From: Isurus oxyrinchus
Taxonomy: Eukaryota
Reading direction: 5' to 3'
DNA length: 64,000 bases
NCBI GenBank assembly: GCA_026770705.1
Contig: JANJGN010000034.1
Span: forward strand, 5,766,001-5,830,000
Below the pieces are notes generated by a model. It made no database searches and was not told where the DNA came from. It saw only the letters and a program-made list of their open reading frames with translations. The position numbers were made by a program, and so were the translations under genes. Shown in pieces: positions 1-64,000 of the stretch (its first letter is position 1; the number at the start of each line of letters is the position of its first letter).

Positions 1-1672
1 AACGACCTCCTTAAAAGTAGAGTATGGACTTGCTCCTCCCTACTTGTACATCGTCCTCCACCAAACCCAAACTATACTAGTTCGCAGCACTCTTTGCTTT
101 ATGGCCTGGTGAATGTGTGAGGAAAATATAATAATTTTCTTTTTTTCTTTGTTTTATAACGTATTTGGTTTATGGGGATAAGTATATAGGTTTGTCGCTG
201 CATGGCGCAGTTATATTTAGAATCAAGTGCATGTCTAATGGAAATCATTAAAATATTTTCCCCAATGTATATGCATATATATATAGAGTGGGGAAGATAC
301 AGCTTGAAAGACCTATGGAGCAAAGTAATTTAGATACTGAAACGAGAGAAACATATGTAAAGGAGACTGAAAGGCTGTTTTTCAGAATGCCATGTAAGAA
401 GTAATAGGAAAGTGCTCAGTAGCCTTAATGAATCCTCCACCATTTGTACCTCGGAGTGCTATATACTGAAACTGAGGTTGGGGAATATGCATTTGGAATT
501 TCACTTTCCAATGGTTATTGTGTTAACTGGCTGGTCCTGTTTTAAGTGTAAAACCTATTCTGCATTGTTGTTTGAAAGGGAATGTAAGTGGAAGCCACAT
601 TAATTAGGAATGTGTGGAGTTACTATATTGGTCAGAAATTTAAGTTCTATGTATGGTTGACATCTTTTATTTTGTTCTTGAATACTCTACTTTTAACTTA
701 CCTTACTTTCTATTGGTGGAAATATTATTACTGAACTCAGTGTACACATCAGGCAATGAAGATAATCTGCATAACTGTTGTGATAGTGCGACAAGGTTTC
801 CCTCCTGCATTTGTTGCGCCTGGCACATGTCATTCCCCACGTCATAATACAGGCACCTTGTTGCGATCACTTAATCACTGTTTAACACGCCTCCAGGTAG
901 CGTTTTTTTAAAATTATTGGCAAATTATAGAGATAGTTATCATCTCCGGGTGGAAGGGTGTGGTGGCAGCGTTGACATTAGTAATGCTGCTTGTAACTGT
1001 TTTTTTATTACTCCCCCTTCTTTCAATGTTGCTGCTTCTAAGGGGAAATTGCTCGGAAAAATTTTTGGAACTTTGAAAAAGAAAAAGCCATTAAATACTG
1101 AAATCATCTTCAGCTTTTTCAAGAAATTCATGATTGGCCTGGGTCCTTACTCTAATTGCCAGGACCTGATAATATATGTTAACTTATTTAGTTAAAAGAA
1201 CAAGCATTTTCTTTTTGACTTTTTAAAAAAATACTTAATTTAAACCAAAACAGACAACTGACAATGCAAGGCGTTTACACATTTCTGCTGATGATAGGAT
1301 TATACCGACAATTTCATGATGATGAATGCATTGGCCACAATAATTAATGTGGTTTTCCAAAATATCAAAGAAGAGAGCGATGTACAGAAATGATGGCAGA
1401 GATGGCAATTGTTATGGCAATATTACGGATGTTGATGAAGGCAATGACGAACATTTCTGTTATCAATATCTTCAAAATTTCACTCACCATTCCGAAGCAT
1501 TGCTATTTTTAATTAACAAAGCCAAATGCTCTAATCCAATACAAAAGGTTATTATTAAAAACAATTGAACATTCAGCACGGATGTAGTTGCAAATGTGGG
1601 TGCGGTACATGAGCTGTTGCTGAAATCAGAATGTCTGGGTTGTTTGAAGGGGCTTATTGTTTCTCTTTTCAG

Positions 1673-1708
1673 AGTTGGATAATGCCAAGAAAGCTTCAGA
1701 CGGTTCAG
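1673..1708 (+). CDS. 36-nt phase 1-1 micro-exon of coiled-coil repeat gene, (E)LDNAKKASDGS
   Basis: Acceptor tttctcttttcag, donor gtagtg, 36 nt, no stop; near-identical paralog at 9238 with homologous flanks. Confidence 0.7.
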
Positions 1709-2274
1709 GTAGTGACACAATAAATGTTTATGTAAACGAAAATGGTTTTGCTCATTATTGCTCAGTCTAACTTTATAGCATCGATGTCAATCATATGTTT
1801 TCGTAAACATCAAAGCAAATTAATTTTTGCTGGGACGTATAAATGATCCCAGATCCTTTGCTGCACAAAGGTAATCGCTATTGCCATTCTCCAGAATTTT
1901 GGGGATTATATTTTTGGATCGTATTGGATTATCAAAAGTCTTTTTTTCACAGTTGCAAAGAAAATACAATTGCCGTTAACTTGTAATACACGTGTGCCTT
2001 CATTGCAAAACATAGAAGCTCCATGCCGGAAGATAAAGTTTTACTGATGGCAAAAAAATAATAATTTTTGATGGAATTCATAAAATTAATGTCCATCACG
2101 ATAAATGTACTTTGGAAGCTTAAGGGTCCCATATTCATTGCGTCCCTTGGCCGGATGGTTTATAATTCTAAACTAGATCGCCCATTGCTACTGGATCTGC
2201 AGGGCCTTATTTTCTAAATTTCCATAGTTTCTGGAACTCATGTATCAATTTGAATATTTGTTCACTGCAATATT

Positions 2275-2712
2275 TGGGGAGGTGATGGCATAGTCGTGAT
2301 GTCACAATATTAATAATCCACAGGACCAGCCTAATATTATGAGAGTAGTAGGTACAATCCCCCAACATGAAAGCTGGAAGAATTGGAGGTCAATTAGTAA
2401 ATCGAATAAAGCTAGTCTCAATATTGGAAGCCGTAAAACTGAAACCAATTGTCACAAAAAACTCAACTGGCTTCTTCTTTATGGAAAGTAATATCCCATC
2501 CTTACCTGGACTGATCTACATTTGTAGCCATGATACACCATGTTCCATGTGTAATTGGGCTGTCCTACGTGTGACACCAGACCCAAAGTAATGAAGTTTG
2601 CTCGTGGCTGTGCCTGGACATTTTCTAACAACCCTCTTAGTTCCAGAGCAATCAGGAACGAGCAACACATTCTAGCCTTGGCACAGTCGACAACATTCCA
2701 TTAAAGATGAAG
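2275..2712 (+). mobile_element. Degenerate tRNA-derived SINE
   Basis: A-box-like tggcatagtcg head; body motif ccatccttacctgg shared with the copy at about 10900-11270. Confidence 0.55.
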
Positions 2713-4721
2713 TAATATTGAAGAAAGGTAAAGTTTACATTGCAGTAACTAAAGCCAAACATAACTGGATTGGTCCCTGTGACGAGATGTTGCCTTATTA
2801 TAAATTGCTGATCAATTACGGTGAATATTCTCTCAAAAAGAAAGAAGAGGGTCACTTTGGACCATACTAAATCAAGATGGACTTGTTCCAGGCGACCATG
2901 TTAGATTTTTCTTTTTCCGCTGTCCTGATAAACGGGTGCAATGGGTTACATACTGAAGATAAGGCTTAGGGCTTGTATGTGACAAAATTAAAGCATTAAA
3001 ATTGCTGCGAATCATTGAGCTTTTCACCGAAGACGGCTTTGGCTGGTCCCTTTTTGAAAATACTTAAGGTTGAGATTAACATAACATGAACCTTTCATGG
3101 AACCAAGTGTCAAGGGGAGCCAGTGCACAAGCAGAGTTAGCTCTAAGGTCCTTACCTTCCACTGCTGATCCTTTTATTTGTGTGTTCTTGTATTCTTGTG
3201 AATTAGCTTCCAAATTTGCAAATCATACTAAGTGCCTGCTGCAATCATATGGCCACAAATGATGCTGGACATCTTTTAAAAAAACGAATGGCGACTTTGA
3301 TTAGTATTGTTCAGAAGGCATTTCTTCCTTTCCTGCCTCCTGAAAAGTCCGTCGAGTGGACATGCCCACCATATCTGCCTGACCCGCAGCCGTTAAACGC
3401 TCAGATGAAGTTAATTGCCTTCGGCCGCGACTTCTAGAGTGCATTTGATAGGAATTCCACCTCAGAGAGCTTGCCGGTCAATCTCATAGGCGAGGGGCAT
3501 TTTTTTTTTTTTGCAGTTCCTGCGGCGCTAGAAGCTACAATAGACATAACTGAAACTACAAACATTACAGCGAGATAAGTCCCAGTAGCCCAGGAAAAAG
3601 GGAGTTTTGGTGGTAAAAACGCGTGAGGCCTGAGGAGTCTTAGTATAAGCCGTTTTGATGCTGGTGTGAAGGGAGGCACTGAGGAGCTTCTCAGGGATAA
3701 GAATATTCCGGTGTGGCGCCAAGTCATAATCTTAGTTTGCTTGAAGGGTATGACACGAAGATCCAGCAAACCAACTCCCCACTCCAACTCCCGGAAGACC
3801 AACCAAGACACCCCTTCACCACCACAACCCACAACCCTACCCTTCCCTCGCCCACCATAGTCCGACCTAAAGCATGAAAGTAACGAGATACTGGACAAGT
3901 GTGCATAAAATGTGAAAGTGTAAAGCCGCCTTGAAAGTTCCTCAGAAAGCTTGTTTCAAAGTTTATAATCACTGGAAGAGATTATTTTTGACGCATTTGA
4001 TGTTGAATGGTGGCACATACTGCATAGTGAAATGGGTTTAAACTATTCAAACACATTAACGCTTATGAGCAAGTGATGGCTGTGTAGAGATCCACCTGTC
4101 ACCATTCATGACCTAAATGCTTATTCTACTGTCAATTGCATCAATGCACCTCAGGGGAAATGGCCTTTTGAACCAGCTGGACTATGGCAAGAATTTGATT
4201 TAACCCCCTGCAAGCCCTTTCGGTAAAATATGTGATCATATTCACCGAAGGGAGGCAGAAAAATCCAGTTATATTTAAAGAGGTCCTGGTTTCAAATCCG
4301 TCTATCATCTCGCCCCACCCCACCCACCGCCCCCCCCCACCCGCCAACCCTCCGATTGCAATGGATCATTTTCCAACATGACAATTGTACAAAATATTTG
4401 CGTTCCTCTAATTCAGCCCATATTTGTATCAACATTTCCTGCGGCTAACACCATTAATGCCAAATGCTTAGTGTCTGAATGTATTTAATACTTCCTTGAA
4501 CATATACCCCGCCAGATTAATCTCATCTATATTAAAGCTCTCATTAAAAACAGTTTTTCACAAATTATTCGGTCACACATCACAACATATCTTTCGATGC
4601 TTCGTTTTCAATTTGTTCAGCTGGGACTCTGGTGTGCACGTCTGGCTCTTATTTGCATTATTTTGCAATGAGGATTTTTTCCAGAATGCGTCTTCCAAAC
4701 ACAAGTTAATGTCGATTGAAT

Positions 4722-4856
4722 AAAAGCAAGATACTGCGTTTGCTGCAAAGCATAAAGTAAAACAGAGATTGCTGAAATAGAAACTCAGCCATCCTGCAGC
4801 AACTGGAGAGTTCGAAAGAGAGGTAGGGTTTCGAATGGAACGTGATACTTCTTCGG
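4722..4856 (-). mobile_element. Short Penelope pLTR-derived element remnant
   Basis: aaagcaagatactgcg...aaaacagagattgctgaaa...actcagc resembles the inverted pLTR end at 57181-57270. Confidence 0.5.
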
Positions 4857-5875
4857 TATTAAAGGCATTTAAAAAAGTACTGGTTTCTATGCTATTGTAA
4901 AGAGAAGTGGGAAGTAGAACAAACGAAAAACTGTGGGGTGTGTTGGAGATCTGGAGTGATTAAACACCAAGCATATCATGGAACAAAAGCCGAAGGGAGT
5001 CTTGTCGGATCTAATGGATAATAGAAACATTAATCCAGATATTAATCTCAGCAGCCAGAAATAAAATACTTCCCCAATGCTTCTGAAGTTTAATGAGGAG
5101 CTGTTTTAAAATTCAGTTTACTTCTGATTGAAATACGATGGTCAAAATTGGAAATGCTTTCATGGACATGGCAATTTGGCACAAACATTTTTGGCAATGA
5201 TGCACTGTGCATCACAATAGATGATATAAATGAAACTGAATCGGACAAAAATGGACAATCGGAAAATGCGTCCAGCTTAGAATCTCCGTCAGATAGATTT
5301 CAGTGCCCAATATCTGAGGGAAATGGGATGAAGTAGCCACAGCTTTAAGCAGCATTAATCACCAGGGTGGACATTGCATCCAGGCATCTCAACCGTTTGA
5401 TGGAAGATACACGTTCCTCAAAAGAAACTGATCCATTATGAATGAAAATTAGGAAGGACGTGCCTTAATTCAGTGAAAAAGCTGAAGTGGAGGAAGAGAT
5501 TTTGATATAAATTTCAGAAGTTCTAAAGAGGCTTTCAGACGCCATGGGTTATGTTTATCTGTAATCAACATCAATGGTCAGCGTAGATAGACGTTTAAGT
5601 AGTTTCATAACGTTTTTGGAACATTGCTGAGTGCAAATTGTCTGCCCCCAATTCCAACATTACAATGGTGAGTGTACTTAGATCTCAATTCATTGACTGT
5701 TATTCGTTCTTGGACAATCTGCATTGGGACAGCGGGTAAATAAATGCAAGTTGAATCATGCTATAATAAGCCGTTATTGCAATGGAGAACAGGTTTTTTC
5801 AGCCAACGTGGAGCTAGTCGTCTTCATATCATCAAATTTTGATCAAATAATATAATTGTTTTGTTGGTCTTGCAG

Positions 5876-5911
5876 AACTGAAAAAATGCAAAGAATCTTT
5901 AAAAATATTAG
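5876..5911 (+). CDS. 36-nt phase 1-1 micro-exon, (E)LKKCKESLKIL
   Basis: Acceptor ttggtcttgcag, strong donor gtaaga; matches the E-L-x-x-C-K-K-S-L-x-x-L consensus. Confidence 0.8.
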
Positions 5912-6039
5912 GTAAGAAAGGCACCCTTTTCAGTATAATTTTTTTACAGGGTTAATCCCAAAATGGAGCATATAAAAAAGTGACTCCATGTTCCTGTGCA
6001 GAAAAAGAAGAGCAGCAGCAATGCTGGAGGAGCTTTCAG

Positions 6040-6980
6040 TAAGATAAGAGAAGGGGTAGGCCATTTGAGCAATTGGACTCACAGAGCGATTCAACTGAAC
6101 ATAGCTGATCGACTAACTCAAAATCCCTTGATGTCATTAGTAACCAGAAATCTATCAATCTCTGTCCAGACCATAGTCTATAATTGTGATTACGTAATGA
6201 ATGTCATTCTCAACAGAACAATAACTGGTTTCCCTTTATTTTCAGACTGTGTACACGTGCTTCACAGCCAATCTTCACTATCTAATTCCATTGAAAATGT
6301 TGTATGTTTTAATGAGATTATCTCTACGTCGTTTAATGTCTGTTAAATACAGGCCTAGCCCCCACAAAACCTCCTCAGTGGACAGTCCCGCATGAATTAA
6401 TCTGTAGAAGATCAGCTGCAATGCCTATATGGAAAAAGCTCCTTGCAAGTGAAGTTTATCATGATTCTCCTGCACTCGAAATCTCTTAACATGATAGGCA
6501 AAATACAACTTGAATTCCTAAATATGTGTGGGTGCACGTCGGTCTTCAGTGACATGTGATCAAGGGCATCGAGCTCACATTGGATGTCAAACTTCCAAAT
6601 ATATCATCATTCAATAACTACTGTGCACCCCCCCCCCCACCCAGTTCCTCCTACCAAATTGGACAACTTCACACTAACCCCCATTTTTTATGTTCCATCT
6701 CTTCTGTCCCCGGCTAATCACTAAGCCTGTCCAAATTCTCTGGGAGCCTCTTTGTGTCATCCTCACAATAGGATTCCCACATAATTTTCTCACAACTGTA
6801 AACCTGAAAATATTACATCTGGTTTGGTTGTCCAGACCATTAGTCTAGATTGTGAACAGTTCGGGCTCAATTACGGATCATCTCGGCGCACGACCGCTCC
6901 CTGTCATCCAACATTTGAATTTCCCCTTTATTCCTAATCTCTGGTTTCTGTCAGTTAACCAATCCAGAACCTGTGATAGC
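6040..6980 (-). mobile_element. Degenerate CR1 LINE 3' fragment
   Basis: Reverse-strand CR1 3' end (ataagagaaggggtaggccatt...gctgatc), similar to the copies at 37863 and 46725. Confidence 0.6.
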
Positions 6981-7749
6981 ATGTTACCAAACCCCAACCC
7001 CAACCCCACCCACCCCACTCCATAGAACATAGAAGGTGAACGGTTTACTGAATGGAATTTTCAAGATATCATATTTTTTAATTGTTGTGTAGACTAGGAG
7101 TATGATTTGCAGCATCAAGCCTGGCATGCATTTTAATATGCATGAGTTAGACTTGATCGAATTGAGATATTTAAGATGAAAAAAAAAGGATATTATGAAC
7201 TGACGTAGAAAATAACTATTAACTCAAGGAGCAAGAGGCAGAACAGAACAAAGAAACACGCGGAACAAAAAAAAAACCTTTATTGAGATCTCGGTCTGTC
7301 AGTTGATATTTAGGAAATTGCATCCTCACACAATATGTGGTGCAGAGTTGGAGTTCATACCATACCCATCGCCCATCTGCTCAGAAAATCATTGTGAAGA
7401 GCTAAAATGTACGTTAAATACAATGATTTTTTCGATATGATTCCAAGGCTATTGAGTGTGCGCTGGGTTTGTGGGCCGACGTGGCTGGGATGTGCAGATT
7501 GGAGTTGAGGTCTGCGTCGCCCATGGAATTGAATGGGAAACATTATCGAGAGTCTTACTGGCCGAGAACAATATCTCGGCTGCTGAAACATGGAATAAAT
7601 GAATGGTTTTCAGAGTGGGTGGAGGTTGAGCGGGCGTGGGGCTGCATGAGAAGGAGGTGGTGGTTGTTGGGGAGGTGGGAACTGAATGGCTTTGTTCACT
7701 CATGGTTCATTTTCATGCATTCGACCTTTCTCTATCCCCTTTCCTGTAG

Positions 7750-7776
7750 AAGAAAAACTGAGTCGGTGCCTGGATG
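7750..7776 (+). CDS. 27-nt phase 1-1 micro-exon, (E)EKLSRCLD
   Basis: Long pyrimidine tract ending ttcctgtag, donor gtaaag, 27 nt; Leu at position 4 as in the other 27-nt exons. Confidence 0.75.
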
Positions 7777-9237
7777 GTAAAGTATTGGTTGTTATCTATC
7801 ATAACTTGATTTATCAACAGTAGACTTAAAGGGCAGAAGGAGATCCTTGGACTGGAACAACAATTTCGGTTCCTTGAAAATCAAACAAATGCAACGGCTC
7901 CACAGCCACTTGCCTCGTTTTTAACATGGTTTCAAGTTGTCAAGACTGATACTCCCTCTTATTAATTTTAACTTTCCAGCACGAATCCCACCGTCAACAT
8001 ATTTAAAACTTCAACTATGCACTGCTATATTTCCACCAATAGCGTCTGTAACTGTCAGGTAATGCAGGCCGTGACGCCCAGTCCTGTATCTTCACCTGGT
8101 ACTTTGCATTTGATAAAGATTTTGCACTGGCTGGTCACATTTCCACTTTTTTTTTAAAGTTAGTACCAGTGTACTAATAATTTTGTAAAACTGAATATTT
8201 CAGTGTAAGGTGGAAACATTGCTTCTAATTAATCAGAACCAGGGAACGTGCAGGAAAGATTGTTTTGACAATGAACTCACTTTTAAATAGAAGATGGATT
8301 TGCTCTTTATTATCCGTCCATCGTCCTCCAATAAAACTATTGCAGCTAGCAGCATTCATACGCTTCTGGTTTGGGGACATGTATCACTCCCATTATCGAT
8401 CACTGTTCAGCATGTCATCAGGTGAAATGTATTTTTTTGTTGTTGCACAGTTGTAAAGCTATAAATCACACAAGGGCAGATGCATAAAGTGTCAGCCATG
8501 GTCTCTGTAACAATTCCTGCATTCTGCCTTTAGTCTGTTACCACCATTTCAATAGTATTACATATAGAGTGCATAGCTCCTGCACAGTAAAATACATTGC
8601 ACGCTGCTGCTGAGGGGAAATGAGTCGGTGGTTATGCTGGAGCAATGTACGGCATTTAACCGCAAAATCATGTTCAGCTTTTCCAATGAGCTCGTGACGG
8701 GCTTGTGTCCTTAAATCCACTTACCAGAATTTGGTCATATATGTTCATTTCTATAGTTAACAAAATCTATCATTTTCAGCTTTATTTTTTTTCTTTAAGT
8801 TAATTTAAAGAACAGCAGACTGGATAATGCAAGACGGTTTGACCATTCAGCTGACGATAGGATTCTAATGATAAAATAATGATTTTGAAAGCATGAGCGC
8901 TGAGGGTTATTTTGTTCAACTCGATATCACTGATGGGAGCAACAGACATAAATGGTGATAGTAATATTAATTGTTTTGGTGGTAATGGGAATGGTGATTA
9001 TGTCAATGACGTGCACTTCGCTTAAGAATGCATTCATAATTCCATTAAAATACTAAAGTATGGCTTGTATGCAAATTAGAAAAGCAAAAATGCTCCAATC
9101 TACTGCACGGAGTTATCATCGAAAGCAATTTAACATTCAGCCAATGACGTATTTGCAAACCTAAGTGTGGAACATGCGCTGTTCCTGAAAACAAAACAAG
9201 TGGGTAGTAAGATTGGCTTTGTTCTTTCTCATTTCAG

Positions 9238-9273
9238 AGCTGAATAATGCCAAGAAAGCTTCAGATGCCTCAG
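9238..9273 (+). CDS. 36-nt phase 1-1 micro-exon, (E)LNNAKKASDAS
   Basis: Acceptor ttctttctcatttcag, weak donor gttata; paralog of the exon at 1673. Confidence 0.65.
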
Positions 9274-9679
9274 GTTATAAAATAGTAAACGTTTGTGGAA
9301 ACAAAAATGGCTGTGCCCAATGTTGCTCAATCGGGATTTATAACATGGTGGTCAATCATAGAGTTTTCATGATTTCAATGCCAATAAGTTTTGGCGTGAA
9401 AATATATATGATCTCCGACGTTCTGTCGCCCAAAGATAATCACCATCAACATTCTCCGGAATGTAAGGGAGTGTATTCCTCGAGACAATTCTTACAATGT
9501 TACCAAGAACAATAGGACTGAGGATTGTGAGAGTCTTAATGAAAAGTAAATGGCCACCTAAAACTTGATAGAACTGTGAAAAAAAAGCATTGCAGTCAAA
9601 AGTATATTTAAAAAGCAGATTACATAGTTAATTGTATTGAAAAGTAAGAGAATGGCTCATGCAAGCACTGTTACCTTGA

Positions 9680-11700
9680 AGCAGGAGAAAGGATCATGAG
9701 GAATGTGCAAATGGCAAATGCATTTGAACAGCACTTTGTGCGTGCCTTCACTGCAAAAGCTACCGATCACCTGTAGTGAGGGCTATACTGTGGGCAAAAA
9801 AAAGTATTATCGACAGCAATAAACGAATCTGAGAGACTTTGGACTAACATTCGATGCACACCAGATTTTTATGGCTTAAATTTTAAAGGAGATAGCTGCA
9901 GATTTACCAGATATGTTAGCTCTGATTTCCCAAATTTCAGGTGATTCAGGAACATGCCCATCAGATTGGAAATAACAAATGCAATACTATTGTTCTACAA
10001 TGGATGGAAGCAGAGGAGATGGAGTCATAAGGCAGTGAGAATAAGCACAGTGAGCAGGCAGAAACTTGGCATTGGTAATGAAATAAGTCTGAACAATGCC
10101 TTTAGAAAACCGCTTTATGAGTAGGACAAGCTAACAAAAACAAGTTCACAAAAGGGAAATGCTTGACGAGTTTTCGAGTTTTGCCAAAGGCATCACTTGC
10201 ATTATAGAATAAAATGGAACTGACAGATTTAGTATACCTGGATTTCCTAAAGGCAGTCGATGACGTGCCAGACAAAACGTTAACAGGCAAGATAAGGGCT
10301 AATTCAACTCGTCTCAAGTAAATTATCATCGACAGAAAATTAGTTAATGGCTAGCAGCGACAGAGTGAGCATAAAGAATACATTTTCAGTTTGATAGGCT
10401 ACAACTTGTGGAGTGCAGCAAGGTTGAAAGGATTGACCTTAGACATTTACAATCAATATTAATGAGCTATATGGACACGTAAAGGATAATATATTTGTGC
10501 TTTGATGGAATGAAGCTTGGTGGAATGATAGGCTTCAAAATGACACAGATAAGTTGCAAAGGTTATAGCTAAATTAAATAATGGGCTATACGGTGACAGG
10601 TGCAAAATAAGGTGGGCAAGTGTGGAGTTATTTGTTCGTAGAAATGGAACAGCAGAGTGTTTGGTAAAGGAATGAACGTTGTAAATTCTGATCCTCAAAC
10701 GGAAATGTGTGAGCTCGTAAAAATGAATGCTGAATGTTAACATGTAACTACAGCCGCCTATTCGGAACGAAAATGGCGTGTTGGTCCTAATTGCAAGGAG
10801 AATGGAGCAGAAGAACGCTTAATTCCTAGTACTATTCCAAAGGGCTTTGGTGAGTCCACATCTGGAATACTCTATGGTGTTTTTAATCACCGTGTTGATG
10901 TTGGAGGTGGTGGCATAGTGTTAACATCACAGCATCAATAATCATGGACGATCAGGTTAATGTCCTTAGAGCAGTAGGTTCAAATGTGAGCACAATAGAG
11001 GGAAGAATAGGAATGAAATTAATAAATCATGACTTATTAATGGTGACCATAAAGCTGTAATCAGGTGCCACTAAGAGCCTTCTGGCTCACTTTGATTGAA
11101 ATAAATCTGCCATCCTTACTTGGCCTAGCATACATGTGACGCAAACCGACAGCAGTTTGCCCACTAAGATGCCCTTGGAAATGGCTAAGCCAGCCACTCA
11201 GTCGCATGCCAATAAGGAATGGACAAGGAATCATTGCCTTTCCACAGACGCTGATATTCTGTTAAAGAATGGATAATATTTAACGAAGGATGTGGTTACA
11301 CTGGAGATTGTGCAGTGAACCTGAACTAGAATGGTCCCTGGCAAGAGGGTGTTCCTTATTTTGAGACCCTGAGCAACATCACTATGTACTCTCCAATACA
11401 AATATGAGTGGGTTGCCTGAAAATGGATAAATTAGAAGGTGTTTTTTCGGGTAGAAGCTGTGAGATTGCTTCTGCTCTTCTGGGAGTCGGACATACGGGG
11501 GCACAACCTCAGGATCAGAAACTGATTCTTTAACCCATTTACAATGACATAAATTAACTAAAATGCTTGTGAATCTTTTGAAACTTCACTCATGACGGTG
11601 GTGGGTTGTCCCCTTTTCAATGCACCTAAGCCTGAGATAAACATACCATCACTCACTCATGGAATCAAGGGCATGGCGAGCCCACACTAAAGCAATGTAC
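9680..11700 (+). mobile_element. Degenerate CR1 LINE ORF2/3' fragment interrupted by a SINE
   Basis: Decayed RT motifs: KGKCLT (about 10151), VYLDFxKAxDxVP (about 10230), GVxQG (about 10410); many stops and frameshifts. Confidence 0.7.
10900..11272 (+). mobile_element. tRNA-derived SINE nested in CR1
   Basis: A box tggcatagtg, B box ggttcaaatg, body aaatctgccatccttacttggcc; paralog at 2275. Confidence 0.6.
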
Positions 11701-14700
11701 GCTCACGAGCCGTACCCTCCATTCTTCCTTCTCTTTTCCCTGTGTTTTTGCATTATTTTGAGTTAGTTTCCAAAATTATAAATGCATCAAAGTGTCAAAT
11801 ATGAATCTATCGCCAGAAGCCATGATGGCTGGAAGCAAGACAATAGCTACTTAGGCTAGGATTTTAGGGATGGCTGTGCTTCCTGTCCTGTCATCTGATG
11901 AGTCGGTCGAGAACACATCCTCACCGATTCTGCCTAGCCCACGGCCATCTGCATCTCCAGCAAAAGGTCAATGGCTGCAGGCGGACTTCCACACTTCACT
12001 CAATAGGAAGTTCTTCCTCAGAGTGTTGACGGTCAAACTCATTAGACAGCAGCTTCGTAGTTCCTGCAGTGCCAGCAGCTGCGCTTTACATAAATGAGGC
12101 TACAAGCAACCCGCAGTTATAAGTCCCAGGAGTCCAGGGAAATGTAGGTTTTGGTTCATTCATTGCGAAGTGTGTAGTGGAGGCCTGAAGTGAGGCTATA
12201 AAGGATGTTGGGATATCGGCAGTCTGGGTGGGGCCATTAGCTCCCTCAGATGCCAGTCGTTTTCAGTGAGGCGCCCAATGTTACACTGCGGCTGCTGATG
12301 GAGGCCACCGCCCGCTCAAAAGCTGCCCCACCCCAGCCCCTGATTCGCACACCCCACTTCCCACCCAAGACATGAACAGGAATAAGTTTCTGCCTCCCTC
12401 TATTCTGTGGCAATAAGGGAGACATGCTTCCAAAGAGACAAACAATGCGAGCTTCCACATATTACTGAATTGAACGTCATCTCAAAAGATACTGGAGGAA
12501 GTACAGATGGGTTAGCAGTATTTACCAAGGAGCACACTGCAGTCCTCGAGCGACTAGATGATGTCCAAAGTGCTCAAGTGCCGAATTTGTTTGGTTACTG
12601 GTAAAAAATTATTTTGAAAAGATCATCTTGCTGCCTGTCTTCTATAGATCAGCAATGAGTGTGAAACTTACTTCAGACCACATGGACAAGGGAACTAGAT
12701 TACTGTGCACGGATTACACGTTAGTTACGATGGATCACCACTGATTTTGAAAGAGGCTTGATTAGTAAACGTGTGTAGTTCATAGAGGAGCATCAGTTTC
12801 TCGAGCGTGATCATTAAAATATTCTGTTTTTCCATGCTCAAGTCAAATGAAAAATGGTTCATTGCTGGATCTGTTTCTCGGGAATGAGGTGGGTTCAGTT
12901 AATCAAGTGTCATTAGGGGAACACAACACTCATAAGTATTGGGCTGGTTACCAAATAAAAACTTAAGGACAAATTCAGGAGAAATTATTACCGTGAAATG
13001 CGCCAATTTCTAAATGGTGAGAACCGATCTCAGTCAGGAAAATTGAAATCAAATGTTTGCAGTCAAAATGGAGTTTTGGCTAGTTTTTAAGGGAATATAG
13101 CTCTGCCAAGGGCAAACGGCATTCTCACATTTAACAATATATGTGAATTAAGGGCAACTCACACCTCATTTTATAATGCAATTCGTCTTTCTCCATTCTG
13201 CTTGATTTTTTTTGTTCCGTTAGATACAACTTTAATGAGGATAATAGTGCTGATGTGATGTAAATGCACTTCCAAAATGAGTTTAATAAAGCGCCACTTA
13301 ACAGCCATGTGAGAATTACAGTTAGAGTGCATGAAAGAAATGGACAGTAGCCAGCATGGATAGAAATTGGCTGAGTGAATGAAGCAGGGTATTGTGAACA
13401 GTTTATAGGCCACAACGTTAAACAATGCAGATGACACAAATAATTGACTGTTTGGAAACAGTCAGATGCATGATAATATAATAGGAGAGGGTATATGCAA
13501 GCCTGGGGAACGGGCAGAGAAGCTACAGGTGAACTTTAATGCGGAGAACTAATTCTCTTCTTTTCAGCGGAAGTAGAAGAAATAACAGCTATTTTTCTAA
13601 ACGGGGTGCAAAAGCCAAGGAGTCAATGGGCATATGCACACACAATACTGAATTTGAAAGGCATCCTGTAAAAATTGTACAGAAAGCAAACGGGATCCAA
13701 AGTTTATCAGCAATGGAAGAGGCGAGCTTTGCCGCATTAGATTAATGGACAACTGGGTTTCAAAGGTTCACATAACTTGGTTCTTCTTAGCAAGTGGTGG
13801 GCCTGCGCCGATTCTCCTATCAACATTAATACCTGGACTCGCATAACATCTGCTTATTTAACAAGAGAAGTATATTAATGCAACTTGCAAAAAAGCTGGC
13901 CAAATACCCCAGCTGGACTGTCTTTGCTTTAAGTCCCAATTGCCCTTTTGCTGAAGTACATGATCATGATTAGTAGCTTTCTCAGTAATCACTGAAAGGA
14001 GGCACAAAACCCCAACTACTTTAACTCATATCCTTGTTTCAAAATCCCTTATCTTCTCCACCCGCGCTTGCAGCGAGCCGTTCTTCATCATGCCAACTTC
14101 ACAAAAAAAGTTGCCCTCCTCCAATTCTGGTGACTGTCAACATTTGCCACTGCTTAACACCTTTTGCGTTATTTCCATCTGCTTAGTCTCTGAACGTTTT
14201 TATTTCTTCCATGAACCTCTATTCCTCCAGATTTCTCTAGTTACATTAAATCTCGCTTGAGAAAGCTATGTTTCTCCTAAAATATTAGGTCACATTTCAT
14301 ACCATTGCTTGGGGGCCTCAGTGTCAATTTGTTCTGCTGTGTTTCCTGTGCACTGGTTTGGCTGAGAATTGTATGATGTCGCAGTGAAGATTTATTCAGA
14401 TTAACTCATATGAACGCCAGTTAATCTGGCTTGAATAAAAGCAAAATAATTTATTTGCTTAAAATCTGCTGAAAAAGAACAATAATTTAGAAAGTAAAAA
14501 AGTGAGTTGTTGTTCAAACAGATCTGATTTTCTAATCGTTCCTGCATTTCCATATTGATATACCACATCTTTTTTTCCAATTTCCCAACCTCTCTGCACT
14601 ATTCCAAAGCAGACCAGGCCCATGTGCGAAATAGTTATCCCTGAAATGTTGTTGGCACTGCCTTCACCTGTTTTCTGCTAAACAATGTTAGCAAGTCTGC

Positions 14701-14947
14701 CGTTGTATGAGAAATTCACAGTCTGGTACAACTTAAAGCCTACCAAATTGCATCAATATTTGTCATAAACCCAAACCGGCGTTTATTTTCTTTGGTTTTA
14801 ACATTGGTTTACTTGTCATGCATGTTCTGTGGGAGGTGATGCACATTTTAATTTTTCGTTACTTTCTTATGTAAAGGATGAAATATTAATGCAAAATGTT
14901 GCTATATGAAATTATCGTGCTAACAACCTTCCTTTCCACAATTCCAG

Positions 14948-14983
14948 AACTCGCTGCATGCAAAAAATCTTTGCAACATTTAG
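14948..14983 (+). CDS. 36-nt phase 1-1 micro-exon, (E)LAACKKSLQHL
   Basis: Acceptor ccttcctttccacaattccag, donor gtatga; matches consensus. Confidence 0.8.
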   Translation, partial: NSLHAKNLCNI

Positions 14984-15281
14984 GTATGAAAGGGTGCTTT
15001 CTGTTTTTACAAATCTTAAATGGCTATAAATCGTGTTTTTCAGTGCTTTTGATTCACTTCGATCTAAACATCAAGTGCGTATTATGGGTGGTCCATAAAA
15101 TGAAGCATGTTTCAGTCTGATATTTGTACGGGCACATGGTTGCATGTGGCAGTATTTTGCGAATAAACCAATTCAAATGTTCAATACCACACAAAAGATT
15201 TCTTTGGAAGAAATATGCATTCTAGAACGGCGTTTTTGGCAATAATGGTTGCTTTAATCATAAGCCTTTTGTTAATTGTAG

Positions 15282-15308
15282 ATGAAAATTATGCATCAAA
15301 TGATTGCG
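15282..15308 (+). pseudogene. Degenerate 27-nt class pseudo-exon, (D)ENYASNDC, donor GT>GG
   Basis: 17/27 identity by eye to the exon at 48222; acceptor ttgtag; downstream ggaatatattttgaaactga resembles gtaatcactttgagactga after the exon at 41469. Confidence 0.45.
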
Positions 15309-15379
15309 GGAATATATTTTGAAACTGAATTTCCTGGGTCACTGTATTAAAAGTACCTGAGTCAGAACATGGCACGTCA

Positions 15380-15505
15380 TAACATTCAAAATCTGGGCCA
15401 AGTGCTGGTAAATGGGTTTGGGTATGTAGGTCAGGCGTTTATCACGTGTCGGTGCATGCTCGATGGGCCGAAAGGCCTCTTCTGCACTCTGTGATTCTGT
15501 GATTC
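15380..15505 (+). mobile_element. CR1 3' tail fragment
   Basis: gggccaagtgctggtaa...ctcgatgggccgaa...ctgtgattctgtgattc; same tail as 36335-36446. Confidence 0.7.
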
Positions 15506-15899
15506 ACAAACGCTTTAAAGTTGGAAGTAATAAGAAGGTCGAATTAGGAGCAGCTAATTCAACGCACCTGATCCCCCATAGGTACTTTTGGCCAAGAGCC
15601 CTATAAATATGAAGCAAAGAATGTTTTGCAGGGCAAAAGTGAAGGCGACCATCAGGGTATTTTATTCACGATGGGGATAATTAAAATGATCAACGTGATG
15701 ATGGTGGCAGATCTAATAATGAATAGTCATTCCTCATCTTTCTAAAGACGGTGATTAAACCGAGATGAAGTTAATTAAATTGCTGACATTGACGATGATT
15801 CTGATAGAACTAATGCTGCTGAAAATGATCGTTTTGTTGCCTATATATCTGATGATGTAAATAAAAATAATGGCCATCAATAGAACTAATCCAATGACA

Positions 15900-17100
15900 T
15901 GGGAAAAAGGATGAAGGAACATTTCAATTCTCAATGACCACACAGATTGGACCATGATTGAAGAATACAAGTCTGAAGAATTCCCAGCCATCTTTAAAGA
16001 GAATGACCAGGGGAAGGCCCATTTCCTTTTTCTTCCCGAGGAGTCCACAGTCAATGTTGTCATGCTTCAGAATTACAAACTCACTACGCGTGGTGACAAG
16101 GAGGAGCATGATAGCACTGGATGAAAAAAACGCAATTGGGCCCCCAAATGTTCCAGACTGTCTTACTGAATGTTTGTTCTCCAAACTAGATAACACGATA
16201 GCCAAAATTTTCAGGTATAGATGAAACAGTGGCATCAACCTGACAAAGCAGAAAACTGGTAAGGCATTGCTTGTCGACTGATAACATGACAGACGAAATT
16301 AAGCCAACTACCCGCAAAGTATTCTCAAGCCATCCTTATCAAAATTACGGAAAATGCCTGAGACACTGCCAGCAGGTTTAACTTACTCAGCAGCTCACTG
16401 ATGATTACTTTGGGTAACATTTGGCTGAATGGACTCAAATCAACAAACTACACGGACGAATCTTGAACAAAGGAACTGATTTTCGGAAAGAAAGGGCGAG
16501 TGAATGACTTTGACATCAAGGTGGCATCTGATAATGTGCTTAGCTAATATTGAAATCAATGGGAATCAGGCGACAATCTGCTCTACAGTTTGCACTTATG
16601 GGCAACTGAGAGCAAGCTGCTCCCGCTCTTAAATGACAACCAACTCAGGCCCCGAACATCACACAACTAAAGTTGCAATGCCATTACTCTAAGTCCAAAG
16701 ATTGTTATTCATTGCATCATTAAATTCCAGTGCAATATAAGAGCATATTTGGAAATATTTGAAAATTAGTTTCCAACCCCTGGAATATTGCATTCACTTT
16801 CATTTGTAGCTATTTGAACCACGAATGTGCTTCTCATTGCAATAAGCAGAGGTTGAATGGCATTGAACTTTGGGATACTAAGTGGAAATAAACAGTAAAA
16901 ACACCCTCCTGACTCAGTATTCTAAAAGGAAAGTATGGAGATGTCCAGTTCATATCAAATGAGTCTTAATCGCTGAATTACAAACGCTCAACATTTGACG
17001 TTATCACTGAACAGAAAATAAACCAGAGAGCAGAAACAAAACAAACATAAAATGAATCAAAAATCAGAGCAATCTACCAAGAGGACACCACAAGGCGTTA
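15900..17100 (+). mobile_element. Highly degenerate LINE RT fragment (CR1/L2 group)
   Basis: ALDEKNAIGPPNVP...SKLDNTIAKIF resembles the LINE KAxGPDxIP...ELAxPLAKLF motif; FDIKVASD resembles LDIKAAFD (about 16508). Confidence 0.55.
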
Positions 17101-20029
17101 AATCATCGTGGACATGAGGTGAAATGACATCTCTCAGAGGGTCGGTAGTCATTGTAATTAGCATTCACTGAGAGCAATTGGGGGGTGGCTCATTGATTAT
17201 ATTCAAGATTGTGTTCGACCAATTTATGTTCGATAAGGGCCACATTTGATTTACGTCATGATTTCCTGTCATGTGAGAATTGTGATTGGATAGACCAATT
17301 ATTGACCCAGAGCTCTTTCCAGATATCGGGAAGGTTGTACCACGAGGTCGTGGAATCCGGGGGAATTGTGTGCCCTGTCGCATATTTGTACTGGTTGGCT
17401 TCTTTTTGTGTTTCGAATTCACTGCAGCTTGATATAAAATCAACTGGGGTGCTCCAGAATAAGATTTTTGAAAACTTAATTCTACCGTTTATCTACATTT
17501 CTTCCTCAGGACTGCATTGGTTAGCCAATCCTGTTTAACGCATGCTGGGACTTCAACACACGCAATTTCACACAGAACAGAGATTTCTACCACCTCCATA
17601 CTGTTAATAAACGTGGATTTGTCTTAGCCAACATTCTTGCCCTAAAGCAGTTCATAGTGATTTCCAAATGAGGATGAAGATCTCAGAAAACAGTACATCT
17701 AAAATGGGGCTGTAAACAATGAACTTTAAAGAAATGTACTTTTTTCGATATCACCTTTTCTACAGGTTTGTATAAATACATGCACATCTATAATACAATG
17801 TTGAACACGTTACAACCTGGGAACTGTTTCAAGCGTTCACTTAAACAGCTATTGGAGCACCAATTCTGCACCAAGTGCAAGTTTACATTATCTTAAAACA
17901 AATACTTTCTGGAATGACCTGTTCGTCTTGCAGGTTCAAAAACAAATTAAACGTTAATGATTCATACTGCCTCATGCTACTCAATACCTGAGTGCCGCAT
18001 CATTCAAGTTAATGATGTTAGTTGAGGCTCCTTCTCCTGATAATTGTTTCATGTCCAACTTCACAGTATAGATCTTTTCCTTTTCAATGTTTCTGCTGTT
18101 CTGCATCAAGCATGGACTTCAAAACGTTTATCTGAATGAGGGTTGATATTCTGGCTTGACATTATCTTCGAGGGAAGTATAGAGCGGGCTATTAAGTTAC
18201 AGATTATGGAGGAAAACTATGTTCTGTTACCCATTTTGCACAGCAACGTAGAGGTTTATAGATGGGTGTTGCAGTTACCCAGAGTAGCATAGCGTTAGTG
18301 CCAGACAGCATAATGGAAATTGCGCTCAATTTTTAAAAAAAAGCACCTTTCTCAGCACAAGGCGTGTATTGAGGACAGCCCTTCAAATCACCTCAAGGCG
18401 TGAAACGCTTGCGACGAGTAGATTGTGAGCGCAAGTTCATATAGCATTTGCACTGGTGATTCTTGTCATCTAATCAGCCTCAGGCCCAGTCCAGGAGATG
18501 TGTCATTTAGGACTCGGTCAATTCCTCCACTACAGATGTTAGCATAAAAAATCCTGCTGATGACTCTGAAATTCCATCATCCTCTGATCGTTGTATATGT
18601 TTTACCTATCTACCACATTAGGGCAATCGGCACCACCATTGCTTTATCACGTGAGGGGAGAGAGTCGGCTGCAAACAGCAGCAGGTATCATTGCCAATGA
18701 TTCACATGATACTATGAGACGCCATTAGTTTTGCACTCAACGTTCAGAACTGCCTTCTCATTCCACGCCCCTCTGCCTCCATCGTGGGTGTCTCTATGCT
18801 GCTGCCTGGCCACAAAAATGCGCAAGCATGTATTTTGAGATGGCTGAAATTCTTTGGATATGATTATATTCTGATGTTTCTTCACGACTGTGTGGGAGAA
18901 ATCTTCGAACTTCAGCAATACTCAGTTAACTAATTTGTAGGCTGTATGGGTTTTTGGAGATTGAATCTTACTAGTCCTTAAGGTTATTGTTGAGTGATTT
19001 GTCAGTTTCTTGTTACGCATTGTAGTAATGGTATGTCGAACTGTGCATTTCATTGTGCATTTATGTGACACAAATGCTTTTCCTACAAGCGAACAATTTT
19101 GGCGAGAGCATTATCAATGTGATATGTGCAAGCAAAATGCAATTCGATTCGATGAAGGTGATATCCACACATATTTATTGTAACGGACATGATTGCAGCA
19201 GACGGACGGAAAATGTGTGCTATAGAAATAGATGCACCACTAGACAATTTGTTCAAATAAAGACAAAACGCTCGAACGCACCAGAAAATTGTGGCATTTG
19301 CCCACTTACGTGTAAAATTCGTCCCAAATGCAATTCTTTCGAATTCAGCCCAATCAGTCTATTTTAAATCACCAGCAAAGCGATGTAACGTGCCATCAAC
19401 AGTGTTACACAGCGGCACCAACACATGAATAGTTAATTTACAAGTATTCTCCTCGGCCTTGTTGGAACATAGTCCAAAACGTGAACTCCCCAGCTAAGAC
19501 AATTGTGGCTCTCCTTGAAATCAAGGCAGAATTTGACTGATCATCGCATCCAAGAGCGAGACAAGGAGATACAAACGTGAAAAGCAATAAGGGTCCCTTG
19601 AAATTTTGGAAGACTCTTCGAAAAACTTACCCTTATTCCAGAGTACCAATTACGAAAAATTGAAAATGCTGGTCTGATTTTCCTTGTGTTAAAGAACATG
19701 ATGAGAACAAGGGTATTTATGACAGTTTTGAAGGTGATTGGTTGGAGCAGGTCAATGCCGATTTTGATGTTAATGATGGCGATGGTGCAGATGGTAATAT
19801 TGATAATGACCATGAAGACAGTGTTACAAAACCTCAGTACTTCACTTGATTTAAATTCGGAGGTTGGGAACTCCATTTCCCAAAAGGCCTTAGGCCATTC
19901 ACACATTCAGCGGTGGCTAAATGGGCGAACCTGCACAGTTGTCCATTTTAATATTTTAGCCTTAAGCAGGCCATGCACGCCTTTGGATATGAAGAGAAAC
20001 AAGTAAGTGAAAAGATGCGAAACAACGGG

Positions 20030-20650
20030 TGAGCTGGTTTGAAACCGACAAACATTGAGATGAAGGTCTCCCAGAGAGGATATTGGATAGTCTTGGTTTG
20101 AGGGGTGCTGGGAGCGGGTGTGAGAGTGCGATGGGGGAGGGGAAGGTAGAGACAGAGAGACTGTCCCGAACCAGCGCAGAAAGAGGTCATAAGCGAAGTT
20201 AGCATGCAAGGACAAAGACTGGGTTCAGAACGATGCTGCAAAGAAAGGAGAAGCACAGGGAACAGGAACTGGTCCAGCTAAATAAACTAGATAAAATGGA
20301 GTAGAGAAATGGGCTTCAAGTTCCAGACAGAGATTCGAGAGGCAGACTTGAAGTGATGGGCTTTTGAAAGGAGCAGCAAGATCCGAGCAGGCCGCCGAAG
20401 ATTGGTCACTCAATAGTGTGGAATTTGGGTGTAGCAGTAATCTGCTCGGCACGGCGGAAGATCTGAGAGTCTGTTTGGAATGTGAAGCACGAATTTCCTC
20501 TAAGATGCAAGGGAAATGGAATGTCAGAAGGCGAGATTCAACCACGGGAGGAGCTGCTGAAGCTGTCCGATTGGGAAAGACGTTAAAATAATTCCAATTG
20601 AAGTTATTCAATCCGGGAAATCAGAGACCTTCTTGACAAAGACAATATTG
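20030..20650 (-). mobile_element. Degenerate Penelope-like element N-terminal fragment
   Basis: Minus-strand ILEEIRASHSKQTLRSS resembles the YLRDIKRFSDCCSGHILKST region of the element at 58.5 kb; weak similarity. Confidence 0.4.
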
Positions 20651-20879
20651 CAGTGAGACTAGTTGCCTCAGAATGCGACAAAAATCCAGGTAGCTTGTTG
20701 AGAAACCCATGGAAACGCACTTGATCACACCTGTCATTTACTGCTCAGGTGCAGACTCATGAAGGGCGTAGAGCCTTAAGCAGCTGTGAGAAGTATTTTG
20801 AAATACAACGCAATTGTTCTGAAATGGAAACGCGGGAAATCTTTTTAGATAGTTCCCTCTTGATCTCTCTCTGCTCCAG

Positions 20880-20915
20880 AACTAGCTGCATGTCAACATT
20901 CATTGAAAGAAATGG
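20880..20915 (+). pseudogene. 36-nt class exon with lost donor (GT>TT), (E)LAACQHSLKEM
   Basis: Acceptor ctctctctgctccag intact and coding consensus clear; followed by ttaaaa. A GT one base upstream would give a frameshifting 35-nt exon. Confidence 0.65.
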
Positions 20916-21934
20916 TTAAAAAAAATCATATCAATTATACATCAGGAAGGTTCACCATGCATTCCTATATGTAGACCTGAATGGGGATAATCCAAGTCAC
21001 TCTTTACGTTTAATGGCAAAGCAGGTTCTATCAACGTCGCTCCACCAACACTCTGTTTAAAATAAACTAAAGAAAAACAAGTTCCAGAAAATCAGTTTTG
21101 CTGCGATTTGAGTTGCATAGCCTTAGGATATGATTTCTAACTTTATAACATTAATTTCAAAACTCATCAGTCGCAAAATCCATTCCGCAATTCATTAATT
21201 TCCTCCAACCAGCAATCAGCGTTGGATTGGGTGCTATTATAAATCTGTCCTCCCTTCTGTCCTATATTTTAAATTATAACCATTGATGGCAGCAGTTTCA
21301 GCCACATTGTCGTATGTTTCAGCGCTTATTGTTTGCATTTCCATGTGTTCAACAAAAGTCTTCCATTTTATATTGTTCCTGAAATTCAAATATTTCATCA
21401 TTATTCTGGAGTTCTATACTCACGCAAACATGGAACGGATTTTAAATTGACCAAGTATATTTATGCCGTTCTTGGGGGGAAAAAACATATTTTCATGTAA
21501 GTTTGAATGCTGTCTACATTGCAAATTGATGAAATAATTTGCAACAATGTTGTCCTGTGCTGCGTTGTTTGGTGCTTTGTGAACATGGCTCTCGAAACAT
21601 TTTGACTTAACAATAAAGCTAATTCATAGCATGAGTTGTGAAGATAGGACTGTTATGATAACAGTTCTTCAAGCGTTTAAAGAGGTCACTGGCAAGTTAT
21701 TTCCAAATGTACAACTGTATGGTGTTGTATTATGGTACAAATATAGGACACCACGTATTCACTTGAAAACAATGCTGTGAAATGATGGAAAAGCAAATTA
21801 ATTTAGGTTTTCAAATAGATGCATCAATAAAAGTGGGAATATATGTGAATGAGGCCTTTCAAATAAAAAAAGTGTTTTTTTCAGGAGGAAAGTAACTGTA
21901 AAGTTCGTAGCAAATTTAGTGTCCCAAACACTTT

Positions 21935-24900
21935 AAGACAGAATTTTAACTTGGTCAGTCAAACAGATGCGACCGACTCGGTGCCGGCGGCGGTCAATTG
22001 CAGCTGATGAAATGGGCTGTGCCGCCGTTTTCTGCAGGCTGTCAAATTAAGGCCCACACCGCGGGTAAGCGACTCCCGTGGAGAATGGGAAAAAAGTCAC
22101 TGGGGCAGTTGGCCACAAATTGCCGGTTCCAATGGGGTACCAGCAGCCTGCATAAAGAGAAGCCAGGCAGTCTACTTGAGGCAGTGAACTATGGCCACTC
22201 GTGGTGAGAGGTCCGAGTGGACAGCAGCATGATCAGCAAGAGGAGAGGGTGGGGTGCAGACTATAGGTGAGACCATTGTGCCCCCCCGATTTTGAGATGC
22301 ATGCCTTATTGTACTCCTGCAAGATGTGGTCAACCGTGGGCACCTTCTGTATACAGAGATGTGGATGGTTGGGGCTCCCCATGTCACCAGCCAGGCGTGG
22401 GATGAGGTGGGTGACGGTGTAAGCGCCGATGATGAGGTGACGTGCACTGGCACAGAGATTAGGAAATGATTCAATGGTTTGCTTCGCTCTGGAAGGATGA
22501 GTTTCATATCTGTCTTGGCCATTTGACCCAGAATGCAGCCTTAGCCTTCGGCACCCACCAGCAACGCCCCCCTCACCCCCCTGCCCCACCATCTCTTGTA
22601 GTTTTTACTGCCTAGGGCATCAGTCGCACGCTGGGTGGGCGACTGAGTACTGGCAATGCTTACACCAGCCTTCATGGTTGTGGGGAAAGTTTCTCCGCAC
22701 AGCATATGTTGATCTTTGGGACGTTTGAATATTCTGCAGGCAACCTGCACAGGACGCCGCCCAACAAATGCTCAAAACTCCACCACATGTCATAATGATG
22801 GTATTGAGACACTGGAAGAGGTGCCTCAATGTATTTTGGACAAGTGCCATCTGTTGGCAACAGCACTGCACCTAGCTTCTCGTCCTTCCCATGGGCACCA
22901 TGAGGAATTTAAAGTGATGGACGCCGAACGTGCCCAAGGTTGCCGCTGAGCGAGGGGGTTGGGACCAGCTGTGCTATTTCTGTGGAGTGATCAACAATAG
23001 TATGGACAGGAGCCGCTGGATACCTCAGATGGATCATTGTGGTTGCTGTATGGCATCCCCGTACAGACTAAATGAGCGAGCAGTCACAATAAATCCTCTT
23101 CTCTGTTTTGCAGGCAAAACCTCACCACAATGCGAGGGAGCAGCAGAGATCTGGAGGTTGGCACGCCCTCTGGCAGCGACTCAAATGTTTTGAAGAGTAG
23201 GCTCCATGGAATTGGGCAGGAATCTGGACGCCAGGGCGGCCGGAGGCGACAAGGCTGGAGTCCGGTGTGCAGGTATCTGAGGTCCACAGCCCCATCCACA
23301 CTGTCTGCACACCATCCAACCCACTGATGGTTGCTGCAATCGTTAAAGCTGAAACAATGCTCATTCACAGTCTGAGACATTCTGACATGTGGGTCATACA
23401 GACGGGACCCTTGTCCCTTGAAGAATCGCATCTCGACCAACTTGCAAAGTCTCCTTATTCCATTTGTGAACAGTATCATCATGGGCTAAAATGTCATTGG
23501 ATTGCTGCTGCACAGTAAATGACTTATTTCATGTTAGTGGCTTTGGTACCTCCAGCACCCTTTCAGCCACTGCGCCCCACATTACAATGTCCAAAAGATC
23601 CTCAGCACATCAGCTAAGATCATTAGGTCTGTCAACTTAGATAAAGCCACCACAACACCACGACGCTACTCATCCCTATGTCAAGGGGAGATCTTGCCTT
23701 CTGTCCACCCTGTCTATGCCCCTCCTTATGGAATGAAGGCTGATAATGTGATGCCTTAGTCTCCTGTGATCGACGGCAAATGTCGCCACTATTTGCGATG
23801 ATTCCTCAGCCCCACAACTCTCCAGGCCACAACACATCTACATCAGGTACCTTTGCACTCTCCCCCTCCCTGTGGTTCAGAACATGCTTTATGGCATTCC
23901 TGAATCCATCTAAGCAGTCTTTCTGCTTGTGCGTTTAATGTTTGCAGCTTCTCTTGGCTCCTTTTCACCTCAACAATGTCCTTCAGCTTAGGGTCCTGAA
24001 GGGTGAGCGGCTTATGAGGCTGGGGGAGGGGGAAAGGGATGAAAGGTTGAAGTGACTCTACGCTACCTAATGCACTGTCTTTGTTGTTAATTTCAGAATC
24101 ACCACCAGAGCGAAACGCACTTTGACCCCGCGGACCCCACTCCACACCTGAGGGCCAACAAGTCCACCTTGTTGGACATCATTTTGGCCAGCCAGGCAAC
24201 AGCACAGGCCACAGGTCTAAAACGTCAGCTAGCGTCCAGAGTCACAGTGCAGAGGGCACATCATGATCGCTGGAGGAGATGGTCGGGGCAGAGTGTGCCG
24301 ATGGATCCATCAGCTGGAGGGCTGCATGGAACGAGGCACATGCTGATTCCAGCACTGATGACGTGCCTCTTGATTTGTGCCATTTGCAGCAGCTGCAGTA
24401 AAGGCGACAGGAAGTGCATTTGCATCTGGCAGGGATGCATGATGGAATGTTTCAGTTGCTCTCTACGACAGAGGAGTCTAGGCAGATTGCACATGAAGAA
24501 TCCGCCCTCAGGGCAGATCATCAGTGTTCCTTCAATGAGTGATTGGCGACTCTCATAGAGAGGGACCTCCAGCAAATGGATACAAATGTGATTTGTTTAT
24601 GTGCTGACCAGCAAACCCTCACAGCGCTTCTGGCCACAGGTAGTGTTTTCCACTATGGAAGATGTTGTGGAATTGAAAGCCGGCACTCAGTGTCCATGCA
24701 TCCTTGGTGAGCAGAGAGGTAGATTTTGACCTCATGTCGGTGCAGCAGCTGCCTGCCATCGCCGCAAGCTCCTCTCAGGGTGCTCCAGATGAGGCCAGAA
24801 GCTCCTCCTCTCCTCTTCAGTTCAGCGTTTCTTCTGTTGAGCCTCTGACACCTGGGGAGGTGCCAGTTCTTGAACTGGCCAATCCCTCCCAGGCAGGACA

Positions 24901-26775
24901 ATCCCAGAACAATAGGGCAGCTGAGTAAGCAGCCTCTCTCCCAAACCACTCCAACTGATGGGGCGGCAACGAGATGTAGCAGCCAATAACGTCAGCTTAA
25001 GGCACCTTATCCAATACACGGGTATGTCACTTGTGAATTTGTGTTCGCCTTAAAATTGGGACCCATATGTTTGCCATCGCTAACTAGTGTTCTGTGGTTT
25101 TGTTTTGGACACAATAAAGTTCACCTTTGCAACCATGGCTGACGGTGCTTTGTTTGTGGTGCATTTTTCTTTTTCACATACTTATCATGAGTGTCTGAGA
25201 GAACATTGACCTTTCTGTACTAAGCCCCATATTTGAAGCTAAACAGGAGGTAGATGTGGCAACTAAGTGCCATGTCTGCAAGTGCCAGGAAATGTTGCTC
25301 CTGCTGATTCATGTCTGTGGAGCTTTGTGAAGGTCCCTTGGAATAAATGATCGCGGCTGTCCCTGCCTCCTTGGTGCAGATGCGGGTCATTGTTCTGCCC
25401 CTCATTATTGCCCTCTGTTTCCTAAACATCTGAGGCACTGCTGGATTGATGATATGCAGCCTCACCCAGGGTGTCAAGTCTCCGTCATCAACTGCATCCC
25501 CCATTTCCAGTGCAAGATTGTGCAGGGCACAGCAGACTACCTTTAGCAGACAAACACAATCTGGGGACACTGGACAGCGCCCCCTCATTGGTCCAGTCAA
25601 TGGGAGTGCATCATGAGAAAACCAATGGCTCTCTCCACCACAGGTGTAATGGTGCCCTGGTTCCTATGGTGTCGATGCTCAGCCTCTGTTCTTGCACAGT
25701 GTAGTGGCATCATGAGTCGCCTTCTGAGGGGACATCCATTGTCTCCCAGCAGCCAACCATCCAGCAGAGCCAGAGCGCTAAAGAGACCTGGCACTTGGGA
25801 GTGTCTGAGGATGTTGGCATCTTGGGAGCTGCATGGGTACTTTGCACGGACTTGAAAATTCTGCATCGTCTGATCACACGCTATCTGCACGTTCATGGAG
25901 TGGAAGCCCTTCCTGTTGATGAAAGCACAGTGTTTACATTTTGGCGTCTTGATGGCCACATGTATGCAATCTAAAGCCCCCTGGACGCGGATGAAGTTAG
26001 CAATGGTCACGAAGCCTCAAGGTAGCTGTGCCTGACCTGCGTGGAATTGGATGAAGGTGGATACCCGTCTGAACAGAGCATCTATAACTTGTTTGACAAA
26101 AGTGTGGACAGTTCATTGGGAGACACCACAAAGATCATCCACCGAGCGCTAGAAGGAACTAGGGGCATTGAAGTGGAGGGCAAGTGTGGGCTTCAGAGTC
26201 GCTGTCATGAGCAGTCCAGCCACACATTTTGGAGTGATCTCAAGGCCAATCATCTGACAGACATAGTCGACTGTCTCCCTTGAGAGTGAGAGATTCCTTC
26301 GGTGCTGCACCGCAGTCATATTGAGGTAGCTGCTACACCGCCTGTATGTCTTGGCCGCAGGACAGAGCCGTTGTCTGTGGTGGCCCCTTGCACCTTGGAC
26401 AACTCCTTGGCCCTGCGCCCCTTGTACATATAAGGAGAAGTGCAATTATGACTCGGTGCTCTGAATACAAATCACTTTCCAAAAGCACAAAACTTACATT
26501 CAGTTGAATAAAGAGAATCTGGATTGAAACAAACTAAAACAAAGAAGGATCAGAAATAGTGATTATGCAACTTCCATAAAATTGTGAAAATTCAAGGTCT
26601 CCATTAATTCCCAAATGGGGGGAAAATGTGCCTCATGTGGACCCCCCTGGATGAAACTCAAGGAACATGGCAATAATGTTAACTTCCCTTGTACACGGCC
26701 GGGCAAGTGATTCAGTTGCGGGTCATTATCAGCTTGTCAAGCCGATTAAGTGTATCCAACCTAATATTGTATGCA
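21935..26775. mobile_element. Decayed PIF/Harbinger DNA transposon (transposase on -, Myb/SANT-like remnants on +)
   Basis: GC-richer block starting at cagaatttta (21939); DDE transposase remnant; + strand exon remnant AKPHHNAREQQRSGG after ttttgcag (about 23114); right boundary approximate. Confidence 0.65.
25400..26445 (-). pseudogene. HARBI1-like Harbinger DDE transposase, frameshifted
   Basis: VQGALDCIHVAI, FINRKGFHSMNVQIACD, YPCSSQDANIL, GWLLGDNGCPL, VERAIGFL and CCALHNLAL are Harbinger motifs, split across frames. Confidence 0.9.
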
Positions 26776-27600
26776 CAGAAAGCCATCACTCATAAAGATG
26801 CTGGTAACCAGAATAATGATTAACAATAATAATAATCATTTGATAACTGAATGGTAATGGCCTCATTCTTAGAAAAGATATTTTAGGAATGAAACATGTT
26901 TTATTATATATGTATAAGGAAGATATCGGAACGTAATAACTGCTAGGTAACATAGAACATTATGGAGCTAATTACTCCAAAATGCATAAGACAAATGTAT
27001 GACCGAATATTGTTCTTAATAGTTTACCATACATCTGTACAGCAAGCCCAGACATAAATTTGCAGTTGCAAATTCCATTTGCAGAATTTTAGGCCAGCCG
27101 AATTTGAGGCTCCCGCAGAAGTCCATGAAGTTTAACATGTCTCATCACATTTTACGTCTCTGCCCCCAGAAACGGTGCCGTAAAATTCTGGTCCAGCATG
27201 TAAGATTATCGACACTGAAACTGTCCAGTAATTTACGAGCTACTTCAACAACCAAGAAGCACTCAGTACATCTTAAACTTCGCCATAAGGGTCGGCGGAG
27301 GCCAACAGATAGGTGCTTTTAAGGATGATGGATGAGCAAGAATGGGTGAAAAGGGGACTATGAAACATTATTCTGAATGAGCGAAGGAATAGTAATAGAC
27401 GAGGATTATGGTTATAGACTCTGCCACGGGCTAATTAGGCCGACCGGCGTGTTGCTATGTTGTATGCCTTTAAATTTCGTTGGCAATGCTCTGGGTCATA
27501 CAAGGGCTACAGTTGGAAAAAGGAAGCTTTTCGTTTTCAGTATTCTTTGTATGGTCATACCTTGTGCATGAAACATAATAAATTATACGTTTCGTTACAG

Positions 27601-27627
27601 AAAAGCAGTTGACAGCAAAAGAGGAAG
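27601..27627 (+). CDS. 27-nt phase 1-1 micro-exon, (E)KQLTAKEE
   Basis: Acceptor tttcgttacag, donor gtaatt; paired with the exon at 28150 across a 522-nt intron. Confidence 0.8.
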
Positions 27628-28149
27628 GTAATTATTTTTGAAATTTTGACCATACAACCGCATAGGAAATAAATTTATTTAATTTATTTATGCATAACAA
27701 CCAATGTCCCAATAGTGACATCCTCGCCTATGGTCGAGTTTCTTTTTGGGTACAGCGCTCACTGCTAGGAAATGGGAACTCCGGCTGCGTCCACAGAAAG
27801 TGTTTTGTATGCCTCAGGTGTAACTATTCGCACCATGCCTTACACCACGGCATGACCTGTCCTGTCAGGGCGATGTAAAGGAAATATTGCCATAAATTGA
27901 AACAATTACAAGTGAATTATCCTTGGCTCCTTATCCAACAGTTGTTCCCCAACCAACGAAGCACACCATCTGCTCACTAAATAGATAGTCCTTGTCTGCT
28001 AGCTTTTTATGCACATTGACTTGAAAAAATTCAATCACACCATAGAGAGGCATTTCTGTTTAATAAATTAAACAATATATGAGTTTAATGCGCTGCATGA
28101 AATGTATTTTAAGAATAAGTTTGATGAAAAACGTAACTTTATTTTCCAG

Positions 28150-28185
28150 AACTAGAAGCATGCCAAAAAAAGTTAAAAGATTTAA
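28150..28185 (+). CDS. 36-nt phase 1-1 micro-exon, (E)LEACQKKLKDL
   Basis: Acceptor ctttattttccag, donor gtgagg. Confidence 0.8.
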
Positions 28186-29689
28186 GTGAGGAACAAAAAA
28201 ACACTGTCTCGAAAACAGTGATAGAAATGTGAATGCTACATAATTGGCAGCATATACTTGTCCTGTCCTTGTAAGCCTTGTTGGACATTATTTTATATTT
28301 CAATCATTGCAGCTTAATTTCGGTCAGTTTCTTTGCGAATATTTCTCCAATTTTACCATCACAATAACCAACTTCTAATCATTCCTACCTCACACATATC
28401 CTTAGTTTCCCATTAATATACACCTTAATGATACCGTTCGACAGCTAAGCAAGACACTTAGTGATGTCACAGTTGCCTTTGAAAGCCTAAGTCTTCTCCT
28501 GCTTTGTGTCTCATTCAGTTGCAGTTAGCTGAATTGCCTGGGAGGCATAAACTGGCCTGTTCCTCCAATGAGGGTTGCTGGGCTCCTCCTAACCATTGGG
28601 ATTTGGTACTGCCCTGTCCGCTTCCTCTGGAACCAGAACACGTTTAACTTCCTTGTGTTCCCTTCTTGTGTTCACCTTGTCTTCCTCCTCTTGATAATAT
28701 TCCTCTGGCCTTCGACTGATACCATGATTCCTGTCTGTTCCTTAGAATTTTTGTTCCTCATCCCTCAGTTACAGACAGCACAATATTTAATGTTCCTAAA
28801 AAAAGGCCCATTTAAATCAGAGGAAATTCATCTTCATGAAAAAAGAAATAAAAGTATGTCACTATGCACACTCAATTGATCAGTCCATGCTGTCAATTGA
28901 GTTTGACCTGCAAACTTGAGACTCTGGTCCGAGCTGATGTTTCAAGACACGCCAAGACAATCTTACCTTTCAGAAATTGGACTTCCCGCCTCACATAAAT
29001 CTGCAGCTGAAGTTGTAATAATGGCTTCTGACGATTTTATTGCGTTGAGATGGGCACTTAAATATAAAAAAATCTTGTGAATTTGATATCAAAATAACGC
29101 TCGAAATCCCGACTTTTTGGCCAGCTGAGGTGCTTTATTGTCAACCAGCGTGATGACATCATCAACAGAAGCGACGTCACCAAACTCCTTAAGGGGCAAA
29201 TACTCCCGAATGAGGGGCGTATTATTCAGGCCGTTGTATCTATGTCTACCATATCGGCGCCATCAATGATTTAAACATGCCAGATCATCAGTGAATCTTC
29301 TCCTTTTAGGAAAGAGAATCGGACTATGTGGCAATTATTGGAAATTGGAATACAACACATCAGATAAGGGATACTCTTCTCTTGTTTGCACCAGCCTTAG
29401 CATGCCTCAATAGCTTCTGGAAAATGACGACTGGACTTTGCAGCGAATATCAGGCAAAAAATAAGCAACGTGACCCCATGCACTTCTAAGGAAATGTAAT
29501 TAATTCAACGAAATAACTTTGGTTTCTGTTTTGTTTAAATTTCGTGTAAATGTATAATTGGCAATCCAATATTCCTCAGGAAGTTTGTAGTCGACTAGGA
29601 CTTTCGTCTAAAAATGTTTCAATTCAAATCTACTGTTGTTTGAACATAAATGTTATGGAGTAGCGCAAAGCTGGCCCCTTATATTGTTG

Positions 29690-30560
29690 GTAGTCGGTAG
29701 GTCAGTAGCATAATCTAACCTTAACCAGTTATACTGCAGAGGATGAAATCTGTCCCCTCGGGTCTGGGTCGCCTGACGAGGAGCAACAAGGTCAATATCA
29801 CTTGAAAGGTCTTGATCCGTAGTGTTGTAGCTTTTGAAGTTTACGGACATAAGTAAGGCTCTTCAAAGTGCATCAAGATTTGTGCCTCCGCCAGTCTTCC
29901 AGACAATGTGATCCAGATCCCTAAATCTCTCTCGGAAAACTCATAAATCCACACAATCACCATAAATCTCGTACATTTTAGTCTCACGGTATTCCCATTG
30001 GTCATTAAACTCTTAGGAGACGCAAAGGGGACCTTTTATCTACTCTAACATATCCCTCAATGGTTAATGCATTTCAATGAAGCCTTTTCGCAGCTTCCTC
30101 TGATGCCAGAAAGCAAAAGTAGCCTATCCAATCTCTTCTCATTATAAAAACCCCTAGTTCAGCCAACATTTTATTAAATCTTCTCTGATTCTTTCCAGGC
30201 AATGCACATTTCTACAATAATGCATTGACTATAACTGCATGCAGTTCTCCTGCTGTGGGCTAACCAGTGTACTATATAGTATGACAAAACCACCCAGCTC
30301 ACATATTCAATACCTTGCCGAATAAAGGAAAGTATTTATATGCCTTCCTGACCACCTTATCCACCAAGCAGCCAGTTTCAGGAATATATGTGCATGCACA
30401 CCAATAATCCCTTTGACAATGTGCAATTCACAGCATCCTGCCACTTAGTATGTATTCATTTTCGTGTTTGTATTTTCCCCAAATGCATGACCTCTCACTT
30501 CTCCGGATTAAACTGCTTCAGTCACTGCTGCGCCCACCTGACTTATATACATTTTTATTG
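29690..30560 (-). mobile_element. CR1 LINE 3' fragment
   Basis: Reverse-strand CR1 hallmarks: cctatccaatctcttctcatt, ccttcctgaccaccttatccacc, cccaaatgcatgacctctcacttctccggattaaa (FNxEKCEVMHLG-like). Confidence 0.75.
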
Positions 30561-31669
30561 TTTTTAGAAATCCCAGTAAGCACATTTGTTTTACATGCAA
30601 TCGTCTAATCATCTGCAATATTTTCGATTCCAAAATGTTTATATAAAGTGCAGAATGTTGACGGAAGTGGTAATGACCGCTATATAAAGCTACTGGAAGC
30701 GGGCTACCATTTAATGAAACTAGCATCAACACTGTTTCTCTTGCCTCTGACGGAGTTTTGGATAGAATTTGATACTTGTGCTTAGACCTCACGGAGCATT
30801 GCTTTCCTGACTGGTCTGTTTTGGGATCTAATCAATTAAAACGCTGGTAAACTCTATACAGACTACATCAAATACATTACGCTAATCAACCCTTCTTGTC
30901 AACTGGCCCAATGAAAATAAACACCGTAAGACAGAAACGTCTTTGCATAACAAATCCGTGCCCACTTGCTTTGATTTTTCCATGCTCTATTCTACATGAA
31001 GAATGATCCTGCAAGTCAGATTTTTAAAAACCTATTTTTCCCCTCCACGGAGGTAACATTGATTGTACGTTTCGACGCTTTTGAATTTTTGGCAAAGCAT
31101 TACATCTTCTCCACTTTGCTGGCACTATAACTATCGCTGCAGAGCTTTTTTGGTAATAATGGGCTTTGCTTCTGCTATTGATTCTCTTGCTTTGATAGAC
31201 TATCTAGGCCACATTTATTTCAACCCGGTCCAGAAATTACATAATGATAATGACCACTTGACTATTTGAAGTCCACAGAGAAATCAACACAAGCCATTCC
31301 TGATCTGAATGTCGTCACTGCCATCCTAGTTTGTGAAAATAGATACAATGTTTTGATTCAGAATAATACGAACGGCCTCAGCTTCCAGGGAAGTAGCCAT
31401 GATCGAGCCTAATAGTAATAAAGTGCAGAGGTATCCATAGATATATACAAAGTAATATGTGAAATGGGTATTTTAACCAAAAGTGGAAATCACACACGAA
31501 TTCAACATTTTCGTTCAAGGGAAACGTCCATCTATGTAGGATGGAATGTGTTGGCTGTGCACAAATACAGCAGTTGAGCTTCGCCACGTGCCTTATGGAA
31601 GAACCAAATTGATTTGCATTACTTGCGTGCAAGATACTCTTGTAAATATTCCTTCTTGTGTATTTTGAA

Positions 31670-31960
31670 AGCACAGATTTTGATGCTGATGATGCTGATG
31701 GTGATGCTGACACAGCTGGATGTGTTTATGGGGATGTTAGGCGTTTTGATAGTGATGACGATGAGCAGGTTGCACATGTTCGTAATGGGGATAATGATAA
31801 TGAGGCTGAAGCTGGCTGTGACGAAAATGGTGGGATATGAAGTTTGCATTTGATGATGATGATACTGGTAGTGGCAAGGGCTATCAAACTGCCTGTAATT
31901 GATGACGATAGTGCTGATGAGTCTTCAAGTACAAAGGTAAGATTTGAGAGCGAAGATGAA
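31670..31960 (+). repeat. Degenerate (GAT)n-rich low-complexity tract
   Basis: gatgctgatgatgctgatggtgatgctgac...; related tracts at about 1280-1450, 8850-9010, 15690-15900 and 19720-19830. Confidence 0.65.
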
Positions 31961-33570
31961 ATATCTAAAAACTTTTATTTATATGCCTTCTCATCATGGC
32001 TGAACGATTGCATCGACATTTCTCAATCAAAACTTTACGGAATGGTTTAGGTTTTATATTCATGCAGAACCTAATGATTCGGACAAGCCTGGAGGTGGAG
32101 AAACACAGTACATTTATTTTCTGAGTAGATATCCTTCTTGAGTGGCAACGCTTAATCGACAGTTATCTTCAAACTGCCGAATAACCTTTCATATAGATGT
32201 CAATAGAAACCAAAAGGTCTGAACGATGATGCCCGTTTTGTCTCTGATGCCAATATGATTGCCACCCGACGTCTACTAAAAGTTAGTAAGCTGTTGAAGT
32301 GCCATTCAAGTGAGAGCTGGTCTTCATTATGACCTGTTTAATCAAAGCCTCGATTTTGAAAGTCAGATCGTTGTTTTCAAAGCACACATTGATTTGAACC
32401 TTAATAGTTCTGCAACCTCGTGCAGCCACGAAACCTCTGAGACATATAACGTTCCGTATACCAATAATAAATAAATTAAATAGCAAATGAAAAACAAAGT
32501 GAGAAGTTAAAACCCTTTATATGTGGTGCCATAAAGACAAAATAGGAAGTGAAAGTTATCAGTCCCAATTAAAATAATGTTCCCAGAGCTAATCAGGCAA
32601 GTTAGCCCCAGGGGCGCGCACCACTCACAGAAGGAATCTATCATACCGACGGACACTGAATGGTCCCTCTTCGGAAGTACCTGCACTCAAACGTAGCCGC
32701 CGAAAATAGCAAGCAGTTGGTCCTAATGGTTGCCCTTGCCTACGCTGTTAATGGCCACATTGTTCATATCCAGAAACAGACTAACCAGGACATTCTCCAC
32801 TTTGCACGCCTACCTGTGCAACGGCTAACTACAGATCAGGAGCGTGGATCTGGTGTGTCTTTGAATCATCTTAATTTCCTATTGCAACTGACTGCTACTG
32901 AAAAATCCTCAACACAATGTCCTCAATGGTAACCAATCGAAATGTAATTAATTCTGAGCTTTTAAGAATTCATGATATATGTTATTTCACCATTCGCTGC
33001 CTTCCCTCCACAACGAGGCAATATCTTAAGTAGAACCGGCCTTACACGAAGTAGTTGATCCAGACCTCTGGAACAACCAATTTTTGACGCAAAACAAGAC
33101 ACTGCACAGAGTGCCATGTGGATCGTTAGACACCATTTTGAACATAGTTCACTCATATCTGACCTCCCACTTTGGCGTAAAAATATGACACTATTAAATG
33201 ATTGTTGATAATATTCGTGATGCAGCTACATTCATCCGAATTGTTTGGAAATATCCTACAATTTGCAGGGATCGTTTGACATCCCATTAATATCCGCTGT
33301 TTTTCTAAGCATTTCAGAACCGTATTTTACATTTTTTCTCTTAGCACGTGACCGATTTAAAAAAAAATATTGCATGTCAGTTATCACTTTGCTGCTTATA
33401 TTTTATTCAAGGCTGCGCATTCCTCCCTCAGAAGAGGCCTAATTTTGTACCAGCAGCAAACTAATTTGAAAACTCGCACAACAGTGGGGAATGTGGGAGG
33501 TGTTAACAACAATAATTTCTAATGAAATTAAACAGCTGCAAGATTCTTTATTTTTTCTGCTGCATTCCAG

Positions 33571-33606
33571 ATCACGCTGCATGCGAAGTCTTACTGAAAT
33601 ATCAAG
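33571..33606 (+). CDS. 36-nt phase 1-1 micro-exon, (N/D)HAACEVLLKYQ
   Basis: Acceptor ttttttctgctgcattccag, donor gtaaga; GCTGCATG core shared with the exons at 14948 and 20880. Confidence 0.75.
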
Positions 33607-34714
33607 GTAAGAATTGCATTATTAACTATACATATTGTATTTACATATCACCCAACTTTTTTTGTAAATTGTTATGATGTTGCAGATGTCAGTACCTGCT
33701 AGAACAAATCTACAAGGGAAAACTGGCCACGCTCTCAGAATGGCTTTGGAATTGTGTTTATTATGAGACGTGCAAACCATTAGGAATGACTCCACAAAGA
33801 CCTTCAGAGAATTTTTTTTTTACTTGAAGTAAAATATCAACAAAATAAAGGATTCCAAGCAGATTCATTAAGCACAAAATATTCTACTAAAAGTCCTTAA
33901 TATCCATCCTCCCATATAACTTTTAGGCCACCATCAATAATAGATTATAGTTTATTGAAAGCAAAACAGGTTAACACATTAGTCACTTGACATAGGAGTT
34001 CAAGAAAGTTTTCTGGAACTTTAGTTACTGGAGGCATCAAGCATCTGCACAAATGGCTGGAAGTTTCTCCAAGACTATTTCACACAAATCCGATACATCT
34101 TATGTGGCCCTGGAACAGATCTGCCATTCCTCCTACTTTACATATGTTTCTCTATCATTAATATGTAAAATCCATTGTCAGTAACTTTTGGGAAAAAATA
34201 AACACTCTAAAACTTTGCTTATATGGCTAGTTGTAAAGAAACTAACAACCCTTTGAAATCTGAACAATCCCTTCAATTATCTAAAATGCAAATTTGCTTC
34301 ACATTTTCCATGCTAAAGCAGAATTTATACTTAATAGCAATTCAAATATGTTTTTACCCCTAAATTATTTTGTTAATTTTGGTAATTAAGCTTGCAATCT
34401 ACCTGACTCCAAATGTAATTAAATCACACTGGCAGAATAATTTATACTCATACCCAGAAATATCACTTACAAAAACCGGGAAAAAAATAGGTTTTAACTA
34501 GCAGAATGAATATTCGGGGAAAGAAAACCGTGTGTGTGTTGTATTTAGTTTTTCAGCAAGTTTTTGATTAAGTGCCACATAAGACGTTAGTGCAGCAAAT
34601 TTAAGTACATGGGATTTCAGTGCATATATTGGCATATGTTGAGAAATTGATAACGCAGAGGAGGTTATGAAAAGGCTTCGATGATAATTAATCTGTTTGT
34701 GTGGTAGACGTTTC

Positions 34715-36446
34715 AAGATGATTCAAGTGTTGAATGAATACTTCACGTCTGTCTTCACCCAAGAGAATGAGCATAAAGGTGTAGAACTTGGGGAGAGAGA
34801 CTGCGAGGGTCTTAAGCAAATTGGTTTAAGGAGTTACATGGTGTTGGAGTTGTTGGCAGGCTTAAAATTGGACAAATCTCCAACTCCGAACGATTTGTGT
34901 CCCAGGCTGCTGTGGGACGCAAGGGAGGAAATAGCAGAGCTCTGAGCCGAATTCTCAATTCCTCTCTGGCCACTTTGCAGCTGCTAGACGACTGGAGAAC
35001 AGCTAATGTGGTTCCACTATTTAAGAAAGGCTAGATAAACGAGGTAACTACTGGCCAGTTAGTCTCATATCAGTGCTAGGGAAACAAATGGACAAATTAC
35101 TGAAAAGGATTTTCTATATTCTCTTGGAGAGGCAAGGTTTCATCAGGGATAGTCAGGATGGCTTTGTCAGAGGAAAGTCTTGCTACGAAAAGTGATTGAA
35201 ATGTTTGAGGAGATAACCCAGTGTTTAGATGAAGGTAGTGCAGTTGATGTAGTTTATATGAATTTCAGTGAAGCATTTGACATGGTCCCACATCGGAGAC
35301 TTATAAAGAAGACAGAGTCACATGTGACACAGAATAATTTGATAAGGTTTGTTCAAAATTGGCGTAGTTGTATGAGGCAGATGGTTATGCGAGAAGGATG
35401 ATTTAGTCACTGAAACACAATCTCCAGTGGAGTACCACAGGGATCTGTGCTCAGTCCCTTTTTATTCATAATTTATGTAAACAACATAAATGTCTATGTG
35501 GGGGGTAATATTAGTATGTTTGCAGATGTCACAAAGATTGGCTGGGTGGTTATGAGTGAGGCTGCGTGTCTTGTGCTACATTAGATGTTGACAGGTTGGT
35601 CAATTGGGCAGATAAGTGGCTGACGGAATTTAACCCTGAAGAAGTGTGAGGTGATGCACTTTGGAAGGAGTAATTTGACAAGGAAGTATTCAATGAACGG
35701 CATGAAACTAGCAAGTTCTAAAGAACAAGACGGACCTTGATGTGTATGGCCATAGATGTCTGAATGCAGAGGGTATGTTATTGCCGTGGTCAAAAAGGCA
35801 TATGGGACACTTGCCCTTATTAAGAAAGGCATAGAGTACAAAAGTAGGGAGGTCATGTTGAACGTGTATAGAACTTTATTTTGCCCACAGATTGAGTACT
35901 GTGTACATTCCCTGTCGCTCCATTACAGGACGGATGTGATTGCACTGGAGGGTGTGCAGAGGAGATTCACCCCAGAAGGTTTCCTGGGATGAAACATTTA
36001 AGTTATGAAGGGAGGTTATATGGACTTAGGGTGTTTTCGTTGGAGCAGGGAGGATTGAGGGAAGACGTCATCGTGGTATACAAGATTTTCAGGGTCATGG
36101 ACAGACTGGATATGGAGCACATGTTCCAATTAGTTCAAGGGTCATTCACAAGGTAGCACACGTACAAGGTGAGGAGCAGGAGCTTTAGGGGAATGTAAGG
36201 AAAAATGTTTTACCCCTTGGGTGGTGACGGTATGGAATGCTGTGCCTGGGACGGTGGTGGAGACGGTTTTCCCCACATCCTTTAAAAAATAACTGGATGA
36301 GCACTTCACACGTAAAAAATAAACTTTCAACACTCTGGGCCAAGTGCTGGTAATTGGTATCAGGTAGGTAAAGTGTTTCTCACCTGTCGATGCAGACTCG
36401 ATCAGCTGAAAGACGCCTTCTGCACTATGATTCTGTGATTCTGTGA
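34715..36446 (+). mobile_element. 5'-truncated CR1 LINE (RT region to tail)
   Basis: VLNEYFTSVFT, LKLDKSP, DWRTANVVPLFKKG, VDVVYMNFSEAFDMVPH, SGVPQGSVL, FNPEKCEVMHFG-like motifs; ends in an attctgtg repeat, the CR1 octamer tail. Confidence 0.92.
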
Positions 36447-37265
36447 GTAAATGGGGAGGTACATAGCAGATGTGTGATAACGTCAACAAGTGTGAAGTTA
36501 TCCACTTCGGTAGGAAAAAAGAGAATGACAATGTATTATTCAAATTTTGATTGACGGGAAAATGATGGTATGCAAAGCGACCTGGGTCTCCTTATAAATA
36601 ACACTAAAAGAACTCATGCTGGTGCAGCAAGCATTAAAGAAAGCAAATGGTACGTTGACCTTCATTGCAAGAGGACCCCAGTGCAGGATCAAGGATGGAT
36701 TACTGCAGACATACAGGGTCTTCTTGAGTACGAATCCTTCATTATTGAGAATTTTCAGTCACCATACCTCAGGAAGGATACACTTGCAATAGAGAGAGTG
36801 CAACAAATGTTCACCAGACTAATTCCTGGGATGGTGGGATTGTCGTAACAGGAGAGATTGGGCCAACTCAGCTGACTAGTTTGAAATAATGACAGGGAAC
36901 CCCACTCAAATGTATGACATTCTGACAAGGCTCGAAAGAGATGATGTTTCCTCTCACTGGGAGTTCGCGAATAAATTATCACAGACTCAGGGTACGGGAT
37001 ATACCATTCAGTGCTGAGATGAGGAGAAAGGACATGGTGGACCTTCGGAATTCTCTACCCCAGGATGTTGAAGACGAGCAGAGACTAAATAATATTAAGA
37101 ATGGAATGCATAGATTTTTGGCTTCTAAAGGCATCAAAGGTTAGGGGGAGTGAGCGGGGATGTAGCGTTGATATAAATGATCAGACATTATCACATCGAA
37201 TGGCAGAACAGGCTCGAAGGCTGAATGAAATGTCACTGCTCATAGTCTCTTTGCCTCTATGTTTC
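36447..37265 (+). mobile_element. Second CR1 3' fragment
   Basis: NKCEVIHFG and SPYLRKDTLAIERVQQMFTRLIPGM motifs; 3' UTR cgaatggcagaacaggctcgaagg. Confidence 0.85.
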
Positions 37266-37862
37266 TGTGTCGAAATGTATGTAGAATCGTATTTTCCACA
37301 CATGCCTTTTATGAATTAAATAAAAAATCGAAAACAATATGAATTCCACTGCACAGCCATTGGGAAATAATAACGCTTCAATGAAATCACTGTACTCGGT
37401 TCCCATCTGTTAACGTGTATGAGGGAAAAAGGGAACAAAATGAGCATTGTACAACACACACAGTGCTTTGTGCCATGTTGTATTTTCTCTCACGTCAATT
37501 CAATTCCTCTGAGGTTGGGTCACATTTAGATTCATGCTATCATTTCGGGTCACTCTCCCGATGAATGTTCATGGTGGGCATGGAAATGTCGCATTGCAGT
37601 TATACGACAAATATGGTCAGGATTTGAGAATCACTTTATAATTATTTTCTAAGTAGGGGCGTAAATTCGCTCGAGACTAGAGAGTTAACGGGTGATTCGA
37701 TTCACTTTTTCAAGAGGAATGATATATTCCAACGGCTAGACAGACATAGACCATAACCACCATGTGAAAATGTTTGTTCCAAAAAAAATACAACAACGTA
37801 AAATTAAACATATAGAATTGACTGAGGATACCACCATGTTTCTTGGTGTACAACGCAACAAT

Positions 37863-38340
37863 GGAACATAGAAAAATAGAAACTAGAGCAGGACTAGGTC
37901 ATTAGGCCCTTCGAGCCAGCTCAAACATTCCTTGTGATCATAGCTGATCATCCAACTCAATGGCCTGCTCCTGCTTTCTTCCCATACCCTTTGATCCCTC
38001 GCACCTCAAGGCCTATATCTAATTCCTTTTTGAAAGGTTACAATGTTCTGTTCTCAACTATATTCTGCGCTTACGAATTACACAGGCTCAGTACTCTATG
38101 GATGAATAAATTTCTCCTCATCTCAGTCCTAAATGGTGTACCCCTTTCCTGAGACCGTGACACATTGTTCTGGAGTCCCCAAACATCGGGAGCACCCTGC
38201 ATTTATCTATACTGTCTAGTCCTGCACCAATTGTATAGATTTCTATGAGATCCCCCCTAATTCTTCTGAACTCCAGTGAATATAGTCCTAATCGATTTAA
38301 CCTCTCCAAGTATGTCACTCCCGCCGTCCCAGGAACATTT
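37863..38340 (-). mobile_element. CR1 3' fragment
   Basis: Minus-strand YLERLNRLGLYSLEFRRIRGDLIEIY, the CR1 ORF2 C-terminus. Confidence 0.88.
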
Positions 38341-38439
38341 ATCAAAATTCAATGAGGCTCATAGTCAACACAGCGTTTCAAAACTGAGACCTTAGCTCTT
38401 AATTATGCGACATTAGATGTTAACATTGCCAATGCGAAT

Positions 38440-40200
38440 TGATGATGCAAATAGTGAAATCAAATGTAGGTCCCTTACCGACCACAATGCGAGAATTGAT
38501 GATGGACAACAAAGTAATGGCAAATCATTTAAACATTTGTTTGAGTTCTGTCTTCACGGTAACAGACACAAATAAGTTCCCAGAAATATTTGGTAGCCAA
38601 ACATCGGGCGTGGAAGAGTAATTGAAAAAACTTAGTTAAAAGCATGCACTGCAGAAACTATATAAATCCCCATGGCCTGATAATTTACACAACAGGGCAC
38701 CACAGGAAGCGACAATGTTCATTGTGACTCATCGGTATAATATACAGGTTCCGGAGTAGCACTGGCAGATTTGAGGATGCCACATGTATCCACAATAGGA
38801 AAAATGGATGGTGGAACAAAAACAGAGAACTTGTGACCAATTAACCAAACATCAGTAGTATGGAAAATCTCAGAGGCTATTTTAAGTGATGCAAAACAGG
38901 ACAGTTGGAAAATATCAGCGGGTTTAGACAAGGTCACCATAGATTAATGAAAGGAAATCATGCTTGAGAAGAATGCTGGATGTTTTATTGAGGATGTTAA
39001 TAGCAGAATAGTTAAAGATAACCAATAAGATCAGGTGTATTTGGACTTTCATAAAAAGTTTTTGAAGGAGTTCCACATTAGAGTTTAGTGTGCAAAATTA
39101 AAGCACGAGAGATCGGGGGTATAATATTGCCATGCGTTGAGCATTGGGTAGCAGATAGGAAACAGAGTGCATGAGTGATCAGTCCTTCGTTCTCAGCTGA
39201 TCACTATATATTTCAATGATTTGGATGAGGGAATCAAATGCAATATTTCCATGTTTGTTGACGGCACAAGACTCGGTGGGCATGTAAGTGATGTGGACGA
39301 CACTGAGAGGTGTCAATGCAATTTACAACGCATATGTGACTGTACAATTGCATGGTGCATGGAAAAAAAGCTGGATAAGTGCGATGTTAATTTGATAGGA
39401 GATGAGGTATGGCAACATATTATGTAAGTGGTGATAGATTGCATAGGGATATCTGGAGGGGCCTGCATGTCCTCATGCACCAGTCACTGAAATTTGGCAC
39501 TCAAGGGCTGTTAGCAGTTTGGAATACGACTGGTATGTCGGTCCTTATTGCACGATGATTTGGGTACAGGGGCAAGGAATCTCCACTGAATCTGTTCAGA
39601 TATTGGTGAGAACACACGTGGAATGTTGTGTGTTGTTACGTTATCCTTCCAAAATAACGGATATACCTGCCATAGAGGAAGTTCAGCCAAATTTCACTAG
39701 TCTGACCCTGGGTGGGCAGGATTGTCGTATGAGGAGAAATTGTGTCGTCCAGGCCTGTATTCACTGGAGTTAAGAAGAATAAGAATTGAGTGCATTGAAA
39801 CATATAAAGGTCGGACAAGGCTGGACAGACAGTAGGGGTGTTGTTTTTCCTGCCTTGAGGATCTGAAACAAGATACCACAATCTCAGGATACGGGATGAC
39901 CATTTAGGACTGATGTATGAGAGATGTATTTACTCAGAGAATTGGAAACCTGTGTAATTCCCCATCATAGATGCCCATGGAGACCAAGTCAAGAATATAT
40001 ATAAGAATGAATTAGATTGTTTTCTGTAAGGTCACTTACAGACAGCAATGCGAGAATTTAAAAACGGAGAAGAAGGTAATGGAAGGAGTCATGAGGTCAT
40101 TGAGTAGGGATCATGAGTGTGACATTGAAATAAATTGTCCACCATGACCATTCAATGGGAGAGCAGGTTTGAATGTCCGAATTGCCTACCCTACTCATGT
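38440..40200 (+). mobile_element. Degenerate CR1 ORF2/3' fragment
   Basis: MANHLNICLSSVFT, VYLDF and LDEGIKCNISMFVDGTRLGG (decayed FADDTKLGG) motifs. Confidence 0.85.
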
Positions 40201-40440
40201 TGCTTGATGCATTAGTTTTTAAGCAAGTACTCCTCATTGCCACCTCATTGTGCCAAACTCCCAATGTGAAAACAAAGAACTTCAATTGGCTTGTTATAAG
40301 GATGGGGTTGCAGTCTTCAACCAGTGTTTTTGAAATAACCACTGTTAAAGTCCCATATCCGTGTACAGTTCCTGTTGAAATTAATGCATATCAATAGGTA
40401 AGAATTGACCGCCAATATTCAATCCTGCACTACAGCAGCG

Positions 40441-40450
40441 GGCGGGGGGT

Positions 40451-40481
<31 letters not shown>

Positions 40482-40490
40482 GGCGGCGGC
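40441..40490 (+). repeat. (GT)n plus poly-G simple repeat
   Basis: Directly visible. Confidence 0.9.
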
Positions 40491-41468
40491 CGTGCGGTGG
40501 AGGGGGTTGCATGACATTTTTCAATGACACTAACACTTCATTAGTTCTTTTGGAAAATGAATTCCAACCATGATATTCAGCGAAGGCACATTTTGTTGTG
40601 GAAATAATAAAGGCGTCCAATGAAGCATGGAATAAGACTATTTTTAAGTGATAGTTGAACGAATGAATTTAAGATTACAGATATGGATGCCATGAAACAT
40701 AATCAGACTCTTTGCTAAAGACATAAATGAAGAAACAAAAAATTACCATTGAGTTTAATATCTGGAAGAGCTGAAATGAAAATCATGACTACTATATGAC
40801 AGAAATGTTTACACTAAGCTTGGAGCCTTCTGCACATACCGGGTCTCAGAAATCTAAAAAATGTGATAGAGGTATTGAAGCAGCTGCACAAACGAGTGAA
40901 AAGGATGTTATGAGTCTGATACCTCAGCACTGACAGAGAACTTAGATGAGATTTTTTTTTTTCATGTATTATTATGATTTTTTTCCGTGTAACAAAGATT
41001 AGTGAATAATTATTGGATGGAGCCATTGTAGGTTTTTAAATTCTTCCTGTGGTGCGCATACAGAAGGCACTGTCATTTATCCAGGAGCCAAACACTACAG
41101 TTTCTTGCAAATACAGGACAAGAAACGTGCTCATCCAACGCCTGGCTAGCACATCGAAATTGTTACCTCGAGGAATAGTTGATACATATAACATAGACGA
41201 ATTCGAGACAATCGATAAAAATATGGCATATGTTAGGAACAGAAATGTATTTTGATAGAGTGACCACATACGCAAAAACCTTGTTGCTACGAAAATACTT
41301 CCATAAAACCACTGTAGAAAACTTGATTCTATGATGTACGAGCTATGATTGGCATGATCTGTGCCAGGTGGAATGGTAGAGTGAACCAAACGTTGCATTG
41401 TAAATTCAGCATTCATTGAGGTACTATTCCTTGTAAACTGTCAAAACCAATGTTTTGCTCAATTGCAG

Positions 41469-41495
41469 AAAAAGAATTGAAAGCAAAAGACGGCG
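41469..41495 (+). CDS. 27-nt phase 1-1 micro-exon, (E)KELKAKDG
   Basis: Acceptor ttttgctcaattgcag, donor gtaatc. Confidence 0.8.
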
Positions 41496-41874
41496 GTAAT
41501 CACTTTGAGACTGATTGTGCCTTGCTAAATATCAACAAATAAGATTCTTAAGTTCCACATTATGCTCAGAGTGGAAGAGATTCCAAACCACAGAGTGAAG
41601 GAATTACGATAACCTATTGCCATAATTTCCAGCAATGGCGCCATATTTCAAGCCCTCACCTTCGTGCAAATTTGCTTTTGAGTGCACGGTCCACTCCAGA
41701 GACTAGAGTTGAAATTGATGGTTTGCCGATAAATTGGATGTTTCAGAATTCTGTTAAAGCAACTCTAATGTGTCCTATGAATTGGATTTAAAAGAACAGG
41801 TGTGATCAACTGTAACTTTTTTTCTTGGCAAAATTTGCCATTCAATTAAGGCAACAGTTGATCTTGTCATTATA

Positions 41875-41990
41875 TAAAAGCAGAACAACTGAAGATGTTC
41901 GAGGTCTTAACGTAAAACAGAAAATGCTGAACATGTTCAGCAGGTCAGGAAGCAGCAATGGAATGAGAAACTGATATTACGTTTCAATCA
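41875..41990 (-). mobile_element. Short Penelope pLTR-derived element
   Basis: aaaacagaaaatgctgaacatgttcagcaggtcaggaagcagc resembles 57218-57262. Confidence 0.55.
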
Positions 41991-42262
41991 ATCGGCATTA
42001 TGTTCTCAGTGCAAAACGTTAGATTTCCAACAGGCTATCATCAAAAGTATTACGGGGATTTATTCAATGTTGCAGTGCTGTTCGTGGGACCTTACTTTCT
42101 AACTTTGCTGCCAAATGTTCTGTATTATAGCAGCGATGACATTTCAAAACACCTGCTTCTTGTAATTATAGCCCTTGACGAAGCAACGAGACCTATGCAA
42201 ATGTGTTCATTTGATGGTCGTCAAAATAACATTGCTGAAACCTTTCGTTTTCTTCATTACAG

Positions 42263-42298
42263 TACTGAATGAATGCAAAAAATCTTTAGAAGATTTAG
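42263..42298 (+). CDS. 36-nt phase 1-1 micro-exon, (V)LNECKKSLEDL
   Basis: Acceptor tttcgttttcttcattacag, donor gtgaga. Confidence 0.82.
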
Positions 42299-45200
42299 GT
42301 GAGAACATATTTTTGCATCTTCAAAACATTAACAATGTTGCAACTCTAGAAATTTGACTCGACAGGAACACAAAATGTTCGGTATTCCTTCAGCCTCGCA
42401 CCATTTGACAGCATGGTGCTGAAAACAATTCCGCTCAATGGTCTCCATGCTTTCTCCACAAATATCATTTTGTAGCAGCTCATTACACATTCACTACTTG
42501 ATTCTGGTGACTAATATTCTCCGGAATCTCTGCTCGCTCATATTCCGGACCAACTATTGGCGGTAATTTTGATCTCTCTTACAAGGAAATAAGTAAACAG
42601 GAGTTGAGGAGCATGGTTATAATAAGCGATAGAACTGATACCACCAGGTTTGTTGAAATGCACAAGGGAATGTGCACTGGATGATTCACAGAGACCCAAA
42701 GGAAGTTGATCAAGGTTTGCCTTAACAATGCACTTAAATGAGTTTGCAATATAAACTGTAAGATCAGGATTCTGCAGAACAGACTTATTTCCTTCAACCA
42801 TGCAATAACATACCTTGGAAAATTGTAACTAAGAAGCGGCAATACAATTGTAGTGATGTTTGCTGATCTACTTTCATTGATAAAGCTTCTGACTGGCTAA
42901 TATTAGAAACTGTTGGTATAAATTCGCCACAAACAACTATGACCCATTAGAGCTTACTGAGAAGGAAGAGTTCCTCCAATATGGGGATGATGATCTACGT
43001 TGTAAAGTTAACATAACTTTAATTGAACATTACCGTTCCTTTAATATCCTGTCCCGCACTTCCATGATATTTAAAAAACGTCTGTCTAGTTTTGTTGCTA
43101 CATGACTTTTTCACATTTGTTCATTGTTAACCTGATTATCCAGTTTGTGCAGATTTTATTTTGATTTCTGTCGCACATATTCAAGTGTGCAAAATCTCCT
43201 AATGAAAGGTCCTCAGTAGAAGATACTTACCAGGATATACAACAAGAAATTAAGAAGGGGGGTTTTTATTTAAAGAACCATGCAAATATGGAAATAGTGA
43301 TCGCAGGGAATAGTTGAAGGCAATCGCTTACACAATCAAACATAATACTAGATATGATTCTGAGGGAGACCTTTTTTGTATCCATGGGAGATGAGCGCCG
43401 CTGGCGAGGCAAGTATTTATTGTCCATGACATATTCCCTTGAGAACGGTGTAGTGACATGCCTTCTTGCACCACTGCAGTCCATGAGTTGACTTTGAAGA
43501 AATGGCGATGCATTTCCATGGCATTAGTTGAGTGGTTTGGAGAGGAATTTCCAGATGGTAGAGTTCACATGTGCCTGCTGCCTTTTTTTTCCATCTGCAT
43601 GGTGATGGTGTCGTGGTACTGCCGTTGTCATTTCCGGTGCCTAGGTCGAGGCATTGCAGTGCATTAGGTTCCTTTCGAACACTTGTAGGTATTTAGTGAA
43701 CCAGCAGGTGTATGGCGATTTTTTGGTCATTCGTAGACTTTTGAATTTACGATTTTATTAAATTTAGCATCTCTCATCCTCCCAGATCATTGCACTGGCC
43801 TTGGGATAACAAGTCCAGCCACCATAACACCAGGCCACCGCATGATGCCATAGATTGCTACAATGAATGTTTTTGATGAGGAAGTATGGAAAGTGGGTGG
43901 AGTAAAGCATAAAAGCTGTCGTGCATAGGAGCAGCGAAATGCGCCATTTCTGAGCCTTATCATCCTTCGTAATCACATGAATGCTCAACCAGAGAGAACG
44001 ATAATTATAGTGACAAGTAGTAACTATTCCATGCCAGTACGTCATCGGACATATCATCGTATTATTGCAGTGAAATTGGTCGCTAAGTAACTGATTTGCC
44101 TTTGACATTTACCCTTAAGTAACGCAGGTGTGCTCCAGATGTTTTGAACTGCCCGCATACCTTATTGTATAAACATTGGTGATGATGTCGTATTTGGCAC
44201 CACGTTGTCACACCCCACAACAAAAAGCAGCAAGGAGGAAACGCCGTCGATCGTCGTCCCCATTGCCCCACCCCCCCAAAATCCCTCCCCCCTCGCTGGT
44301 CCTCACCAGGCCCACCCCAACCCACCCCAGGCCTGCCCATTGACAAATTAATTCCCAACCACGTTCCACTCGGGCCTCCACTACACACGCCACCATGAAA
44401 GCCCCAAAACTTAGCTGTCCCTGGAATCCCTGGAGATGTGCTTTCGGGATCACAGACAGTCCAATTCCTGTCGACAGCAAACTTGTGGTGCTTCAGGGAC
44501 TAGAGAGCTGGCAGAAAGCAGATTGGCTGGAAGCTCTCTAAGCTGGGGACTTCTTCGAAGAAAGGAGAAGAAGTTCTGCTTACAATCAATACAAGCCCAT
44601 GACAGCTTGAAATGGAGGTAATCTCAGCGGGGATGTGTTCGCTGCCAACTGTTTGCACAGTAGGAGAAGAAACCATGCAAGCCTAAAGATCCTGGCCATT
44701 AATCCTCAACTGCTTGCAACTAACAATAAAACAGAATACAGGTAGAACTGCGTAACATTTACATTATAATTACAGTCCACGTGATTCACCTGCACTGCCA
44801 GCAATTGTGCTCCGCACCGAAATCGTCTAACCTACTTAATCGATCACGAACTGTTACCTTTGATCTTTTTCCTTCTGTTATCCATTCACGAGTTTAAACA
44901 AATTAATAACACAAGTTTGCGCCATTAAATGTGGTTGCGATTTCTACGTTCTCAACAGAATCTGGGAAAAAGGCATAACTGCTTCGACCTCCATGGGGTT
45001 TATAGTTAAACGTGCAGATGTGGCTCCTATAACTTATTATTTATGCAAAAGGTTTGGCAGAAATCCTTGCTCCCTTTTCGACAGTAAATAACAACGTAAA
45101 TATCGTGTTTCCCGAATTATTCTCGCATCTCAGCTCATGTATCAGAAATGCCCATCATTTATGAACGTGAAAAGAAAAGGTTACCCGGACTTAATGAGAT

Positions 45201-45671
45201 CGACAGACCAGAATATTCACATTCGGTTGGTTTTAAAGCAGATGAATAATATGATGTCATTACCGTTGGCTCAGCTGCTACTCAACAGGCGAATTTGTAT
45301 TGTATTTCGTTGTTCACTATAGTCAAATTATTTTTTTCTATCCAGCTCTGAATTTAAGCCATTGATGTTTATACTAACAAACATGTACCGCCAAATGCCA
45401 TTGAGAACCAATTCAAAGCAGACAGGCATATATGACGCAAATATTCTATTCATTACCTAAATTCTGTAGTATGACTGCATTCAAGCGGACAATTGCCAAG
45501 CTACAGAAATGCTGAAGTTCACAGAATTGTATTCTGGAGCAATCCTAAAGCCGCTACATGCCACGCGTTATAAATTGGCAGTGGCATCCCGTGCCGAAAT
45601 ATTTGTTTGTGTTCGTGTTGTTTGGCAATGTACCGTCGTGCTAGCAAGTTAAATCATTTGGTCTTTTTCAG

Positions 45672-45698
45672 AACAAAAGCTAAAAGCAAAAGAGGACG
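45672..45698 (+). CDS. 27-nt phase 1-1 micro-exon, (E)QKLKAKED
   Basis: Acceptor ggtctttttcag, donor gtaatt. Confidence 0.82.
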
Positions 45699-46296
45699 GT
45701 AATTCATTTTCTATATACCTGTAGACCGATATTTTAGCGGGCAGAATGCTGCTGCCCCTAATTTGCAGGGCCGAACACTGAGGCATGACATTTAATCAAA
45801 TTAAGGTATTGCCATGGATATGTTAACTGTAGCTTAGTTGACCCTGCAATGGAGGTTGTATCTAGAAGGCAGGGTCAAGGGAAAAATTGCAATATATAGG
45901 ATGACAACGATATGCTAGTCTGAGGCAGTGCAGCTCTCTGGCAGTTGCAATTACTTATTTCCAGGCTTACACGTTAATCAGGGTCTCACTTTTTTTCTCC
46001 CCAGTGAACATATAAGATCCCATGGCTCACCTTTGAGGGAGGGCAGGAATATTGTTCGGTGGTGATCTGGCTAACAATTCTCCTTCATGCAACAAGGCAA
46101 AAGCAGATGGCCTGCTAATCCCTGTATGCTTCTTGTTATTGCCTCCGGTTCTGTGGAATAGAGTAAGCCACATTCCCACCACAAAAATACCATAGCTTCT
46201 CAAAAGTACGTGGCTGTTAAGTCAGGATGTTTTAGATCTTTAAATGCATGTCTAAAATGAAGTAGCTGTTTAATGAGCACATTTGTTTCATTACAG

Positions 46297-46332
46297 AACT
46301 CATCATTTGCCAGGAAGATCTAAAGGACTTGG
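46297..46332 (+). CDS. 36-nt phase 1-1 micro-exon, (E)LIICQEDLKDL
   Basis: Acceptor tttgtttcattacag, donor gtgcga; 598-nt intron after the exon at 45672. Confidence 0.78.
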
Positions 46333-46724
46333 GTGCGAAAAAGAAAATGTTCACTTCCAAATTCATGTATGGTTACCATTAGAGGGTTTCGCCTTGTACA
46401 GCAATAACGGGCGCATCACATTTCTCTTTCTGCGCCGCCTATGGCCCATTAACAGTTCGTTATATTGAAGGCTTCCCTACCAAATCGAAGGCATCAGTAG
46501 AATTTAGAATACAAAGCTAGCCGACGCGAGACACTTGCATTTCACACAAACTATACTCCAAACAAACCCATTCACAATCTACTTCATCAATTCCATTAAA
46601 GTCATTTTTTTTCAATGCACTACTTCAGTCGGTCCCACTTAAAAGCACCAATCATTAAATCTGAAAATGAACTGTACATTTTCAGCATTTCTGTCGAAAA
46701 GAACGATTCCAGAAACACTATTAG

Positions 46725-47520
46725 GCCATAAGACTTAGGAGCAGAAGTCGACCATTCGACCCATTGAACCGGGTCCGCCTTTCAATGAGACCATGGCTGA
46801 TCTGATAATCCTTAATTTCAATGTCCTTCTTTTCCATTTTAACTCTTGATACCCTTATTGATTAAAAACCTGTCTGCATCAGCCTTGCATATGCTGAGCT
46901 ATCCAGCCTCTATAGCCCTCTGCAGTAATGAATTCCACAGATACACGACCATTTATGAGAAGGAATTAATCCTTATCTCTGACTTAAAAAGGCGATCCCT
47001 AAATCTGAAATTGTGCTTTCTGGTCAAAACTCTCTCACAAGGGGAAGCCCTTTCAGCATCTCCCCCCTCAAGCCCTCTAAGAATCTTAAATGATTCAGTA
47101 AGGTCGCCTGTATTTTTTCTGAAGTCCACTGACTTCAGGACGACCCTACTCAAACTCACAACATGAGAAAATCTCTCCATGCCAGGGAACAACTTGTTGA
47201 ATCTTCTCTAGAATGCCTCCAATGCCCCTATATCATTCCTTGGATAAGGCAGCCAAAATTGTTCAAAGCATTCTGTTTATTTTCTAACTACTGCCTTGCC
47301 TAGTTTTAGCAAGGCTTCCCTATTTTCATACTTCATTGGCTTAGCATTAAAGGCCAACATTCCATTTGTCATCGCTTTTACCTACTGAATTCGTATGCTA
47401 GGTTTTTGTTACTCATGCACAAGGACCCCTAAATCCCTCCGTGCTGAAACTTTCTACAGTCTTTCTCGATTTAAATAATAGGCGTTTTTCTATTCTTCCT
47501 GACAAAGCGTAGAACCTGGA
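46725..47520 (-). mobile_element. CR1 3' fragment
   Basis: Minus-strand PGMERFSH...GDLTESFKILRGLE...FKSEIRINSFS; tail cataagacttaggagcagaag. Confidence 0.85.
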
Positions 47521-48221
47521 TTAATTGGAGAATATAACACAACATTGGTGGTTATATTTCATCGTTATTTACTGCATACCTCTTTTCAAAATATAGCGTC
47601 CTTTCTTGCAAAAAAAAAATGTGAAAGCCATGTCCGCCTTTCCATTTTCATCTTGCATCTCAGGTCCTGTATCAGAAGTGTCAATCATCTTTTCACCTGG
47701 CATAAAATGCATTGACGGTCTTTGTATGATACAGGTGTCATTTACTTACTTTGTGCCTTACGAGAGGTATACAGGTGACTGATGCTATTACCCAAGAGTT
47801 GCATGCTACTGAGCAACTGAATCTGTAGCTCAGTGTCTACTGTGGCGAAATTAAATTATAAACAGACATGAAGTTGCGCCATTGATGAATATGGATGCAA
47901 GCACAAGCCGCCCAACAGTATTAATCTGCCAAGAAATAAATCAGTGTAGGAAAAGGTAAATGACGTAAAAGTTCAAATGAGATCTTATGTTCGCAATTAA
48001 TGGCTGCATTCATGTGGAAAATTGCATAAGTTTAAAGATGCTTCTTCCACGCTAGTGTGAGCGGGTGGAACCATCAAACCTCCGGATGTTGAGCTTTCGG
48101 AGTTGGCAATGACATGGCCTTTCGAGAAATGACACCGAAATATAAGTTGCTGCATACTTTCAAGATATTAGAAAAATTATCACCAATGCATTTGAAAATG
48201 AAATTATTCGGTCTCTTTCAG

Positions 48222-48248
48222 AGAAAAAGTTGACATCGAAAGATGACG
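48222..48248 (+). CDS. 27-nt phase 1-1 micro-exon, (E)KKLTSKDD
   Basis: Acceptor ggtctctttcag, donor gtagtt; flanks homologous to those of the exon at 45672. Confidence 0.75.
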
Positions 48249-48866
48249 GTAGTTCATTTCGAATTTCTCTTTGAACAAATGTCCTTGTGCACAAGATGTT
48301 TTCGCCCCTACTTTTCAGGACTGCATGCGGATACATGGCAGTGAATGAAATTGCGGCAGGTTGTTGTGTTTGCCTGTATCATGTGCGTTAGCTTTAGCTT
48401 AGTTGTTTTGCCTGCTGCTATGGAGGATCTACCTTCAAGGATCAGGCAAATGAATTGAAAGCACATATAGCAATGCAATGCTAGTGCTAAGGCAGTGCAC
48501 CAATCTTCAAGTTGACTTATTCTTCAATACAACGTTAATTTGAGGCTCAGTTTTTTTTTTCTGTCATTTGTGTGTGAGATGTTCCGTTTCTCAGTTTTGA
48601 ACAAGGGATAGAAAGCTTTATACTGGTAATCTGGGCAATCACAAAATTTTCAAGCACCAAACCATTGGTTATTATGTAGTCAATCCAGTACAGCAAAATG
48701 TCATTTTTTAAATCTTACACCGTGGCATTTAGGTGCCTACCATAAAACCTCTAAGCAGCCTCGTCTTGAAAAAAAGGTGGCTGTGCTCTATAAAGGTTTA
48801 TTATTTTAAACACGCTATCCAAAATGTAAGCTGTTCTATTTGAATGTGAGCGTTACTTTCTGCCAG

Positions 48867-48902
48867 AACACAGCAAATGTGAAGAAGAGCTAGGACGCAT
48901 AG
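48867..48902 (+). pseudogene. 36-nt class exon with lost donor, (E)HSKCEEELGRI
   Basis: Acceptor ttactttctgccag; Cys5 and Leu9 conserved; at the expected distance (618 nt) after 48248; followed by aaggaa instead of gt. Confidence 0.6.
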
Positions 48903-49955
48903 AAGGAATAATGCCAAAGCACAATCTTCCAAATTTTGAGAGGTTACAAAGTATTGCCCGCCATTTTGTTTTAAACACCCCTGCTATGGCCGATTGATAC
49001 TTAGCCATATTGAAGGATAGCCAGTGAAACGTGAGGCGGCAGATTTTCATAGAATTTACATCATAATGTGTGTCAGTGCAATTGTTTGCCAGGAATACTA
49101 CACCACACCAAGCTCCTCTAATACCATTAACATAATATTCTATTCATGTCTCCTTGCACTGTTTCACTAGCTCATCTGTAAAAGCGTCATTATTGTCTTT
49201 CTCAGGCAGTAAGTGTCCTAGTTAGCTTTACATTCTCTTGAGTGCCTGGGGCTACAAGCTTCTGCTGAGTGTTAAATTGATTGAATGCTTTATGGTTACG
49301 GCTGTTGTATTTTATGATGTTTTCACAACTCTGTCAACTCTAGAATAATTCTGTAAGGAACACGTCTATTCCAATTTCACTTTTCCCCAATATTTTCCAA
49401 TTATAATTCATATATCAGAAATATCAAAATTTGTGTGCACCCGATAAGTGTACGTATAAGTGATACAGGAACCAGCATATGCACATTATAGAAGGCTGGA
49501 ATCATAGAGGTTGGCTCATGTGTTTGTCTTTTGCTCAAATACTACTCAACATCGAACGCATTCTTGTTGTCTGCACTAGAAAAATAAATAATCCGCCAGG
49601 CTCGAAGTGAACGTACTGGTTAATATATTATAAAACATATGGAGGCCAATACAATGATATCCAATTTCAAAGTCCGTGTCGAGAGCAACATATCACGCAA
49701 ATATTCAATTCAAATCCCATATGCAGCACTAATCGTTACATTCGAGTGAAGGTTTGGAACAGTGTAAAAATACTGACCTCAGTGAAAATGTAAGCAGGCG
49801 AGATGATAATGCCACTGGATGATCTGCGTTCTGAATTGGCAGTGTCCTGTGATCGAAAGTAATTAGGCTAAAACATGAATTGCTCTGCACTTACGACATG
49901 TTTGGCAACACTATTCCAGAGGTATTTTCAAATAAAATGATTTAGTCTTTTGCAG

Positions 49956-49982
49956 GAGAAAAAATGAAATCAATAGAGGACC
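49956..49982 (+). CDS. 27-nt class micro-exon with GC donor, (G)EKMKSIED (possibly a pseudo-exon)
   Basis: Acceptor gtcttttgcag; downstream gcatttcattttc aligns with gtaattcattttc after 45698. Confidence 0.5.
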
Positions 49983-50289
49983 GCATTTCATTTTCAAATT
50001 ATCTTTTGACATTTGGCTTTGACCTCAATATGTTACTAGTTTGCAGGAATGCATAACCAGTCATTAATATTAATTAAGTTGAGAATGTCGGATGTTTTAT
50101 TCCGATTTCTGTTAGCTTCAGCTTAGTTGCTCTATGTTTTGACTTCTGCTATGGAGGTTGTGTCTTGAAGGCATAGGAAAAGAGGTTGGGTACAGGAAAC
50201 CTGTAAATGTTGCGTTCTGTAACTCTTTCAAGTACAAACACACTTCCATCTGTTTCAGATAAAGTTATATTGTCTCATAGTTTACTATT

Positions 50290-50350
50290 GCGAGATTTGA
50301 ACTCTTGATCTTGCGGTTACAAACCCAGTACCATGACCACTTGGCTATTT
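50290..50350 (-). mobile_element. tRNA-derived SINE head / tRNA-like remnant
   Basis: Reverse complement has A box tagccaagtgg and B box gagttcaaatc; no convincing acceptor stem. Confidence 0.5.
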
Positions 50351-50711
50351 AGGCCAAGTCCTTGCGCTCTGTAGTTGACTTTACTTGGATACGAAGTTAA
50401 TTGGGTCACAGTTTTCGCATATAAAAGACCCAATGGCCCAAAATTGAGAAAAGGAAGGAAAGATTTCCGTTGCTATCCTGCACGATGTCATTCTTTAATG
50501 CACAACACAAAAAAAATGTTACTTGTTCATCCTCACATTCATTTTTTTTTTGGACATTGCTCTGCGCAATTTTGTGGCGCTCGTCACAGCCTCACAACGG
50601 CCACACCTTAACAAAAGTGGTTGAGTTTATTGGATGAAATTTACTGCCTTTAAGATCACTATGAAAAGCAACATGTTGTTTCATGCGAACGTGTGTTTTA
50701 CTGCACGCCAG

Positions 50712-50744
50712 AGCTCACTAAATCCAAAGAAGTGAAGCATTTTG
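50712..50744 (+). CDS. 33-nt variant of the 36-nt micro-exon, (E/Q)LTKSKEVKHF
   Basis: Acceptor ttttactgcacgccag, donor gtgaga; one codon shorter, frame preserved. Confidence 0.7.
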
Positions 50745-51094
50745 GTGAGAAAAAGGGAACTGCTGTCTTCGAAACTCTTGCACCATTAGAGGGATAATAA
50801 TTCCACTCGGAGTGCAACGTACTGCAGGTCAGATATTTTCGCTCACCCTATGGCCATTTGATAGTCAGTGATATTGCAGAATGTTAAACAAATAAGAAGC
50901 CATCATATTTAGTACTGAATTGAAATCATATCACGATACGATTTCAAGTGACTTAACTGCACATTAGCAAGAATCAAGGCGCACATAAGCCAAATCTCTC
51001 GTGAGCTCCCAAATATCCCTGACCATTTTTTCTTTAAATGCTTCATGACATCTCAACAGCAGTATAAAAACCATTACATTTCAATCTCTCATCA

Positions 51095-51235
51095 GTGCCG
51101 AAGGCTTCATATAGACTCAATTGGATGAACATGTTTGTCTCTCCACAGATTCCGCCAGCCTTGCTGATATTTGTTTTTCAGAATTATTTGTCTTTATTTA
51201 CGAATTTAGACATCCGCACTATTTTCCTTTCTTTT
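51095..51235 (+). mobile_element. Short Penelope pLTR-derived element
   Basis: ctctccacagattccgccagccttgctgatatt...catccgcactatttt resembles 58188-58275. Confidence 0.55.
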
Positions 51236-54200
51236 TAGCTAAAATTTAAAATGACCTCTTAACGCCGATGCTTTCCAGTGATCATCTGAGGGGTCACCTG
51301 ACACAGTCAAAACGAAAGGCGTTCCTTTAAAAAGCTGGCCGTTACTTTGTTCCAGATGCCCACAAATTTCTGGATTGGACAGCCAGCCCCCCAGCATTCT
51401 GTGGGCAGATTAGCTGTCTTCAATCTGACTTTGCCGCTAATTCACAGGAATTAGTGAATTAACCGGAATGCTTTCACGGCGGACTGGAAGCCGGAATGCC
51501 ACCGGCAACCGGCTGTGAAAACCGTTATCTGCGAGCACTTGTATTGTTCATCTCTTGGAATCCTGGTGGTCAGTGATTTCAGACAGTGGTCAGGAAAGCA
51601 GGGCCGATGTGAAGCAATTTGCGTGAGCCATCTGTAAAGCCAAAAAACTAAAGATCGGTATGAACAGTGTAATCCTGCTGAGGAAACATATGATTTTATC
51701 GCAAGAGTTCACAACCCCATATCGCGGATTATTAGTATGGCCTTGAACCATGGAATCATCTTGGAAGCGACGCTCTCACAAGCAGTAAACAAAACAAATT
51801 GAACATTTGTGGCTGAGATAATAGTACTGGTGGAGCAGAGATGAGACAAACCCTCCTACCAGAGGGTAGGAAATGACAATTTGCTGCGAGATGAATAGGG
51901 GTAGAATTACAGGAATCAAAATAGCTCTTGGAACGACTTTGCACATTGGCCGAGAACGCATATGCTGACGAAATGTCCTCCGAATTTTTGCTCTTTCAAA
52001 AATTTGAGGTTTTCGTCATACTTGCTACTGAACATCACTTCACATTGTTTTCCTTTAGCATTGCTTTACACATTTCTTATTTTTGTCGCCTTTGAGGAAG
52101 AGTGTGGTCATAGTGCAAGGGTTCCCGAGGTCACCATCAGCCTCTTAAGTCAAATCGTGACTGATGCTTCCAAGCCTAAAACTTCTTAGCATGTGACTTG
52201 CATTCGGAGCACCAGGCTTGCATGTAGCAACGCTAATCCTTGGAAATATTACACTTATTCACAGGTAATGTTAATTTTATTCTAATTGTTACGGTATATG
52301 TTAGTAACATTTTTTCCATCAATGCCTTATTTTCGGGCCAATTCGGCTGTGTAGGTTATTCGTCGCCAAGGAATCATACCAATGTTTGGGGCTCAGATGG
52401 GCATCTCTAAATGTTAGGTTGTGAAACCGCCTCACTGAAATTTTACAGAATTCAAGCAAACGAGATTCGGATTCAGCGTTCTTGTTTTCATAGTGGAATC
52501 AGCAAGAATATGTTTCATTTGCAGACCTTATTGCATCCAACGAATTTCTCCAGATGCTTTATACTAGTTGATGAAAATGACTTTGAATGTTTTAGCAAAT
52601 ACATTGGGTGTTGATCAGACATCAGGATTTATTAAGGCAGATTTTTTTTTTGCAGATTTGTCTCATTATCTAATGCTTAATGTGCAAACATGGGTTATTG
52701 CTCATTCTAAAGGGAACAAACAATCCTTGAATATGATAAAGCAAGACGACAAAGAAATATAAAGTAGAAGGGAAGAGATTGGATCTGATTTAAAAAGTGA
52801 AAAAAAGGCAGTGGGCAATAATAAGTAGGGCATGTTATAACGTCGCAAACATTGTGGGGAAAAAACGGATAATTGGAAATAATAATTCGCTAATTAGTGC
52901 ACGTTCATTCAGGGCAAAAAGCTGGATTGCCAATAAACAACTCCTCATACTTTTCTGTTGACAAAACCAATGCTATTGCTAACTAGTTTTAGTGCAGGAG
53001 TAGATATTCACTTTTTGTAATCAGAAAAAAATTGTCACAATGCTAAAGAGACCTAAAGAAGATTGGAATATGTTTCCAAACATCTCCTTCATAAGTGCAC
53101 TCAGATGACTATATCATATTAAATATTATTCTTCTCGACGCTTTTAATTAGATGCAGAGGCCTACAGACAAAATATGACCTGAAATCTGCCAGAGGACAG
53201 GAAATGGTGCTTCATAGGTGGTTTAGATCCACGAATTTTGAATAAGCATTTTACGGTCAATTAGATAAGTGATTTTGTTTTGAAAGTACAAAAGTATTAC
53301 GATTAGTACTAGTAGTAGCCGTAGGATTAGTATTAGTATCAGTACTGATATGAGTAATAATCATAATAATATTGAGTAAACTCGCATCTTGAAGTGCATA
53401 AACTGCATAAAAAGCAGAGTAAGCCATTAATTGCAGGCGATTTCGAATTGTCTCATAGACATGATTGTAACAAAATCCCGTTTTGAAAGTCAGAAAATAG
53501 CTGAGACAAAAGGGTTTGCAGTGATAATCAACATCCTTCTACTGAGGAAGAGGACCACTCTCACGAGAAACTCGCTGCTCTAGTTTGTAAAGGTAGAGTA
53601 TAAGTTAAGTGAGAAGGTACCTACATTCTGTCCTTGTCTTTAAAAAAATGAAGAGATAATGCTGGAAGTTGAACCGCCAGATTGCAGCATTCCTATGCAA
53701 GCAAAGTTTCCCTCCAGAAAATAATGCCCTTTCGTGTAAAGCTCCTGATGAGTAAACAGTGCCTCCTTTGTGTCCTGATGAAATGAACCAGGTTTCTCGA
53801 AATTATAGAATTATTTTGATTAAGGATAAAGTGTCCCACTTTTTGTCCAATAACACAAGCAAAGTGAATTGGTAACCATAAATATAGAGAGGCACTCAAT
53901 GCTTTGGAACGGTGGTATGCCAGATAGTTTACTGAATGCAAATGTATGTGGACAGTGCTTTGATAAGGATCATTCATCTGTTCATTTTTTTGGTTTAATT
54001 AAATTGTGCCCTAATTGCAGATCTTATCACCTTTGGCATCGTTCATAATTTGTTGTATTATTACTTGAATTTTGCTTGCGAAAAAGCCTTAGCTGGGAAT
54101 TGTGATTTGAGCATCCCCAGTCGCTTCAGGGCAATTGCAATTGCTCATAGTCATGTTTTACAGGGAAAGCTGATTTGCTCGAAAGAAAACCTTTTGTGTA

Positions 54201-55017
54201 TGCAAACCTGCTACGAATATTGATATTTCAACGAAAGATCTATCAGAACAATTTGAAGCTCGACCTGCCCGTTGGAAGTGGCATTGGGGTATTAAGCCAA
54301 AGAGCAACAAATAACATCAGTTGAAAACATTGCAAAGCAGATTGAGTTAAAAGAAAATGAAGGGAAGGAATGGGTGGTGGGAGGTGGGAGGGAAGCAATA
54401 CGGGACTAAATGGAAAGCAATTAAACTCAAAGGCCGCGAGTAAAGATGAAAGATTTCTGTTTTGAAAAAAAAAAGAAAGTGGAGTTCAATTTTGAAATTG
54501 CAGTTTTGCTGGAAAAAAATGATCTTGAACGCAAAGTAATTCTTCAGAGAGAGGAAGAGGCAACAATTTCCGAAGCTGAGTGAGAATAAAAGCTCGTGCT
54601 TACTCAGATTACTAACAATAGAAATAAATTAATCAATTGTGTTGTTTAAAAGTTCTGAAAAAAATAAGTGATGATTCATTTGATAAGAAAATGAATGATT
54701 GTACAAAGCAGAGCAGATTCAAGCCCGTGTCTCCTATAAACAGATCGGGAAAGGGACGATCAAAGAAAGCACTTGCAGTTTTTTCTATGATCCTGAATTT
54801 AGCAATGATAAAGAGGCTTCACACAACGTGTGTTAAATAGGTTCTTTGGCTGGCTGTCTTTTTTTCAAAGCCTAGTACATTGAAATTGAAGATGGAGACT
54901 TGGAGTAAAAGGAGGATTACACATGAACAAATGATTTTAGAATCTGTTTTTTCTAAATTAAAAACACTGAGATGCACACAACAACCCTGATGACTGTGAA
55001 GTTGATACATGATTTGT

Positions 55018-55495
55018 CATGATGCTGCCTGGGATGGAAGGGTTCAGCTATGAGTAAACATTGGATAGGCGAGCTTCATTTTCCTTGCAGAACTGAAGGT
55101 TGTGAGGGGACCTGGTAGAGATGTATAGGGTTATGAGGTGCATCGATAGTGTGGATAGGAATGCAGTTTTTTTCCAATCGTTGAAGGGTTAATAAGCAGA
55201 GGGCATTGTTTAAATGTAAGATTTAGAAGGCAACGAGGGGAGTTGATGAGATTTTCCGTTCACCCAGAGGGTGGTGGGAGCCTGGGCCTCACTGCCTGAA
55301 TGGTGGCTGAGTCAGAAATTCTCGTAAGATTTTAGAACTATTTACGTAGTCACTTGCGTTGACATGGCCTACAGGGTTGTGGGCCGAATGCTAGAAAATT
55401 GGATTTGTGTCATCAGATCTTTGTTGACTGGTGCGGATACGATGGGCAGTATGGCCTCCTTCTGTGCTGTAAATATCTATGAGCCCATGGATCTA
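55018..55495 (+). mobile_element. CR1 3' fragment
   Basis: gatgctgcctgggatggaagggttcagctatgag...ttcacccagagggtggtg...ggcctccttctgtgctg. Confidence 0.8.
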
Positions 55496-55852
55496 TGTTC
55501 TCTTTCAAAGCAGAGCAGTGCAATTTGCAACACCGAGACAATAATTACTGGCATGATGGAGATTAATAATTGCGCCCCAGTTCATATCCACTTGTGTCCA
55601 GAAGACAGTTAGATGACCAGCCAACACGTGTGATAGAATAATTTTAAAGCATTTTTTGTGAGCCTGGGCTTAGCGTTAAACATTTCATTTCCGGTTTTTG
55701 ACACCAAACTTCTGAGGCATCAGCCTGCGATAGGTTCTCAGGGAGATGGACACAGATTGTGAAGAAAATAAAACAACGGGGGCATGATTTCAAACTGTGG
55801 TGAGAACTTGGCCTTTAGTGAGTTCAATAAGTTCTCAGAACAGGTAGATTCA

Positions 55853-56070
55853 AAACATTGCAGATACTGGAAGTATGAAATAAAAACAGAAAAAAGGGGG
55901 AAATACTCTGCAGGGCCAACGGCATCTGTGGAGAAAAAATGAGAGTTAATATTTTAGGTCCGCCAGCCCCTAAGAGTCATACGCAATCGAAACTTTACCG
56001 TTGTTTATTTTTTGTTCTTGCTGAAGATGCTGTAAGGTCTGCTGGGTTTTCACAGCATTTTGTGTTGTTC
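55853..56070. mobile_element. Fold-back (inverted dimer) Penelope pLTR-derived element
   Basis: Left arm is a minus-orientation pLTR end, right arm a plus-orientation pLTR end (gatgctgtaaggtctgctgggttttcacagcatttt). Confidence 0.5.
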
Positions 56071-56656
56071 CCTCAGAACAGGAATGTGGCTGTGAAGCAA
56101 GATGTTGTGAGGATGGAATCTGAAGAGCTCTCTGTGTGAACACTCCAGATGCGCTGAGGAGCAGGGCTTTTTTTTTTTTCTTTTACCAGAACAGTGTACT
56201 TGGGTGCACTACAGTGCCCGGGTGCCACCTGTTAAAAGTGCTGGAGGAGCGGCCATAAAAAGTTTGAATTTTCATTTATTGTACTTGCTATTTACAGTGT
56301 AATTTATATAATTTGCCTGTCAATTAACGTTTAATTTATAGTGGCTTTGCTTTGTTAATTACAGTAACATTTTGAAAAATGCATAATACTCTCAATTGAT
56401 TCATTTCTTTTGCACTGCTTGGGTTGTTCTTTCCTTTACACTAATAGACTCCAGCAGAATAGTAATGAAATTTCATTCAAACATGTGTGCAATTTAACCT
56501 TTAAATGTAACTCATTTTCTGCAAAATTACAAGGTGGGAATTCATCGTGTACTAAAACTATTATCAGCAAAGATCAATCATTTCTTACTCACGAATTTCT
56601 GAGGGTTGCAGTGACAGTCAGATGCTGGATATAATATTAATTCTTCTGTATTCCAG

Positions 56657-56692
56657 AACTCAATGAATGCAAAAAAGCTTTGAAGGATGCAG
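56657..56692 (+). CDS. 36-nt phase 1-1 micro-exon, (E)LNECKKALKDA
   Basis: Acceptor ttcttctgtattccag, donor gtacga; close paralog of the exon at 42263. Confidence 0.8.
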
Positions 56693-57180
56693 GTACGAAA
56701 ATTCGTCGAACAGTTTTTTAGAATTTCTACCCTCTAAAATCACATTTCTTCAATTGTCATGTTTTCCCTTTTCTTAGGGGAAAAAAAAGAATTGAACGAT
56801 GTCAGCTTTCAAATGTTGAGCAGAATTGTTAAGCCCATACTTTTTCAGATCCATGTTTTGTGGTGAAACTGGCATGAAAGTACAAGGTGTTTATCGAAAA
56901 AAAAGTAATTTCGAAGGGAAATAAAGATTTTTCAGCCTCGTACCAGCATTTTGTGATTGCTTGGTTTCTCAGAAAAGGTTCAATTAACAGAGGTTCTTTC
57001 ATTGAGTGCAGAAATGGCCAAGCAAGGGACATGAGAATGACAAGGGATATTTAGAGGGTGGGCTTAGACATGATTCCAGTTAAGAAGCACCAAATACTGA
57101 TATCAAAAACACGACGTCCACTAATGAATAAAGGAGGGAATTCAGGTGGATCAATAATTACCAGGGAACGGTTGTAATTT

Positions 57181-57836
57181 AAAAACAAAAAAACTGCGGA
57201 TTCTGGAAATACAAAACAAAAACAGAATTACATGGAAAAACTCAGCAGGTCTGGCAGCATCGGCAGAGAAGAAAAGAGTTGACGTTTCAAGTCCTCATGA
57301 CCATTCGACAGAACTTGATTTCGAGTCCAAGAAAGAGTTGAAATATAAGCTGGTTTAAGGTGTGTGTGTGGGGGGCGGAGAGATAGAGAGAGAGAGAGGT
57401 GGGTGGGGGGTATGGTTGTGTGGACAAACAAGCAGCGATAGAAGCAGATCATCAAAAGATTTCAACGACAATGGTACAATAGAACACATAGGTGTTAAAG
57501 TTAAAGTTGGTGATATTATCTAAACGAATGTGCTAATTAAGAATGGGTGGTAGGGCACTTAACTCTAGTGGAGGTGTTTTTTATATATATAATGGAAATA
57601 GGTGGGAAAAGGAAAATCTTTATAATTTATTGGGAAAAAAAGGAAGGGGGAAACAGAAAGGGGGTGGGAAATGGGGGAGGGAGCTCACGACCTAAAGTTG
57701 TTGAATTCAATATTCAGTCCGGAAGGCTGTAAGGCGCCTAGTCGGAAGATGAGGTGTTGTTCCTCCAATTTGCGTTGGGCTTCACTGGAACAATGCAGCA
57801 AGCCAAGGACAGACATGTGGGCAAGAGAGCAGGGTG
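57181..57836 (-). repeat. Inverted copy of PLE 3' end/pLTR
   Basis: Reverse complement of about 60959-61569, plus the extension seen at 58229-58279. Confidence 0.9.
57277..57315 (-). ncRNA. Variant minimal type I hammerhead ribozyme motif
   Basis: Reverse complement AGTT-CTGTCGA-ATGGTC-ATGAG-GACTT-GAAACGTC-AACT; core deviates from CUGAnGA. Confidence 0.5.
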
Positions 57837-57843
57837 AACCCTG

Positions 57844-58280
57844 AAACACCCCCACTAGAGCTATACCTTGACATCTCTACCATCCATTCTTAATTAGCAC
57901 ATTCGTTTAGATAATATCACCAACTTTAACTTTAACACCTATGTGTTCTACTGTACCATTGTCATTGACATCTTTTGATGATCTGCTTCTATCACTGCTT
58001 GTTTGTCCACACAACCACACCCCCCCACACACCTCTCTCTCTCTCTATCTCTCCGCCTCCCCCACCCCCCCCCCCCCCCCCCACCCCACACACACACACC
58101 TTAAACCAGCTTTTATTTCAAGTCTTTCTTGGACTCGAAATCAAGTTCTGTCGAAGGGTTATGAGGACTCGAAACATCAACTCCTTTCTTCTCTGCCGAT
58201 GTTGCCAGACCTGCTGAGTTTTTCCAGGTTATTCTGCTTTTCTTTTGGATTTCCATCATCCGCAGTTTTTTTTGTTTTTA
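57844..58280 (+). repeat. 5' direct partial pLTR
   Basis: Near-identical to about 61213-61569 (aaacacccccactagagc...gctgagtttttccagg). Confidence 0.9.
58144..58182 (+). ncRNA. Variant minimal hammerhead motif (decayed)
   Basis: AGTT-CTGTCGA-AGGGTT-ATGAG-GACTC-GAAACATC-AACT. Confidence 0.45.
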
Positions 58281-58317
58281 TCTCTGTGTTTAATTGACTG
58301 CCACTGCTCTTCAAAAA

Positions 58318-61109
58318 ATGCCTACCTCCTTGAAGAAATTCTGTTCCCCTCTGCGACAAGATTTCCGTACGTCTCTGTTGCCTTGTTCACCTTCTTTGCT
58401 TTACATTTCCCTCCTGGTGTTTGACAAGGTGTTTACTAAATCCCGCTTTCACAGCCATTTCTCCTTTCTCAGTGACTGTTCCCGTCGCCGACATAGCTTG
58501 GATTTCAGCTGAAATTCCACCCCTCATGTTTCGAACCCACCCAGGATTACCGGTATCTCCGGGACATTAAACGTTTCTCGGACTGCTGTTCCGGTCACAT
58601 TCTGAAATCCACACTCAGTGCCATGCACCGCCAGATGAACACACCGGACTGCTGTTCCGGTCACATTCTGAAATCCACACTCAGTGCCATGCACCGCCAG
58701 ATGAACACACTCGACATCTCTCTCCAGCAGCACCGCCGTAGCCTTTTTCAAAGCTGCACGTGCCCCCAGTTTCATTTTATCCTTCGGGTCATCCGACGCC
58801 TCAACAAGAAACTTTTTCTCTTTCTCTCAACTGCTACGGAACGGAAGCTCCAACAACCCATCGACACCAAAACCAATCTAGGACCCTCCACCCCTGCCTG
58901 TCCCTCCATCCCCAACCTTTCTTCCAATACCAACCCCAGCCGTGTATTCACTATACCCCCTGACCTTCCCCTCTCCGACGCTGAACGTTCAGTGCTCAGC
59001 AAAGGACTTAGTTTCATACCCTTACGCCCTCACCTCAATGAATTTCGGGCTCGGCATGATACTGAACTCTTCTTCCGCCATCTTCGTCTCCGGGCTCACT
59101 TCTTTGGGCAGGAGTCCTCTCCCAGTTCAACGGATCCTTTTACCCATCTCCAATATTCTCGCTCCACCTGGACCCCTCCCTCTGGATTCTTACCTTCTCT
59201 CGATCTTTTCATTGAGAACTGTCGGTGCTCCTCTCACCCATTCTAACCTGTCTCTCTCTGAACTTACTGCACTCCATTCTCTCAGGTCCAACCCTGACAT
59301 TGTCATCAAACTCGCTGACAAGGGTCGTGCTGTTGTTCTTTGGCGCACGGACCTCTACCTCGCGGAGGTTGAGAGTCAACTCGCAGACACTTCCTCCTAC
59401 CTATCGCTGGACCATGACCCCACCACTGAACATCAAACCATTGTTTCCAGGACTGTCACTGACCTCGTCTCCTCTGGGGAACTCCCTCCCACAGCTTCCA
59501 TCCTGATAGTCGCCGAACCTCGGACGTCCCGCTTCTATGTCCTACCCAAAATCCACAAACAGAACTGCCTCGGTAGACTGATCGTCTCAGCTTGCTCCTG
59601 CCCCACAGAACTCATTTCTCATTATCCTGACTCCCTTCTCTCTCCCCTTGTCCAGTCCGTTCCCACCTACATCCTTGATTCCTCTGACACCTTACGTCAC
59701 ATCAACAATTTCCAGTTCCCTGGCCCCAACCGCTTCCTCTTCACCATGGACGTCCAATCCCTCTACACCTCCATCCCCCAGCAGGATGGTCTGAGGGCCC
59801 TTAGCTTCTTCATTGAACAGAGGCCCGAACAATCCCCATCCACTACTATTCTTCTCCGTCTGGTTGAACTTGTTCTCACGCTGAACAATTTCTCCTTCAC
59901 CTCCTCTCACTTCCTCCAAATGAAAGGTGTGGCTATGGGTACCCGCATGGGCCCCAGCTATGCCTGTCTCTTTATGGGGTATGTGGAACATTCCTTGTTG
60001 CAGTCCTACTCCGGCCCCCTTCCACAACTTTTTCTCCGGTACATCAATCAGTAATTCAGTGCTGCTTCATGCTCCCGTCGGGACTTGGAAAAATTTATTC
60101 ATTTTGCTTCCAGTCTCCACCCCTCCATCATTTTCACGTGGTCCATCTCTGACACTTCACTTCCCTTCCTGGACCTCTCTGTCTCAATCTCTGGTGATAG
60201 ACTGTCCACCAATATCCATTACAAACCCACCGACTCCCACAGCTACCTCGACTACAGCTCCTCAAACCCCGCTTCCTGTAAGGACTCCATCCCATTCTCC
60301 CAGTTCCTTCGCCTTCGTCGTATCTGTTCCGATGATGCTACCTTCAATAACATTTCCTCTGACATGTCCTGCTTCTTCCTTATCGGAGGATTTCCACCCA
60401 CGGTCCTTGACAGGGCCCTCAACCGTGTCGGGCCAATCTCCTGCGCATCCGCCCTCACGCCTTCTCCTCCCTCCCAGAAACATGATAGGGTCCCCCTTAT
60501 CCTCACTTATCACCCCACCAGCCTCCACATTCAAAGGATCATCCTCCGCCATTTCCGCCAACTCCAGCATGATGCCACCACTAAACACATCTTCCCATCA
60601 CCACCCCTGTCGGCATTCTTTAGGGATCGCTCGCTCCGGGACACCCTGGTCCACTCCTCCATCACCACCTACTCCTCAACCCCCTCCTATGGCACCACCC
60701 CATGCCCATGCAAAAGATGTAACACCTGCCACTTCACTTCCTCTGTCCTCACCGTCCAAGGGCCCAAGTACTCCTTTCAAGTGAAGCAGCATTTCACTTG
60801 CATTTCCCCCAACTTAGTCTACTGCATCCGTTGCTCCCAATGTGGTCTCCTCTACATTGGAGAGACCAAACGTAAACTGGGCGACCGCTTTGCAGAACAC
60901 CTGTGGTCTGTCCGCAAGAATGACCCAAACCTCCCTGTCGCTTGCCATTTTAACACTCCACCCTGCTCTCTTGCCCACATGTCTGTCCTTGGCTGCCGCA
61001 TTGTTCCAGTGAAGCCCAACGCAAATTGGAGGAACAACACCTCATCTTCCAACTAGGCACCTTACAGCCTTCCGGACTGAATATTGAATTCAACAACTTT
61101 AGTTTGTGA
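58318..61109 (+). pseudogene. PLE polyprotein (reverse transcriptase + GIY-YIG endonuclease), disrupted
   Basis: IKLADKG, YVLPKIHK, FTMDVQSLYTSIP, GVAMGTRMGPSYA; catalytic YIDD reads YINQ followed by a stop; VYCIRCSQCGLLYIGETKRKLGDRFAEH; frame breaks near 58490, 59225 and 60990. Confidence 0.93.
58579..58710 (+). repeat. Perfect 66-bp tandem duplication inside the PLE ORF
   Basis: cggactgctgtt...gatgaacacac occurs at 58579-58644 and 58645-58710. Confidence 0.95.
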
Positions 61110-61483
61110 TCTCCCTCCCCTATCCCCACCCCCTTTCTGTTTCCCCCTTCCTTTTTTCCAATAAATTATTAAGATTTTCCTTTTGCCACCTATTTCCATT
61201 ATTTATATAAAAAAACACCCCCACTAGAGCTATACCTTGAGAGCCCTACCATCCATTCTTAATTAGCACATTCGTTTAGATGATATCACCAAATTTAACT
61301 TTAACACCTATGTGTTCTATTGTACCATTGTCGTTGACATTTTTTGATGATCTGCTTCTATCACTGCTTGTTTGTCCACACAACCACACCCCCCACCCAC
61401 CTCTCTCTCTCTCTATCTCTCCGCCCCCCACACACACACCTTAAACCAGCTTATATTTCAACTCTTTCTTGGACTCGAAATCA

Positions 61484-61522
61484 AGTTCTGTCGAAGGGTC
61501 ATGAGGACTCGAAACGTGAACT
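61484..61522 (+). ncRNA. Variant minimal hammerhead motif (cleavage triplet GUG, likely inactive)
   Basis: AGTT-CTGTCGA-AGGGTC-ATGAG-GACTC-GAAACGTG-AACT. Confidence 0.45.
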
Positions 61523-62392
61523 CTTTTCTTCTCTGCCAATGCTGCCAGACCTGCTGAGTTTTTCCAGGTAACGGTTGTAATTTGATTAACTTTCCCAGGG
61601 GTTGCCATTGGGAAATATACCTGTATGCATTTAACTGTCTTGGACGAGCAGAGATAGAAGAGCTGTAGAGTACATGCAAACAAATGTGGCGCGTAACATC
61701 TAATTAAGGGTATATTTGGTTGCAATTCGGCCTTGCCTGCCCCATGAAGTGAACGAAAAGGGGAATTGTCTGGACAGGCAAGTCGACATCGCCTTTTTTA
61801 CTGTTGGTTTCTCAAGGAGGATTTTCTTGAGGTGCCCAAGAATGAAATGCTAAATTCCTGTATAGCAGTGTGCAATGTATATAGAACAAACGATTCTATG
61901 GGTTATTTATATTTCTATTGTATTAAAAATCATTGATTTATTTTATAATTTATTTACGAGATTACGCTTCTCCCTGCTTTCACATCATTTTACTTTCCGT
62001 TCGGAAATCCGCTTGGGAAATTGGTTGTGAGCCTCATTCCTGAACGTAGCGAGGTGGTTAGTTTGCTGGGCGCAAGGAACAGCGATAAATCAACCATTGT
62101 TGTTAGTATTTATCGTATTTTTAAAGAGATATTTAAATACTTTATTAAAAGTGTGAGTTCAACTTGAACTCACATCTCCGCATCACCAGCACAGACAGCT
62201 GGATTATACCGCAGTAACAGTATTGGAGATGCAAGAACATCTGATTGCTTGTGGATGGTTGATCATTTAATAAAGCACCATGAATATACCCAACGAGGAT
62301 TGGCCATTCTACTTGTGTTGTGTAAGAGCGTATAAGTGAAATACACGTTGGTTTACCTGTTTGTTTTTAAGTGATGTTTGTCTTCTCAGCAG

Positions 62393-62419
62393 ATGATAAG
62401 CTGAAAACAAACGAAGAAG
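62393..62419 (+). pseudogene. 27-nt class exon with lost donor (GT>TT), (D)DKLKTNEE
   Basis: Acceptor tgtcttctcagcag; matches the x-x-K-L-K-x-x-E-E consensus; followed by ttataa. Confidence 0.6.
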
Positions 62420-62869
62420 TTATAATATCATTCTTTGAATGACATGTTAACCCAAATTGTGTGCAAATGTTATTGGCTGATAGCATGGAACAGGCCGAGT
62501 CGCCAGGTAGCAGTGCCCATCTCAGTCCAGGGGTTTTGAAAGTAAACTGAATCAAAACAAAGCCAGAGCACCACTGCAGTAGCATTGTTAGTGCAGGCGA
62601 TGCAGTTTCTGATGAGGTGCAAAATCGTACCTATTCTATCAGATAACAATTAAAGATCACACGCCCATCACCGTGTCACCCAGCTGACTGGAGCTCCTCA
62701 ACTACCATTGCAAAATTCTGTTGAAAATACCTTTGAATAGGTATCACATTGTACCCAAATAAATATGTACAGTGAATTTGAAGTCATTAGAAAATGCATA
62801 CGATGGATTTTCAGATTACTGCAAGGCAGATTGCAAGAGTAAAAGTTAACGTCTGTTATTGAGTGTTGC

Positions 62870-63925
62870 AGCAGTTGGGAAGTTGTCTTTGGAGGGTCTC
62901 ACTATTGGGGCGATTATAGATCACAATTTTCATAAATGATTGTGACAGCGATATGAAAAAAGAAAATTTCTGCTTTTGCAGTTGCATCAACTTCTGGGCT
63001 CCCGGCAAATTGGAATAGGCAATGCTCATGAGGACAGCAGCAATTTAGAGGATAAAATTAATACCATGGTGGATTGGCAAATAATTGACAAACACATTGC
63101 AAAAAATGGCAGACACAAGGAAGCACGCTTTGCCCATACAAATTGTGAGAACTTATCATTCTTGGAACGTGCAAGTTTCCAGGGTACGGGAATGAATGCT
63201 ACAAGGAGTCCAAGTGAGCCAATCGTGTAAGTTCTGCCAGAGCATGGCAAACATATCACACAACAAAAACCAATACAATGCTTTGTAGAAGAAGGGTACC
63301 TGTGAGAAGTCAAGTCATGCTAAACGTACATCGGGCCTTTGAGTAGAGCCCATTTAGAGGACCGCATTCAATTCTATTGACAATGTTATAGATAATAAAC
63401 ACATAGCAACACTAGAGGGAGAAGAGAAGGTCCAGGGAATAATATCAAAAATCTGTGCCTCTACATCTCAGGAAAATACTAAGTTGCTGGCTCTCTTTTA
63501 TCCTGGGTGAAAAAAGGCTATGAATACCAAGAGATGACGTATGGAGGCATTTAAATTCGTAATGTATTGAGTTGGCCGATGCAGAGAGAACGTTTACTTT
63601 CATTGGGAAGAGCACAACTGGTGGTCATAAATTTATGATAGTCACCAAGAGAACCAATACTTATACAGCAGAATATTCTTTCCCTAAAAATAGGGGAACA
63701 TGTGAACTCACTATAAAGCAAGTGGATAAAGCAAATCGTATGCAATTATATTGAATTGATGAGAAAGCTAGACAAGCATATGATGGAGAAGTGATTCAGA
63801 GGGTTGCTTGAGACATATGCGCATGGATGAGGTTACATTGGTAAACCTTTCAGGATATTGTACTGGAGTATAAACTGGTTGGGCGGCCGAACGGCCTAGT
63901 TCTATGCTGCACAGCCGATGTAATC
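62870..63925 (+). mobile_element. Highly degenerate CR1 3' fragment
   Basis: atggtggattggcaaata, aattgtgagaacttatcattc, gggccttt...agagcccatttagag; tail gggcggccgaacggcctagttctatgctg. Confidence 0.6.
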
Positions 63926-63983
63926 ATCTGAATATAGGTAATTAGGTTGTTTTTACTTTCTCTGATTTGTTATTGGATTTCAG

Positions 63984-64000
63984 TTCTGAAAGAACAGCCA
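63984..64000 (+). CDS. Probable start of a further 36-nt class micro-exon, (V)LKEQP..., cut by the window edge
   Basis: Acceptor ttggatttcag after a pyrimidine-rich stretch; TTCTGAAAGAA vs TACTGAATGAA of the exon at 42263 (9/11). Confidence 0.45.

Follow-up and report, generated by a model that had tools for sequence, protein, structure and literature searches.

Do exons of only 27 or 36 nt, scattered over tens of kilobases of shark DNA, belong to a gene, and what would such a gene encode? The question was raised by a 64,000-nucleotide stretch of the Isurus oxyrinchus genome (the window; contig JANJGN010000034.1, here C34, positions 5766001-5830000, + strand), in which a modular coiled-coil gene had been proposed. 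The window proved to be an internal slice, about 4%, of a locus about 24 times larger, here called gene B.

Micro-exons of the 64-kb window

The original prediction had listed 15 segments, and all 15 were found on the + strand with AG upstream, GT downstream, a length of 27, 36 or 33 nt and an open phase 1-1 frame. AG/GT boundaries, profile and splice scores supported the 36-nt micro-exons at 1673..1708, 5876..5911, 9238..9273, 14948..14983, 28150..28185, 33571..33606, 46297..46332 and 56657..56692 and the 27-nt micro-exons at 27601..27627, 45672..45698 and 48222..48248. An intact counterpart of the 27-nt micro-exon at 41469..41495 is present in paralogue C, and paralogues A and C both have intact copies of the 36-nt micro-exon at 42263..42298. 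The 27-nt micro-exon at 7750..7776 belongs to a divergent subclass; near-identical copies of it precede the window, 527 and 8707 bases before its first position. The 33-nt exon at 50712..50744, probably a 36-nt exon minus one codon, had AG/GT splice scores of 9.4/7.3, yet fell under the threshold of the locus catalogue, which therefore includes 14 of the 15 listed exons.

With leave-one-out profiles run over both strands of the window, all nine 36-nt exons and three of the five 27-nt exons outscored every other site. Exon 27601 was outscored by one + strand site, 49956, the top unlisted 27-nt site and itself a decayed copy, and exon 7750 was weak, with 34 + and 11 - strand sites scoring above it. 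Six + strand sites resemble exons without a GT donor: decayed 36-nt exons at 20880..20915 and 48867..48902, decayed 27-nt exons at 62393..62419 and 49956..49982 (GC instead of GT, in a weak donor context), and two weaker cases below threshold in the broader model, possibly decayed exons of 27 nt (15282..15308) and 36 nt (52525..52560). The proposed number of about 20 exons was reached only by counting up to six such copies alongside the 15 intact exons. Exon bodies were 57-61% alike compared with 26-33% for their flanks, in agreement with the suggestion that the exons are better conserved than their introns. A genome-wide search with one exon pattern gave 35 matches, all 35 on the + strand of C34, and none for the control, arguing against a dispersed repeat. 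The observation made in the window was thereby confirmed as real.

Extent of the locus

Over 1.52 Mb of one strand (C34:4868774-6392683, +) we catalogued 413 candidate micro-exons, of which about 10-15 may be false and 10 have no better acceptor than a weak, shifted one. Lengths of 27 and 36 nt predominate, 31 candidates are of 21 nt and others of 15 nt, and the median spacing is 2.4 kb. When splice models only were used, + strand sites exceeded - strand sites at 15 nt (28/2), 21 nt (25/1), 27 nt (140/4) and 36 nt (123/3), a control that is flattered because the profiles were trained on + strand hits; at other lengths within 15-45 nt the two strands were about equal. The joined array reads through 3,995 residues with no stop. 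It contains a higher-order repeat of 12 exons and 112 residues at about C34:5884818-6166858 (+). Introns diverge by about 17% among copies of the repeat, and divergence between gene B and paralogue C is 10-22%, which ruled out an assembly artefact. Four read runs from the same species, possibly RNA, covered repeats only and left the B30.2 exon described below uncovered; they carry no weight either way.

The array is closed, 566 kb beyond the window, by an intact B30.2 (SPRY) terminal exon (C34:6395819-6396339, +), preceded by a 27-nt exon encoding Trp (C34:6395161-6395187, +) as in a butyrophilin of the same genome. A putative first coding exon of 111 nt lies at C34:4859457-4859567 (+); it had no match in the paralogues. 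The upstream DNA common to gene B and paralogue C showed no conserved coding exon, and the N-terminal motifs of the relatives gave no credible start, the sole high-scoring site having no Met.

Predicted coiled-coil rod and B30.2 head

In the joined array the heptad power at period 3.5 was 0.96, whereas 100 random reorderings of the exons gave 0.38 +/- 0.04 (maximum 0.47); within the repeat region the peak lies at 3.4 instead of 3.5. Exons of 27 and 36 nt alternate at 246 of 347 junctions (170 +/- 9 expected), and at 186 of 247 (122 +/- 8 expected) outside the higher-order repeat. The register is imperfect, with 74 junctions of the 27-27 type and 10 of the 36-36 type; three 36-36 neighbours occur among the listed exons of the window, and isoforms of the relatives described below leave out single 27-nt exons. 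Together with the 413 phase 1-1 candidates, the heptad periodicity bears out the proposal of a coiled-coil gene built from symmetric micro-exons. It had also been suggested that any subset of exons stays in frame. The reading frame is indeed kept, but the heptad register is kept only by combinations of 9+12, 9+5 or 7 residues.

The terminal exon matched SPRY with an E value of 1.8e-13, and its best PDB match was BTN3A1 (E 6.8e-20). The predicted B30.2 fold also matched BTN3A1 (model pLDDT 60, from an 8-row alignment); prediction from the single sequence reached a pLDDT of 39, and the ESM Atlas returned generic SPRY clusters only. The proposed kinship with butyrophilins and BG genes was thus supported at the C-terminus, by the B30.2 exon, its BTN3A1 match and the preceding Trp exon. 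In a phylogenetic tree the B30.2 sequences of seven paralogues and of the cartilaginous-fish models formed one clade (support 100/100), apart (100/100) from eight butyrophilin and nine TRIM rows; the tree is unrooted and so does not rule between a butyrophilin and a TRIM origin.

Paralogues, relatives and selection

The genome holds seven paralogues, which occupy at least several megabases, and two of them sit within a TRIM/butyrophilin cluster on contig C21. Database models combining a coiled coil with SPRY only were found in skate (XP_055510696.1), catshark (XP_038671249.1, XP_038672306.1), electric ray (XP_069775384.1), bamboo sharks (GCC29436.1) and chimaera (XP_042191566.1). These models, of 178-945 aa and named TRIM/A33/BTN-like or hypothetical, came from an alignment search; a single-sequence search found no longer relatives. 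The skate model mapped in order to the predicted 3' micro-exons of gene B (score 131, maximum 103 in 60 shuffles) and of gene A (128, maximum 77), and a catshark model mapped in order onto the small C21 paralogue (253, maximum 172 in 8 shuffles). On the other hand, the longest relative, the 945-aa catshark model, scored 188 on the 5' exons of the C21 giant, which is its putative orthologue, with shuffles at 154-219. In all four compared clusters with isoforms, the isoforms differ by internal 9-residue blocks, and single 27-nt exons are skipped in the relatives' gene models, in line with the idea that splicing tunes length.

As judged from sequence comparison, gene B belongs to a cartilaginous-fish family of micro-exon coiled-coil B30.2 genes. 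The B30.2 clade includes sharks, rays and chimaera, and the array is therefore not lineage-specific, contrary to the possibility raised in the original prediction. Literature searches, with most subscription papers and supplements (possible shark gene lists) outside their scope, returned no description of the family.

Across nine 27-kb internal repeat copies, 48 of 48 splice nucleotides were invariant, compared with 2037 of 4364 intron columns (47%), and the copies are 16-19% diverged; purifying selection acts on the splice sites. A neutral simulation predicted about 43 broken exons among 108, an overestimate because a star tree was used, and none was observed. The dN/dS values of 0.56 in the higher-order repeat and 0.45 for B30.2 (gene B versus C) are near 0.5 and correspond to only moderate constraint.

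One transcription unit or several

We consider it likely, though not certain, that the 1.5-Mb array of about 400 micro-exons and the B30.2 exon form one gene for a predicted, probably cytosolic, coiled-coil rod of about 4,200 residues with a ligand-binding B30.2 head. The strongest alternative, which we regard as unlikely, is that the interval comprises several shorter transcription units with internal promoters, alternative starts or heavy skipping of blocks, so that no molecule contains all of the exons. The sequence style does shift in blocks along the array (a 5' zone, a 21-nt zone at 5.08-5.30 Mb and the repeat zone), as separate units might; moreover, paralogue C lacks the counterpart of C34:4850373-5091193 and retains an intact B30.2 exon and an in-frame ATG in its first retained exon, and the database relatives are all short. 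However, every candidate exon shares phase 1-1 and strand, the widest gap between candidates is 52 kb, only one B30.2 exon occurs within C34 4.817-6.46 Mb, and no relevant Pfam domain was found in the 5.064-5.094 Mb gap. Automatic annotation also likely truncates micro-exon genes; one relative (P0001) consists of the B30.2 exon alone.

Secreted, membrane-bound or cytosolic product

The product could also be a fibre or jelly protein that is secreted, cross-linked by disulfides and tipped with B30.2 instead of a cytosolic rod, an alternative that seems to us rather improbable. The skate member, from the same subclade, opens with 17 hydrophobic, signal-peptide-like residues, and the rod of gene B has 133 Cys, many in core positions; the 36-nt exons have Cys at core position 5 more often than any other residue (67/148). 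Upstream of the candidate start exon there is also an in-frame ATG with a hydrophobic run. That run is interrupted by a stop, however, and is the pyrimidine tract; both it and the skate stretch seem to end as a read-through splice acceptor would, the skate one just before a 27-nt-type exon. The catshark, ray and chimaera models that were viewed have no clear leader, a leader-exon scan of five 5' intervals gave 19 matches on the + strand versus 30 on the - strand, and N-glycan sequons were not enriched in the rod (11 vs 14 +/- 3).

The original prediction took the array for part of a receptor: either the expanded cytoplasmic tail of a butyrophilin- or BG-type membrane protein or a stalk like that of CD23. 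Heptads on symmetric micro-exons, including those of 21 nt, and the Trp exon followed by B30.2 are what a butyrophilin would show, as is the position of two paralogues in the C21 cluster. Among the flanking exon types that had been named, however, only B30.2 was found. Searches by tblastn with the IgV and transmembrane exons of a butyrophilin of the same genome gave no match over 1.664 Mb, and the best IgC match there (E 0.012) contains a stop. Two weak IgC matches were rejected, as neither has the Ig cysteine pair and one has a stop. Ig families were absent from the 219 ORF references in five intervals, and none of 37 IgC2 (PF22705) matches lay near any family member; the genome-wide V-set (PF07686) search, in which 150 of 3319 candidates were scored, speaks for neither side. 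A scan for transmembrane-like exons gave two on each strand, and the 19-residue hydropathy maximum of the rod was 0.75. No RING or B-box motif was found in the 1.664 Mb (best tblastn E 0.61) or among the same 219 references, and no lectin family among 64 ORF references downstream of the terminal exon, which is B30.2, not lectin. Positive controls worked in the butyrophilin and TRIM domain searches. Gene B therefore falls outside the butyrophilin, BG, TRIM and CD23 genes, since the searches turned up none of their Ig, transmembrane, RING, B-box or lectin exons; its B30.2 clade is also separate from all eight sampled butyrophilins. The membrane-receptor reading is thus largely refuted and now highly improbable, and the original interpretation as a whole is partly supported.

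A dead gene or a dispersed repeat mimicking exons is the least credible reading, with hardly any probability left, since against the high decayed share in the window (up to 6/21) and an in-frame stop in one exon of gene A stand the single-strand, single-contig matches, the invariant splice sites, the lack of broken exons in the repeat copies and B30.2 exons open in all seven paralogues.

Comparison with known systems

Butyrophilins (BTN3A1 and those of C21), whose domain order is given in PMC8813856, resemble gene B in a phase-1 terminal B30.2 exon after small symmetric exons that carry heptad repeats; they have few heptad exons, whereas gene B has about 400. A soluble tail controlling actin-myosin interaction is described in PMC4046983 for the BG-derived zipper protein. 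Chicken BG genes likewise spread a long heptad tail over many tiny exons whose copy number turns over, but they have IgV and transmembrane domains, lack B30.2 and comprise 13-36 exons of 21/24 nt, in contrast to the mainly 27/36-nt exons of gene B. The enterophilins of rodent enterocytes are soluble leucine-zipper rods with B30.2 and without Ig or RING, about 65 kDa in size. Their architecture is like that predicted for gene B, whose product of about 480 kDa (predicted) would be soluble or not depending on its N-terminus, and an independent origin of the two is likely. A link of enterophilin to SNX1/EGFR is mentioned in PMC13749957. The TRIMs of the C21 cluster share a coiled coil followed by PRY-SPRY, but carry RING/B-box in one long open frame, and CD23-type lectins combine a type II transmembrane segment with a C-terminal lectin. 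Titin, credited in PMC12198301 with 363 exons in human, called the largest number, is alike as a giant modular gene in which exon skipping adjusts the length; its sequence is unrelated, and its large domain exons lie within 283 kb, whereas those of gene B measure 15-36 nt and are spread over 1.54 Mb.

Model and significance

For the cytosolic-rod gene we propose, more tentatively and as a view that may well need revision, that some 400 exons, each of 15-36 nt, are joined across 1.54 Mb in a single transcript encoding a 0.6-micrometre rod with a B30.2 head. The family, hitherto undescribed, would date back to the split between sharks and chimaeras and have gene B as its largest member; rod length within it would depend on exons being born, lost or skipped, subject to a heptad-register rule. 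A coiled coil rises about 0.15 nm per residue, so that 3,995 residues give about 0.6 micrometres; two chains would form a parallel coiled coil of this length whose tip carries two B30.2 heads. The rod may serve as a far-reaching tether or scaffold: a binder of the TRIM kind that lacks the ligase, comparable to enterophilin or the zipper protein of chicken BG. Growth of the gene may come from tandem duplication of exon blocks (units of about 7.5 kb and 27 kb) and from whole-gene copies, and its shrinkage from splice-site loss, gains and losses both being frame-safe because of the phase 1-1 symmetry. Selection would favour exon orders that keep the heptad, and skipping would probably tune rod length.

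Only the first and last catalogued coding exons exceed 36 nt, so that such a gene would be easily missed by annotation. If one transcript uses most of the exons, gene B would exceed the exon number of titin and would lend itself naturally to studies of the recognition by the spliceosome of hundreds of micro-exons spaced a few kilobases apart, and of the exon-by-exon evolution of coiled-coil length. The family, ranging from about 230 residues (the chimaera model) to over 4,000 predicted, would give cartilaginous fishes a third branch, ligase-free and receptor-free, next to the TRIMs and the butyrophilins.

Micro-exons within and beyond the window

All 15 segments of the original prediction were located as described, each preceded by AG, followed by GT and open in the phase 1-1 frame. 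In leave-one-out profiles all nine exons of the 36-nt class and three of the five of the 27-nt class scored above every other site on both strands of the window; the 27-nt exon at 27601 was outscored by a single plus-strand site and that at 7750 was weak, with near copies just upstream of the window. Similarity among the listed exons was 57-61% in the bodies and 26-33% in the flanks. Six further look-alikes, two of them weak, all lack a GT donor. Symmetric AG..GT candidates of 39, 27 and 24 nt were seen at 19695, 32068 and 55091; their splice scores are moderate, their sequence is atypical and their number lies within the minus-strand chance rate.

The array is not limited to the window (C34:5766001-5830000, C34 being its contig in a 4.98-Gb genome). 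Iteratively built exon profiles were applied to C34 4.796-6.460 Mb, 1.664 Mb without N that includes the window, and micro-exons continued on both sides. The catalogue of this array, gene B, contains 413 intact phase 1-1 candidates (C34:4,868,774-6,392,683), an estimated 10-15 of which are false as judged from minus-strand counts; 10 entries rest on a weak shifted acceptor, and the removal of two others of this type, both located away from the repeat zone, had reduced the count from 415. Lengths were 27 nt (200), 36 nt (148), 21 nt (31) and 15 nt (27), more rarely 30 nt (4), 24 nt (2) and 33 nt (1), and the median spacing was about 2.4 kb. With splice models alone, plus/minus strand counts were 28/2 for 15 nt, 25/1 for 21 nt, 140/4 for 27 nt and 123/3 for 36 nt, a generous control since the models were trained on plus-strand hits; these were the only lengths in clear plus-strand excess, the others from 15 to 45 nt being about equal. 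Joined in silico, the 413 exons encode 3,995 residues (462 kDa) without a stop, among which K, E, L and D are abundant. Three 27-nt exons outside the catalogue (C34:6292324, 6332972 and 6369472) have a GC donor in place of GT in an otherwise good context, and GC-AG introns are possible there.

Heptad register

The 36-nt exons encode L/I at residue 2, C/L at 5, L/V at 9 and L/C at 12, and the 27-nt exons L at 4 and K/C at 7, so that 27+36 nt make three heptads, 27+15 nt two and 21 nt one. Hydrophobic power at period 3.5 was 0.96, compared to 0.38 ± 0.04 for shuffled exon order (maximum 0.47 in 100 shuffles), and 27/36 alternation was observed in 246 of 347 cases against 170 ± 9 expected, indicating that the order of the exons, besides their frame, is non-random. 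The register rule is loose, with 74 27-27 and 10 36-36 junctions and a peak at 3.4 in the repeat zone.

Decayed exons around the window, judged by eye and without statistics, tend to stand in 27+36 pairs (window coordinates 15282/20880, 48867/49956, 62393/64244 and 65338/69040). The 27-nt exon at 70059 has a dead partner at 74779 and now uses a new donor after 21 nt; a further dead exon, at -1219, lacks a dead partner.

Growth by duplication and selection

The 5' part of the window falls in a fourfold repeat of a roughly 7.5-kb unit (65-80% identity). Further downstream, 12 exons encoding exactly 112 residues, or 16 heptads, form a unit that recurs every 25.6-29.6 kb. Across nine complete 12-exon copies the splice nucleotides were constant at 48 of 48 positions, compared to 2037 of 4364 intron columns. 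The dN/dS among copies was 0.56, and none of 108 exons was broken, against about 43 expected in a neutral star-tree simulation, an overestimate as the copies have a common history. One exon of the unit has lost its ancestral acceptor; all copies listed retain an AG nine bases further in. The array is real, under selection and far larger than first noted.

A Penelope-like retroelement remnant occupies window 57180-61571, with long ORFs at 58882-61056. It gave a weak GIY-YIG match (E 9e-4), its upstream ORF had no Pfam match and its resemblance to RT was judged by eye; it is bordered by nested inverted and direct repeats (390-620 bp, 85-94%) and contains a perfect two-copy 66-bp tandem duplication (58579-58710). 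A minus-strand DDE_Tnp_4 transposase fragment (25600-26016, E 4e-17), of PIF/Harbinger type, sits in a GC-rich intron segment at window 22-26 kb.

The ends of gene B

The array closes with one exon of 21 nt, the 27-nt Trp exon at C34:6395161 and, on the plus strand, a terminal exon of phase 1 (C34:6395819-6396339). This terminal exon encodes one intact B30.2 domain: it matched SPRY in Pfam (E 1.8e-13) and, as top match in PDB, BTN3A1 (E 6.8e-20), which its predicted fold also matches (model pLDDT 60). No second B30.2 exon was found within C34 4.817-6.46 Mb. The nearest upstream, at C34:4,816,515, terminates paralogue A, which limits gene B to 1.58 Mb or less.

Gene B showed no exon for Ig, TM, RING or B-box in the 1.664 Mb: tblastn with butyrophilin IgV, IgC and TM exons and a TRIM RING/B-box exon of the same genome gave nothing credible, whereas controls matched, and Pfam detected domains of these kinds in none of 219 plus-strand ORF references (ORFs of at least 80 residues, five intervals). 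None of 37 IgC matches lay near any family member. As first coding exon, the strongest candidate is a 111-nt exon at C34:4,859,457, which contains an ATG, is bounded by strong splice sites and has no match in any paralogue; including it, gene B spans 1.54 Mb.

Paralogues and relatives

Seven close B30.2 exons, all open, were found, five on C34 (A, B and C on the plus strand, D and E on the minus) and two on another contig, C21. Micro-exon pattern matches lie upstream of six and the seventh was covered by direct scan. The small C21 gene has about 15 exons spread over 50 kb; the C21 giant (about 89.78-91.35 Mb) was sampled at its 5' end and at four pattern matches only. Lone 27-nt pattern matches at C6:40415345, C8:169485643 and C18:20643573 equal in number the three of the control and are probably chance.

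Paralogue C is a tandem copy of B without B's 4.850-5.091 Mb; the junction at C34:6455835, compared with 4850373/5091193, places the 240 kb missing from C over the candidate start exon of B. Its first retained 21-nt exon (C34:6459146) has an in-frame ATG, and translation could begin there, behind a non-coding first exon. Close to the 3' end of paralogue A, a 27-nt exon (C34:4801745) has an in-frame TGA and must be skipped, or else the allele is truncated. Between genes B and C lies fragmented rhodopsin-family GPCR sequence (C34:6415857-6416807; 7tm_1, E 8.5e-5). C21 also carries, at about 82.9-118.2 Mb, a very large TRIM/butyrophilin cluster with 138 of 150 scored B30.2 matches (455 candidates), including true IgV-IgC-TM-B30.2 butyrophilins and RING-B-box TRIMs; this is possibly the MHC region.

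An alignment search for relatives recovered coiled-coil plus SPRY models in cartilaginous fishes. Database models that have SPRY and at most a coiled coil besides are known for catshark, bamboo sharks, electric ray, skate and chimaera, filed under stand-in names. Their B30.2 domains and those of the micro-exon genes formed a single branch (100/100) separate from eight butyrophilins and nine TRIMs, skate and chimaera being added in a second tree; these unrooted trees do not decide between BTN and TRIM origin. Two ray-finned SPRY proteins (P0100 and P0123, gar and sturgeon clusters), with long N-termini and no RING by eye, fell outside this branch. The skate model aligned in order with the last micro-exons of A (128, shuffle maximum 77) and of B (131, shuffle maximum 103), and one catshark model with the small C21 gene (253, shuffle maximum 172); the mapping of a 945-aa catshark model was not above shuffles. 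Isoforms, which come from automatic gene models, differed by internal 9-residue blocks in all four clusters compared and, in two cases, by 6 and 7 residues. These differences are the strongest indication that exons of this type may be joined and skipped.

A predicted cytosolic rod

The exons of gene B would be joined in one transcript of about 13 kb. From the rise per residue of a coiled coil, the predicted protein of about 4,200 residues would form a parallel coiled coil roughly 0.6 micrometres long that bears two B30.2 heads. It might act in the cytosol as a tether or scaffold, and its length would be set through exon gain, loss and skipping. Enterophilin, by its architecture, is a precedent for such a soluble rod. 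Another is the BG-derived zipper protein, described as consisting of a soluble heptad tail and as controlling actin-myosin interaction (PMC4046983).

The array interval may instead hold several shorter transcription units, a less likely reading. A secreted, disulfide-linked fibre, also less likely, would be in keeping with the 133 Cys of the rod and a signal-like stretch that opens the skate model; however, this stretch may be intron read-through, other fish models do not have it and leader-exon scans were at chance level. The proposed stalk or tail of a butyrophilin or BG protein is very unlikely, as no Ig or TM exon was detected over the 1.664 Mb; gene B is filed under neither family, nor as TRIM or CD23. 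The order given for butyrophilins is V, C2, TM, a short heptad region and B30.2, and for BG V, TM and a long heptad tail (PMC8813856), the latter encoded by 13-36 exons of 21 or 24 nt (PMC4046983). Cartilaginous fishes are reported to possess butyrophilins, and a variable heptad number is reported for squamates (PMC12841164).

No description of a micro-exon family combining coiled coil and B30.2 was found in searches of the open-access literature. The exon count may be a record: human titin, with 363 exons, has been termed the largest number (PMC12198301), whereas gene B, if one gene, would have more, with 413 candidates. Gene B is of a coiled-coil-plus-B30.2 kind that, among the hits placed on trees, is present only in cartilaginous fishes.
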